A DNA stretch of 64,000 bases from Octopus vulgaris (lineage: Eukaryota). Shown here piece by piece: positions 1 through 64,000 of this stretch. The position numbers and the translations under genes are program-made. The notes beneath the pieces were generated by a model. The model ran no database searches. It had not been told where the DNA came from and saw only the letters and a program-made list of their open reading frames with translations. Numbering within the stretch: position 1 is the first letter of the stretch; each line of letters begins with the position of its first letter. The stretch lies in assembly GCA_951406725.2 (NCBI GenBank), contig OX597833.1:48608001-48672000 (forward strand), read 5' to 3'.

Positions 1-371
1 ATTGTAAGCATAAGCATTATGGTCATTGAATGATGTAAATTTAAGTGGTGTAGCAAAATATGGATATTCCAATGTTAGATTAGGAGGGAGTCAGCTAAAA
101 CTGGTTGTGTTTGTCCAGGAAGAGGGGAATTGCAGGTATGATGGAGGGTACTACTAGCAGAGGAGAGTTCGGACTGAGAGAGAGTAAAGAAGCTCATCCC
201 TGCATACACACAAGCGCACCCACACACAGGAACAAGTGCACACGGACAACAGTTGAATATCCTTCTCCTTCACTTGATAAGGCCAAGGAAAATTCCTGGG
301 TAGTTGCTGGCATGTTTCCAGATGGAACAAAAATGAAACGAAAGATAGCTGGTTAAGTAGGTGGGCAGATA

Positions 372-603
372 ACCTATTTCTTTACTACCCACAAGGGGCT
401 AAACACAGAGGGGACAAACAAGGACAGACAAACGGATTAAATTGAAAAAACATCGACTCCAGTGCATAACTGGTACTTTATTATTCGACCCCGAAAGGAT
501 GAAAGGCAAAGTCGACCTCGGCAGAATTTGAACTCAGAATGTAACGGCAGACGAAATGCGGCTACGCATTTCGCCCAACGTGCTAACATTTCTGCCAGCT
601 CGC
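372..603 (-). mobile_element. tRNA-derived SINE family B (head GGCGGCGAGCTGGCAGAA)
   Basis: Reverse complement of the repeat at 29749 and 60081, with A-box and B-box (GAGTTCAAATTC) motifs. Further degraded copies near 7886-8490, 16552, 22825, 40340, 52315-53370. Confidence 0.8.
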
Positions 604-930
604 AGATAACCTGGTTTCTTTTGTCCCAGTAGAGAGATAGAGAAAGAGAGGGAGAAAGATAGAGAAAGAGAGAGTGCAGGTAATACAGGGAACTGCACCA
701 GTGAGGAAGGGGAAATGAGAGAAGTTTGTTTGTCATTATCATTAAAGTAGCTTTCTCACTGATCATTTAAAATTTCCTATCTGTGTTATTAACCTTATAA
801 CTAGCACCGTGTAACACGCAGAGAAATTGGACTTTTACAGTAAAAAATAATTTATCTATTAAATTTATTTGCTTATATATTATCTGTAAGGATGTATATT
901 GAATTTGTCTACTTATAGACAATGAGAAAT

Positions 931-1234
931 GAGCTTACGATCGTGAGGTTGTGAGCTCGAATCCCGGACCGGGCTGCGTTTTGTGTTCTTGAGCAAGACA
1001 CTTTATTTCACGTTGTTCCAGTTCACTCGTCTGTAGAAAGGAGTTGCGACGTCACAGGTGCCAAGCTGTATTGGCCCTTGCCTTTCCCTTGGACAACATC
1101 GGTGATGTGGAGAGGGGAGGCCGGTATGCATGGGCGACTGCTGGTCTTCCATAAAACAACCTTGCCTAGACTTGTGCCTCAGAGGGTAACTCTCTAGGTG
1201 CAAACCCATGGTCAGTGTCTGACTGAAGGGGGTC
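931..1234 (+). mobile_element. tRNA-derived SINE family C, 5'-truncated
   Basis: B-box-like ctcgaatccc, then gtgttcttgagcaagacactt central block. Same repeat inverted at 23150-23504 and 34706-35030. Confidence 0.75.
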
Positions 1235-1441
1235 ACCATCACCATATTATGTGTAAGGATGTATATTGAAGTAATGTGATATGTCATTCCTACTTGTTTA
1301 ATTTTCGCAGTAAAAGACTTAGTCATATCATTGATGCCAAGGAATTGTTGACCAATCTTCAAAATTAGTGTTTTAGACAGAATGATTGATAAATTATAGT
1401 TAATTAGCAACAGTATTATTTTCATAAAATAACTTTTAAAT

Positions 1442-1696
1442 TTCGTTTTTGGATTTGGTTTGCAAGATTCTTTATATGAGTTTGTGTGTTGAAGCTTATT
1501 CTGTTGTGTCTGGGGAGAGTCGTTTTGTTTTTGGGCCTTATAATCTAACACACACACCGGTAAAATTTCCACGTATTTCTTATTTTTATTTTCCTAAAAT
1601 TTTCAATAGTCTTGACTCTAGGAAAGTAAAAATAAGAAACAAGTGGAAAATTTATAAGGCGCAAAAAGAAAATGACTCTCCCCAGATACAATAGAA
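1442..1696. mobile_element. Fold-back mini-element family E
   Basis: Left arm followed by a partial inverted copy, flanked by direct repeat taacttttaaat (1430-1441, 1697-1708). Same ends as the copy at 34180-34498. Confidence 0.75.
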
Positions 1697-1943
1697 TAAC
1701 TTTTAAATATTTTATTGTAATTCTTCAGTGCAGTTCTTTATCACGTATATTCTTCTTTATCTTATATTCCACTTATTATCTAATTATTTTAGTTTCCTAT
1801 TCTATTTATTCTTCTTTATCTTATGTCTCACTTATCTATATCAATGTACTTTAAATAATCATGGAAAACTGCGTATGATTATTTTCGTCCTTTTGAACAT
1901 CATGATCCCGATCACGATCATCTATGTCATCATCATCGTTGTG

Positions 1944-2250
1944 TGGAGGCACGTAGCCTAGTGGTTAGAATAGCGGACTCGTGGTCGAGGGGTCGTGGGT
2001 TCGAATCTCAGACCAGGCGATGTGTGTGTTTATGAGCGAAAACACCTAAGCTCCACACAGCTCCGGCAGAAGTTAATGGCGAAACTTCTGCTGACTCTTT
2101 CGCCACAACTTTCTCTCACTCTTTCCTCCTGCATCTTGCAGCTCACCTGCGACGGACCAGCATCCCGTCCAGGTGGGGGAATCTATACGCCAAGAAACCG
2201 GGAAACCGGCCCTTATGAGCCGGGCATGGCTCGAGAAGGAACAAACAATA
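1944..2250 (+). mobile_element. tRNA-derived SINE family F variant
   Basis: tagcctagtgg A box, ggttcgaatc B box, gagcgaaaacacctaa body shared with copies at 8700, 50688, 56099, 63340. Confidence 0.75.
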
Positions 2251-2380
2251 AATCATCATCGTTAAGTTTAATAGTAATTTTTTCATGTCTGCATGGGTCA
2301 GATGGAATCTGTGGAAGCAGATTTTTCTATAGCTGGATGTTCATCTTGTCACCAAATGTCACTTGAAAGTTAATATTATG

Positions 2381-2692
2381 AAAAGCACCATCCGAATCGT
2401 GGCCGATGCCAGCGCCACCTTGACTAGCTTCCGTGCCGGTGGCACATAAAATTCACCAATCCGATCGTGGCCGTTGCCAGCCTCACCTGGCACCTGTGCC
2501 GGTGGCACGTAAAAAGCACCCACTACACTCACGGAGTGGTTGGCATTAGGAAGGGCATCCAGCTGTAGAAACACTGCCAAATCAGACTGGAGGCTGGTGC
2601 AGCCTCCTGGCTTCCCAGACCCCAGTCGAACCATCCAATCCATGCTAGCATGGAAAATGGACGTTAAACAATGATGATGATGATGATGATGC
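2381..2692 (+). mobile_element. RTE LINE 3' end with (GAT)n tail
   Basis: Matches the 3' UTR that follows the RTE RT at 24325-25060 and 49053-49290. Confidence 0.8.
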
Positions 2693-2958
2693 TGTTGGGA
2701 AGAACATCCAAGTATGCAAAAAAAGGGCCAAAACAGACACTGGAGCTTGATGCAGTCCTTGATCCTGTCAAACTGTCCAACCCATGCCAGCATGGAAAAT
2801 GGACAGTGAATGATGATGATGATGACAAGTTGGTAGAAGAGAAATTTGTTCCACTTCTTGTTCTTCCTTCATTTGTTAATTCTGTTTAATCAATTTCTAC
2901 ACTTGTCCAGCTCATTTGATGCATCAGAGATCTTGTAACCCCCTTTTTTTTCTTTTAG

Positions 2959-3199
2959 GCAACGAAACTTCTCTCTGGTCTTATTCCTGCCAAAGACGAA
3001 AAAGACCCCCAAATAAAAGAACATTATGCTCATCTTTATATATTTACTTTGTTGTGGAGCATTGGTGCTTTCTTGGAGTTGGATGATCGAGTTAAACTGG
3101 AACAATTTCTACGTACATTACCAAATGTCAGCAGTTATTTACCTAAGATTGATGAAAGCTCTGAGTCAACAATTTTTGATTATATGGTAGCTGCTGACG
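2959..3199 (+). CDS. DNAH5: Dynein heavy chain exon 1 in window (end of AAA2 region)
   Basis: tttttag acceptor, [10 protein letters not shown]...[18 protein letters not shown]...[10 protein letters not shown], gtaag donor, phase 0/1. Confidence 0.88.
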
Positions 3200-3623
3200 G
3201 TAAGACATACATTGATATTTTGTTATATTGCATTATGCTGGATTATGATTTGATAATTTTGGTAAGTCCACAGACTCTGTAAGAAGCATTAGGCTGATTT
3301 CCCAATTTCTCTGGCATGTATACAGTCAAGGACAAAAGTTTGGAACATTTAAAAAAAAATTTAAATTGTTATGAGGAGTGGCTGTGTGTTAAGTAGCTTG
3401 TTTACAAACCACATGGTTCTGGGTTTAGTCCCACTGCGTGGCACTTTGGGCAATATATAGCCTCAAGCCAACCAAAGCCTTGCGAGTGGATTTGGTAGAC
3501 GGAAACTGAAAGAATCCCGTCATATATATATGTATATGTATATATATATAATAAATATTAGGGAATAAATCCAAATTTACAGGGAAAAAATCAGATTTAG
3601 GATTGAATCCAATTTTATTGTAA

Positions 3624-3662
<39 letters not shown>

Positions 3663-6543
3663 ATACATATAAAGGGTGAAATATAATTAATTTAATAAAA
3701 TCAATAAATTTCACCTAGTCGTCTTTTGGTATGGAAAGGACCATATTCGGTAAAAATTTATATTATTATAATAAAGGGTTTTTTGCAACAAGTTGCTTAA
3801 ACCACATATTGAGCAAAAACACCTAAAAGCTCCACGAGGCTCCGGCAGGGGGTGGTGATCCCTGCTGTACTCTTTCACCACAACTTTCTCTCACTCTTTC
3901 TTCTGTTGGCCTGCTCGCTTAGCCAGCGGGGTGGCGTCATTTGAAGGCTATAACAATGCGAACGCATTGTGACCAGCGATGTGTAACTACATCTGATAGC
4001 CTGGTCGGTCACGGTGATATATATACACATATACTGGCACCCTTACGGCTTGACGAGTCTTCTCAAGCACAAGATATTACCAAAGGTCTTTGTCACTAGT
4101 CATTGCCTCTTATATAAATGATATTGATATAAAGCTTTTATTTTATTATCTTAAATAAACTGCATAAATATATCCAAACTGTTTTTATACTTGTTTCTTG
4201 ACTAAATTTCTGACTTTTCAGGTTCATGGGTACATTGGAATAACCTCGTTAAAGAATATCATTATCCCAAACACGAGACACCTGAGTATGCATCAATTTT
4301 AGTACCAATGGTAGACAATGTGAGAACAGATTACCTGTTAAGTACCATTGCCAAACAGGGCAAAGCAGTTATGTTGATTGGTGAACAAGGAACTGCGAAA
4401 ACAGTTATGATAAATGCATTTCTAAGAAAATACAATCCTGAACATCACGTCGCTAAAGCTTTAAACTTTTCTTCAGCAACAACGCCTCTCATGTTCCAGG
4501 TATCTGCCCGATTGTTTTTTAATTATCCATATTTTTGTTTGTTTTTTTATATTAAATCTATATATATATTAAATCTATATATATATTAAATCTATATAGG
4601 TGCAGGAGTGACTGTGTGGTAAGTAGCTTGCTAACCAACCACATGGTTCCGGGTTCAGTCCCACTGCGTGGCATCTGGGGCAAGTGTCTTTTGCTATAGC
4701 CCCGGACCGACCAATGCCTTGTGAGTGGATTTGGTAGACGGAAACTGAAAGAAGCCTGTCGTATATATGTATACATATATATGAAATCAGAACAAATCAA
4801 ATCAAATCAAATCAAAACAAATCAAAATAGATGAACATCAATGGAATTGTATCTTTGTGGTACCAGTGCCGGTGGCACACAAGAAAACCATCCGAACGTG
4901 GCCGTAGCCAGTACCGCACTGACTGGCCTCCGTGCTGTGGGCACGTAACAAACACCATCCGATCGTGGCCGTTCGCCAGCCTCATCTGGCACCTGTGTCG
5001 GTGGCACATAAAAACACCATCCGAAGACCCGGCAAGACTAGTCAGGCCATAACCTGTGGCCCCTACCTGGGACGTAGTCAGTCCACCTGTGCATACCTTC
5101 CTTCTTGTGACACTTGTGAAGACCTGTTGAGGCAAGTGAAAATCAAAACAAATCAAAATAGATGAACATCAATGGAATTTGTATCTTTGTGGTACCAGTG
5201 CCGGTGGCACGTGGCACACAAGAAAACCATCCGAACGTGGCCGTAGCCAGTACCGCATCGACTGGCCTCCGTGCTGTGGGCACGTAACAAGCACCATCCG
5301 ATCGTGGCCGTTTGCCAGCCTCATCTGGCACCTGTGTCGGTGGCACATAAAAACACCATCCGAGCGTGGCCGTCTGCCAGCCTCGTCTGGCACCTGTGTC
5401 GGTGGCACATAAAAAACACCATCCGAGCGTGGCCATTTGCCAGCCTCGTCTGGCACCTGTGTCGGTGGCACATAAAATCACCCACTACACTCTCGGAGTG
5501 GTTGGCGTTAGGAAGGGCATCCAGCTGTAGAAACACTGCCAGATCTGACTGGACTGGTGCAGCTTTCGGGCTCCCCAGACCCCAGTTGAACCGTCCAACC
5601 CATGCTAGCATGGAAAGCGGACGTTAAATGATGATGATGATGATGATGATGTGTGTGTGTTTGTGTGTCTGTGTTTGTCCCCCCCAACATCGCTTGACAA
5701 CCGATGCTGGTGTGTTTACGTCCCCGTCACTTAGCGGTTCGGCAAAAGAGACTAATAGAATAAGTACTGGGCTTACAAAAGAATAAGTCCCGGCGTTGAT
5801 TTGCTCGACTAAAGGCGGTGCTCCAGCATGGCCGCACTCAAATGACTGAAACAAGTAAAAGAGTAAAAGAGAAAGAGAGTAAAGAGATGTATATAAATTT
5901 TTATATGAAATTATTTTACTCTTTACTCTTTTACTTGTTTCAGTCATTTGACTGCGGCCATGCTGGAGCACCGCCTTTAATCGTGCAACTCGACCCCGGG
6001 ACTTATTCTTTTGTAAGCCCAGTACTTATTCTATCGGTCTCTTTTGCCGAACCGCTAAGTGACGGGGACATAAACACACCAGCATCGGTTGTCAAGCAAT
6101 GCTAGGGGATCAACACAGACACACAAACACACACACGCATATATATATATATATACATATATACGACGGGCTTCTTTCAGTTTCCGTCTACCAAATCCAC
6201 TCACAAGGCTTTGGCCGGCCCGAGGCTATAGTAGAAGACACTTGCCCAGGGTGCCACGCAGTGGGACTGAACCTGGAACCATGTGGTTGGTAGATAAGCT
6301 ACTTACTTTTGTTTCATTATATCACAAAAATGTCTGTGTTTCTCTTTCCCAAGGACATTGATGTGTGTAGGTGTAGATGTAAATGGAAACAGGAAATTTG
6401 GGAAGATGTAAAATAAATAGCAAGCACTTCACAACTTAAAAACTATGTAACATCAGTTATGAGACACACTAGAAGAATGTAGGTGCCATAAATATATATA
6501 TATATGTGTGTGTGTGTATGTCAGTGTGTGCATGTGTGTGTTC

Positions 6544-6605
<62 letters not shown>

Positions 6606-9600
6606 TCATCATCATCATCGTTTAATGTCCGTTTTCTATGTAGGGATAGGTTGGACAGTTTGACTGAGGTCTGGAGAGACAGTGGCTGCAACAGGCTCCA
6701 ATCTGATCTGGTAATGTTTCTACAGCTGGATGCCCTTCCTAACGCCGACCACTCCGAGAGTATAGTGGATGCTTTTTAAGTGCCACGTTTGGATGATGCT
6801 TTTACGGGCCACTGGCACGGGAGCCACTCAGTGGTGGGGAGGGGGCCACTGGCCACAGCTACAATATTGGTTTTACTTGACTCATCAAGTCTTCTCAAGC
6901 ATATCATATAGCCTGACGCATCCGGGGTATTCTCAACAGGGTCTTCTCAATCACAGCATATCTCCAAAGGTCCCAGTCTCCTGTCATTGTCTTTTATTTT
7001 CCTAAAATTTTCATTGCGTCTTGCAACCTTTTCAATAGTCTTGACTCTGTCCATTATTTACACTATGTTCCCTTTTGTTTGTTTGCGGACATGTGTGTGG
7101 GTCAGTGTGTGTGTATGTGTGTGCCTGCACGAGAAGAAAATGACCCTCCCCAGACACAACAGAATATGTTTCAACACACGAACTCATATAAAAAATCTTG
7201 CAAACCAAATCCCAAAACGAAATAGTTCTATTTTTTTATGTCAGATTTGTCTGTGATTTCTCCATGATACAATTTCTTTTCTTGATTTCATGGGTTGCAT
7301 TCCATAAGTATTCTCACCACCATTTCATTAGGGTACTGATTTATTTTCAGTTGCTTTGTTTGTTTAAGATAACTTTCGTTGAAGAGCACTTAACCTAAGA
7401 GATAGCTTTAATACCATGATATAGATTCATAACCTATTACATTAGAGTTACTACTGATGGTAAGATTGATAATTGAACTACTGTCAACAAACATCAAACA
7501 CCACTGCTAATAATTATTATGCTGAATTATTATAATTATGCCAAGTCAATGAGTGCACTTAATTGGCTATTATACATGACTGCTATTCCCGGCAGTGCAT
7601 TGTGTCCTTGAGCAAGACACTTTATTTCACGTTGCTCCAGTCCACTCACCTGGCAAAAGTGAGTAGTACCTGTATTTCAAAGGGCCAGCCTTGTTACACT
7701 CTGTGTCATGCTGAATCTCCTTGTAAACTACGTTAAGGGTACACATATTTGTGGAGTGCTCAACCACTTACACGTTAATTTAATGAGCAAGCTATTCCGT
7801 TGATTGTATCAGCTGGGACCCTCGTCGTTGCAACCGACAGTGTGTTCCTTTATGCATGACTGCTAATATTATATTAACAAGGCATGGTGGCGAGCTGGTA
7901 GAATCATTAGCACATCAGGAAAATCTCCACCAGTATTTAGTCCATCTTTACATCCTGATTTCAAATTCTGTCAAGGTCTACTTTGTCTTTCATCATTTTT
8001 GGGTTGAATAAGTACCATTTGAATACTGGAATCGATGTAACTGACTTGCCCTTCCCCTAAAATTGTTGGCCTTGTGCCAAAAATTTGAAGCCAATATTTA
8101 AGGCGGTAAGCTGGGCAAAATGTTTTTGCAACATTTAGTCCATCTTTACATTCTGAGTTCAAATCCACCGAGGCCTACTTTGCTTTTCATCCTTTCGGGG
8201 CCAATAAAATATGTAGCTGTTGAGCACTTGGGTTGATGTAATCGATTTGTTCCTTCCCCTGAAATTACTGGTTTTATACCAAAATCTGAAGCCAATATTT
8301 TATTAACAGGGTAAAGTGGCAAGCTGGCAGAATCATTAGCACACCAGCCAAAATACATTCTGAGTTCAAATTCCACTGAGGTCTACCTTGCCTTTTTTTC
8401 ATCATTATTATTACATTGACCCAGTCCTCAACTGGTACTTGTTTTATCGAACCCGAAAGGATGAAAGGATAAGTCAACTTCGGTGGAACCCAATAATTAT
8501 AATACTGCTTTCTAACATAAACAAAATTCTTCAGCGAAGTGGACAATTAGTTAAACCAACGCAAATATATGTAAGAAATAATTATGATAATGCTTTCTAA
8601 CATAAACACAGGGACATGATTTTGTGGGGAAGTGGATAGTTAATTAAATTGACATAACTATGTAACAAATAATTATAGTAATCCTCTCTACTATGAGCGT
8701 GGAGGTGCAATGGCCTAGTGGTTAGGGCCGCGGACTCGTGGTCGGAGGATCGCGGTTTCGATTCCCAGACCGGCTGTTGTGTGTGTTTATTGAGTGAAAA
8801 CACCTAAAAGCTCCATGAGGCTCCGGCAGGGGTTGGTGGTGACCCCTGTTGTACTCTTTTGCCACAACTTTCTCTCACTCTCTCTTCCTGTTTCTTGAGT
8901 AACGCTGTGATGGACTGGCGTCCCGTCCAACTGGGGGGACCACATATACAACAGAAACCGGGAAACCGGGCCCATGAGTCTTGCTAGGCTTGAAAAGGCT
9001 GACGTTTATCGTTTTTCTACTATAAGCACAAGGCCTGAAATTTTGGTGGAAGTGGATATTTGATTACGTCACCACTATTGCTACTTGCTTTTTATCGTCC
9101 CCAAAGGGATAAAGAGCAGAGTCGAACTTAATGGAATTTGAACTGAGATTGTAAAGATGGACGAAATGCCACTAAGAATTTTGCTCACAGTACTTATTTG
9201 AACCCAGAATGAAGACATATAACTAAATACTGCTACCACCTCCATTTAAGCATAACCATAATAATGTAGTTTTGGTGGGATCTGTATAGATCTGGTCCAC
9301 TCATTCCATTTCTCTCTAGGGGTCTTTGGCCATTGAAGTTATAGCAGGGGTCTACCTCTTACTGATCTAGTGGGGCAGAAACAACTAAGGCCATGTTCCT
9401 TGTCACATAGAGAGACAGAGTGGACTAAACAGAAAAGGAGGAAACATGTGGATGGAAGAGTTGCTGAAGAGGTCACAGGTGTGTGACGAAAGATTTCCAG
9501 ATTATAATGGACATAAGATAAAATAAGAACAATTATATATAGTGCATGTATTTATTTGGCAAGTAAAAAAGTAAAAATGACCATCCCAAAATATAACAAC

Positions 9601-10223
9601 ATATCATCATTATTTAACATCCGCTTTCCATGCTAGCATGGGTTGAACGATTTGACTGAGGTCTGGTGAACCAGATGGCTGCACAAGACTCCAGTCTGAT
9701 CTGGCAGAGTTTCTACAGCTGGATGCCCTTCCTAATGCCAACCACTCTGAGAGTGTAGTGGGTGCTTTTACGTGCCACCAGCACGAGAGTCAGTCAGGCG
9801 GTACTGGCAACAGCTATGCTCAAATAGTGCTTTTTATGTGCCACCTGCACAGAAGCCAGTCCAGCGGCACTGGCAACGACCTTGCTTGAATGTTTTTTCA
9901 TGTGCCACCAGCACACGTGCCAGTAAGGCGACGCAGGTAATGATCACGCTTGAATGGTGCTTTTTATGTGCCACTGGCACGGAGGCCAGTTTGTTGCTCT
10001 GGCAATGATCACACTCGTATGGTACTCTTAATGCTCCACTAGCATGGATGCCAGTCATTGAATTTGATTTCAATTTCAAACGTATATTTAAGGGAATGCA
10101 TTGACCCTTGCTGTGGTACTGCAACTAACTCTGCCATTCTACAGGTTATAACCGTTATTATTATAAACACTGCAAACAGATTTAATGTCCAAACAACTAC
10201 TACTGCATAAACACTGGTGCTGT

Positions 10224-10254
<31 letters not shown>

Positions 10255-10461
10255 GCTGCTGTTGCTGCTGCTGCTGCTGCTACTACTACTACTACTGCTA
10301 CTGCTGCTACTACTACTACTGCTGCTACTACTACTACTGCTTCTGCTGATACTACTACTGCTTCTGCTGATACTACTACTGCTGCTGCTGCTACTACTAC
10401 TGCTTCTGCTGCTGCTACTACTGCTGCTGCTGCTGCTGCTACTACTACTACCACCACCACC

Positions 10462-10507
<46 letters not shown>

Positions 10508-10879
10508 AGTTTTCTGATATGTTCACAGTTATATAGCGGCACAACAATCAATGAAACTATTTCTTTTTTTTTCCGACCAACAATTTTTCTTTTTAACGTT
10601 TAACATTTTTTCCATGTATTTGCAGAAATCAATAGAGAGCTATGTGGATAAACGAGTGGGTAACACCTATGGACCCACGGCGGGGAAGAAGATGAGTGTC
10701 TTCATTGATGACATCAACATGCCAGTGGTGAATGAATGGGGAGACCAAGTGGCCAATGAAATTGTGCGTCAACTCATAGAAATGAATGGTTATTATAGTC
10801 TAGAGAAGCCTGGTGACTTTATAAACATTACAGATATACAGGTTATTATTATTATTACTATTATTATTATTATTACTAA

Positions 10880-10931
<52 letters not shown>

Positions 10932-13900
10932 GAGTGAGAGAGCAGTGCATGCCATCAAAGTGACACTGGGGTAAAATATACGAAGCCCAGTATACCCGTC
11001 ATGACTACCCATCTGATAAGGGTACACTAGGCACATGCATCACAACCATATGTGCACGACATGGTGATCTCATATCAAAATAAACAGCGCATGACCTTGC
11101 AGATGAGGACCAGTTAGAACTTTCTTCTGCTTGAGTAACCCATCCCGCTCAAAAGGTCCCTGAATAAGGGTTGTTTAAGGATGTTAAACCAGCAATATAC
11201 AGAAAAACAGTGCCAGAACAGGCGCTGGTGTTATAATTAGCCAGTGAGCTTCTTAAAAAAAATATATATTAACCACAGAAGCATATTTTAAAACACACAT
11301 ATTTATTCTTTTATTCTTTTATATGTTTCAGTCCAATGACTGTGGCCATGCTGGGGCATCGCCATTCATTTATATGAACTTTATTTTCACTAACGACAGC
11401 ATTGTTTCTCTTGAACTCTAGCTTTATATTTTATTAAAACAAAATTAATTGATTTTAATTTTACCACTAAAATAAAGATTAAGAATATGCTTAATAAATC
11501 TATTTTGAAATATTTTTTTTAACATTTTCTATTGCTTAGTTCTTGGCATCTATGATACATCCTGGTGGAGGCAGGAATGACATTCCACAGCGCCTAAAGA
11601 GACATTTTGCAATTTTTAATTGCACTTTACCATCTAATACATCAATAGACAAAATCTTCTCAACAATTGGTTTGGGTCATTACTGCAAAGAAAGAGGTTT
11701 TGCAGCAGATATCATAGAAATGGTTCAAAAACTTATTCCTCTCACAAGACGATTATGGCAGCTAACAAAGGTATGTATTGCTGTTGCTGTTGTTGTTGTT
11801 GTTGTTGTTAAGCAACAAGATGGGTAAGTGGGGTGATTAGGTGATGGTCTAGGGCTTAGGGGCAGGAGACCCCAGACCTTGGGAAAAAAAACCCAAAAAA
11901 CTTTGGTCGACTTGTTGTAGTCGAGGGCTCTTAATTGATGCCCGACACCACTGGGAGGTGGTCCTCAAAGTCGCTGGAAATGGAGATCTCCGGGTCCAAA
12001 TTCTTGGATGGCTGCTGTTGCTGTTGTTTCTGTGATATAATTAGTAAATTACTTAATGGAATGGAGAGTTGCTGTTAATTACATGCATGTGCATATGCAT
12101 CCACACATGCATATATATTTGTGTGTGTGTGCATGCATGCATGTACATATGCACACACACACACATTGGCCTGTCTACCTGGCCAGTGGAGTGGTTTCAT
12201 TTGAAAGTTACAACAATGTAAGGATGCATATTGTGACCAGCTGTATATAACAACATCTGATAGTGTTTGGTCAATATAGTGATATATACATAGGTTATTT
12301 AAGCTGATCCAGTGGCCTGTTATTTTGGCAGTTTCCTGATTTGTAGCTGGTTCCTTAGACAAATCAAAGACAGATGACTGGATATAGAAAACAAATCACT
12401 CCACATAGTCATGTACATGTATATGAGTGTGTATATTGTCACAATTGGGCAGCAAATCTTATATCAAGTTCTCAGATTTCAGTGATAGTAAAAAAACGAT
12501 GAAGATGCTCCAGTGCTTATATTCAAAGTGTTGTCAGCTGGTATGTTAGGGCAGATCTGCATTCATGAGGACAGGAACAGAAAACTTCACTGCTACAGTT
12601 AAGGTAGGTGCTTCAGTGGAGAGAGATCTGTAGAAGATCCCTTTCTCAGCCAAGCACAGCCAACACCTCCGACTACTATTAATGTAAAGTTTACACTTTT
12701 CTTGTATCCTCCACTTGTCTTAATGTGTAGTATTTTCCCTCAATAGCTATATATACCTTGCTAGAGATGTGACATTTTGCCTCTCCTTGATGTTAAATGA
12801 GGAATTATGGTTATTGAATCTGGTTCTGAAGGGACTTGCTGTCATGCCTACATGTTTTTGTACATCTGTCACTCTACTTGGATCCTTTGGTGCCACCTTT
12901 GCTTTATATACATTTTCTATATTGCCGACCAAGAACCCACTGGCTTGACACCATCAAGAGTGATACCGGAATGGACATAGCCAATCTGAAAGAAGCGGCC
13001 CAGGATAGAACTGACTGGAGGACACTGATCCAATGAGTGACCGAGAGTCGACTTCGACTGAGCAGATAGAGAGAAAGATATTGCAATGGCCATTAACTTG
13101 ATATGTGGTTACATCTCTATATGAATTCTGCCACAGCCTAAATATGTGTGGATAAAACATAGCAGAAATATAAAATACTATGACAAACAGATATCAGACC
13201 ATCCAAAAGGAGGAGAAATATGAAGTTAACATAATGTATAAAAAAACCCAATCTTTTTGTAAATATAAATTCATAAAATAACGACTACTAAAATACTTCA
13301 TTCATAAACAGGTAAAAATGCTACCAACACCTGCAAAATTTCATTACATTTTTAACTTGAGAGACTTGTCCAGAATCTGGCAGGGAATGATCAATGTTGA
13401 GTCATCTGTCATCAATTCTACCAAATTATTGCTTGGTTTATGGAAACACGAATGTAGTCGTGTTATCTCTGACAGGTAAGAAAGCTAGTTGTTCTTTATT
13501 TACTCTTATTTTATTTCTGTTATGATTTCAGTCATTAGACTGTGGCCAGGCTGGGATATCACCTTCAGGGTTGATACCCCAGCATGGCCACAATAATTTA
13601 AATCTGCTACTTATTTTATTGAACACTGTTCCAGAGGAATTACAACAGTGTTTAGTGGTCTGCTACCACCACAGCTCCTTTATAGGATCCAGTTAGCTCA
13701 AGACATCTTTATAGGATCCAGTTAGCTCAGACCTCTTCTGTTTTGACATGGTGGGGCCCCCTTCCTTTCAGAGGTATCTTCAGCTCTGGTGTTGGGTGCA
13801 CATCTTCATTCTTCTGTTCCCTGGCCTCTTTGATGTATCGTCAGCGAGTGTCAGCCAGTGACTGACTGACTTGTCAAATTATTCCCTTTAAATACCTGCC

Positions 13901-14538
13901 GCTAGGCTCCAGCTGGCAGCCCCAGCAAGTTGTCACGTGACACTGTCTCACCTTAACTGGCTAGTGAAGGCGCGTAGTCTTAGCCCGCGCATTCTCTAAA
14001 CGACCGTCACCTGTCAGTCAGCGAAGCTCTTTGTCAGGCTTAGTGTCTTGAGATCAGCATTCAGTATTTTGTCCTTTACGTCTAACGTTTTTTGCTTCAT
14101 GTAAAAAGGAGCTAGTTACCAATCCATTGTTTTCTTTGTGGCAAGAATGGCAAAGCGGCTATTCTAAGTTTGGTGATGGTTGTGGAGAAAGTAGAACAGG
14201 AGATTAGGAAGAGAAGTTTCAAATCAATTTTATTCTTCTGTAAGATATTCATCTACTCTTTTAAGTAGCAACTTAAGTGGGAAATGATGGAAGAATGAGA
14301 GAGAGAGAAGTACTGCTCTTGTGTAAGTTTTATAGATGTAGTTAAGGCATGCTTCAGTTGGTTAAAGACTTTAGTCATTTAGTTTTATCTAGAAGTTGGA
14401 TCAGTGAGTAATATTTACCCAGAGTGGAAAACAGTTGGGATTTTGAAGGGTGTTGCAGCTGTTAATTGGCCTTTCTTAGGTGCAGAGGAAATCTATTTCA
14501 TTTACCCACTATATATTTATGCTGACTTTCTCTCTCTT

Positions 14539-14599
<61 letters not shown>

Positions 14600-14781
14600 G
14601 TATCTATGTATGTATATATATATGTATATATATATATATATATATAATATATATATATGTGTGTGTATGCATATATATATATTAAACATTCTATATCTTA
14701 TATATATATATATACATACATACATGCAAACACACATACACACACATACACAAACACACATACACATTCACACATACATTT

Positions 14782-14837
<56 letters not shown>

Positions 14838-14844
14838 CATACAT

Positions 14845-14891
<47 letters not shown>

Positions 14892-14896
14892 GATAC

Positions 14897-14977
<81 letters not shown>

Positions 14978-15469
14978 TACATATATATATAGATACATAT
15001 ATATATAGATATATACATACATAGATATATATATATACATACATAGATATATATATATATATATATATACATAGATATATATATATATATATATATATAC
15101 ATACATAGATAATATATATATATATATATATCACACACACACACGTGTGTGTGTGTGTGTATGTAGAGAGATTTTATGAGTAGATGTCAGCATGAAGAAC
15201 GGATGTTAAATTATGATGATAATGATGTATTCTTTTATTCTTTTACACGTTTCAGTCATTTGACTGTGGCCATGCTGGAGCACTGCCTTTAGTTGAATAA
15301 ATTGACCCCAGGACTTATTCTTTTGTAAGCCTAGTACTTATTCTATCGGTCTCTTTTGACGAACTGTTAAGTAATGAGGACGTAAACACACCATCATTGG
15401 TTGTTAAGCTATGGTGAGGGGACAAACACAGACACACAAACATATACATACATACACACACATATACGT

Positions 15470-15538
<69 letters not shown>

Positions 15539-18240
15539 GTAGTAACAGGAAAGAAGGAATTTCGATTATCCCCACGTGGTGAGTTGTAATATATATAAGA
15601 AATTAAAAAAGAAAAATACATATAAGAAATTAAAATTATGTAAAGTGTGTGTATTTTCCTTTTTTAATTTCTTTATATATATATACGATGGGCTTCTTTC
15701 AGTTTCCATCTACCAAATCCACTCACAAAACATTGGTTGGCTTGAGGCTATATAGATGACACTTGCCTGCCCAAGGTGCCATGCAGTAGGAATGAACCTG
15801 GAACCATGTGGTTAGTAAGCAAGCTACTTACCACACAGCCACTCCTGCACCTATATGCATGCATCTGCGTGTGTGTGTATGTGTGATGTGTGTATGTATC
15901 TCTTGAATTTTACTGGTTTCAGCCAGTGGCCTTTCACCATGATTGGGTTTCTTTTCTGTACTGTTCCTGGTGAAGTCACAAGCTGGATAGAACTGCTCTT
16001 CTTTGTTGCCTCCTGCTTCAAAGTGGGTCCATCTGATATTTCAGATAAAAATTTGTCCAGATGCTCTTTGATGACCTTGCACATGTACATTTTCCAAATC
16101 TCTAAGGTCATTTGGCAGAATGTTGAGTAGTTGTGGACCCCTGAAACCTAAGCTGTTACAGTATTGGCTCCTTATTTTGAGATAGAGAAGACAGGATCTT
16201 TGATACTATGCAGTACAGTCCTGTTCTGTGGTTGGCTTTGCTTTCAGTTCCAAAGTTAGGAGCTAGACCTTCCAAGATCTTCTATATGTGTATCACTGCA
16301 TATCTTTCACACCTTCCCTCTGGGGAGCAGAGCTTCAGTTCCTTTATCCTCTCCCAGTAGCTCATCTGTTTCACTGAGTCAGTCTTTGTGTAGTGGCATT
16401 AAATTGCCTGAAGTTCTGCTATCAATTGGTTATCTACTTAACCAATTAACTAATCAAACAATCAATTAGTTAATAGGTTAAATAGTCAACCAATTGAGAA
16501 ATAAATAATGAAAGAAGTACAATAGAACCAGTGGATCTGTCTATTATATTAATTTATTTCTTTATTGCCCATAGGGGGGGGGGGGGCTAAACATAGGGGG
16601 GACAAACATGGACACAGTGATTAAGGTGATGACATCGGCCCCAGTGCGTAACTGGTACTTATTTAATTGACTCCGAAAGGATGAAAGGCAAAGTCAACCT
16701 TGGCGGAATTTGAACTCAGAATGTAGCGGCAGATGTAATACTGTTAAGCATTTCGCCCAGTGTGCTAACGATTCTGCCTGCTTTTCACCCCATCTATTAT
16801 ATTATTGGCATATTGACTTGCCCAAAATACAACAAAATATGTTTCAACACAGGAGTTTACATTATGAATCTTGCAAACCAATTACAAAAAACTAGAAAGT
16901 GAAATAATAATGTCTTTTGATTTTGTCTAGGTTTGTGTTACCTGCTGATATTAAGTGGTATGAGAAAACAATGGAGCGTGTTGTTTTGGAGGACCTTGGA
17001 CATGAATACCGTGAACAAATCCAGAAGACTCACTATTTTACAGATTTCCTCAGGTATCTAAAGACATTTTTTTAACAAGAATTTATGAATTTTAATAAGA
17101 TTTATGCTTTTAACACATTTTATTTTAATATGAGGGAGACTCAGAAATTATATGCACTCTTGCTTTTACAATGCATTTACACAAAAGCAGGGGATAAACA
17201 ATATGTCATTTTTCTATATAGTCTTCTTCCTTTTCGATGCATTTGGTCCAGTAGTCCACAAGCTTGTGTATCCCCTCCAAGAAGAAGGTTTGCAGTTGGT
17301 CATGTAGCCATTTATGCACCGCTTCCTTCACATCTTCATCTGTTGGGAATTGAATACTCTTTGTTCTTCTTTGGTTCACATTGCTTGTGGAGCGGCCATA
17401 TTTACCCTGTAAAGCCAGAAAGAAAAATTGCATGATCAGGCTCAAACTTCGACCATGTGACCCCAATAGTACTGTAACAGGATCTGGAATCGGTATCACT
17501 GAAGGGGTGTCCGATCCGATCCCGTCACATTCAATTTAGTTAAATATAACAGACGAAGTCAGGTTATCTGGGAAAGACAGCAAATGTTGTTTTATTACTC
17601 GTGATGGTGTTGATCTGGTGTGCGTATTTCTGAGGGGGACCGACAGCCGGTTCTGTTGTACTGCTTCTTGTTGGCTGGTCGAAGTGTTTCAATGTGGTCC
17701 GCTGCTAAGTCGGTGCGTAGTCCTCAGAGACTGCCAACACACGTCTGTTCACGAGGGCTGCAAGGGCCAGAGAGGCTGAGTGAGTGGACGGTGTTTTAGG
17801 GGTCAGTTTCCCACACATGCGCATGGGGAAGACTTCCGGTGGCCACCCGGAAGTAGTCCCATTCTGCGCATGCGCGCTGAACCTTACACAGCAGCATCAC
17901 TACAGTACCAACTGTAAGCACACATGTCTCCGGACGTAGTGTTGCAGGCTTACCTTTCTATGAACGCCACCATCCCTGAACCAAAACAATGGAATTCCAC
18001 ACTTCATAGTATACTGCTATCTTAGCTCGCTCTTGAACAGTCAAGTGGTTGGCCATCTGGAAAATAAGAAATAAGACAATAAGAAATCCCCATTAGTGTT
18101 GTCTGTTTAGAAAATGTTTTCATCATGACTTCAGTGATACTAAAAATTCTATAAACAATTTCTAATGCCTATTTACTATCCACCCACTCTGCATATGTCA
18201 CAACAGTCTTACATTCATACACACAACATGCATATATACA

Positions 18241-18314
<74 letters not shown>

Positions 18315-18557
18315 AAATATATACGTTTTATTTATTATTTTGCACATTACTTAATCATCGTTATATGTTTTATCTTATATTTAATCTTTCTATAATATGT
18401 AATTTTTCTAAATGGTATAATTTAATTTTTCATTATTGAATTGATAAAAGGTGGGGTTTTTTCTAATTTTTATATATATATATATTATATTTTGTGAAAT
18501 TTGATTTAGTATTTCTAAATTGAATTTTTCCTGTAAGTCTGTAATAATATTCCTTCA

Positions 18558-18608
<51 letters not shown>

Positions 18609-18903
18609 TATATCATCATTTATTTATTTATTTATTATTCACCTTGCTCAGAACCTGCTCCTTGTGTAGATCTGAAATATATTATGGACTGTGCATTTAG
18701 TGCAGTATGCATTTCCTGATTAGCCTCGGGGTTCTTGATATACTCAGTTGGGTACAGTTAATTGTATACATAACCTGAATATATTCCTGCCTGTACTCGC
18801 ATATATATTCTTTCATTTTTGTTGTGTATGCATTTTCTCGACCTAAACTGGTGCCTTATCATTTAAGTACCTGATTCACTCAAATCCTGTTCTATTATAT
18901 ATG

Positions 18904-18943
<40 letters not shown>

Positions 18944-19084
18944 AAATAAGCAACAAGGATATCCAGATATCCTTGTTGCTTATTTTGATTGTAATCACCC
19001 CATTTGAATTATATAGATAATACCATACTAAATTCTGGTGCCTTTAACTTAAGTACCATATTCAACTGAATCTAAATTTTAGTG

Positions 19085-19125
<41 letters not shown>

Positions 19126-22100
19126 CACACACAGACACAATGTGTTTGTGTATCTCATGCAACATGGTTAAATTTATAGTAAGATAACAGGATAATGCTT
19201 TTAGAAGGAGAGATTATGAAAGGTAAAGATGAAAGAAAATAAAAGAAAATGAAACAAAATAAAATGCAATAAAATGTACGAGAGTACAAGGCGGTACAAG
19301 GAGGTTTAATTTTCTGTAATAGGTTTATGGATATAAAAGTTTATGGATATAGAAATTTATGTAATCATTGACTTGGAAGCTCTCACAAAATAAGCTACAA
19401 CTCTCAGCAAAAGGCTCTTTCAAGGTCACACACCATACGTAGGGTAAACTATCTGTCTTTCTATCTACCTATCAAACTATCTATCCATCTAGCTATTGAT
19501 CTATCTGTCTGTCCGTCTGTCTATATATCAACCTATCTCTCTGCCCTTCTGTTTATTTGTCTACATATATACTTGCTATATCTACTTCTATATCCATAAA
19601 CTTTTATATCCATGAAACCTTTAAAACAATTGTAGCCATACAACTATTAAAGAAAATTCAAATTCCTTATACCTCCTCCTTGTACTCAACAGCCTTTTAT
19701 TGTATTTTGTCTTATTTTCTTTAATTTTCTTTCATCTTCCTTCTTACCTTTCCTCTCCTCTCCTACTGATGGTGTAATACACTTATCTATACTTTGTGTT
19801 TGTTTGTGTGTATGTATGTATTTGTCGCTATGATAGATCGTTAACCACTACACACATTTTTTTCTTTCCTTGTTTTTTCTGTGTCCCTTTCTGTAGAAGA
19901 GCATAGGCTCGAAACGTAAAAGACTTTTTCTATTCCTGAGCGTTATACTAATACATCTGTTTGTTTTGTACACCACCTGTCTTTGTCTTTTGTTTTTTTC
20001 GTAAACTCTCCCTATAAATATATATATATGTTTGGTGATGCAACAGGAAAATAGAACTCCAAAACATAAGTGTCTATTTTTTTTATTAATAATCTCTTTA
20101 TAATCTCAAAAGTTACAGAGTGACTCAAGGGCTGAGAATTTCATGCATTGGCACTTACAAAGTTTGATTGATATGTGCATTAGTATTTGTCAAATTTGAA
20201 ATATATTGGGTCATCACATAAATAATGAGGTTTTTTAATACTCCTTTTGTTTTTCAAAATTAAGATAAACAAAGTTGTTTTTTAATCCAAAATATACTCT
20301 CTTTTGTTTTCTAAAATGCTTTTCCATCTATCAGGTAGACTTGCATGGTCCTTCTTCCAAAATTCACTTGTCCGTGATGAAAAATACTCCTCCAGTACTT
20401 TTCTGACCTCATTTACAGAATTCATATTTTTTCTGTCCAAATGATTTTGAAGACTGTGAAATAAATGATAATCATACTGGGCAATGTCCAGGGAATATGG
20501 TGGGTGCTGCATTGTTTCCCATTCAAATCCACTCACAAGTCTTTGGTCGGCCTGAAGCTCTAGTAGAAGACACTTGCCCAAAGCACCACACAGTGGAACT
20601 GAACCTTGAACCATGTGGTTAGAAAGAAAACTTCTTACCACTCAAACTATTGCAATTTTATAAAATGTAGCAAATTGTCCACTCCTTTATCACAAGACCC
20701 CAACCAACTGGAAAGTGGGGAAAATATATTCTCGAATCTCACTATGAGAAATTCTGACCACGTAATCTGCAGGTTTCATCCATGAATGTAGATTTTCAGA
20801 GTTTATTTTTAATACGGTATACATTTCTTGCAGAAGTACAATTTGGTCAGTTATAATAATTTTAATCTTTTTTTCACTATTTTTAATCTTTTTGTCCAGT
20901 AAGTAACATCACAACACCAGTAACAATTTCATCTCTTTCAATGAAGAATTTCACTTAAAACTGTAAACTTATCTGGCTTCCTCTCTGTATAATGATTTTT
21001 GTTTGCTTGTTTTTTTTTTTTTTGGGGGGGGGGTGAAAATTTACCATTGTGTTACTATGGTTATTTTTTTACTAACTAAAATCTAAATAAGTGATTTTGA
21101 GTTCCACTTATTTACCACTATCTTTATCTTTTACTTATTTCTGTCATTATGCTGTGGCTTTGCTTGAGTACCATTTCGAAGAAATTAAGTCAAATAAATT
21201 GACCCCAGTTCTTTTTCTTGTTTTAAAATCTGGTGCTTATATATTACAGAGATGTACTTGCATAGCAAGTGACTTGATCTGAGATTGTGTGCTGAAACGA
21301 AAACAATTGCAGTGTGGAAGGTGTTTATAAGCCATTTAAGAAACACACAAAAGCTGTCAGATTCACTTCAACATTTAAATTTCATTTGTTAAAATATTTT
21401 CGTCGCTTTGAGATCGCGAACTATTCACTGACAAAATTTCGTGCTGCATCTCAATGAACAGGTTGTGGTCTCAAAGTGATGAAAATATTTTGACAAATTA
21501 AATTTAAATGTTGAAGTGAATCTAACAATTTTTGTGTGTTTCTTAAATGGTTTATAAACACCTTCCACGCTGCAATTGTTTTCGTTCCAGCACACGATCT
21601 CAGATCAAGTCACTTGCTATGCAAGTACATCTCTGTAATATATATATATATATATATACACATACAAGAGGCTTTTTTCAGTTTCCATCTACCAAATCCA
21701 CACACAAGGTTTTGGTTGGCTTGAGGCTTTAGCAGAACACATTTGCCCAAAGTGTCACACAGTGGAACTATATTCTGTTATTTTACATTATTTTTAACTC
21801 TGTAAATTATACCAGCGAAGAAAAAAGGCCATTGAAGATGGTGGCTGCTGCTTCTGCTCTTGTTGTTCATGTGTTTCATGATCTGGTAGTAATTAATATC
21901 ATAATTCTAATTCTGTCATTTCATACTGGTAATATATAAATGTGAACTATAGAACCTTTTATTCATATATGTAAAATTGACATTTAAAGACTAAACTTGC
22001 TTCCCTAGTGTGCCTTGCTCTATTTCTATGATAGTAATTTTCCATTACCTCCCTAACAATTCAACACTAAATTGACACATTCCTGTCTGATAAATTAAGT

Positions 22101-25100
22101 TACAGTCACAACATAGTCTACACTTCAACAAATTGTCATGTTTATTCTGAAAGGACATGCCAAGATAAGTGACACTCAGCAACTAAGTACACATGGTTTC
22201 AAATTTCAGCGCAAGGCTAGTAAGATTAGGGGAGCGGTCAGTTGATTACAACTGCTATTTATTGGGTTGTCCGGAAAGTTCTTGCCGATTTATAGTAGCT
22301 TACCGTTCGACTTATTTTAGAACATGGTTGAGTCCATAAAATAGAATTTGACTATACCTCCATTTAGAGCACAGTTTAAGCTATCTTTTCAGGGAAGAAG
22401 GTTTATGTTCCTATAACCTGTGTTAATTCTGTAACCCTTTAAAATGGAAGAAAAGAAAGTTCATTTTCGGCACTTGATGCTTTGGGAACCAGACAAAAAT
22501 TGCTGCAGCTCAGCTGGGATGTGTTACCCCAACCTCCATATTCATCATATATTGCTCCTATGAATTTCCACTTATTCAGGTCTCTGCAGAATAGTCTTAA
22601 TGGTAAAAATTTCAATTCCTTGGATGACATAAAAAGATATGTTGATGAATTCTTTGCCATGAAACCACCTGGGAAGAGGGTATTTTCAAGTTAAAGGAAA
22701 GATGGAGATGCATTGTGCAACAAAATTGTTCATATTTGGTTGATTAAAAATGTAATGGCAAGCATTTATTGACCGTTTTCTTTCCTTTAAAACTCAACAC
22801 GAACTTTCCAGACAATGCAATATTTTATTGACCCCGAAACGATGAAAGGCAATGTTGACTTTGGTGGAATTTGAAATCAGAACTTCAAGACAGATGAAAT
22901 GCCACTATGCATTTTGCCTGATGTGCTAATGATTCTGCCAGCTCACCACTTTTACACTAAGTATGGTAATCACTTGCCATTTCACGGTTCACCTATCGTG
23001 TCCTCAGTACATTGCAGATTTTTCTGGCTAATATATGTAAATTTATATCTTGGACTCCTCAGTATATCATAGGGATTTGTGGCCAGTAGGTATTTATATT
23101 ATTTTTATATTTTAATTATTTCTGTGGTAAAATAAACATTTTCATGCCTTCAATATCCATATCGGAGATCCCCTTCGGTCATGCATGACCATCGGATTGC
23201 ACCCAGAAAGTTAACCTCCCAGGCACAAGTCTGGGCAAGGTTGCTTGTGGAAGGCCAGCAGTCGCCCATGCATACGAGCCTCCCATCTTCACACCACTGA
23301 TGTTATCCAAGGGAAAGGCAAAGGCTGATACAGCTCAGCACCAGTGATGTTGCAGCTCATTTCTACAGCTGAGTGAACTGGAGCAATGTGAAATAAAGTG
23401 TCTTGCTCAAGAACACAACATGCAGCCTGGTCCGGAATTCGAATTCACAACCTCACGGTCGTAAGATCGACGCTCTAACCACTGAGCTATGTGCCTTCAC
23501 ATATTTTTCATGCCTAAAAATGAATAAATGAATAAATAAAAATACATTACAGTACAGCACTGTATTACACATTAATTAAAATATATCAAAAGAAGATACG
23601 TAGTGTACCGTAGATGAGTACACAGATTTGCACATACTGTATGAAAGATGAAACTTGGGAGGCGAGTATCTGGTGTTGATTTGCATTTATAATAAAATAA
23701 ATATATACAAATTATAAAAATAATTAAAAAAGATATACAGTACAGTACTGTTTCTGCTTCACAGATTTTCACCTATTTTCACCTAGGTGTAGGAGTGGCT
23801 GTGTGGTAAGTAGCTTGCTTACCAACCACATGGTTCCGGGTTCAGTCCCACTGCGTGGCATCTTGGGCAAGTGTCTTCTACTATAGCCTCGGGTCGACCA
23901 AAGCCTTGTGAGTGGATTTGGTAGACGGAAACTGAAAAAAGCCCGTCGTAAATATGTATATATATGTGTGTGTGTGTGTGTATGTTTGTGTGTCTGTGTT
24001 TGTCCCCCTAGCATTGCTTGACAACTGATGCTGGTGTGTTTACGTCCCCGTCACTTAGCGGTTCGGCAAAAGAGACCGATAGAATAAGTACTGGGCTTAC
24101 AAAGAATAAGTCCCGGGGTCAATTTGCTCGACTAAAGGTGGTGCTCCAGCATGGCCACAGTCAACTGACTGAAACAAGTAAAAGAGTAAAAGAGTATTGC
24201 TGGATGGTTTTGGAACATAACAACCCTGATAGTCAAGAGATACTGCACATATATATTAAAACCTGCATGATGTACATAGGTGCATACAGAAATATCTAAC
24301 CGTTTTGTATTTAAACCAGCCATAAGAGTGTAAGTGCCCTGAGAGAAATGCTGGACATAAGAATCGGATGTGGCGTGCAAGAGAAATGTTTGCACTGGTA
24401 TGGTCATGTACTACGGATGGATGAGGAGAGATATGTGAAGAAGTGCCACTCCCAAACAGTTGAAGGAATCTGGGGTAGAGGTAGACCCAGGAAGACATGG
24501 GATGAGGTGGTCAAGCCTGACCTTCGAATGTTGGGCCTCACAGAGGCAATGACAAAAGACTGAGACTTCTAGAGATATGCTGTGACTGTGAAGACCCGAC
24601 AAATAATGTGAGTTCATGGCTGTTTCCTACACCAGCTTCACATAGCAGCCCCAGCCCATCTAAAGTACCTTGGATTGCAGGAAGGCCTGCTGTGCTTACC
24701 TTGGATTGTAGGTGACTTGCTATGCTTGAGGAGACCTATTGAGTCAAGTACATCAACATCAAAATAAAAATCAAATGGAAATTGTAGTTGTGATACCCGT
24801 ACTGGTGGCATGTAAAAAGCACCAACCGATCATGGCTGTTGCCAGCATCCTCTGGCACCTGTGCCGGTGGCACGTAAAAAGCGCCCACTATACTCACGGA
24901 GTGGTTGGCGTTAGGAAGGGCATCCAGCTGTAGAAACACTGCCAGATCAGACTGGAGCCTGGTGCAGCCTCCTGGCTTCCCAGATCCCGGTCAAACCATC
25001 CAATCCATGCTAGCATGGAAAATGGATGTTACACTATGATGATGATGATGATGATGATGATATCCGGACAAAATATTCTACCTATTTTATGTTCAAACTG

Positions 25101-25761
25101 ACCGAATCTGGCTCCTCATAACAACTGTACGGTATCATTCTAAAGATTAACGGTTGTTTCATCAAAGCCTCAAAGCTACAAGATAATGCACGATTAATTC
25201 AAAACAATGTGAATGAATTAGAAATATTGAATTTCTAAATGTCTCAACGAGACATGAGCAGTGGTGGAGTGATAGAGTGGTTGTATAAAGTCAACATAAC
25301 ATGACAGTCCCATAGAGGGAATTACACCACTGCTATATAGCCCTAGGAAGCATCGATGCTTCCTGTCGGCTTTGACACATTTTCTGTGTCCTTATATTCG
25401 CAAAGGGGAGGCAAGCACCCCCACCATCTAGGACCAGCAACCTGTATACATGCATGTTTCTGGGTATTTCCCGTTATCAACCACCTCACCAACAACAACA
25501 CTGAACACCTTTTTGATCTCCATGTGTCTAACACACCTGGACATGCCTACAAAGTCAGAAAACAACACAGCTCCCATGACTTTCGGAAACATTTTTTCAC
25601 GCTCAGAGTTGCTGAAGCATGGAATAAACTGCCTGCGTCAGTTGTTGACTGCCATGACACTGCATCCTTTAAGGCCCTCATGCTTTCCGAAATCCGCCGA
25701 AACTACACCTGATTATATATACACTTTAGATGAGTTGTAGTGCACCTGAGCACTGTACACA

Positions 25762-25793
<32 letters not shown>

Positions 25794-28648
25794 CAGTTCA
25801 GGGTAGCGTGCCCCTGCTAGCGAAGCATTAGTTTTGACAAAATAACTTGAATGCTAAAGGGTTAAACCACAATACCGCAAAAGCTTTTCAAATTCATGAA
25901 TTGTAGTTTGTACTGTTGAAACTGTATAACAAATGTCCAGAATCTGTATGTTCCCTCTATGTATCAATCATTACAAGTCTTTGTCTTACATTTATGTGTA
26001 TTGCTTGGTGTGTTTCATGACCAACAGAAGTTAAAAGTTCTGCATATTATGGGCATAGGAGTGGCTGTGTGGTAAGTAGCTTGCTTATGAACCACATGGT
26101 TCCAGGTTCAGTCCCACTGCGTGGCAATTTGGGCAAGTGTCTTCCACTATAGCCACAGGCTGACCAAAGCCTTGTGAGTGGATTTGATAGATGGAAACTG
26201 AAAGAAGCCCGGCGTATATATATGTATATATATATATATATGTATGTGTGTGTGCATATGTTTGTGTGTCTGTGTTTGTTCCCCCAACATCACTTGACAA
26301 CCAATGCTGGTGTGTTTACGTCCCCGTAATTTAGTCTACTTACTCAAATACTCAGCAAAACCACAGCCTACGTGCTGAAATAATCGGTCAAATAATAGTC
26401 TAAATAAAAAATAACAATAAACTCATTTAAATACTATGGTTTTTACCATCCCTCCAAATATAGAAACTGTTTATACTGAAACATTGTGATCTGTGTTAAA
26501 ACATCATTTTGTTGAATTGAGGAAACTATTACATTAGATAACAAGAAATACATAAGATCAGAACCTATGCCAATCTTACCTGGATCCAAAGTCCTGTATT
26601 TGAGTAGATATAGTAAATACAGATTACATAATCAATAGTTAGATTATGTTGATATATCAAAACATTGTGCTGGACTCTCAACATTTCCAAGAAATCAAGC
26701 CTCCTCTCTTTCATAGTAACTGAAACCACCTTTGCAGCAATTCATGTGGTTTGAGCTACATGGCCATTGGAGCCAATCCTTTCTCCCCTCTAATTGAACA
26801 GGAGTTTAGTTGGACACATGTTCCAATTAAGGAATTTTTTTGTGGCTGCTCAACTCCGTCTCCTTAAGGAGAAGAGTATATTGAAAAATTTGCACTCATG
26901 TGGATTTGTGTACATTTTCCAGATAAATTTTGCATTGTTACACATCTGTGACCTCTTCAGTGACTCTTTCCATCCATGTGTATCCTCCTACTCCACCTAG
27001 TCCATTATCAAAAGATTTCCAGACAATGGACATTAGATAAATTTTGCATAATTTTCAGATAATTGCTATAGACATTTGTTTTTTTTTATAATATAGGCGC
27101 AAGAGTGGGTGTGTGGTAAGTAGTTTGCTTACCAATCACATGGTTCTGGGTTCATTCCCACTGCATGGCATCTTGGGCAAATGTCTTCTACTATAGCCTC
27201 GGGCCAACCAAAGCCTTGTGAGTGGATCTGGTAGACAGAAACTGAAGGAAGCCCGTCGTATATATGTGTATATATATATATACATGTATGTGCGTGTATA
27301 TGTTCGTGTGTCTGTGTTTGTCCCCCCAACATTGTTTGACAACTGCTGGTGGTGTGTTTACGTCCCCGTAACTTAGCGGTTCGGCAAAAGAGACTGATAG
27401 AATAAGTACTAGGCTTATGAAGAATAAGTCCTGGGGTTGATTTGCTCGACTAAAGGTGGTGCTCCAGCATGGCCGTAGTCAAATGACTGAAACAAGTAAA
27501 AGAGTAAAGAGTATATAAGCAGAAATTAATTCAAACAAATTTTTTTTTTTAGTTGAATTTGAAAAAAAAAAAAAACTGATCTAAAAGTATTAATGGCTGC
27601 TCATTTAAAATCTTTTGTAATTAGTTTAGGCATTGAAGCTATCAGGTACGAGAAAAGCTTGTTATAACTCTCTTCAGTTATTTTGCTAATAACTTTAGAC
27701 AACAGGTAAAACATCACTATTCATTAAACCATGTACCAATTAAAGTTACTCGTCAAAGTTTTGTGTGTTAGTAATACAGCAGATTTCTACTATCCTTACT
27801 CCTGCAGAATCTTATCTGCGAACTAATTATCTTGAGAGTCATCTTCTACCACTTCATCCTATTTCTTCTTTAGGTTTCTTTTGCCATCAGAATATTCTAC
27901 TATCGGTAAAATTTGAAACCATTATTATTATTGCGCAGTCAGATGGTCTTTTCCGAGATACACGTGGAGTGATGAAATCATGTTGCATGCTCTCATACAG
28001 TATCCGCCCATTGCTGACTTGTGAATCTTTGTTGAACAGTTATTGTTACATGTAGGATGGATCCAGCTATTGCCTGAGTCCATCGTGAAGATTGCCCCGC
28101 CTCCTTCCTTTGGCCAGGAAGAACAGGCAGTTTTTCTCTGTTTGGTGGCTATGGTGAAAGAGGTTGTGCAGTGGATATGGTCGAAAGGTTTGAAGACGGT
28201 TACTTTTCTCTTTGGCCAAGGCTTCATTGACTTTTTGAGGTCCCACCTGAAAAGGAAAGTGAAGCTGGAGAGGGAGGTGCTGTCACCCAGTAAGTTTGTT
28301 GAAAGATGGGTGAATGTGGCAAGAATGGCCCGTGTGAATGGGCCTACTCTAAGTGTGTGCCTGTGTAGGCCGGATGGAATGAGAAGGAGAGGGGTGCCTA
28401 CTTGAGGTGCCTTTGGTGTTAGGGGGTCTAAAATGTGTGAGGTTTCTTTGGTCACCTCTCAATGGAACTCACCCCTATGGGGAAGTATATTGTTGGTTTA
28501 ATCTCCTTGTTAATTGTATTTTTTTGTTGTTTACATGTTTAACCCCACTGTTCCTCATATGTGTATCATCCTTTATGCTTTGTGTTTGGCCCTGGTGGCC
28601 AATAAAGAAAGTATTATTTTTATTGTTATTATTGTTATTATTGTTATT

Positions 28649-28689
<41 letters not shown>

Positions 28690-31600
28690 CATTATTATTA
28701 TTATTATTATTACTATTACTATTATTATTAATCAGTTGGTCAACTGTTTAACTAATTAACTAATTAATTATTTAATTAACCTTCCTGAGATGCAGCAAAA
28801 TCTGTTTCAACATTGGAGTTCACATTGAGAATCTTACAAACCGGATACAAACATGAAACATTAAATCCAACATATTATGTACAGTTAATACATAGAATTA
28901 TCCAACACTTTGAAATGATGGATGTCAGGAAATGTTGTCTTGCTTAAAATAAAGCCATTTGCTAGCTTGATTGAAGGAATTGCAGTATAGAAATAAGTCT
29001 AGAATCTTAACTATAAAAAACAAAAACAGAAAAACAATTCCTGTAACTGTTTCATAGTTGAATTACTGACCAGTTTGTAATTGGTATAAGGTGGATTCCA
29101 GAAGTTTTCAAGCATTTTCAGGAGGGACATTTATTCATTTCAAAGAAGTACAAAACTCTGACCTCCTTCAAGGATCCCTTGACTTCAATGCATGTGTAGT
29201 GCTCCAACCTTTTTGTGAAGGCCCCGTGGAAGATCTCCAAAGTGAAGGTGTCCAAAACCCTTGCCACAGCATCCTTCATCTTCAAAATGACTGACCCTGA
29301 GGTGCTCCTTCAGCTTGAAGAACAACCAAAAGTCACAGGGACAAGGTCTGGACTGTGGAGAAAAGTGAGGGTCAGTTTTGTTGTCCATCTGTCAAGCAGT
29401 TGCTTACCAGGATGCTTGTCACTGACCACTCTGGAAACAAATTTTTCATAAGTTTCATGCATGTTCAGATCTTCACGAATAATTCTGTGGACAGTTGCTG
29501 CACCACCTCTAAACTGTATGCTTATTGTCTTTATAGATACACAAACACAGCAGCCTTCATTCAGAAAATTATGAATTTTCTCAACCAGCTCTGACGCTTC
29601 TCTCCCTACCACTCTTCTCATTATCTCACAACTTCTCTCTCCCAGCCTTGAGCTTCTTGTGCCAGCAAAAACGTTAATCCATAAACAGTCTGGATCATCT
29701 CATTAGTTCATTAGTTTCTGTAGTGGTTTTTCCCAGTTTAGCACAGATGGCGGCGAGCTGGCAGAATCGTTAGCACGCCGGGCGAAATGCTTCACGGTAT
29801 TTCGTCTGCTGTTACTTTCTGAGTTCAAATTCCGCCGAGGTCGACTTTGCCTTTCATCCTTTCGGGGTCAATTAAATAAGTACTAGTTATGCACTGGAGT
29901 TGATATAATCATCTTAATCCATTTGTCTGTCCTTCTTTGTCCCCTCTGTGTTTAGCCCCTTGTGGGTAGTAAAGAAACAGGTATTTCATCTGCCGCTACT
30001 TTCTGAGTTCAAATTCCACCGAGGTCGACTTTGCCTTTCATCCTTTCAGGGTCGATAAATTAAGTACCAGTTACGCACTGGGGTCCGTTTGTCTGTCCTT
30101 GTTTATCCCCCTCTGTGTGTAGCCCCTTGTGGGCAGTAAAGAAATAAGTTTAGCACAGAACTTTATTGCATAGTGAGCTTTCAAATTGTCTTCATGTCCC
30201 AACTGCATTCCGCAAAACTAATCGGTTGTGACAATCAGTGTTTAGTAGAGTGTGTTCAAGGTGCTGTTACAGCCACCTCCTTCAGTCAGGAATAAAAGAA
30301 AAGATGCCAGGTCAGCTTATTAGATGTATAGTAATGATATACTTAAATCAGAATATTCTAGGACATTGGAACTGCCACTCCTGAAAAAGGTCTCAAAACT
30401 TATGGAATGCACCATGTATTTTATTTTTTCTACAGAGATCCACCAGAACCTTCAGGAGAAGAACCTGATGATGAAGACTTTGAAATGCCTAAAGTTTATG
30501 AACCTGTAAGTTTTTTTCTTTTTTTTTAATGTACCATCTTTTGATATGATTCTGTGAAAGGTTGCCATAGTAACACTCTTTTATTCTTTTATTCTTTTAC
30601 TGATTTCATTCATTGGACTGCAGCCATGCTGGAACTTAAAAGTTTTAGTTGATCATGTTGACTCCACTACTTATTTTAGCCTGTTCTCATTTTATTGATC
30701 TTTGTGTGATAATGGTGGAGGGGCATGGCTTAGTGGTTAGGGTGTTGGACTCATGATTATGAGATTGTGGTTTCGATTCCTGGACTTTTATGACATGTTG
30801 TGTTCTTGAGCAAGACACTTAATTTCATGTTACTCCAGTCCACTCAGCTGACAAAAACGAGTAATCCTGCGATGGACTGATTTCCCATCCAGGTGGGGAA
30901 TATATATGGCAGCATGGCAACCAGGAGACTGGCTCTTATGAGTCCATATGACATGTGAAGGGACTTTACCACTTTACTACATGTGATTATGATTACTGAT
31001 TGTGCCAATTAAAGGAAGAACCAAACTGCCCATTATTAATTAGTGTATTAACACTAATACACTAATAACAGGTGCAGGAGTGGCTGTGTGGTAAGTAGCT
31101 TGCTTACCAACCACATGGTTTTGGGTTCAGTCCCACTGCATGGCATCTTTGGCAAGTGTCTTCTACTATAGCCTCGGGCCGACCAATGCCTTGTGAGTGG
31201 ATTTGGTAGACGGAAACTGAAAGAAGCCTGTTGTATATATGTATATATATCTATATATATGTATGTGTGTGTATATGTTTGTGTGTTTGTGTTTGTCCCT
31301 CTAGCATTGCTTGACAACCGATGCTGGTGTGTTTATGTCCCCGTCACTTAGCGGTTCGGCAAAAGAGACCGATAGAATAAGTACTGGGCTTACAAAGAAT
31401 AAGTCCCGGGGTCGATTTGCTCCTTGACTAAAGGCGGTGCTCCAGCATGGCCACAGTCAAGTGACTGAAACAAGTAAAAGAGTAAAAAAAGAGAGAGTAA
31501 CTTAATAGGATTTTTTTCTCTATTACAGATTGAATCATTTGATCAACTCCGAGAATGGCTTCAGATTTATTTAGAGCAATACAACGAAACTATCCGAGGA

Positions 31601-34600
31601 ACAGGAATGGATTTGGTATTTTTTGAAGATGCTATGATCCACTTGATGAAAATATCACGAATAATTCGTACAGCAAGGGGGAATGCTTTGCTTGTAGGTG
31701 TTGGTGGATCAGGAAAACAGTCTTTAACTCGACTTGCCTCTTATATTGCAGGTTATCAAATATTTCAAATTACATTGTCAAGGTTGGTATGCTTAGTCTT
31801 CTGATAAACATTGGCTTTAGCATAGTAGTTCTTATCATTGAGAAGTAAAAACTGAAGTGAAGGCATCTATTATGAAAGATGAATATGATGTCTTTACTCC
31901 AGAATGGTTAAAACATAGAAACAGTAAAAAAATTAAAGAAAAAGAATGGAAATTTTAAAATAAGTACTTTTATGAATGGCTAACTGGCATTTGTGCCGGT
32001 GGCACGTAAAAAGCACCATTCGAGAGTGATCGTTACCAGTGTCGCCTTACTGGCACTTGTGCTGGTGTGCAGGTGACACGTAAAAAAAAAAAACACGAGT
32101 TTTTCAGGGCCGTTGCCAGTACTGCCTGACTGGTCCTTGTGTCGGTGGAATGTAAAAGCACCCACTACACTCTCGGAATGGTTGGTGTTAGGAAGGGCAT
32201 CCAGCTGTAGAAACTCTGCCAGATCAAGATTGGAGCCTGGTGCAGCCATCTGGTTCGCCAGTCCTCAGCCAAATCATCCAACCCATGCTAGTATGGAAAG
32301 CGGATGTTAAACGATGACGACGATGATGATGATCATCATATGACGGTGGCAGTGGCAAGGAGGAGGAAAATCTAGATTTTATAAAAAAACCCAAAAAAAC
32401 TACATTTTAGCACAAGAACAACATGGCCACACACTTCTGTTGATGATGTTGGTAGGATGATGAGAGGTGACGATGTAGTTACCTACCATGACAGGAGTGA
32501 AGTGTTATTATTGGGTTGTCCGGAAAGTTCATGCCGATTTATAGTAGCTTACCTTTCGACTTATTTTAGAACATGGTTGAGTCCATAAAATAGGATTTTA
32601 GTACACCTCCATTTAGAGTACAGTTTAAGCTATCTTTTTGTGGAAGAAGGTTTATGTTCCTATAACCTGTGTTAATTCTGTAACCCTTTACAATGGAAGA
32701 TAAGAAAGTTTATTTTCGGCACTTGATACTTCGGGAACCAGACAAAAATTGCTGCAGCTTGGCAGGGATGTGTTACCCCACCCTCCATATTCACCAAATA
32801 TTGCTCCTTCGGATTTCCACTTATTCAGGTCTCTGCAGAATAGTCTTAATGGTAAAAATTTCAATTCCTTGGATGACGTAAAAAGATACGTTGATGAATT
32901 CTTTGCCATGGAACCACCTCAATTCTGGGAAGAGGGGATTTTCAAGTTAAAGGAAAGATGGAGATGCATTGTGCAACGAAATGGTTCATATTTGGTTGAT
33001 TAAAAATGTAATGGCAAGTATTTTTCTTGCCTTTAAAAATTGGCATTAACTTTCCAGACAACCCAATATAAACCAAGATGAACATGAAGACAAATGTTAA
33101 CCCACCCTTTAGCATCCAAATTTCTCTGTCAAATGTAATGTTCATTTATTCACACTATTTTGAATTAATCATGTATTACCTCATAATTTTGAGATTTTGA
33201 TGGTATGATTGTTTATTTTTAGAATAAATTTGTAGGGTAGATGTGACAGGTGCAATATGGCTGTTTTAACATAAAACAGAATATTTGGGTCAGACATGAC
33301 TGTTTTATTAAATGCTAAAGGGTCAAATCACTTCTCAGTTTTAAAATAGTTATTCACTTTTCTTCTGCGACTTATATCTACCAATGCATGTGTAGGAGTC
33401 AAGTAAGAAGGGGCAGAAAATGTCCAGAGGGCTATAGGCAAAGGGCCTATAACCACAATGCCTCTAGGCACAAAGCCTATCAGCACAAAGCTTGAATTTT
33501 TGGGTGGAAGGGACTTGTTTATTACATCAACCCCCAATACACAACTGGCACTTAGTTCACATTTCAAAGACACACAACATGTGAAAACTATCATGCATGT
33601 CACATTTCAAACATTGTTGGGGTTTTGCTATACCTAGTTCTGTAGGTATTCTTTTCCTTTTTGTGTTATCTTTAATCTAATTAAAGATTAATTAGATTAA
33701 ATTAATCTAATTATGACACTCCTGGAGTGGTTGGCATTAGGAAGGGCATCCAGCTGTAGAAACTTTGCCAGATCAGATCGGAGCCTGGTATGGCCTTCTG
33801 GCTCACCAGTCCTCAGTCAAACCATCCAACCCATGCCAGCATGGAAAATTGACGTTAAACGATAGTGGTGGTGGTGGTGGGCGGCGGCAGCAGTGGTGTC
33901 GCCTTCTTCTTCTTCTTCTTCTTCTCCTTCTTCTCCTCCTCCTCCTCTCCCTTCTTCAATCTAATGTAAAAATATTTGTCTTCCATTGCAGATCTTACAA
34001 TGTTATCAACCTATTAGAAGACCTGAAGCATCTCTATCGAGTAGCAGGGCTTTATGGAAAAGGAATTACTTTCCTATTTACTGATCAAGAAATTAAAGAT
34101 GAAGGTTTTTTGGAATACCTTAACAATGTGTTATCTTCTGGCCTCGTAAGTTTTCCATATGTTTAAACACATCCTTGTTTTTGGATTTGGTTTGCAAGAT
34201 TCTTTATATGAGTTCGTGTGTTGAAGCATACTCTGTTGTGTCTGGGGAGAGTCATTTTCTTTTGTGCCTTATAATTTAACACACTCACCGGTAAAATTTC
34301 CACTTATTTCTTATTTTTATTTTCCTAAAATTTTCATTGCGTCTTTCAACCTTTTCAATTATCTTGACTATTGTAAAGGTTGCAAGACACAACGAAAATT
34401 TAAAAAAAATGAAAATAAGAAATAAGTGGAAATTTTACCGGTGAGTGTGTTACATTATAAGGCACAAAAAGAAAATGACTCTCCCCAGACACAACAGAAC
34501 ATCCTTGTTGTTTCATGAAAATTCTTTTTTTAACAGTGATGATACTGAGGAGAAGGAGGATGAGGAGCATGATGATGATAGCATTGGTGGTGGTGAGGAT

Positions 34601-35981
34601 GTGATGAGTGAGGTGGAGATGCTGATTGTTAATGATAACAGCAGTGGAGACGATGATGATGATATAGCAATATTAGTCATCATCATCATCATCAAAAGTC
34701 ACTTTGGGACCCCTTTCGGTCATGACTGACTGTGGGATTGCACCTAGAAAGTTACCCTCCCAGGCAAGGTTGTTTTTATGGAAGACCAGCAGTCACCCAT
34801 GCATACCAGCCTCCCTTCTCCACACCACCGATATTATCCATGGGAAAGGTGACGGCCGATACAGCTTGGCACCTGTGACGTCGCAAATCATTTCTATAGC
34901 TGAGTGAACTGGAGCAACGTGAAATAAAGTGTCTTGCTCAAGAACACAACATGCAGCCCGGTCCGGGATTCAAACTCACAACCTCACGATCGTAAACTCG
35001 ATGCTCTAACCACTGAGCCATGCACCTTCATCAAAGGTAACTAGGTAGAGGAAAACTGTCTGCCCTTCATGGCTAATAGAAGGTGATGGAGTGATCTTCA
35101 TGATGGACTCAGTTGATAACTGGATTTATCCTACTTGGAACAACAGCTGTTCAACAAAACTTAGATGATTGCATATAAAATGGTTTTGTCACTCAGCATG
35201 CATCTGATAGCATTTCTTTACCTATAGAGTTTGTCTTGAACTACTAATGCATCCTTGTAGTATGGCTCAGCCAGGGGTTTCTAGATATTTTCAATAGTCC
35301 TTGGGGTAGCAGTTCTTCAGAATAGCCCAGGCCCAAGAACATCATCATACTCCCTCTCAATTGAAAACCAACGTGAAAGTTTCATCTGATTGGTAAAGAG
35401 CTGCTGGAAAATACAACACATCTGTTCTGAATTGGTCAGCATGCAACTGCCCCAGTCTGTTGAAGGCCAAATTGTATCTTTGTTGGCATGTTTCACCTCT
35501 GCCACCCAATGCCATCAAATAGCTTTTGTATCTCTCACTCTTTCTTCCTGTTTCTTGGGTAATGCTGCGATGGACTGGTGTCCCGTCCAGCTGGGGGGAA
35601 CACACATGCCACAGAAACCAGGAAACCAGGCCCATGAGCCTGGCTAGGTTTGAAAAGGGTGCATAAATAAATAAAATCATCATCATCATCATCATCATTG
35701 TCGTCGTTTAACGTCTGTTTTCCATGCTAGCACGGGTTGGACGGTTCGACCAGGGTCTGGGAAGCCAGGAGGCTGCGCCAGGCTCCAGTCTGATCTGGCA
35801 GTATTTCTACAGCTGGATGTCCTTCCTAACGCCAACCACTCCGTGAGTGTAGTGGGTACTTTTTACGTGCCACCGGCACAGGGGCCAGACGAGCCTGGCA
35901 ACAGCCACAATCGGATGGTGCTTTTTACATGCCACCGGCACGGAGGCCAGTCGGGGCGGCGCTAGCAACGGCCACGTTCAG

Positions 35982-36031
<50 letters not shown>

Positions 36032-36579
36032 GTATATATATTATTTATATGAAATATACAATTGGAGAGCAGGGTACATTAAATATTCTGTGAAATATAT
36101 CAAATATTCTTTCCAACAGGTTGCGAATTTGTTTGCAAGAGATGAAATGGATGAAATTTTAGGAGACTTGACACCAATAATGAAGAAAGAAATGCCAAGA
36201 CGGCCTTCAACAAATGAAAACCTTTATGAATATTACCTCAGTCGTGTACGGAGTAATTTGCATGTCGTCCTGTGTTTCTCTCCGGTCAGTATTTATCATT
36301 AAACTTCATATCACCAAATGGATATTTCATATCTTTCATATGTTATCTTATACTTGTTTGACTCACTGGGCTGTAATCGTGCTGGGGCACTATTTTGAAG
36401 GGTTTAATCAAATGAATTGAACCCCCACCATCCCAAGTACTAATTTTTTTATAATTAGATACTTATTCTGTTGGTCTCTTTGGCTGAACTACCCTAAGTT
36501 ATGAGGATGCAAACAAACCAACACTAGTTGTCAAGTGGTGGAGGGGAGACAAACATATACACAAAGACACATAATTACA

Positions 36580-36617
<38 letters not shown>

Positions 36618-38797
36618 CACAATTATATACGTTTTTATTATATTTTTTGCACTTTACTTAATCATCGGTATTTTATTGTTATTTTGATTTTAATATTTCT
36701 ATTATATGTAATTTTCTAGATGGTGTAATTTAATTGTTCATTTTGAATTGATAAAGGGTGTTTTTTTCTAATTTTTATATATATATATATATATATTATA
36801 TTGTGTGAAATTTGATTTACTATTTCTAAATTGAATTTTTTCCCCTGTAAGTTAGGATTAATATTCCCTCAAATAATTATTATATATATATGTATATATA
36901 TATATATATATATATCTGTATGTAGACACACACACACACTATATACATATATATTAGGTTGGCAACTAAGTTACTGCTGTTTTTTAAAATTTAAATTTTT
37001 TAGAAGTTTAAATAAAAAATAACAACTAATTAATCAATAATGTATTCACCCTTGTTGTTTACAACTTCTTCCCAACGTTCAACAAGATTTTTGATACCTT
37101 GTTGGTGAAAATCACCTGATTTCAACTCAAAAAATTGATCCACATCCAACCAAGCTCTCAATTCTGATTCAGCATTGAACGAAATTCCACGCATAGCATT
37201 TGAAAGAGATCGAAAGATGTGGAAGTCCATTGGTGCCAAATCAGAAGAGTACAGCGGGTGTGGCAGCACTTCCCAGCCATACGTATGAATGACTTTCTTG
37301 GTCATATTGGCAATATGAGGGCAGGCGTCGTCATGCAGCAGAAGAACTCCATGCTGCCGATTAGGTCTTTTTTTCTTGAATAGCCATGTTGAGCCATTCC
37401 ATCTGTTGAACATAGAGTTCCGTGTTGACCGTTTGGTTCCGTTCAAGCAATTCATAATGGATAATCCCTTCCCAGTCCCACCATCCGCACAACATAGTTT
37501 TATGTGGATGAAGATCTTGTTTCGCGCACAGTGTCGCTTGTTTACCGGAGCTAAGCCATTCCTTACGCTGCTTCATATTGATATAATGGCACCATTTTTT
37601 GTTGCCAGTAATGATTCGGTAAAGAAATCTTTGCTTGTGTCCATGAGTTGAGCAGTGACAAGCAAGCAAGCCAGCGGAGATTGTGGCTTGTTGATTTTTG
37701 TTGTTGTCACTTAAAGCACGCAGAACCCATGCTCCATACTTCTGAACCTTTCCCATCGAGTGAAGATGCTTCTCTATAGCAGTGTGGGAGCATTCCATTT
37801 TCTCTGCTAGTCCCATTGTCGTTTGACAAGAATTTTCGTGCAAAAGTTGGTTTAATTGCTCTTCATCGAACTCAAATGGACAGCTAGAATGAGATGCGTC
37901 TTTGAGGTCAAATCTCCATTTTTGAACTTGGCATACTAATCCTGAGCAGTTCTTTCATCTATGGCACCCTCTCCATACACAGCACAAATAATAATAATAA
38001 TAATGAAATTATTGTATACAGTGCTCAGGTGCACCACAACTTGTCAGAAAGTGCATATAAAGTACATGCAGTAATGTACAAATGTCTGGAAAGCGAACAA
38101 TGTATGAGTCAGATACATGCTTGTGTGTGTATGGAGGGGAGAAAATCAGGTGTATTGTGGCGAATCTCAGAAAGCATGGAAGTTTTGAAGGATGCAGTGC
38201 TCCGACAACTAACAACTGATGCCGGCAGTTTGTTCCATACTGCAGCAACTCTCTGCGTGAAAAAATGTTTCCTGAAGTCATGGGAGCTGTGCTGTTTTCT
38301 GACTTTGTAAATATGTCCACGGGTGTTAGATGGGTGGAGTTTGAAAAGGTGCTCAGAGTTATTGTTTGTACGATGGTTGATAATGGTTGAAATGTCGCAA
38401 GCAGCTTTTGCAGCCTTAGAACCTTCAGGTCAAACAATTAACATTTATGTAACACTGTAATTCCTGAAAAAAAACAAAACATTATGAGTCTAAAATAGAA
38501 ATGAAAATTTGAGGTGTAATAGCAAATGAATGGATTTTTGAATACTCATACTTTTGTGGTTTTTAATGAAATTAATATTAAAGCTGTGGTAGATTTCCAT
38601 TGTAAACAATAATGTTATTTTGATCTACCCGAGGTGAAAGTTGATCTTACATTCACATATATCAAGTCAATGAAATTTGAATCAAAACATGAATGTATAC
38701 ACGAGAGAATTTTGCAAAACTAAAAATAAACGAAGCATTCATTTTGTACAATGAGAAATCATTCAACAAAAATTTTCCTGAAGATTTTCTGTGCTAG

Positions 38798-38832
<35 letters not shown>

Positions 38833-39874
38833 TTAACGTCCGCTTTCCATGCTAGCATGGGTTGGACGGTTCAACTGGGGTCTGGGGAGCCAGAAGGCTG
38901 CACCAGGCCAGTCAGATCTGGCAAATGTAAAAAATGCAATGTTAGCATGCATAATCAATTATTCATATAACCAATGGTGCAGGAGTGGCTGTGTGGTAGG
39001 TAGCTTGCCTACCAACCACATGGTTCCGGGTTCAGTCCCACTGTGCGGCACCTTGGGCGAGTGTCTTCTACTATAGCCTTGGGCCGACCAAAGCCTTGTG
39101 AATGGATTTGGTAGATGGAAACTGAAAGAAGCCCATCGTATATATGTATATATATGTATGTGTGTGTGTATATGTTTGTGTGTCTGTGTTTGTCCCCCCC
39201 AACATCGCTTCACAACCGATGCTGGTGTGCTTACGTCACCGTAACTTAGCGGTTCGGCAAAAGTGTCTGATAGAATAAGTACCCGGCTTACAAAGAATAA
39301 GTCCTGGGGTCGATTTGCTCGACTAAAGGCGGTGCTCCAGCATGGCCACAGTCAAATGACTGAAACAAGTAAAAGAGTAATGGTTATTTTACTGAACAGG
39401 AAGCAGTCAAAATCAGTTGGAAATCATCATCATCGTCAATATTGTAACTTGCACATTTCCATGGTTGCATGGATTGAATGAAATTTGTTGAGGTAGATTT
39501 TCTACAGCCATATATAACTTTCCGGGCACCAACCCTCACCTGCTTCCAAGTAAAGTAACATTTCCCAAATGGTCAAGCATGTCTCCGTGGAAGAATCGTC
39601 CAAAATAAAGGATACCACTTTGCATGACAGTGAAACTTGTTCACAGCTGACATGCATTGTCAAAGCAAAGTAACACACACACACACACACTCACACAGAC
39701 ACACACACACTCACACATAGACACAAACACATACAGACACACACACTCACACACACACAGACACACACACATAGACACAGACACATGCACTCACAAACAC
39801 AGACACACACACAGACAGACACACACACTCATACAAACACACAGACACACACACACAGAAACACACACACACAA

Positions 39875-39953
<79 letters not shown>

Positions 39954-41319
39954 GACACACACACTCACACACACACACACAGATGCACACACACAGACAC
40001 ACACACACAGATACACATACACACTCCCCCCCACACACACACGGTTTCTTTCAGTTTCCATCTGCCAAATTCAACCTCAAGGCTTTTGCTCACTCAGGGC
40101 TATATAGTAGAAGACACTTGCCCGAGATCCCCCACAGTGGGACTGCACCCAGCAACATGTGGTTGGAAAACCCACTTCTTAACCACACAGTTAAAAGAAA
40201 AAAAAAACTTCTTTTGGTATTTAGTTATCCTTCTTTATATTCTTCAAAATTGTCTTAGTTTTCTGAGTTGATAAAATAAGTAGCAATAATGTGGTACTTC
40301 AATCACCTCCTCTCTTTCTCAAACCCTAGGTAAGGGCTGGTTGGTGGCGAGCTGGCAGAAATGTTAGCATGCTGGGTGAAATGCTTAGCAGTATTTTGTC
40401 TGCCGTTACGTTCTGAGTTCAAATTCCACCTAGGTTGATTTTGCCTTTCATCATTTTGGGGTCGATGTAATTGACTTAATCCATTTGTCTGTCCTTGTTT
40501 GTCCTCTCTGTGTTTAACCCCTTGTGGGTAGTAAAGAAATTGGTAAGTGTTGGTGACAGGAAGGGCATTCCTCTATAAAAAAATCTGCTTCAGTAAACTC
40601 CTTTTGATCCATGCAAGCATGGAAAAGTGGACCTTAAAACAATGATGAGCAATGAAAGCTGTTCGATAATAAACCCCTTACACGTTTTCTTTTTACTTTT
40701 ACATTTAATTTAGGTCGATGAACAGTTTCGTCTCCGGTCCTTGAAATTTCCAGGTCTCATCTCTGGTTGTACAATTGATTGGTTTCAACGCTGGCCAAAG
40801 GATGCACTTGTAGCTGTTGCTAATCACTTCATTTCTAATTTCGATATTGCATGTACAGATGAAGTAAAGAGAGAGCTCGTATATGCAATGGGTTCCTTTC
40901 AGCATGGTGTGTCTGAATGCTGTACTGAATATTTCCATAGGTAACTACATGTATTTTTGTACAAGATATTTATTTAAATTTTACAGCTTTTATTTGCTAA
41001 AGATGTATTACACACACACACACATGATGGAGTCAAACCAAGTAATTATGTTTTGAATGTCCATAGAGTGTTCAAGTTGACCCCTTGAGAATATATTCAC
41101 CCACTGCCATAGGTGAATGATATATAGGTATGTATGTATATATGTATATACGTGTGTATATACATAACAGTGGTGAAAAGTCCTGGCTCGTATATGCAAT
41201 GGGTTCCTTTCAGAATGGTGTGTCTGAATGCTGTACTGAGTATTTCCATAGGTAACTACATGTATTTTTATACAAGATATTTATTTAAATTTTACAGCTT
41301 TTATTTGCTAAGAATGTAT

Positions 41320-41353
<34 letters not shown>

Positions 41354-43378
41354 CACACACACACACACACACACACATACAATGGAGTCAAACCAAGTAA
41401 TAATGTTTTGAATGTCCATAGAATGTTCAAGTTGATCCCTTAAGAATATATTCAGCCACTGCCATAGGTGAATGATATATAGATATGTATGTATATATGT
41501 ATGTATATACATAACAGTGGTGAAAAGTCCTGGCTTTGGGTAAAATAAAATACAGGATCAGTTAATTGTGATTTTATTCCCCTCTCAGATTCACACATTT
41601 ATTGCAGCAGCCCTTCAGTTTTTCTAAGCTCTGTAAAAGACCTTGGAAAATTGAGCCTCCAACCAGGCCGTTTGTGATACCCTTAGAACCCTGAATTTAT
41701 TAGTAGCCCTCCATACACACACACACACACACGTGTGTGTGTCTTTGCTAAATTAACTTGATTTAGCAAAGACCAAAGTCTTAGCAGATAGGAAAACAGA
41801 CAAATCACAAATCCCTTCAGGGAGATGGCCCTGCTTGGTACATAGAAACCCCTTAAGGTGGACCTGGTGTAAACTAAAGTGTAAATGTCAGATCATTGCA
41901 TAATATATAAAAGGAATTCATCTAATACACAAGATCTTCTTCAGTTAACCCTTTCGTTACCAACCCGGCTCTGGCTCTATAGTACAAATGTCTTGTTTTC
42001 ATAAGTTCTGAATTAAAATCTTCCACCAAACCCTAGTCACAATTTATGTTCCTAACATTAGCTTAGTGATAACTAAGTGATTTTACTAAATTCTTTGTTA
42101 TATTTAAAGTAATTGAAAGAAACACAGACCATCTCAAAATAAATACAGTAACAAAAGGGTTAAGATATTTTAAAATATTTTGAAATGTTTTACCTAAGGA
42201 TCTTGCATAAGTGATGATTTTATTTTTACCTATTGTGCAATGATCTGAAATGAATATATATTAAATGTTTCAAAAGTATCATTACTGGGTTTCATTTCAT
42301 TAATATACATTATACAGCTCTATAACATACAAAGTATCCAGTTTTTAGTCTGTTTACCCAGATATACTAACAAGGATTTGGAGTGGTTTGTTCTATTTGA
42401 CTTCAATTGAAAAAAGTTGGTAATTAGCATTTCTTCTAAGCATAACACAAAATTTATATAAACAGCTAACACAAGTTTTAATCTTGTGATTTCTATGGTG
42501 TAATGAGTACAATGTAACTTTTATTTTGTAAATCATTAAATATATATATATATATATATATTCAGTCCCGCTGCGTGGCATCTTAGGCAAGTGTCTTCTG
42601 CTATAGCCTCGGGCCGACCAATGCCTTGTGTGTAGATTTGGTAGACGGAAACTGAAAGAAGCCTGTCGTATATATGTATATATATATGTATGTGTCTGTA
42701 TATGTTTGTGTGTCTGTGTTTGTCCCCCCACCATCGCTTGACAACCGATGCTGATGTGTTTACGTCCCCGTCACTTAGCGGTTCGGCAAAAAGAGACCGA
42801 TAGAATAAGTACTGGGCTTACAAAAGAATAAGTCCAAGGGTCGAGTTGCTCGATTAAAGGCGGTGCTCCAGCATGGCCACAGTCAAATGACTGAAACAAG
42901 TAAAAGAGTAAAAGAGTAAAGAGAGAATGTATATAAATAGAAATATTACATTTCTAAATATCTCAGAGAAATATAAGCAGTAGTGGTACAATAGAGTAGT
43001 TGTATACTGTCAACTTAATGTGACAGTCCCATGAAGGAAATCACACCACTGCTATTTAGCCATAGGAAGCATCAACGCTTCCTGTCGGCCTTGACACATT
43101 TCCTGTGTCCTTATGTTCACAAGGGGGAGACAAGCACTTCCACCCAGCTAAGCCTGCACCCAGAGACTAGTTTCTCAGTCTTTTCTCATCATCAGTCTGG
43201 AGTAGCAGTCTGGAGTCCGTCCTATGATGGATGGATGGATGGATGGATGGATGGATGGATGGATGGATGGATGGATGGATGAATGGACAGACGTGTGTGT
43301 GTGTGTGTGTCTGTTCATGCTTATTGGTGTAATCTGATATGTGAAACACATAACTTAGCAATTTGGACGGACAGACGG

Positions 43379-43420
<42 letters not shown>

Positions 43421-45304
43421 TTTGCTTATTGGTGTAATCTGATACGTGAAATACATAACTTGGCAATTTGGTAAGCAGAGAATTAAAAAAATAAATAGGA
43501 CTGAAATAAGTATTGGGGGTGAAGGTGAATGACCAAAACCTTCGAGGGTGGTACCCCAGCATGGCCACAACTCAACAAGTAAAACCAGTAAAAAAGTAAA
43601 ATAATAAAACAATATCATAATAAGCATTTTTCAAATCTACTTAACAGGTACCGAAGATCAACACATGTAACACCAAAATCTTACTTGTCGTTCATAAATG
43701 GATACAAGACTATTTATACAGAAAAGAGAAAAGAACTTGGTGAAATGGTTGAGAGGATGAATACAGGTAAGTACAGGGGCCAGACTAAGACCCCTAGAAA
43801 ACCTGAACCCTTAAAAAATGTTGGTGTCCCCCATATATAAGGAGTGGCTGTGTGGTAAGTAGCTTGTTTACCAACCACATGGTTCCAGGTTCAGTCCCAC
43901 TGCGCGGCACCTTGGGCAAGTGTCTTCTACTATAACCTTGGGCCGACCAAAGCCTTGTGAGTGGATTTGTTAGACGGAAACTGAAAGAAGCCCGTCATAT
44001 ATATGTATATATATATATATGCGTGTGTGTGTTTGTGTGTCTGTGTTTGTTCCCCCAACATCGCTTGACAACCGATGCTGGTGTGTTTATGTCCCTGTTA
44101 CTTAGCGGTTCGGCAAAAGAGACCGATAGAATAAGTACTGGGCTTACAAAAGAATAAGTCCCGGGGTCGAGTTGCTCGATTAAAGGCGGTGCTCCAGCAT
44201 GGCCGCAGTCAAATGACTGAAACAAGTAAAAGAGTAAAAGAGAGATATGTAATCCAAAATATAAACAATAATAAACCATTAAATCATCATCATCGTTTAA
44301 CGTCCGCTTTCCATGCTAGCATGGGTTGGACGATTTTGACTGGGGGCTGGCGAACCAGATAGCTGCACCAGGCTCCGATCTTGATCTGGCAGAGTTTCTA
44401 CAGCTGGATGCCCTTCCTAACACCAACCACTCCGAGAGTGTAGTGGGTGCTTTTTACGTGTCACCGGCACGGAGGCCAATCAGGCGGTACTGGCAACGAT
44501 CTCGCTCGAATCTTTTTACACATGCCACGGCACAGGTGCCAGTAAGGCAACGCTGGTAACGATCATGCTCGAATGGTGCCTTTTACGTGCCAGTTTGCCG
44601 CTCTGGCAACGACCACGCTTGGATGGTGCTCTTAGCACCCTACTAGCACGGGCACAATTGCCAGTAAGGCGACACTGGAAACGATCATACTCGAATGGTG
44701 CCTTTTATGTGCCACTGGCATGGAAGCCTAACAATAAGATGGAAAATAATTTTTATTTGTGTGTACTTCCACTACTTATATTTGAAAAGTTTTCTTCTAT
44801 TTCTTTTAATTGCAAAGTCTTTGGTCAGATCCTTACTTTGACACCATGAACTCTTCGAAATTATATTTCTGATCATGTAAACCACTTTGAATATAATTTT
44901 TGCAAGTTTAAAATGATTTCTTTTGTGCAATAAGCCATTTACTATTTCTGTGGTACTCCCCCCCCCCGACTGTCCACTTCTTTTGATGTTCTAAGTATGT
45001 GCTTATTTTGCTTAATGGTTAATCCAGTGCTGGGCAAATATCATCATTGATCAAGTGTCCGCTTATGCTTGCATGGATTAGATGATGTACATGGAGACAG
45101 ATTTTCTACAGCCAAACACCCTTCCTATTGTCAACCCTTAGCAAAGTAATATTTACCCATAGCTGGCTATGTTTTGACCGAAGTCTGGAAATGTGTGAGG
45201 GAAAACTGACCTTGTTTACGACTACCATGTGATGTTAGTAGCCCGCACTCTTAACCACTATACCATGTGTCCGAGTTCGATTCCAGGCAGTGACCTGAAT
45301 AATG

Positions 45305-45351
<47 letters not shown>

Positions 45352-45633
45352 CAGATACCAGGAAACCCCAAAATGGTAGAAATTCAAAAGATAGTGCTCA
45401 TGGGAACTGCTCATATCCTACACAAAATACTTTCTATGTAATCTCAAGTTTTAAAACAAACATAATTTTCGTATGTTTTTTTTAGGCATTCACTAGTACA
45501 ACACTAAGTACAAAACCAAATATATGGCACCCTAGGCATAACACCAACATGAACTTCCAACTTGTTGTCTCTTGAGGTCTCTGGGTGAGACTTGGAACCA
45601 TCTTGTGCAAATGTAAGGCAAAAGTCAAACATA

Positions 45634-45675
<42 letters not shown>

Positions 45676-48600
45676 CAATAACATGGAAAAATACCTTAGG
45701 AATGAGAACCTAGGTTCGAAATTTCCCCAAGACACCTGATGAAGGCTGGAGGGTATATCAGCCGAAATATTGTGTTAACAACAAACAAGATGAGGACAAA
45801 TATCCATCAAATGTAAATAATGTCTGCAAACAATGTTTCGTTTTTTTTTTTGTTTCTGTGCAAGTCACTTAATTCTTGTCTCTTCAGCCACCTACACAAT
45901 TTTTCCACAATAATAGTTCAGTGTACTCTTTGCCTATGAACCGATACTTTCAATTATTCAATGTTCTCATTTGTCCCTATTGTATGAAATGAAGTATATC
46001 ACTTAGTTTTGTGCTAGTATATCATTTAGTTTCATGCTAGAGCATGAGTTACCTCATGGTAACCTACTTTTGACTGTTGCTCAAATGTGTGTTGTTGGTA
46101 TTTTTTTACATCACAATTGTTGACATAATGACCTACTTTTTGTTTCACTTTGCTAACATTCTCAGAAGATATGATGGCCACAACTTCTACCTCATCCTAA
46201 TCCTGAAATGCCATGCAATTGATTCAATCACTGCTTTGCATGGATGAACAATTTTCAATTAACATACATGTTTAAACGAAAGCCAATTACAATACATCTT
46301 CTACTTAAACCAGTATATCACTGTTTAATGAGCTCCTCTCTCCTTTCTCTCACACACAAACAATCACATACACATAAGTGTTCTTAAATAGTGGAGACAG
46401 ATAAATAGACAGCACATAAGAGTAGTCTGCTTTAAAAGGTTGTACTAGTCTATAAAACTTTAAAAATATCAACAAGCTTGACTGAAATACCAGCTCTGTG
46501 ATACACATTTCTATAGTATTAGATTATATAACTTTTAAAGTGTTTGCTTTGTTAGGTTAGAGGGATAGAGAAATATTCACCATTGGAGGAAGTTTATTGT
46601 GTAAAGGTACAGTGAGTCATAGAAAGCTAAATGAGCTGTACAGGTGCTTGCTTAATCTTGGAAGTGCTTCTTGCAGGATCACCTTGAGTAAGCATTGGTG
46701 ATAAGGAGGATTATTTTAAAGTTGGTATTTATTCTCAGATAGCAATATGGTAAGTACAGGAGCTGTATTCAGAGTGTATATCACACAAAAGCAATCCTTT
46801 ACATACTTTCTTTGTAGATGATACTGTTGTGTGGTAATTAGTGGTTGTTTCAACTTAGCCCACATGTTGTAAGAAATGGTCTCCACTGCTACAGCTACAA
46901 TGATAATATGTAATCTTACATTTAAACTAAAGAGTGGATTAAACCATATTATATTCCATTTTCTAAATGTGAAACATTTGCCCCTGCTTAAGCGAGAAAC
47001 TGATCTTATAGAATATCAACTTTGCTCTCAAACATCATAATAATAAGAGGCAGCTTTATAAAGTTTTGCAATATCTGGAATTAAATTTTGTAACTTTGAA
47101 AGCTTTGTTAAATTTAATTAAAAAGTGCAGAGACATGCACTAGTTCCAAATTTTGGTTGAATTCAGTTCAGTTCCAATTTTCGTTTGGTTCCACTTAGAT
47201 ATATATATTTTGTGGGGTAGCATTGTGGAAGCTAAAGCAGTGACTCATAGAGATTAGATTTTGGATGCAAAACAAACAGCTTCTCAGGTGCAAAAAATAT
47301 GAGTTACAATGTGCAGTTTCCATACAAAAGATATAATTTTCCTTCAAATTTAATAAAAATGTCAAGATTATTTATAAATTTAATGCATAAACATGTTATT
47401 TTAAGTTCATTAAATGGTAAAGTACACGTGTCATTTTCAACATAGAATTTATTTTTTACTTGTGAAGTCAAGCATAGTTTTCTCCGTTTATTTTCATACT
47501 AAATTGTAAAAATTAATCAATACAAATAATTAATAATTAAAATAATAAACACTATTTCTTAGCACCAAATTTAGGACTCTGAATTATGTTAGAAAAATTA
47601 ATCAAATAAATAATAATTCAATAAATTAATTGAATTAGACACTGAAAATTTATAATTGTCAAATTTATTAGATGAAAAACATTTCTTATTTTTTACTTAA
47701 ATAATTTATAAAATGACTGTTTGCATTTGAATGATCGTTGACAGAGCGGCTATTCGAATATGATCATTACCAGTGTCGCCTTACTGGCACTTATGCCTGT
47801 ACTAGTAGGGTGCCAAGAACACCATCTGAGCGGGATCGTTGTGATCATTGCCAGAGCAGCCAACTGGCTCCGTACCCGTGGCACGTAAAAGGGCACCATT
47901 CAAGCGTGATCATTACCAACGTCGCTTCACTGGCACCTGTGTTGGTGGCACGTGTAAAAAGATTCGAGCGAGGTCATTACCAGTACCGCCTGACTGGCCC
48001 CCGTGCAGGTGGCACGTAAAAAGCACCCACTACACTCTCGGAGTGGTTGGTGTTAGGAAGGGCATCCAGCTGTAGAAACTCTGCCAGATCAAGACTGGAG
48101 ACTGGTGCAGCCATCTGGTTGCCAGCCCTCAGTCAAAACCGTCCAACCCATGCTAGCATGGAAAATGGACGTTAAATGATGATGATGAATATCAACAGAA
48201 CAAAACAAAATTCAAAATCTATTAAAAAGTTATCAAAAATTCATATGTATTGTTTTTTAGTTTTATTGATTTTTAAACTATTTACATAATTTTGTACTGT
48301 TATTGTTCTCAAATTTCTATCCCTGTTCCCGTGAGCATCATGCCTGAATGTAGCAAAGAACTTAACATCAACATTTTCTTCACACATTTTGAGTTCATTA
48401 GCATTTTTATATCATTGACATTTTGCTAATTATGAAATTTACTTCTTGACTATAGTTTACTAAAAAATACGTTTTCTGTTTGTAAGAAGCTTTGCCTGTA
48501 AAAAGAGTGGACTAGCAGGGAAAATAGGGCCATGGATATGACAATATTCTTAACAAATTGAATAGAAAAAAGTACAAGATGAGAGATAGAAGCTTTAAAA

Positions 48601-48797
48601 ATAGGTTGTGCAACCACTCATCTATATATATATACACTCACGGAGTGGTTGGCGTTAGGAAGGGCATCCAGCCGTAGAAACACTGCCAGATCTGACTGGG
48701 CCTGATGAAGCCTTCCAGCTTCACAGACCCCAGTTGAACCGTCCAACCCATGCTAGCATGGAGAACGGACGCTAAATGATGATGATGATGATGATGA

Positions 48798-48838
<41 letters not shown>

Positions 48839-50968
48839 AAGCTACGAAGAAATCACAAAAACTTATTCAGAGTTTCACATTCCTATTCGTCAAACAAACA
48901 GGAACGTGAAACTCTGAGTAACAGATTTTGTGATGTTTTGCAGCTTTATTAATAAAGCATTTTACTCTGTCTTTGGTATTCGAGTACTATTTTTTCCACC
49001 TTGTTTCACATTTATGTGCTTACTCTGTTATACATATATATATATATATATATCATCATCATCATCATCGTTTAACGTCCGCTTTCCGCGCTAGCACGGG
49101 TTGGACGGTTTGACCGGGTCTGGGAAGCCAGGGGCCACTCCAGGCTCCAGTCTGAATCTGGCAGAGTTTCTACGGCTGGATGCCCTTCCTAACGCCAACC
49201 ACTCCGTGAGTGGATTGGGTGCTTTTTACGTGCCACCTGCACAGGGGCCGGAGGGTCCGGCATCGTCACGATCGGTTCGAGCATTTTAACGTGTCAGCGG
49301 CACGGGGGCAACGAGGTCCGGGGTACTTTGGGGATCGGGGTACTTTGGGGATCCAGGGTACTTTGGGGATCCGGGGTACTTAGAATGGGTAGGGGGTATG
49401 TGGAATTGCTGCAGAAAGCAGCCCGGGTCTTTGTAGTCACAGCATATCTCCAGAGATCTCGGTCCTTCGCCATTGCCTCAGTGAGGCCCAATGCTCTGAG
49501 GTCATGCTTGACCACCTCATCCCATGTCTTCCTGGGTCTACCTCTCCCCCTGATACCTTCAACTGTTTGGGAGTGGCACTTCTTCACACATCTCTCTTCA
49601 TCCATCCGCAGCACATGACCATACCATCGCAAGCGTCGCTCTTGCACACCACATCTGATGCTTCTTATATCCAGCATTTCTCTCAGGATACTTACACTCT
49701 GTTTTGCGTGCACACTGACATTACACATCCAGCGGATCATGCTAGCTTCATTTCTTTCAAGTCTACGCATGTCTTCTGCAGTCACAGCCCATGTTTCATT
49801 ACCGTGAAGCATGGCAGTTCGCACACATGCATCATACAATCTACCTTTTGCTCTGAGGGAGAGGCCTTTTGTTGCCAGTAGGGGTAGGAGCTTTCTGAAC
49901 TTTGCCCAGGCTATTCGTATTCTAGTGGTGATATTCTCTGTGCATCCACCTCCGCTACTAACTTGGTCTCCCAGGTAGCGGAAACTATCAACTACTTCTA
50001 GTTTCTCTCCCTGGAGTGTGATGGAATCTGTTTTCTGAGTGTCTGTTGTGTCTATTGTCCCTGTGCATCTGCCGCACATGAAAGCTATCTTATCTGTTAA
50101 TTTCCCTTTAATGTTGCTGCACCTCTTATGTGTCCATAACTTACATTGGGTGCATCTTATGGAGTTTCTACCTGTACCTTTCCTACAGGTTGAGCAGGGC
50201 CACCTACCCGAGGGGATGTGTGTTGAGTACCTCTTGCTGCTTACTAATACTTTGGTCTTTGCTACATTTATTCTAAGGCCCTTTGATTCCAACCCTTGCT
50301 TCCACACCCGAAATTTCTCTTCTAGTTCCGGTAGTGATTCTGCTATGAGAGCTAGGTCATCGGCATAGAGGAGCTCCCAGGGGCATCCCGTTTTGAATTC
50401 CTCTGTTATTGCCTGAAGGACTATGATGAATAAAAGGGGACTGAGGGCTGAGCCCTGGTGCACACCTACTTCTACTCGGAATTCTTCACTATATTCGTTG
50501 CCAATCCTAACCTTGCTAACAGCCTCTCTGTATAGAGCCTGTACAGCCCTTATTAGCCATTCTTCAATCTCCAGTTTCCGCATCGACCACCAGATAAGGG
50601 AACGGGGAACCCTGTCAAAGGCTTTCTCCAAGTCTACAAAAGCTATGTAGAGGGGTTTATCTTTAGCTAGGTACTTATATATATATATTATTTATGCTCC
50701 CTTTTCAAGCCTAGCCAGGCTCATGGGCCCAGTTTTCCAGTTTCTATGGCGTATGTGTTCCCCCCAGCTGAAGAAAGAGTGAGAGAAAGTTGGGGTGAAA
50801 GAATACAACAGGGGTCGCCCCCCCCATCCTTGCCAGAACCTCGTGGAGCTTTAGGTGTTTTCGCTCAACAAAGACACACAACACCTGGTCTAGGAATCAA
50901 AACTGCGATCCTCCGACTGTGAGTCCGCTGCCCTAACCACTGGGCCATTGCGCCACCACACACACACA

Positions 50969-51002
<34 letters not shown>

Positions 51003-53109
51003 AATATATATGCATACACATATACAGATTCAGTCAATTCAAATAAATGAATAACAAGATGAAAGCAAGAATGAACGTGAGGATGTGCACAATAAATGTA
51101 TTAGCTTCTCGCTTGGTGAAAAGAGAGAGTTTGACATTTTGAGCATAGCTCTTCATTGGAAAGGAGAAAGGGAAAAGTCCAAAGAAGGAAAAGAAATCAC
51201 CAACACATGTAGTTACATCCTCTATATATATTATACACATAGATACACACACACACACATATGTATACATGTATGCTCATACATATGTGTATGTATGTCC
51301 ATGTCTGTGAGTGTGTGTTTGTAAATATAATAGTGCTAATAAAATCTGCATTTTTTTTTCCTTTCACCTTTTCAGTTTTAAAAAATGTATTAATTTGGAT
51401 TTTTCTGTATGAGAATTATTGTAATTAAGTTTTCAAAATGATTTGTTATAGGTTTGGAGAAGTTAATAGAAGCCTCTCTCACAGTTGTTGACCTCAAGAA
51501 ACAGCTGGTGGTGAAAGAGAAGGAGCTTACTGTGGCTACCGAGAAAGCTGAAATGGTGTTAAAAGAAGTTACTGAGAAAGCAAAAGCCACCGAACAAAGT
51601 AAAAACAAGGTGCAGAAAGTTAAAGACATTGCTCAACAAATAGTAGATAGCATTGCTACTGATAAAAACATAGCCATGGAAAAACTAGAAGCTGCTCGTC
51701 CAGCCCTGGAAGAGGCAGAGGCAGCTTTAAATACGATACATCCAGCTGATATTGCTACTGTCAGAAAACTTGGCCGCCCACCACATCTGATTATGCGGAT
51801 TATGGATTGTGTGCTGATACTCTTCCGCAAGAAACTAGACCTGGTTGTGACTGATTCAGAAAAACCAGGGTTCTTGAAACCGTCATGGGGAGAAACATTA
51901 AAAGTACTGTTATTTTCATTTTGCTTTCATATATTTTGCTAAATCTTTTTGCTTTCATGAAAATATACTTTTTTATTGATTTATTTTTTTTACAGCATAG
52001 TTGTACTGTTGCCCTGTAAATGGTTGTAAACCCCTATTTGTAATGTGCTGTTGATCATTTGTTTAACCCTTTTGTTACTAACCCGGCTGAAACTGGCTCT
52101 GGTTCTGAGTACAAATGTTTTGTTTACATAAGTTTTGAACTAAAATCTTCCACTAAACCTTAGTCACAATTTATGTTCCTAACACTAGTTGAATGATAAC
52201 TAAGTTATTTTACTAAATTCTTTGTTATATTTAAAGTAATTGAAAGAAACAGAGAGCATCTCAAAATAAATACAGTAACAAAAGGGTTAATGCTTTATTA
52301 ATTCTTTTTACTAGTGAGTTCAAATTCCACTGAGGTCGACTTTGCCTTTCATCCTTTTGGGGTCGATAAATTAAGTACCAGTTACGCACTGGGGTCGATG
52401 TAATTGACTTAATACCTATGTCTGTCTTTGTTTGTCCCCTCTATGTTTAACCCCTTGTGGGTAATAAAGAAATAGGTACAAGGCCTGAAATTTGGGAGAA
52501 GCGGGAAGGTAGGTGATTACATTGCCACCAGTGCCTGACTGAAACTGTATTTTGTTGACCTCAAAAGGGAGACAGGCACAGTTGACCTTGACAACATTTG
52601 AACTCAGGATGTAAAGTTGGAAGGAATGCCTCTAAGCATTTCGTTCAACCTGTTAATGGCTCTGCCAGCTTGCTGCTTGGTGAGCTGGCGAAATGCTTAG
52701 TGGTATTTTGTCTACCGCATGCCAGGTGAAATGCTGAGCAGTATTTTGTCTGCTGTTACATTCTAAGTTCAAATTCTGCCGAGGTTGACTTTGCCTTTCA
52801 TTCTTTCGGGGTCGATAAATTAAGTACCAGTTACACACTGGGGTCAATGTAATCGACTTAATCACTTTGTCTGTCCTTGTTTGTCCCCTTTATGTTTAGC
52901 CCCTTGCGGGCAATAAAGAAATGAGAATTGTCAATACACCAGGCAAAATATTTAGCAGTATTTCGTTCTGAGTTAAAATTCCACTGAGGTTGACTTTACC
53001 CTTCATCCTTTCAAGGTCGATAAATTAAGTACCAATCAAATACTGGGATTGATGCAATCGACTTACTCTCTCCCCACAAATTTCAAGCTTTGTACTTATA
53101 TTAGAAAGG

Positions 53110-53158
<49 letters not shown>

Positions 53159-53367
53159 GGTGGCAAGCTGGCAGAATTGTTAGCATGCCAGGCAAAATTC
53201 TTAGCAGCATTTCATCCATCTTTACATTCCAAGTTCAAATTCCACTGAGGTCAACTTTGCCTTCCATCCTTTCAAGGTCAATAAAATAAGTACCAGTTGA
53301 GTACTGAGGTCAATGTAATCAACTACCCCCCTCCCCAATTTTGGGCCTTGTGCCTATAGTAGAAAGG

Positions 53368-53412
<45 letters not shown>

Positions 53413-56400
53413 TCTAATGTTCAGTCTTAACTTGCAAATCATCAGTGTCATTAAACTCTGAGCATTACTGTCTCAAGTTCAAGGACTTGTGGGGACAGTT
53501 ACCCTGTTTCCATGTCCCATAGATATTTGAGATCTCAACATGCCCCTGGATAGGACACTAGTTCATCGCAGGGTTACTCATTTACAGATCAGTGGACTGG
53601 AGTAACATTGACTGAAGTATTTTGCTTTGCTCAAGAACACAATGCCCCACCCAGTTCTGGGAATTGACACCATGATGATGTGACTGCAAGCATTTTGTCC
53701 GTCTTTACATTCTGAACTCAAATTCTGCCTTCACCACTATGTCATCTAGCTTTCCACCACAATATTAGTATCAGTTATCACCACACCAGACCCTATCACC
53801 TACTGTCATCATCAGTGTCACCACCAGTTTTCCTGTTGGTCACCACCAGTATCTGTTTGTTGGTCTACATCTCATACTGGTTTCAGTATCTTTAATCTAT
53901 ATTCACTCTACATGCCAATCATCAATCGTCATCGTCTTCGTCTTCTTCATCATCATCATTGTTATTATTTCTGGAATGAGATGATTGTATGTAGCTGTGT
54001 TGGATACTGATGTTTTGGCATAGCTGGAGTAGACATTCAGCCTGTTTTGGCCATGGTACTTTTTGGCACTTGGGGCAAACACACTCACACACACACACAC
54101 ACACTCATATATATAGGTATTTGTAAAGGTAAAAGTTTAATAATCACAGATGATTATCTTAATGACTTGTAGGAAAATGATATTTTGTTATGCAACCATA
54201 GTATACGATAAAACAAATTAAACATTTTTTATAAGCCAATACTGTGTTTTCCTGTGTTAGCAGTGTGCAAGATAATTATCTATTTGTTGTTTAAATGTTT
54301 CTGATAATTTCTTCCATTTTTACTCTTTCTTTTGTGTTAAGATGATGAGCGGTGCTGGTATGCTGCAAAGTCTAATGTCTTTTCCCAAAGATTCCATAAA
54401 TGACGAAATGGTTGAACTATTACAACCATATTTAAAAATGGAAGATTATAATTTAGAAGTGGCGAAAAAGGTATGTGGAAATGTTGCCGGATTACTATCT
54501 TGGACGAAAGCTATGGCTTATTTCTTTGAAATTAACAAGGAAGTCCTACCTCTTAAGGTTAGTTTTTCATATCTTCTTCATTTTTCTGCACATATGTATT
54601 TTGACACTGATATACAATAAGATATATAATATTTACTCCATTAGCACTGATGAGTTTTGATTAAGAACTGAAATATGTATGTACGCAATATAAATACGTA
54701 CAAACATTTGTATGCATGTGTGCTTGTGTGTACATATAAATATATATGTGTATATATAAATTATATATATATAGTAATAAAGGGTATGGAGACTTGTACA
54801 TCCACAAAATTCATCTTATAGTTATATACAGCATATTATAATGACCTACACATGTTTCCACTGCAGTGAATACTCACTGTTGCAACTGTAACATTGCAAT
54901 ATTTTTGGTGCAGCTTCATTAGGGTCCGTTCATTTGATCATGCTTAATGTGTGTATGTGTAAGCATTCTTTGTCTCACAGATACAATTCAATGTCAAAGA
55001 GTCAGTTCATTTTCATAACTATAACAAGCTATAACAAGTTATACATAATGTAATGACTAATCAATCTCATTCATCTCTTCTTCTTAATTGTTTGATCTCC
55101 ATTACAGGACAATCTGGCAGTGCAAGAGGCCAAACTTCAATCGGCCAATGCTGACCTCATGAAAGCAGAAGACCAACTGAGCGTCCAAGTTGCTAAACTT
55201 AATGCAGTCAAAATTGACTATGACCGAGCTATGGTTGAGAAACAAGTGAGGAGTCATTAATTACATTAATTAATTTTTTTTATTCTTTTCCTTTTCCTTT
55301 CTTTATTTTATCTTGAAAGTTATTTGGCAACCTCACTAGTGCTGGTGTTGTGAAAAACTCTTCCGGTACAGACTGTAAAGGGGGTGGCATTAGGAAGGGC
55401 ATCAAGCCATAGTAAACCATGCCAAAGATATCATAGGGACTGGATGCAGTTCTGTTGCTCATTGGACCCTGTCAAACCATTCAACCCATGCCAGCATGGA
55501 AGTTGGATGTTAAATGATGATTATTTCTTTATTGCCCACAGGGGGCTAAACATATAGGGGACAAACAAGGACAGACAAGGGGATTAAGTCGATTATATCA
55601 ACCCCTGTGATTAACTGGTACTTATTTAAATCGACCTCGAAAGGGTGAAAGGCAAAGTTGACCTCGGCGGAATTTGAACTCAGAACATAAAGACAGACGA
55701 AATACCTATTTCTTTACTACTCACAAGGGGCTAAACATAGAGGGGACAAACAAGGACAGACAAGGAGATTAAGTCGATTATATCGACCCCTATGATTAAC
55801 TGGTACATATTTAATCGACCTTGAAAGGATGAAAGGCAAAGTCGACCTCAGCGGAAATTGAACTCAGAATGTAACTGCAGACAAAGTACCGCTAGGCATT
55901 TCGCTCGGTATGCTAATGTTTCTGCTAGCTCACCACCTTGGATGTTAAATGATGATGATAGCAATGATACTTACCCAACTGATGAAAGTCTTGGCCTGAT
56001 ATATCAGATCACTCTTTTCCCTCATAGCAAACTTACTTATGTCAGTTGCAAAGTGCTGACATTTAGTATTTGTTAACACAAAGGCAGTGAGCTGGTAGCT
56101 CTGTGGAGGCGCAATGGCCCAGTGGTTAGGGCAGTGGGCTTGCGGTCAGAGGATTGCGGTTTCAATTCCCAGACCAGGCATTGTGTGTGTTTATTGAGCG
56201 AAAACACCTAAAGCTCCCCGAGGCTCCGGCAGGGGGTGGCAGCGGCTCCTGTTGTACTCTTTCACCACAACTTTCTCTCATTCTCTCTTCGTGTTTCTTG
56301 AGTAACACTGCGATGGACTGGTGTCCTGTCTAGCTGGTTGGGAACACATATGCCACAGAAACTGTGAAACCGAGCCCATGAGCCTGGCTAGGCTTGAAAA

Positions 56401-59400
56401 GGGCACATAAATAAATAAAGTGAGCTGGTAGAACCGTTAGCTTGCCAGACAAAATGCTGCTAGCCGAGGTCGACTTTGCCTTTCATCCTTTCGAGGTCGA
56501 TTTAAATAAGTACCAGTTACGCACTGGGGTCGATGTAATCGACTTAATCCCCTTGTCCGTCCTTGTTTGTCCCCTCTATGTTTAGCCCCTTGTGGGTAGT
56601 AAAGAAATAGGTATTTCATTTGTCTTTACGTTCTGAGTTCAAATTCTGCATTTTGTTTGTCTTTACATTCTGAACTCAAATTCTGTTGAGGTCATATTTA
56701 CCTTTCATCGTTTTGGGGTCAATAAAATAAGTACAAGTCAAGTCAATGTAATCAGCTTCCCCTCCCTTCAAAACCTACTGTTGCTGTGCCAACACACTTA
56801 CTTGATACTTTAACCCTTTCTTTCATTACCGTATTTATTTTGAGATGCTCCATATTTCTTTCAATTACTTCGAATATAACAAAGAATTTAGTAAAATAAC
56901 TTAGTTACCATTAAGCTAGTGTTAGGAACATAAATTCTGACTCAGGTTTGGTGGAAGATTTTAATTCAAAACTTATAAAAATAAGACATTTGTACTACAG
57001 AGCCAGACCCGGTTTCAGCCGGGTTGGTAACGAAAGGGTTAAAGGTGGCAAGGTGACAGATGAAATACCACTAAGCATTTTGCCCGGCGTGCTAACGTTT
57101 CTGCCAGCTTGCCGCCTTCACCATTCTGTCATCTAGCTTTCCACCACAATATTAGTATTAGTTATCACCGCACCAGAACCTATCACCTACTGTCATCATC
57201 AGTGTCACCACCAGTTTTCAGTGTTGTTCAACACCGGTATCTCTTTGTCGGTCTACATCTCATACTGGTTTCGGTATCTTTAATCTATATTCGCTCTACA
57301 TGACAATCATCATCATCGTCATCGTCTTCGTCTTCATCATCATCATCATCATCATCATCATTGTTATTATTTCTGGAATGAGATGGTTGGATGCTGATGT
57401 TTTGGCGTAGCTGGACTGGACATTCAGCCTGTTTTGGCAATGGTACTTTATGGCACTTGGGGCAAACACACAAGCACACACACACGCACACACACACACA
57501 CACACTCTCTCTCTCTCATACATATATACACACACACACATGCCTGTGTGTACACAGAAATATACGCATAAAGGTAATGAGAGAGAGAAGAGAGAGAGAG
57601 GGAGTGAGAGGAGAGAGAAAGAGAAGAGAGAGGGAGAGAGAAAGAGAGAGAGGGAGGGAAGGAAGAGGAGAGAGAGAAAGAAAGGAGAGTGAAGAGCAAG
57701 AGACACTACAGTTTATTAATCAAACACTGTTGTCATAAACCCTTTCCTGCTCTACACACACATAGAGAAATAGGCTCACTCACATCAACACAGAGAAAGA
57801 TAGAAGGGGAATGAGAGGAAAGGAGAGGAAGGGTGAGAGAAGGAGAGAGAGTGAGAGGTAGATAACAAGAGAAAAACATGAGTGAAATATTGAAATGTCT
57901 GATGTCTCGGAAGCCAGTGTCGAATCAGTGATACCAAAAAAGCAGTGCTGAGGTGCCAAAACATCTCACACCCATCATTTTACAGGTACTTTCTATGTTG
58001 GTAGATTTGGTTGGGTGGGTTGTAGTAACCTGAGTCACATCTTATCTGAATTTACTACTCTCTTATATCACTGATCATATCTCATTCATGCATGTCATTT
58101 TTGGCTCGGTTTCTATTACTGGATCATGTGACCGACAAGGCCAGGGCTGGCCAACCTGGGGCCCTGTAGACTTTTATTTTGTGGCCTGCTTGATACTTTC
58201 TTGAAATGGATTTATTTAAAGAAAACATTTAAAAAATTTTATCAAAAATTTGTGATTGTAATGGAAAGTAAAAAAGAAAGATACTAATAGGCGTAGGAGT
58301 GGCTGTGTGGTAAGTAGCTTGCTTACGAACCACATGGTTCCGGGTTCAGTCCCACTGCATGGCACCTTGGGCAAGTGTCTTCTACTATAGCCTCAGGCCG
58401 ACCAAAGCCTTGTGAGTGGATTTGATAGACGGAAACTGAAAGAAGCCCGTTGTATATATGTATATGTATATATATATGTGTGTGTGTGTGCGTGTGTGTG
58501 TGTATGTGTTTGTGTGTCTGTATTTGTTCCCTACAACATCGCTTGACAACCAATGCTGGTGTGTTTACGTCCCTGTAACTTAGCGGTTTGGCAAAAGAGA
58601 TTGATAGAATAAGTACTAGGCTTACAAAGAATAAGTCCTGGGGTTGATTTGCTCGACTAAAGGTGGTGCTCCAGCATGGCCACAGTCAAATGAATGAAAT
58701 GAGTAAAAGAGTACTGTTTTTGCAACGATAATATTTCATGATGAATCAATGATCATTCATTCATTATTGTAATAATAGCACGAGAAAGTAAAATTCTCAT
58801 TTCAATTCTGTCAGTATACAAGTGGCCCTCAAAAAGCCTTCTGTGATTAAAGTGACTGCAGTGTAATTTGAGTTGGCCAGGCCTGGACTAGGCTGTCACA
58901 TGTTGTTACACATCACCGGTCACAATACACTTTGCATCATTTTAGCCTTTGAATGGTGTCATCCCTCTGTCTAGGTGAGCTGGCCAACATTCCCTCCTGA
59001 TTGAAAGGGGGCACTGGAGCAGTGTCAAATGCAGTGTTCTGCTTGAGAACACAATGCACTGCCTTGCCTAGGAATCGAACTCACCATCTAGTGATCATGA
59101 GTGCAAAAGCCCAACCACTAGGCCACGTACGTTCACCTACGACTGGATGTCCTTCCTAATACCAATCACTTTACTGAGTACTGAGTTTCCTTCTCCCTCC
59201 ACCCCCACTTCCCTCACATACCTACCTGTACACAATATGTTCCTGTTGAATCTAATCTCCCCCCAATACCCTCTCTCCCTCTACCCACTCATTACACATT
59301 CCTCCCTCCATCTACCACACTCAACTCTCCTTTTGCAATCTTGTGAACTCTCTCCAATCCCCAGCCATCATCGCCATCTTCTCTCTCATTCTCCCTCTCT

Positions 59401-61555
59401 TCTTCCTCTTTTCCCCCCTCTCTCCCTTGTTTTTCTCTTCCTCTCTTACTTCTCTCCTACCTCTATGTCCTAGTAAGTAATCTTTTGCGGGTAGTGCTGT
59501 CATGTGATTTATTGGTGATCAGATGGCTGGCTAGTTTTCTGCAGTTAGCTAGTTTTCTGCAAAAGAGACCAATAGAATAAGTACTAGGCTTACAAAGAAT
59601 AAGTCCTGGGGTCGATTTGCTCGACTAAAGGCGGTACTCCAGCATGGCCACAGTCAAATGACTGAAACAAGTAAAAGAGTAAAATAGTGCTGTTTTTGCA
59701 ACGATAATATTTCATAATGAATCTAGGTGAGCTGGCCAATATTCCCCCCTGATTGAAAGGGGGCACTTGAGCAGTGTGAAATGCAGTGTCCTGCTTGAGA
59801 ACACAATGAACTCACCATCTAGTGATCATGAGTGCAAAAGTCCAACCACCAGGCCACGTACCTTCACTTAGGACTGGATGAATTTTGCTTTCTCATGCTT
59901 TTATTACAGACTACCGGAACCTTGATACCTTCCCATTCCTCAAACTATTGGCATTGTATCAAAACTATTGGCATTGTTTCTCCATAGAAAGCATCATAGT
60001 CCTAGCATTCGTCATCGCGATAAGAGGGCCTCAAAGAAACATCTGCCAGTTTTTATTGTGGTATGCATGCAGAGATAAAAGGCGGCGAGCTGGCAGAAAT
60101 GTTAGCACGCTGGGCGAAATGCGTAGCCGTATTTCGTCTGCCGTTAAGTTCTGAGTTCAAATTCCGCCGAGGTCGACTTTGCCTTTCATCCTTTCGGGGT
60201 CAATAAATTAAATACCAGTTACGCACTGGGGTCGATATAATCGACTTAATCCATTTGTCTGTCCTTGTTTGTCCTCTCTGTGTTTAGCCTCTTGTGGGTA
60301 GTAAAGAAATAGGTATTTCGTCTGCCGTTAAGTTCTGGTGTTCAAATTCCGCCGAGGTTGACTTTGCCTTTCATCCTTTCGGGGTCGATAAATTAAGTAC
60401 CAGTTCTGCACTGGGGTCGATATAATCAAGTTAATCCGTTTGTCCTTGTTTGTCCTCTCTGTGTTTAGCCCCTTGTGGGTAGTAAAGAAATAGGTATGCA
60501 TGCAGAGATAAATGTCACCATTGCAATAAAATAATTAAGCTTAATTAAGTTTAATCACCCCTCATGCACTCCGACTACTTTGATTATCTATCTACCCATT
60601 TCTCTTCCAAAAATATGCCTTCTACATCGACCCCATTAATGCTGCCTACCCAAAAGACTTTACACCTGTGTTCCTTGCTTATGATTAGTCTGGTAGAGAT
60701 CCTCTCTATTTACTCCTGTACACAGCGCACGTTTACCCCTCACTGCTCAGTCATTTCTACAATCCCTCTTAATCATCCTTTCATTGTGCCAATATTGATG
60801 ATAGTAGCTTAAAGTTTTGAGCCTGACAAGAAGAGAGGTGGGATTTCTAATGGTGAGTAGATAACTTGGTGTACAACATATGACCTAACTCTAATATTAT
60901 GGGATCTTTTCGGTTTGAACGGTAGTTTCTTCTAGCAGTGTCATATGAAATTGTCACCCATAATTATGACCCTAGTATTGATCTATTGCATTTCAATCTG
61001 TTTTAGAGTTAGGGTTGGTTAGGGTTAGGGGTGGGAGGAAGGGTATGTTTTTTTCTTCAGAAATGTAAATAAACCCAATCTGTTTCTTAAATGAGGGACA
61101 TATTCAGACAGCACAGAGTGTTTTTTTTTACCTCAATGGACATCAGTGATTGGTTGAAATTGCAGAAATTGAAGAAAAAAACAACAAATATCTTACAAAC
61201 TATAGAATTTTCTCAATAAAGCCAAGAGAAAAAGATGTTTTATAAACACATTCTACCAGTATATGAAGTTTAAATTTTTTAGTTACCTAGAAATTATGTT
61301 AAAAACTGCCGATCAAACCGAAAAGATCCCATATATTATGTTGTCTTTCATAACGAAGCTGCAGTTTATCTATGTTGAGGCTTTACTGCTTTTCTCTAAA
61401 ATGTTCAACATTTTAATTTTTCTGCAGACTTTAGTTGATGACTACGACTCTTGTAAGTCTAAAATGACAGCTGCTTCCGAGTTGATTTCTGGTCTAGCCG
61501 GAGAAAAAGAACGATGGACAGAGCAGAGTAAAGAATTCAATGAACAAATTGGAAG
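2959..61555 (+). CDS. DNAH5: Axonemal outer-arm dynein heavy chain (DNAH5/DNAH8 clade), internal part, 16 exons in window
   Basis: Spliced translation is continuous with compatible phases. Contains AAA3 P-loop [30 protein letters not shown]4 [43 protein letters not shown] and [12 protein letters not shown], collinear with DNAH5/8 as recalled. DNAH5 vs DNAH8 not resolvable by eye. Confidence 0.93.
4222..4499 (+). CDS. DNAH5: Dynein exon 2 (AAA3 Walker A)
   Basis: ttttcag acceptor, WVHW...[11 protein letters not shown]...GEQGTAKT...[12 protein letters not shown], gtatct donor, phase 1/0. Confidence 0.95.
4599..5886 (+). mobile_element. SINE family A (head GGTGCAGGAGTGGCTGTGTGG) interrupted by an RTE 3' end (4783-5650)
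   Basis: Head 4599-4782 and tail 5651-5886 join to match intact copies. The insert carries ~60-bp subrepeats and ends in (GAT)n. Confidence 0.85.
5915..6306 (-). mobile_element. SINE family A
   Basis: Reverse complement of family A, tail-to-tail with the previous copy. Confidence 0.85.
6603..6985 (-). mobile_element. RTE LINE 3' end, degraded
   Basis: (CAT)n then gtttaatgtccg...ctggatgcccttcctaacgcc, directly after (TA)n. Confidence 0.7.
7002..7038 (-). ncRNA. Minimal type-I hammerhead-like motif with U3-A8 core, in a family E copy (6992-7215)
   Basis: Minus strand reads cta-UUGAAAA-g-guugc(aagac)gcaau-GAAA-au-UU-uag. Confidence 0.55.
8700..8999 (+). mobile_element. SINE family F
   Basis: tggcctagtgg and tttcgattcc boxes, full body, imperfect flanking repeat tctactatRagc. 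Confidence 0.8.
9461..9500 (+). ncRNA. Minimal type-I hammerhead ribozyme motif
   Basis: ttg-CUGAAGA-g-gucaca(ggug)ugugac-GAAA-gauu-UC-cag. 6-bp stem II, weak stem I. Confidence 0.6.
9604..10080 (-). mobile_element. RTE LINE 3' end
   Basis: ttccatgctagcatgggttg...ggatgcccttcctaa plus gtgccaccggcac-type subrepeats. Confidence 0.8.
10195..10507. repeat. (CTA/CTG/CCA)n compound trinucleotide microsatellite
   Basis: Direct reading; source of the poly-S, poly-L and poly-V ORFs. Confidence 0.95.
10626..10841 (+). CDS. DNAH5: Dynein exon 3 (AAA3 Walker B)
   Basis: ttgcag acceptor, [10 protein letters not shown]...[14 protein letters not shown]...DIQ, gttatt donor, 216 nt. Confidence 0.95.
11540..11770 (+). 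CDS. DNAH5: Dynein exon 4
   Basis: gcttag acceptor, [23 protein letters not shown]...LWQLTK, gtatgt donor, 231 nt. Confidence 0.95.
12530..12925 (-). mobile_element. Penelope-like element relic (GIY-YIG endonuclease, with stops)
   Basis: VYKAKV...[20 protein letters not shown]...TSLARYI*, continuing to WRIQ...[10 protein letters not shown]...[13 protein letters not shown], the layout of a PLE endonuclease C-terminus. Confidence 0.75.
12925..13070 (+). mobile_element. RTE-clade LINE C-terminal fragment (second family)
   Basis: [13 protein letters not shown]...[10 protein letters not shown] motif typical of RTE ORF ends. Confidence 0.6.
13312..13475 (+). CDS. DNAH5: Dynein exon 5 (absent from ORF track)
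   Basis: aaacag acceptor, [26 protein letters not shown]...[13 protein letters not shown], gtaaga donor, phase 0/2. Confidence 0.95.
14540..15165. repeat. (CT)n/(TA)n/(CA)n compound microsatellite
   Basis: Direct reading. Confidence 0.95.
15232..15851 (-). mobile_element. SINE family A with extra sequence in its internal microsatellite
   Basis: Tail 15232-15440 and head 15680-15851 in reverse orientation. Confidence 0.8.
15905..16425 (-). mobile_element. CR1-like LINE 3' relic
   Basis: Frameshifted motifs [44 protein letters not shown]. Confidence 0.55.
16931..17053 (+). CDS. DNAH5: Dynein exon 6 (absent from ORF track)
   Basis: gtctag acceptor, [12 protein letters not shown]...YFTDFLR, gtatct donor, phase 2/2. 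Confidence 0.9.
17200..17345 (-). mobile_element. Mariner transposase C-terminal relic
   Basis: [15 protein letters not shown]...[18 protein letters not shown]. Confidence 0.7.
17473..17904 (-). mobile_element. Solo LTR (Gypsy-type, 4-bp TSD)
   Basis: GC-rich 432-bp island with TGTA...TACA ends, GTAC on both sides (17469-17472, 17905-17908), AATAAA on minus strand near 17592. Confidence 0.75.
18318..18560. repeat. AT-rich interspersed repeat embedded in (TA)n
   Basis: Alignable to 36625-36878; one end also matches 3548-3630 inverted. Confidence 0.7.
19887..19922 (+). ncRNA. Minimal type-I hammerhead-like motif (A6U core) in a short element ~19823-20015
   Basis: cuuu-CUGUAGA-a-gagc(auag)gcuc-GAAA-cg-UA-aaag. 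Stems I and II perfect. Confidence 0.6.
20206..20522 (-). mobile_element. Mariner 3' end relic
   Basis: [28 protein letters not shown] motif and a TA-flanked ttgggtcatc terminus. Confidence 0.75.
21247..21635. mobile_element. Palindromic MITE (Tc1/mariner type, TA TSD)
   Basis: About 185-bp inverted arms, cagagatgtacttgcatagcaagtgac...gtcacttgctatgcaagtacatctctg, TA on both sides. Confidence 0.9.
22262..22820 (+). mobile_element. Non-autonomous mariner deletion derivative, copy 1
   Basis: TIR ttgggttgtccggaaagttc, TA flanks, transposase start fused to [10 protein letters not shown]...FHLFRSLQN. Confidence 0.9.
23150..23504 (-). mobile_element. SINE family C, full length
   Basis: Head RYgctcagtggttagagcg and B box on minus strand; flanking repeat ttttcatgcct. 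Confidence 0.8.
23786..24194 (+). mobile_element. SINE family A, full length
   Basis: Head, internal (TA)/(TG) tract, gtaaaagag tail. Confidence 0.9.
24325..25060 (+). mobile_element. RTE LINE 5'-truncated copy
   Basis: [12 protein letters not shown]...[13 protein letters not shown] nearly identical to the 49294 ORF, then 3' UTR and (GAT)n. Confidence 0.9.
25435..25792 (+). mobile_element. CR1-like LINE 3' end with (ATT)n tail
   Basis: [11 protein letters not shown]...[17 protein letters not shown]; related copy at 37989-38437 on minus strand. Confidence 0.75.
26051..26334 (+). mobile_element. SINE family A, 3'-truncated
   Basis: Head and part of tail. Confidence 0.8.
27096..27511 (+). mobile_element. 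SINE family A, full length
   Basis: As for 23786. Confidence 0.9.
27985..28730 (+). mobile_element. Probable LINE 3' end (L1/Tx1-like) with AATAAA and (ATT)n tail
   Basis: 120-aa ORF ending KEVVQWIW...ERWV, then UTR, aataaa near 28601 and microsatellite tail. Clade uncertain. Confidence 0.4.
29087..30416 (-). mobile_element. Mariner relic with both TIRs, interrupted by a SINE B dimer
   Basis: Imperfect TIRs aaggtggattccagaagttt / aaacttatggaatgcaccatg, TA flanks, [10 protein letters not shown] and SPDLVP/CDFWLF motifs. Confidence 0.75.
29749..30146 (+). mobile_element. SINE family B dimer with 13-bp TSD
   Basis: agtttagcacaga at 29735-29747 and 30147-30159. Confidence 0.9.
30436..30505 (+). 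CDS. DNAH5: Dynein exon 7 (70 nt, after a 13.4-kb intron)
   Basis: ttctacag acceptor, [23 protein letters not shown], gtaagt donor, phase 2/0. Confidence 0.92.
31071..31498 (+). mobile_element. SINE family A, full length, ending ~30 nt before exon 8
   Basis: As for 23786. Confidence 0.9.
31529..31782 (+). CDS. DNAH5: Dynein exon 8 (AAA4 Walker A)
   Basis: ttacag acceptor, IESFDQL...MDLVFFEDA...[20 protein letters not shown]...FQITLSR, gttggt donor. Confidence 0.96.
31980..32332 (+). mobile_element. RTE LINE 3' end
   Basis: ggaagggcatccagctgtagaaac...gttaaacgatgac tail. Confidence 0.8.
32511..33066 (+). mobile_element. Non-autonomous mariner deletion derivative, copy 2
   Basis: Both TIRs, TA flanks, [16 protein letters not shown]; same internal deletion as 22262. 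Confidence 0.92.
33105..33322. mobile_element. piggyBac-like MITE, degraded
   Basis: ccctttagcat...atgctaaaggg ends; an interrupted inverted relative spans ~25062-25861. Confidence 0.55.
33992..34145 (+). CDS. DNAH5: Dynein exon 9
   Basis: ttgcag acceptor, [12 protein letters not shown]...[25 protein letters not shown], gtaagt donor. Confidence 0.95.
34180..34498. mobile_element. Fold-back mini-element family E with 11-bp TSD
   Basis: acatccttgtt at 34169-34179 and 34499-34509; ~130-bp inverted arm. Confidence 0.85.
34706..35030 (-). mobile_element. SINE family C
   Basis: Alignable to 23150-23504. Confidence 0.8.
35678..35980 (-). mobile_element. RTE LINE 3' end
   Basis: (CAT)n tail plus UTR, next to (TA)n. 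Confidence 0.8.
36120..36284 (+). CDS. DNAH5: Dynein exon 10
   Basis: caacag acceptor, [13 protein letters not shown]...[14 protein letters not shown], gtcagt donor. Confidence 0.95.
36954..37988 (-). mobile_element. Mariner transposase pseudogene (frameshifted), one TIR
   Basis: [40 protein letters not shown]; TA-ttaggttggcaactaagt terminus. Confidence 0.88.
37989..38437 (-). mobile_element. CR1-like LINE 3' end
   Basis: Homologous to 25435-25792. Confidence 0.75.
38976..39378 (+). mobile_element. SINE family A, full length
   Basis: As for 23786. Confidence 0.9.
39672..40040. repeat. (CA)n-rich microsatellite
   Basis: Direct reading. Confidence 0.95.
40714..40940 (+). CDS. DNAH5: Dynein exon 11
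   Basis: atttag acceptor, [36 protein letters not shown]...EYFHR, gtaact donor. Confidence 0.95.
40875..41535 (+). repeat. Tandem duplication of exon 11 3' end plus intron start
   Basis: Unit 40875-41185 repeated at 41186-41535, gct microhomology at the junctions. Confidence 0.93.
41949..42159. mobile_element. piggyBac-type MITE (TTAA TSD)
   Basis: ttaa-ccctttcgttac...gtaacaaaaggg-ttaa. Confidence 0.88.
42561..42925 (+). mobile_element. SINE family A, 5'-truncated
   Basis: Alignable to intact copies. Confidence 0.85.
43160..43200 (-). ncRNA. Minimal type-I hammerhead ribozyme motif
   Basis: Minus strand reads ccaga-CUGAUGA-ugag(aaaaga)cuga-GAAA-cuag-UC-ucugg. Canonical core, GUC site, palindromic stem III ACUAGU, one mismatch in stem II. 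Confidence 0.75.
43648..43766 (+). CDS. DNAH5: Dynein exon 12 (absent from ORF track)
   Basis: taacag acceptor, [20 protein letters not shown]...RMNTG, gtaagt donor. Confidence 0.95.
43840..44244 (+). mobile_element. SINE family A, near full length
   Basis: As for 23786. Confidence 0.9.
44283..44730 (-). mobile_element. RTE LINE 3' end
   Basis: (CAT)n tail plus UTR subrepeats. Confidence 0.8.
45349..45634 (+). mobile_element. Probable R4/Dong-like non-LTR 3' fragment inside (AAT)n
   Basis: [18 protein letters not shown] resembles the C-terminus of restriction-like-endonuclease non-LTR elements; (AAT)n on both sides. Confidence 0.55.
45731..45776 (+). ncRNA. Minimal type-I hammerhead ribozyme motif
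   Basis: gacac-CUGAUGA-a-ggcug(gaggguauau)cagcc-GAAA-ua-UU-guguu. Confidence 0.72.
47740..48188 (+). mobile_element. RTE LINE 3' end
   Basis: UTR subrepeats plus (GAT)n. Confidence 0.8.
48635..48800 (+). mobile_element. Short RTE 3' end inside (TA)n
   Basis: cactcacggagtgg...(GAT)n with TA repeats on both sides. Confidence 0.8.
49053..50676 (-). mobile_element. RTE-clade LINE, 5'-truncated, open RT frame 49294-50676 with internal PHD finger
   Basis: [59 protein letters not shown]; 3' UTR and (GAT)n tail; (TA)n on both flanks. Confidence 0.95.
50688..50958 (-). mobile_element. SINE family F with internal deletion
   Basis: Alignable to 8700 and 63340. Confidence 0.8.
51452..51903 (+). CDS. 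DNAH5: Dynein exon 13 (stalk CC1 and start of MTBD)
   Basis: ttatag acceptor, GLEKLIEAS...[10 protein letters not shown]...[13 protein letters not shown]...PSWGETLK, gtactg donor. Confidence 0.95.
52067..52286. mobile_element. piggyBac-type MITE (TTAA TSD), copy 2
   Basis: ttaa-cccttttgttac...gtaacaaaaggg-ttaa. Confidence 0.88.
54342..54557 (+). CDS. DNAH5: Dynein exon 14 (MTBD)
   Basis: AAG acceptor after a long pyrimidine tract, FPKDSIN...[15 protein letters not shown]...KEVLPLK, gttagt donor. Confidence 0.94.
54843..54926 (-). ncRNA. Degenerate type-I hammerhead-like motif with long stem II insert
   Basis: Minus strand reads gacc-CUAAUGA-a-gcugca...ugcagu-g-GAAA-caugug-UA-gguc. G5A change, probably inactive. 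Confidence 0.5.
55108..55245 (+). CDS. DNAH5: Dynein exon 15 (stalk CC2; absent from ORF track)
   Basis: ttacag acceptor, [10 protein letters not shown]...YDRAMVEKQ, gtgagg donor, 138 nt. Confidence 0.92.
55525..55937 (-). mobile_element. SINE family B dimer
   Basis: Two bodies joined at gacgaaatacctatttcttt (55697-55714). Confidence 0.85.
56099..56418 (+). mobile_element. SINE family F with 13-bp TSD, inserted in a family B head
   Basis: agtgagctggtag at 56086-56098 and 56419-56431. Confidence 0.88.
56814..57038. mobile_element. piggyBac-type MITE (TTAA TSD), copy 3, inverted
   Basis: ttaa-ccctttc...gtaacgaaaggg-ttaa. Confidence 0.85.
58142..58885. mobile_element. hAT-type MITE carrying a SINE A insertion (58290-58712)
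   Basis: TIR cagggctggccaac / gttggccaggcctg; 8-bp flanks gacaaggc and gactaggc (7/8 match). Confidence 0.7.
60081..60492 (+). mobile_element. SINE family B dimer with 20-bp TSD
   Basis: ggtatgcatgcagagataaa at 60060-60079 and 60493-60512. Confidence 0.92.
60900..61331. mobile_element. MITE with ~30-bp TIRs, TA flanks and internal TTAGGG-like repeats
   Basis: tgggatcttttcggtttgaacgg...ccgatcaaaccgaaaagatccca. Confidence 0.85.
61428..61555 (+). CDS. DNAH5: Dynein exon 16 (stalk CC2)
   Basis: ctgcag acceptor, [13 protein letters not shown]...[16 protein letters not shown], gtttga donor. Confidence 0.94.
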
Positions 61556-61590
61556 GTTTGAAATATTTATTAATAATAGCATTAATTCTC

Positions 61591-61630
<40 letters not shown>

Positions 61631-62029
61631 TCTTTCTTTATCACACAAAGACACACATGTACTTTCATTGATATTTAATTATATTTTCTGTCATCCAACT
61701 ATGCATATATTGAGAGCCAGCAATTGGAAATTATCTGGGGCCATCAAGGCTATCCACTAAGATCTGGGTTTTCATAAAATAAGCACCAAACCCTTTCAAA
61801 CAAATATATCAACCCCTTATGACTGTTGGCTTATTTCCCTGTAAGAAACTACTATTTTAAAATAAGATTATTTATTGCACAAAAAGAAGTCCTTGGCAAA
61901 CAATCATTTCTTAGATTTCAAGTCTAATTTAAATTGGTTTTTTTTCTCTTTCTAACTCAAATAGGCCTCAGTGAATAAGGCCTGAATGTTAGTAATCAGG
62001 GCAGTTGATCTAATGATAATGTTACATGG

Positions 62030-62665
62030 GTGCACACCCACACATACATACACGTGCACACACACACATACACGTGCACACACACACATACACGTGCACA
62101 CACACACACCTGTGCACATGTGCATACACACTCACACACACATGCCTGTGCATGCATGCATATACACCCACACACATGCATACACACACACACATACACA
62201 CTCACACACACACCTGAGCATGCATGTGTGCATACACACACACCTGTGCACATGTGCATACACACTCACACACACACACCTGTGCACATGTGCATACACA
62301 CTCACACACACATGCCTGTGCATGCGTGCATATACACCCACCCACAGACATGCATACACACACACACATACACACTCACACACACATACCTGAGCATGTG
62401 TGCATACACACACACCTGTGCACATGTGCATACATACTCACACACACACATGCCTGTGCATGTGTGCATACACACCCACCCACACACACACGCACATACA
62501 CACACACACCTGAGCATGTGTGCATACACACTCTCTCTCACACACACACATACCTGTGCACATGTGCATACACACTCACACACACACACCTGTGCATGCA
62601 TGCATACACACCTACCCACACTCACACACACACACATATACACACACACACATGTACACACACAG
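62030..62665. repeat. CA-rich minisatellite (about 32-bp cacacctgtgcacatgtgcatacacact units)
   Basis: Direct reading. Confidence 0.9.
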
Positions 62666-63339
62666 AGAACACCAAGTATTTACAAGCTAACAGTCATATA
62701 GATTAGCAAAGTGTTCACCTTCACAATCACAATCATATCATCTCTCACTAAAATAAATATATACATTGTAATACACACAAACTCATACACAATTGTATTC
62801 CCAAAACTCCATACATATTCACACAAGCTTATGAGACAATGAAAGAGTTGTTATATGATTGATTGATCAGCCAAATTACCTGTATTTGCATGCTGGAAAA
62901 ACCTATGATTAAAGGTATGCCAAACCTCCAGAAAGATCTGGTCTGCTTTTAATCATAAACCTGCTTGAGCAGGGCTGACCTAAATGAATCATACACCAGA
63001 AATTATAACTGTTGTGACAACTTTAGATAGGTCCAACCACAACAAAGACCCTTAGATTGAGGTTTTAGATTGAGGGCAGACAACAGATTTAACCATTACA
63101 GGGATATTAATACCATCAGCCCAAAACTAAGGAATTTTTTCTTTGGATCCCCACCCAAATTTCAACAAGGATGGGATGAAATACCAAATGATGTCCAGGG
63201 ATTTTGTAAAAAACTGTGAATAACAGAATTGTTTGATAAAGAAATTAATGATAGTAAAAGCAGCTACAGTCTGGCAAAGGTTAGAAACCAAACAATGAAC
63301 AAATTTTGAGATTTTTGTAACGCTTTCTAATGATTTGTT

Positions 63340-63642
63340 TTATTTATTTATGCACCCTTTTCAAGCCTAGCCAGGCTCATGGGCCCGGTTTTTCCAGTTT
63401 CTATGGCGTATGTGTTCCCCGCTGCTGGACGGGATGCCAGTCCACTGCAGCGTTTCTCAAGAAACAGGAAGAGAAAGTTGGGCGAAAGAGTACAACAGGG
63501 GTCGATACAACCCCCACTGGAGCCTCGTGGAGTTTTAGGTGTTTTCACTCAATAAACACACACAACGCCCAGTCTGGGAATCGAAACCGCGATCCTCCGA
63601 CCGTGAGTCTGCTGCCCTAACCACTGGGCCATTGCGCCTCCG
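63340..63642 (-). mobile_element. SINE family F
   Basis: Full-length reverse copy. Confidence 0.85.
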
Positions 63643-64000
63643 CATGCATAAATATACATAGACATATATGGTCACAGATGCTCTATGTATAGTAACACAT
63701 ACACACATATATACAAACATGCATAAATACACACACACACATCTAATGAACAGTGATGGCAGTGGGGAAGGGGAACAGACGCTTGCCCACAATATATGTT
63801 TATACACATACAGTTGTACTCACACACATATACAAACACACACTCCCACATATACATGCAGAAATTTACAGACACACACACAAACACATACTCTCACGCA
63901 CACTAACACATACTCACACTGAAACATGCACACACACACATACAAAAGCAGACGCACCAACATAAGTTGTCATCTTTATAATTACAGAGGAAAACAGTCA

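Follow-up and report, generated by a model that had tools for sequence, protein, structure and literature searches.

Hammerhead motifs scattered through an octopus genomic window belong largely to high-copy families probably inserted by Penelope-like elements, one of them headed by a tRNA-related sequence

SINEs are normally defined as passengers of LINEs. Minimal hammerhead ribozymes have been known in Penelope-like elements (PLEs) since 2014, when they were described in the pseudo-LTRs of endonuclease-positive PLEs (Cervera and de la Pena, PMC4209133). An inverted insert with an optional, one-ended 3' tail has been described as a hallmark of PLEs (Craig et al. 2021, PMC8557442), and the Anolis Poseidon PLE was found in vitro to use two internal start sites, with a hammerhead that is dispensable and stays uncut (Frangieh et al. 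2024, PMC11167929). Metazoan non-LTR retrozymes lack autonomy, carry type-I hammerheads with a proposed dependence on PLEs, and are defined by tandem repeats and circular RNAs (PMC7229834; bioRxiv 10.64898/2026.07.22.740005). Sm-alpha and Sj-alpha of schistosomes begin with a tRNA-related Pol III head, after which comes a type-I hammerhead, are present at high copy number and often lie in tandem, cleavage freeing monomers from multimers (PMC2770079, PMC6765202). Comparisons with these systems refer to the accessible portions of the papers.

The window analysed here is a 64,000-nucleotide stretch of Octopus vulgaris DNA (contig OX597833.1, positions 48,608,001 to 48,672,000) in which a sequence-only reading had pointed out nine scattered hammerhead motifs, all of which are present where it had placed them (Table 1). 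We consider it quite probable that the motifs are mostly decayed minimal type-I hammerheads near the 3' ends of seven high-copy families, all likely PLE-inserted, and that the tRNA-headed family A is likely borrowing a PLE protein. Scattered motifs alone are known and ordinary: like the PLE hammerheads in the accessible parts of PMC4209133, those found here have the type-I order, an extra base after A9, a G10.1-C11.1 pair, a palindromic stem III and a U3-A8 variant, and they fall into many unrelated families per genome, mostly as single copies from truncated elements, with opposite-strand pairs 100-700 bp apart. Unlike in those parts of that paper, which report no tRNA-headed family, family A has a tRNA-related head, position 9 is C in one young autonomous family, and position 6 is U in family D.

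Table 1. Hammerhead-bearing and related features of the window (window coordinates)
Feature	Position	Strand	Remarks
Additional family C inverted remnant	1437..1700	.	missed by the sequence-only reading
Family C, PLE 3' end, same clade as B	6992..7224	-	U3-A8 hammerhead 7002-7038; inverted tail piece 7127-7224 on +
Family B, 5'-truncated 3' end of autonomous PLE	9405..9600	+	hammerhead 9461-9500, intact core
Broken GIY-YIG endonuclease remnant, separate older PLE clade	12582..12926	-	
Family D, ~200-nt unit ending in (TA)n	19824..20030	+	hammerhead 19887-19922, U at core position 6
Additional decayed family B hammerhead region	26935..27002	-	missed by the sequence-only reading
Additional family C inverted pair	34177..34499	.	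missed by the sequence-only reading
Family E, part of 351-nt retrozyme-like unit	42927..43207	-	hammerhead 43160-43200
Family A window copy	45234-45823	+	tRNA-headed hammerhead element
Family A head remnant	45234..45306	+	45234-45272 inverted piece; 45270-45306 presumed B-box end in sense
Family A (AAT)n linker	45298..45681	+	split by nested insertion of ~285 nt (45350-45634)
Family A body	45682..45823	+	~50-nt segment, hammerhead 45731-45776, tail to short 3' end
Family H, inverted junction of two arms	48838..49035	.	decayed hammerhead on minus strand, 48861-48896
Probable decayed D-group relative	51130..51162	-	both core boxes broken; by eye
Single-copy motif	54644..54682	+	fits relaxed descriptor
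Family F, older element	54765..54941	-	hammerhead 54843-54926, long branched loop II

A strict type-I descriptor matched 2 sites in the window (9464+ and 45736+), where 30 block dinucleotide shuffles gave 0.03 on average; tolerating a single core mismatch raised this to 3 sites (19891+ added) against 0.5 in shuffles, and a relaxed descriptor at a score of >=7 gave 4 sites against a mean of 0.18 in 200 shuffles. The motif frequency is thus above that of dinucleotide-shuffled sequence, the comparison that had been proposed for these motifs. Chance matches in AT-rich, repeat-rich DNA would be in keeping with the silence of Rfam (126 matches in the window at E<=5, of which 0 were to hammerhead families) and with the failure of most window copies at the strict descriptor, and chance does hold, so far as tested, for the 54644 motif; as an account of the motifs in general it is extremely improbable, given the shuffle controls, a 30-fold genome-wide excess of the core pattern ending in an ACGT palindrome (9,887 occurrences vs 325 for the reversed pattern) and the position of hammerheads downstream of PLE endonuclease frames, and for the seven families it is refuted on these grounds. 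Decisive for the reality of the motifs is the family-level evidence: seven of the nine sites each have hundreds to thousands of first-look candidates in the genome, the relatives keep the hammerhead grammar, and these seven motifs therefore belong to seven high-copy families with minimal type-I hammerheads.

The shared grammar claimed for the motifs (stem I-CUGANGA-stem II-GAAA-UH) holds at family level in A, B, E, F and H, with departures at two sites. Family C, which shares the GAAA box and the UH cleavage site, has a U3-A8 core variant at 7002 and throughout the family, and family D (19887) has U at core position 6 in 19/19 copies, while relatives of D with an intact core exist. The strict descriptor is passed by 16/31 copies of A, 8/33 of B and 8/23 of E. 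By inspection, the extra base after A9, the G10.1-C11.1 pair and the palindromic stem III are found in A, B, C, D and F; families E and H have other 10.1-11.1 pairs. That stems differ with pairing kept is correct between families, but most of the variation inside a family is decay and not covariation.

Families B (9461) and C (7002) are 3' ends, truncated on their 5' side, of elements from an autonomous RT + GIY-YIG clade. In 6/30 B loci and 1/20 C loci, remnants of an endonuclease are located upstream, in sense orientation, and translation of the B/C tail gives the N-terminus of a 1,312-aa frame that is intact (relative at L271). Pfam assigned this frame to no family; what we take to be its RT and GIY-YIG motifs were picked out by eye. 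Nothing significant was returned by Pfam for the GIY-YIG relic and three PLE frames, and its GIY-YIG matches were limited to P0001 and L386. The Penelope link proposed for the motifs is in this way borne out, although a link to RT/GIY-YIG reading frames extends to B and C only: no such frame was continuous with the family in 147 A, 20 D, 20 E, 24 F and 15 H loci, where the few matches belonged to neighbouring elements. Likewise, of the proposed multiple non-autonomous, ribozyme-bearing mini-element families, several exist and A, D and E look non-autonomous, but B and C, as ends of autonomous elements, do not qualify and in this differ from retrozymes as described.

Family A, with thousands of copies, is a non-coding element of ~270 nt in which a tRNA-related head, which the sequence-only reading had missed, is followed by a short (AAT)n run, a hammerhead and a ~85-nt tail. 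Its hammerhead has a 5-bp stem I and, in the family, an ACGT palindrome and U at the cleavage position; the window copy is CpG-decayed. Along its length, the head can be aligned with tRNA-Arg genes of this genome (z ~10, the top score among the 30 tRNA loci to which it was compared), and it presumably holds the A and B boxes to which we have assigned those labels. It is too degenerate for ARAGORN, which called a tRNA in 0/6 loci, or for Rfam, which found a hammerhead or tRNA in 0/6 loci. Head, (AAT)n, hammerhead and tail travel as one unit. When the genome was queried with the head only, a hammerhead followed within <400 nt in 18/30 loci and some body piece within <1.5 kb in 24/30, and 4/30 heads lacked any body piece in the 1.5 kb to either side; among the first 30 exact-hammerhead copies on contig C1, 16/30 have a head within 500 nt. 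The segment before the hammerhead occurs at 3,625 places after an AAN-AAN run vs 27 after a non-A context, and full-length copies start at the tRNA-like 5' end.

The insertions of family A show PLE signatures. An inverted copy adjoins the full 5' end in 69/105 copies, a set that includes 30 loci from an inversion-biased query (the first head query held 27 nt of inverted tail), and in 20/30 and 19/30 copies of two sets not chosen for inversion; the corresponding counts in control SINEs are 1/122, 0/74, and 0/53 or 0/79 (third SINE, both orientations). Inverted copies at the 5' end are also present in families B, C, E, F and H. The 3' ends of family A are fixed and non-repetitive, with no simple-repeat tail, and are of two kinds ~34 nt apart (31 long and 39 short among 70 copies). 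Inverted pairs combine one long and one short end in 71/78 cases (38.9 expected; p ~1e-14), a rule that also holds elsewhere in the genome in 6/7 pairs of an autonomous PLE and 9/11 of family B; these counts cover A, B and the autonomous PLE, as an internal palindrome spoils the count in E. No target-site duplication was seen in the 6 family A copies tested, in which the longest shared word was 4-7 nt (control mean 4.7). Family A thus resembles Poseidon, whose two internal start sites yield an optional tail of 30-40 nt and which does not need hammerhead cleavage (PMC11167929), and PLE insertions, in which the tail is often one-ended and accompanies an inverted 5'-truncated copy (PMC8557442). 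In the accessible parts of those papers the features belong to autonomous elements, whereas family A is non-coding and tRNA-headed, and the one-long-one-short rule was counted here.

Because its insertions bear these Penelope fingerprints, family A likely rides on Penelope rather than LINE proteins, and it is likely a SINE that Pol III transcribes and a PLE protein mobilises, from a template in which the hammerhead stays uncut. We lean towards the fuller reading that it is a true Penelope-dependent SINE, the inserts of which record twin priming, each nicked strand starting at a different internal site of the uncut hammerhead RNA, and that this pairing has not previously been described. RNA polymerase III would transcribe from the internal A/B boxes and read past the tail; a lone hammerhead with a bare-palindrome stem III would stay uncut; the PLE protein would bind the tail and nick both strands of AT-rich DNA, with reverse transcription starting at two internal sites, one per strand; and the inverted insert would result from the joining of the two cDNAs at their distal ends. 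A natural family A copy that was folded has no run of four U. In two RNA-seq runs, family A was covered at equal depth on both strands, 87-88% of reads ran into unrelated sequence, and there was no pile-up of starts or ends; these runs therefore give no hint of a distinct Pol III transcript or of cleavage. No recorded RNA was listed as carrying family A.

The search for an autonomous partner, which was confined to PLEs and sampled four of their clades non-exhaustively, gave no PLE with the family A hammerhead or tail. Searches by endonuclease and RT were fruitless, and no partner was found via other hammerheads ending like that of A or among the 27 copies preceded by a context other than AAT; when 154 PLE-like proteins were compared with 147 A loci, no PLE frame was continuous with A. 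No description of a PLE-dependent tRNA SINE was found in the literature, in a search that largely did not reach subscription journals and repeat libraries (Repbase, Dfam and the octopus library of PMC13282606).

Other readings of family A have to be weighed against a Penelope-dependent SINE. The family might not be one element at all, a hammerhead mini-element having repeatedly entered an ordinary tRNA SINE at its (AAT)n tail, as could happen given the preference of PLE endonucleases for ATT; 5'-ATT-3' is what the anole PLE cuts (PMC11167929), and the AAT run does gather nested insertions, the window copy among them. We regard this as very improbable, as the mirrored copies already speak against it: in inversions, head, AAT, hammerhead and tail are reflected jointly around the head 5' end (e.g., L357, L284, L298 and L340), inverted tails run straight into the head (L355, L358 and L363), some copies have head-to-body joins without AAT (L416 and L419), and other AAT/ATT runs of the window are without a family A body. 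It is also quite unlikely that family A is an ordinary LINE-dependent SINE with a dead PLE fragment as passenger, since its two ends are as described above, its 3' end is duplicated by inversions, an inverted piece at the 5' end is very rare in control SINEs, and target-site duplication was absent from the copies tested; the tRNA-related head, as in the genome's other SINEs, and the failure to find a PLE partner would suit that reading.

Little credence is given, finally, to family A as a retrozyme, in which dimeric hammerheads cut tandem transcripts that are circularised and copied by rolling circle. The hammerhead core is intact in 848 exact copies, and non-CpG core columns vary less than flanks (0.023 vs 0.048 in 66 copies), as a retrozyme would lead one to expect; direct tandems, however, number 0/30 and 2/30, and the order is always head to tail, the head never following the tail. 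The retrozyme route does fit families E and D, where tandem arrays exist, and both are likely to be non-LTR retrozymes with tandem or circular RNA as the template that is copied, similar to metazoan retrozymes in the accessible parts of PMC7229834 and bioRxiv 10.64898/2026.07.22.740005, from which family A differs in its own tRNA-related head and the scarcity of tandems. Among 20 loci of D there are one four-unit array and one two-unit site, with a tandem unit of ~229 nt. Among 20 loci of E there is one 351-nt three-hammerhead array (L119), and the head-to-tail evidence consists of this array and of copies crossing the unit junction, the raw count being an artefact of where the unit was opened. 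The family E hammerhead has a 6-bp stem I in relatives, and its stem II is damaged in the window copy. A link of E to a second young PLE (L109) was rejected, as the L109 family has its own hammerhead.

Compared by description only, Sm-alpha is the closest precedent of the Penelope-dependent SINE proposed here. In the accessible parts of PMC2770079 and PMC6765202 it is often tandem, whereas family A is monomeric or inverted, has a minimal hammerhead, and bears PLE tail and inversion signatures of which those parts make no mention for Sm-alpha. With a tRNA-headed element bearing PLE signatures, SINEs would gain a carrier besides LINEs. If this is true, a cis signal of <150 nt is enough for a PLE to mobilise an element in trans, and Sm-alpha could be re-explained. 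The one-long-one-short rule, together with families that spread with altered hammerhead cores, makes the formation of inverted PLE inserts and the need for hammerhead cutting testable.

The Penelope GIY-YIG relic reported at 12530-12925 is indeed PLE-like, but its clade carries a different hammerhead, which rules it out as a partner for any of the nine motifs; a homolog search with the 59-aa relic found none, and a PDB sequence search gave nothing useful. The 51130 site, which a family D exemplar did not match by BLAST at 1e-4, is probably a D-group relative that has decayed, a tie made by eye. The 54644 motif, for which no relatives were found, may be a chance or orphan motif, as sites of its quality arise in 16% of shuffles. 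At 48861 the claimed hammerhead is present, although decayed, lying on the minus strand within an inverted junction. As the loci compared extend for 1.5 kb, families F and H may still be truncated ends, and the relatives of family F have an 8-nt palindrome.

The sequence-only reading had listed nine minimal type-I hammerhead motifs and proposed setting them against shuffled controls. All nine are present at the listed positions, and descriptor sites exceed expectation: a strict type-I descriptor matched 2 window sites against 0.03 expected, the same descriptor with one mismatch allowed matched 3 against 0.5, and a relaxed descriptor found 4 good sites against 0.18. Rfam returned 126 matches on the window, with a hammerhead among none of them. 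The hammerhead grammar is visible in genomic relatives even when the window copy has decayed, and across the genome 9,887 sites match a core pattern that closes with the ACGT palindrome, versus 325 for the reversed control; by our own count, family A accounts for 81 of the first 100 listed matches to this pattern. Further unrelated minimal hammerhead families occur elsewhere in the genome (loci L146, L151, L258, and L368-L371).

Features placed in the window, with candidates from a genome search with each site (first-look candidates, not copy numbers)
Feature	Window position	Strand	First-look candidates in genome assembly G000
Dynein heavy chain exon-bearing stretch	13282-13476	+	
Dynein heavy chain exon-bearing stretch	40714-40941	+	
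Dynein heavy chain exon-bearing stretch	51442-51900	+	
Dynein heavy chain exon-bearing stretch	54330-54560	+	
GIY-YIG endonuclease relic	12582-12926	-	
Hammerhead, family A	45731		2,339
Hammerhead, family B	9461		2,525
Hammerhead, family C	7002		3,743
Hammerhead, family D	19887		1,655
Hammerhead, family E	43160		2,378
Hammerhead, family F	54843		826
Hammerhead, family H	48861		1,446
Hammerhead motif outside the families	54644		1
Long inverted pair of other repeats	5649-6140		
Long inverted pair of other repeats	21238-21644		

The window (G000:C20:48608001-48672000 of a 2.8-Gb assembly) is intronic sequence of a gene that encodes a dynein heavy chain on the plus strand, with Pfam matches on all four exon stretches tested, and is densely populated by SINEs and microsatellites. 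The family A, B, and D motifs and the motif outside the families lie in sense orientation relative to this gene. The first of the two inverted repeat pairs yields spurious microRNA matches in Rfam.

It is already known that Penelope-like elements (PLEs) leave scattered minimal hammerheads, with numerous families in a single genome (PMC4209133, in part), and PLE-derived retrozymes are known as well (PMC7229834, PMC7761336, and bioRxiv 10.64898/2026.07.22.740005, each in part). As first posed, the motifs are a known phenomenon; the novelty rests on family A. Families B and C represent the 3' ends of autonomous PLEs. In 6 of the 30 family B loci and in 1 of the 20 for family C, sense-oriented remnants resembling an endonuclease are found 500-800 nt upstream, and the tail after both hammerheads encodes the first 30 residues of an intact 1,312-aa frame (L271, G000:C15:42993441-42997379), bearing out for these two families the proposed link of the motifs to Penelope RT/GIY-YIG. 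The frame, in which RT and GIY-YIG motifs are seen by eye and Pfam is silent, belongs to a young family of the B/C clade with at least 154 close matches (members at L241-L270), and an inverted truncated copy adjoins it. In the copies inspected, the hammerheads of this young family have core position 9 changed from A to C, an altered core in what looks like a recently active element. Family C carries the U3-A8 core variant, which is published for schistosome PLEs (PMC4209133, in part). U3-A8 hammerheads are also present in two more young PLE families (L337 and L386), many copies of which have frames of ~811 and ~781 aa, respectively; stem II is only 2 bp in the L337 family.

The reading of a Penelope GIY-YIG relic held in part. 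The relic matches a 750-aa protein bearing a weak GIY-YIG hit and has 150 genomic match places; its association with the listed motifs failed, as its relatives have their own, different hammerhead downstream in 2 of 20 loci and families A-H were seen at none of these 20. Different PLE-type elements adjoin each other's 3' ends, often via (TA)n (L097, L084, and L109), which suggests common microsatellite targets.

In family A copies, an 84-nt head and an (AAT)n run are followed by ~50 nt of further sequence, then by the hammerhead and finally by a tail. The head has A- and B-box-like motifs and, among 30 tRNA loci of six amino-acid types, aligned best, and from end to end, with tRNA-Arg genes of this genome (z ~10); neither ARAGORN nor Rfam called it a tRNA. 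With a clean head query, a hammerhead followed within 400 nt in 18/30 cases and some piece of the body within 1.5 kb in 24/30, longer gaps being due to nested insertions in the AAT run. Conversely, one exact 46-nt hammerhead sequence occurs 848 times in the genome, and of the first 30 such copies on contig C1, 16 had a head within 500 nt (11 full length). The pre-hammerhead segment is preceded by AAN-AAN at 3,625 places and by non-A context at 27, of which 18 adjoin another piece of family A and none share an upstream frame. Sequence changes resemble decay and fall largely on CpG sites; outside CpG, core columns show roughly half the variation of the flanks, but stems are not less variable. 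In the window copy, part of the head survives in inverted orientation, and a nested insertion is present. The AAT linker often hosts other elements (e.g., window 45350-45634, L188, L195, and L294).

An inverted element piece adjoins the full 5' end of family A in 69 of 105 cases, a set that includes 30 loci biased to inversions, compared with 1/122, 0/74, and 0/53 or 0/79 when three ordinary SINEs were scored across these loci. Two unbiased sets gave an inverted piece within 900 nt in 20/30 and 19/30, and direct tandems were rare (0/30 and 2/30). The element has two 3' ends separated by ~34 nt; of 70 copies, 31 had the long end and 39 the short one. RNA-seq reads also stop matching at these two positions, and inverted pairs combined one long and one short arm in 71/78 cases versus 38.9 expected. 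The same rule was seen in the autonomous PLE family (6/7) and in family B (9/11), both with a longer tail. No target-site duplication was found in the six family A copies tested. The available part of PMC8557442 describes as PLE traits both an adjoining inverted copy and a tail of 30-40 bp that is frequently confined to one end, and for an anole PLE the accessible text of PMC11167929 describes reverse transcription from two internal sites, cutting and extension of both target strands, and no requirement for hammerhead cleavage.

By the features tested, family A is outside both LINE-dependent SINEs and tandem retrozymes, and it likely behaves as a PLE-mobilised tRNA-headed SINE. It resembles Sm-alpha, an already known combination of tRNA-related head and hammerhead (PMC2770079 and PMC6765202, each in part). 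A PLE-dependent tRNA SINE was not found described in the literature within reach of our search, and a recent octopus repeat annotation with 190 PLE families lacks the words hammerhead, ribozyme, and retrozyme in its text and supplement (PMC13282606).

We propose that RNA polymerase III would transcribe family A from its head; the copy that was folded has no four-U run inside. The single hammerhead would remain uncut in the template RNA, because inserts contain both sides of the cleavage site. In other work, 8/9 frog retrozyme dimers stayed uncleaved in vitro (bioRxiv 10.64898/2026.07.22.740005, in part). A PLE protein may then bind the tail, which is predicted to form a hairpin with the short 3' end inside its loop (centroid structure), reverse transcription would start at one site per nicked target strand, and the two cDNAs would become joined. 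The predicted fold of the complete RNA does not surpass that of shuffled sequences (z 0.17), and no partner PLE was found in four PLE clades sampled or by other routes. About 6% of each of two RNA-seq runs (species possibly another) gave 7,782 and 6,227 reads aligned to family A, equally on both strands, library strandedness not being given, with 87-88% run-on into neighbouring sequence and no end pile-up in these samples; this shows transcription of embedded copies, no more.

Families E and D look like retrozymes. Family E has a closed 351-nt unit, whose junction is crossed by several copies, and a three-hammerhead array at L119; family D is ~200 nt long, with (TA)n at its end and one four-unit array. 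No PLE frame was continuous with either in the loci examined, and family F showed no recognisable frame over an upstream extension of at least 530 nt. Core position 6 is U in 19/19 family D copies, and older relatives have an intact core (window 19887-19922, L081-L100, and L375-L378); that D amplified with this altered core suggests that hammerhead cleavage is dispensable for mobilisation. Family H is a short element.

What the first reader, a model, noticed from the sequence alone, without database searches (positions are those of the whole stretch)
34169..34509. TSD-flanked asymmetric fold-back element with a U3-A8 covariant hammerhead core
Seen: two independent insertions (1442-1696 and 34180-34498) begin at tttttggatttgg, fold back near aatagtcttgact, and stop at essentially the same base of the inverted arm (cccagaYacaaYaga). 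Each has its own 11-12-bp TSD. Near the fold the sequence reads cta-UUGAAAA-g-guugc/gcaaY-GAAA-au-UU-uag (best copy 7002-7038; mutated in both arms at 34324-34401; deleted in the 1442 copy). Established: C3 and G8 form a tertiary Watson-Crick pair, so a joint U3/A8 change is compensatory, and inverted terminal repeats occur in Penelope-like insertions. Inference: a defined non-autonomous retroelement mobilised as a hairpin unit with a variant ribozyme.
Basis: partly seen in the sequence, partly recalled or inferred. Interest (0 to 1): 0.8.

Follow-up and report, generated by a model that had tools for sequence, protein, structure and literature searches.

The report
Fold-back Penelope ends with U3-A8 hammerhead
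These hairpin-shaped insertions are real and very abundant, and they are most likely the ordinary truncated end-pieces left by a Penelope-type jumping gene, carrying a predicted self-cutting RNA variant already described in flatworms rather than a new kind of mobile element.

Summary
Two insertions (34177-34499 and 1442-1698) are asymmetric fold-backs with 11- and up to 14-bp target-site duplications, and a UUGAAAA (U3-A8) minimal hammerhead motif is intact at 7002-7038 (minus strand). Public data show a high-copy family (18,707 contigs laid in one run) with two recurrent ends about 55 nt apart and a favoured, not unique, fold point. Each arm is a hammerhead plus about 75 nt plus the first codons of an ORF. 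That is the published anatomy of a Penelope-like pseudo-LTR with its 'tail', and the same UUGAAAA core is already reported for Schistosoma Penelope elements. Sister families in the window share the ORF start and end positions but carry C3-G8 (9464, 26960) or a decayed purine3-pyrimidine8 pair (21238-21644). Re-mobilisation of the hairpin as a unit is not shown: 0 of 12 variable columns are shared arm-specific changes. The likely origin is de novo formation at each insertion. No RT/GIY-YIG partner was recovered, and cleavage is untested. The scan reported the same pattern earlier in two shark-type genomes. Verdict: new member of a known kind, low interest.

The parts
34169..34179 (+). Copy A left target-site duplication (11 bp)
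34177..34363 (-). Copy A long arm: pLTR-like segment plus tail; ribozyme and ORF start read on the minus strand
34177..34231 (-). Tail, about 55 nt, present on one arm only; lies between the two recurrent family ends
   Evidence: loose ends before 34177 and before 34228-34232
34178..34255 (-). ATG and first 26 codons of a putative element ORF
34325..34361 (-). Minimal type I hammerhead motif, U3 at 34358, A8 at 34353, damaged in stems I and II; predicted cut between 34328 and 34327
   Evidence: family majority restores the stems
34356..34373 (.). Fold point: 2-nt loop at 34364-34365 inside the small AGTC-TT-GACT palindrome
   Evidence: same junction in a further contig, table 5c
34366..34499 (+). 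Copy A short arm: hammerhead (A6 mutated) to ORF codon 8-9 (ATG at 34475), no tail
34499..34509 (+). Copy A right target-site duplication
1428..1441 (+). Copy B left TSD (14-bp perfect repeat, edges ambiguous)
1442..1619 (-). Copy B long arm with tail; 21-nt deletion removes stem II
1619..1698 (+). Copy B short arm; starts at the first base after the predicted cleavage site, 20-nt internal deletion
1695..1708 (+). Copy B right TSD
7002..7038 (-). Copy C: best-preserved U3-A8 hammerhead motif (arm 6992-7048)
7127..7223 (+). Copy C: 3' part of pLTR plus tail, ATG at 7140; separated from the inverted arm by about 80 nt of unrelated sequence
16813..16890 (+). Diverged tail-only relic E (60 of 84 nt match copy C), same frame open
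28776..28853 (+). Diverged tail-only relic F (57 of 84 nt match copy C), same frame open for 26 codons
9436..9602 (+). Sister family H: C3-G8 core at 9464, ATG at 9577, ends at codon 8-9 like the short arms
26937..27041 (.). Second, decayed copy of family H: C3-G8 core at 26960 on the minus strand, with a short piece in the opposite orientation at 27011-27041
21238..21644 (.). Sister fold-back K: two 194-nt arms, both with tail, in (TA)n; decayed cores GUGAAUA (21428, minus) and AUGAACA (21454, plus); ATG at 21335 and 21547
33992..34146 (+). Host exon upstream of copy A (open frame, GT donor at 34147); the window holds dynein heavy-chain exons

Best explanation
These TSD-flanked hairpins are likely head-to-head pairs of 5'-truncated end-pieces (pseudo-LTR, with a tail on one side) of a Penelope-like retrotransposon, likely made anew at each insertion rather than copied from a master hairpin. 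Shown: two recurrent ends 24-27 and about 80 nt into an ATG-started frame, TSDs, heterogeneous AT-rich flanks, a hammerhead-type motif about 75 nt upstream of the ATG. Inferred mechanism: the RT/GIY-YIG protein of an autonomous partner nicks both strands of an AT-rich target 9-14 nt apart. Each nick primes reverse transcription on element RNA at one of two internal start sites in the 5' end of the ORF; the distal site gives the long arm with tail, the proximal site the short arm. Both cDNAs stop within 100-190 nt and are joined, most often through the small palindrome just upstream of the ribozyme. Distal plus distal gives a symmetric insertion such as K. The U3-A8 hammerhead is inherited from the partner's pLTR, is predicted to cut only as a dimer or with protein help, and in the finished hairpin is locked in a 135-bp duplex and decays.
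For: Sharp depth edge and loose ends at 34177 (244 contigs in X1, 39 in X15, 116 and 144 reads in X23 and X24) and a second end at 34228-34232 (71 contigs; 53 and 53 reads), against a gradual fall towards the ribozyme end. ORF start in the terminal segment, as in A. vaga Pen2a, where the pLTR holds 12 codons and the tail extends this to 22 (PMC3846280). In vitro, a Poseidon protein cleaves and extends both strands and starts RT at two sites in the ORF 5' end that define the tail (PMC11167929). Sister families end at the homologous codons. K's 31-residue terminal peptide is 87% identical to the start of P0009, an Octopus sinensis model that continues for about 190 more non-methyltransferase residues, and copy C's peptide matches it at 16 of 29. 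The motif fits the published metazoan PLE consensus: extra base before stem II, G10.1-C11.1 in 67-88% of depth, palindromic stem III, and an identical UUGAAAA core in S. mansoni(4). No shared arm-specific changes between A and B. Whole copy A folds at about -183 kcal/mol with the ribozyme sequestered.
Against: No RT or GIY-YIG ORF was linked to this family: no motif in the window, and none. That residues 1-215 of P0009 are a Penelope N-terminus rests on my recall of motifs; Pfam, PDB and the Atlas gave no name. Codon-position mismatches between C and relics E and F are flat (8/8/8 and 8/9/10), so coding constraint is not shown from the window. The tail is about 55-59 nt, longer than the published 30-40. 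The fold point is favoured, which a master hairpin would also give, and the shared-change test has only 74 columns and two copies. The two-strand priming step is an inference; I recall it as akin to L1 twin priming and one search found no paper applying the term to Penelope.
Confidence: 0.78

Rival explanations
1. A true non-autonomous family: one or a few master hairpins are transcribed and re-inserted whole by Penelope enzymes.
For: A and B end within 0-4 nt of each other on both sides and both carry TSDs. The fold of A recurs in another contig at depth 127.7, about three times single-copy depth, and 5 of 8 listed strand-switch joints touch 34355-34367. Non-autonomous PLE derivatives exist (PMC8557442; bioRxiv 10.64898/2026.07.22.740005).
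Against: A, B and C have three different junctions. 0 of 12 variable columns separate long from short arms. Both ends also occur in non-hairpin or symmetric copies of sister families. Depth falls gradually toward the 5' end. A 135-bp duplex RNA would hide the ribozyme.
Confidence: 0.14
2. Same Penelope origin, but the second arm arises by snap-back: one cDNA folds on the AGTC-TT-GACT palindrome (or at the ribozyme cut) and primes its own second strand, which stops at the proximal site.
For: A's junction is a perfect hairpin with a 2-nt loop. One X1 contig turns exactly at 34327, the predicted cut, and B's short arm starts there. pLTRs with 5' palindromes and a 15-bp overlap of the inverted copy are described in A. 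vaga.
Against: Snap-back does not explain why the short arm stops at the same site that ends non-hairpin copies (H at 9602; loose ends at 34232), nor the filler in C or the skipped ribozyme in B. No A-specific or B-specific change is shared by both arms of one insertion (0 of 12), though old age can hide this.
Confidence: 0.3
3. A MITE or foldback DNA transposon whose inverted repeats resemble a hammerhead by chance.
For: Long inverted arms, TSDs, high copy number. Rfam gave no hammerhead hit in the window at E up to 1, and the fold z-scores are weak.
Against: The inverted repeat is not terminal (55-nt tail on one side), TSD length varies, many copies are one-ended (E, F, H), and my descriptor found 5 motifs against a mean of 0.03 in 30 Markov controls. 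The 3-8 pair changes together across sister families while position 7 varies freely (14% and 20% of reads in X23 and X24).
Confidence: 0.03

Closest known systems
Inverted pLTR plus tail insertions of canonical EN+ Penelope-like elements (A. vaga Pen2a, PMC3846280; general scheme in PMC8557442 Fig. 2)
   Same: Inverted 5'-truncated pLTR next to a direct pLTR, optional tail on one end, ORF start inside pLTR and tail, 8-10 bp TSDs (9-14 here), small 5' palindrome, unrelated sequence captured between pLTRs (as in copy C).
   Different: Here no element body lies between the arms, and the tail is about 55-59 nt rather than 30-40. No autonomous partner was recovered, so the clade (Penelope/Poseidon, Neptune, other) is unassigned; it is not Hydra-1_Obim or an octopus Naiad.
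Minimal type I hammerheads of metazoan PLEs, U3-A8 variant of Schistosoma mansoni Cercyon (PMC4209133)
   Same: UUGAAAA core, 3-bp stem I, extra base before stem II, G10.1-C11.1, no real stem III, UU at 16.1-17. That paper reports about 1,300 U3-A8 hits and pairs of motifs on opposite strands 100-700 bp apart.
   Different: Different phylum; stem II is 5 bp; the extra base is G (consensus H, though Hydra-1_Obim also has G). 'Octopus' does not occur in the one supplementary file of two that could be searched.
Poseidon element PAc of Anolis (PMC11167929)
   Same: Two fixed ends inside the 5' end of the ORF defining the tail, AT-rich targets, no RNA-seq pile-up at the predicted cut.
   Different: In PAc the ATG lies in stem II and RT starts 111-118 nt into the ORF; here the ATG is about 75 nt downstream and the ends lie 24-27 and about 80 nt into the ORF. 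PAc has C3-G8.
Non-LTR retrozymes (bioRxiv 10.64898/2026.07.22.740005)
   Same: Short, non-coding, PLE-derived, type I hammerhead.
   Different: Retrozymes are head-to-tail tandem arrays; these are head-to-head pairs with the ribozymes on opposite strands.

Membership tests
Penelope-like element terminal insertion (pLTR + tail) | Inverted 5'-truncated copy adjacent to a direct copy, tail on one end only | tested here: met
   two recurrent ends
Penelope-like element terminal insertion (pLTR + tail) | Short variable TSD, AT-rich targets | tested here: met
   11 and 9-14 bp in 2 of 2 complete copies, none found for C; (TA)-rich flank consensus
Penelope-like element terminal insertion (pLTR + tail) | pLTR and tail contain the first codons of the element ORF | tested here: met
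   ATG frame open in A, C, E, F, K; continues in P0009; codon-position test flat
Penelope-like element terminal insertion (pLTR + tail) | Tail length 30-40 bp | tested here: not met
   about 55-59 nt
Penelope-like element (EN+) | Partner ORF with telomerase-like RT and GIY-YIG endonuclease | tested here: inconclusive
   not found in window or databases; no genome held. P0005 joins the peptide to an SFDV motif like PLE RT but is a short, probably decayed model
Penelope-like element (EN+) | Spliceosomal intron in or near the pLTR | tested here: inconclusive
   a GTGAGT lies downstream of the ribozyme, but no spliced joint among the 15 of 28 joints listed
Minimal type I hammerhead of PLEs | Core YUGANRA and GAAA with a 3-8 Watson-Crick pair, UH, stems I and II, G10.1-C11.1, palindromic stem III | tested here: met
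Minimal type I hammerhead of PLEs | Self-cleavage (as dimer or protein-assisted) | not testable with these tools
   no start or end pile-up in two fragmented RNA-seq runs, which is uninformative
Non-LTR retrozyme | Head-to-tail tandem units each with a hammerhead | tested here: not met
   copies are solitary or head-to-head
Non-autonomous unit element | Copies inherit one junction and arm-specific bases from a master | tested here: inconclusive
   three different junctions and 0 of 12 shared changes, but a favoured fold recurs
MITE / foldback DNA transposon | Terminal inverted repeats and fixed TSD length | tested here: not met
   asymmetric tail, TSD 11 versus 9-14, one-ended copies

The most novel reading that the evidence does not exclude
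Octopus Penelope sister families keep one hammerhead under selection through three states of the 3-8 pair (C-G, U-A and a purine-pyrimidine pair, G3-C8 or A3-U8, which my searches showed only as an engineered double mutant), and a subset of their fold-backs turn exactly at the predicted cut, leaving a genomic footprint of in vivo cleavage during retrotransposition across tens of thousands of copies.
Probability: 0.15. Interest if true: 0.62.

Novelty: new member of a known kind. Interest (0 to 1): 0.27.

Why it matters
As found, it adds an abundant cephalopod-type family to a described pattern and corrects a likely annotation trap: such hairpins look like MITEs or microRNA precursors (one search gave sub-threshold miRNA hits on them). 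Its use is as material: a very large set of short insertions with two fixed ends and mappable junctions could test how Penelope elements make inverted pLTRs and whether the ribozyme cuts in vivo, both still open (PMC11167929 found cleavage dispensable in vitro).

Tried and rejected
No whole genome is held, so copies could not be tabulated one by one. Rfam: no hammerhead among 84 matches at E up to 1. Pattern scans found nothing in metagenome contigs or viral contigs; genome contigs gave one 27-nt exact match in 4 Streptococcus parasanguinis contigs with no extension, treated as chance. Protein searches for a full partner: none from the tail peptide, none from P0005; the profile search gave 6 hits, of which 4 are short Logan peptides with the tail peptide and 2 (P0004, P0006) are repetitive and dropped as spurious. 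The Atlas gave no usable hit for P0009 1-215. No RNA holder was listed on record; the two RNA runs laid are from a same-label species, cover both strands about equally and 94-96% of reads run on into unlike sequence, which fits passive read-through and says nothing on a discrete hairpin RNA. The GTGAGT splice donor idea found no support. The descriptor hit at 31838 is not repeated in the window and was dropped as chance; the descriptor was written after seeing the motif. Six short motifs of the family are absent from the Naiad/Hydra supplement. The alternative reading frame of the tail (…QQNMLQH…) was rejected because it has no ATG start and a stop in F. Within-family 3/8 variation could not be counted: positions 34358 and 34353 are not among the 40 of 142 variant rows shown. 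Supplements not seen that may bear on novelty: file 1 of PMC4209133, the GenBank file of PMC11167929, all bioRxiv supplements. Lunse et al. 2017 on dimer-cleaving PLE hammerhead variants is recalled, was not listed as a held paper and was not read.

Full report
Setting. The window is animal DNA with dynein heavy-chain exons (Pfam MT and AAA_8), an RT ORF at 49294-50691 and many short repeats. The only named relative of the element's peptide is an Octopus sinensis model, so an octopus-type genome is likely. No assembly is held. Copy A lies just inside an intron whose donor is at 34147.

Observation. Copy A has an 11-bp perfect direct repeat at 34169/34499 and copy B a 14-bp one at 1428/1695 whose edges also fit the element; such repeats arise in 0.6-0.8% of 3000 random pairs. 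The arms of A match at 120 of 131 bases. The short arms of A and B stop within a few bases of each other, and the long arms run about 55 nt further. The hammerhead-type motif is intact at 7038-7002 (minus), damaged in both arms of A and deleted in B. The junctions differ: a 2-nt loop in A, a re-entry after the ribozyme in B, about 80 nt of filler in C, which has no detectable TSD.

Family-wide picture. Twenty of 24 listed runs, under five organism labels, hold part of the arm. Laying 4 of them on 34160-34372 placed 18,707 contigs from X1. Depth drops abruptly at 34177, where loose ends with heterogeneous, TA-rich flanks pile up (244 and 39 contigs; 116 and 144 reads), and a second end recurs at 34228-34232 (71 contigs; 53 and 53 reads). 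Toward the ribozyme the depth falls gradually, as expected of 5' truncation, though edge effects and A's own mutations add to this. The majority letters repair A's stems and give G10.1-C11.1 (67-88% of depth across the four runs). Position 7 varies in 15 of 107 and 20 of 98 RNA reads; positions 3 and 8 are not among the 40 of 142 rows shown. Of 15 joints shown (of 28), 8 switch strand, each in one contig; 5 of these 8 touch 34355-34367, and one further contig has A's exact junction, so the fold near the small palindrome is favoured but not unique. RNA reads lie on both strands and show no pile-up of starts.

What an arm is. Read on the ribozyme strand, an arm is: small palindrome, hammerhead, about 75 nt, ATG, then 8-9 codons (short end) or 27-28 codons (long end). 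The frame is open in A, C and two diverged relics, but mismatches are flat over codon positions, so constraint is not shown from these alone. A descriptor scan found 5 motifs in the window against a mean of 0.03 in 30 Markov controls, and a peptide search tied two more families to this one. Family H (9436-9602, second copy near 26960) has a canonical C3-G8 core and ends at codon 8-9. Fold-back K (21238-21644) has two full arms ending at the homologous Asn codon in (TA)n, and decayed cores reading G3/U8 and A3/C8. K's peptide matches the first 31 residues of P0009 at 27 of 31, and C's at 16 of 29. P0009 continues for about 190 residues before a PRMT3 segment, so it is probably a chimeric model that begins with an element ORF. 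I recall motifs in that stretch as Penelope N-terminal motifs; no tool confirmed this. Three Logan peptides stop matching at the tail end, as truncated copies would.

Comparison with the literature. PMC3846280 (parts 1-3 of 5 read) describes an inverted pLTR beside a direct one, a 31-bp tail on one end, the first 12-22 codons inside pLTR and tail, 5' palindromes, 8-10 bp TSDs and unrelated DNA captured between solo pLTRs. PMC8557442 (passages and supplement passages) gives this as the general PLE scheme. PMC4209133 (parts 1-2 of 4 and passages of one supplementary file) reports a U3-A8 minimal hammerhead in Schistosoma Cercyon, about 1,300 hits, with the same UUGAAAA core, and motif pairs on opposite strands 100-700 bp apart. 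PMC3088659 (two passages) reports natural U3-A8 covariation. PMC11167929 (passages and half of the main section) shows a Poseidon protein nicking and extending both strands, starting RT at two internal sites that define the tail, with ribozyme cleavage protein-assisted and dispensable in vitro. PMC13282606 (passages) lists Penelope-like families in O. vulgaris without mention of hairpins or ribozymes. The retrozyme preprint was read in part 1 of 5. Two earlier notes of this scan reached the same reading in shark-type genomes; they are leads, not evidence.

Mechanism. Most likely each insertion is made anew: nicks on both target strands prime RT at the distal and proximal start sites, both cDNAs abort early, and they are joined through the palindrome. 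This accounts for the fixed short end, which also terminates non-hairpin copies, for symmetric K, and for B and C. The ends, TSDs and anatomy are shown; the enzyme, two-strand priming and cleavage are inferred. Snap-back of one cDNA is the main alternative. A master hairpin is not excluded, but A and B share none of 12 variable columns by arm type (74 columns, two copies), and the hairpin RNA would bury the ribozyme.

A lead. B's short arm begins at the first base after the predicted cut, and two single X1 contigs show the same letters at their joints, one turning exactly at 34327 (table 5c). The two contigs share a deletion and may not be independent, and the joint type is not printed, so this is a hint only.

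Verdict. Real, abundant and well explained: a new member of a known kind, interest 0.27. Membership as a PLE terminal insertion is met on structure, TSD, ORF start and ribozyme consensus, not met on tail length, and inconclusive on the partner ORF.

Noticed in passing
window 21238-21644: Symmetric fold-back of a sister family; its two decayed hammerhead cores read G3/U8 and A3/C8, implying an ancestral G3-C8 or A3-U8 pair. Searches showed C3G/G8C only as an engineered mutant in what I read.
   Followed up: partly
window 45728-45778 (+): Well-formed canonical minimal hammerhead (CUGAUGA, 5-bp stem I, 6-bp stem II; z = -2.75), single copy in the window, next to an (AAT)n tract; probably another Penelope-type end.
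   Followed up: partly
window 48837-48948: Short fold-back (z = -8.6) beside (TA)n; part of it resembles by eye the 3' half of a Hydra-clade hammerhead seen in the PMC8557442 supplement.
   Followed up: no
P0009 (XP_029654200.2): Octopus sinensis gene model appears chimeric: about 215 residues starting with family K's peptide fused to a PRMT3 fragment.
   Followed up: partly
window 5649-6140: Head-to-head inverted pair (219-nt arms, 90%) of an abundant short repeat with at least nine other copies in the window; unrelated to the finding.
   Followed up: no
window 49294-50691 (-) and 37030-37954 (-): A 464-codon RT ORF with a PHD-like insert, and a frameshifted ORF pair that I read from recall as a mariner-type transposase (no Pfam hit at E 0.01).
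   Followed up: no
L001-L004 5000-5026 (L003 3349-3375): A 27-nt exact match to the tail in four Streptococcus parasanguinis contigs, with no flanking similarity; treated as chance.
   Followed up: partly
window 34225 and 34309 (loose ends): Recurrent loose ends point to diverged subfamilies of the arm; the one at 34225 resembles relic E.
   Followed up: no
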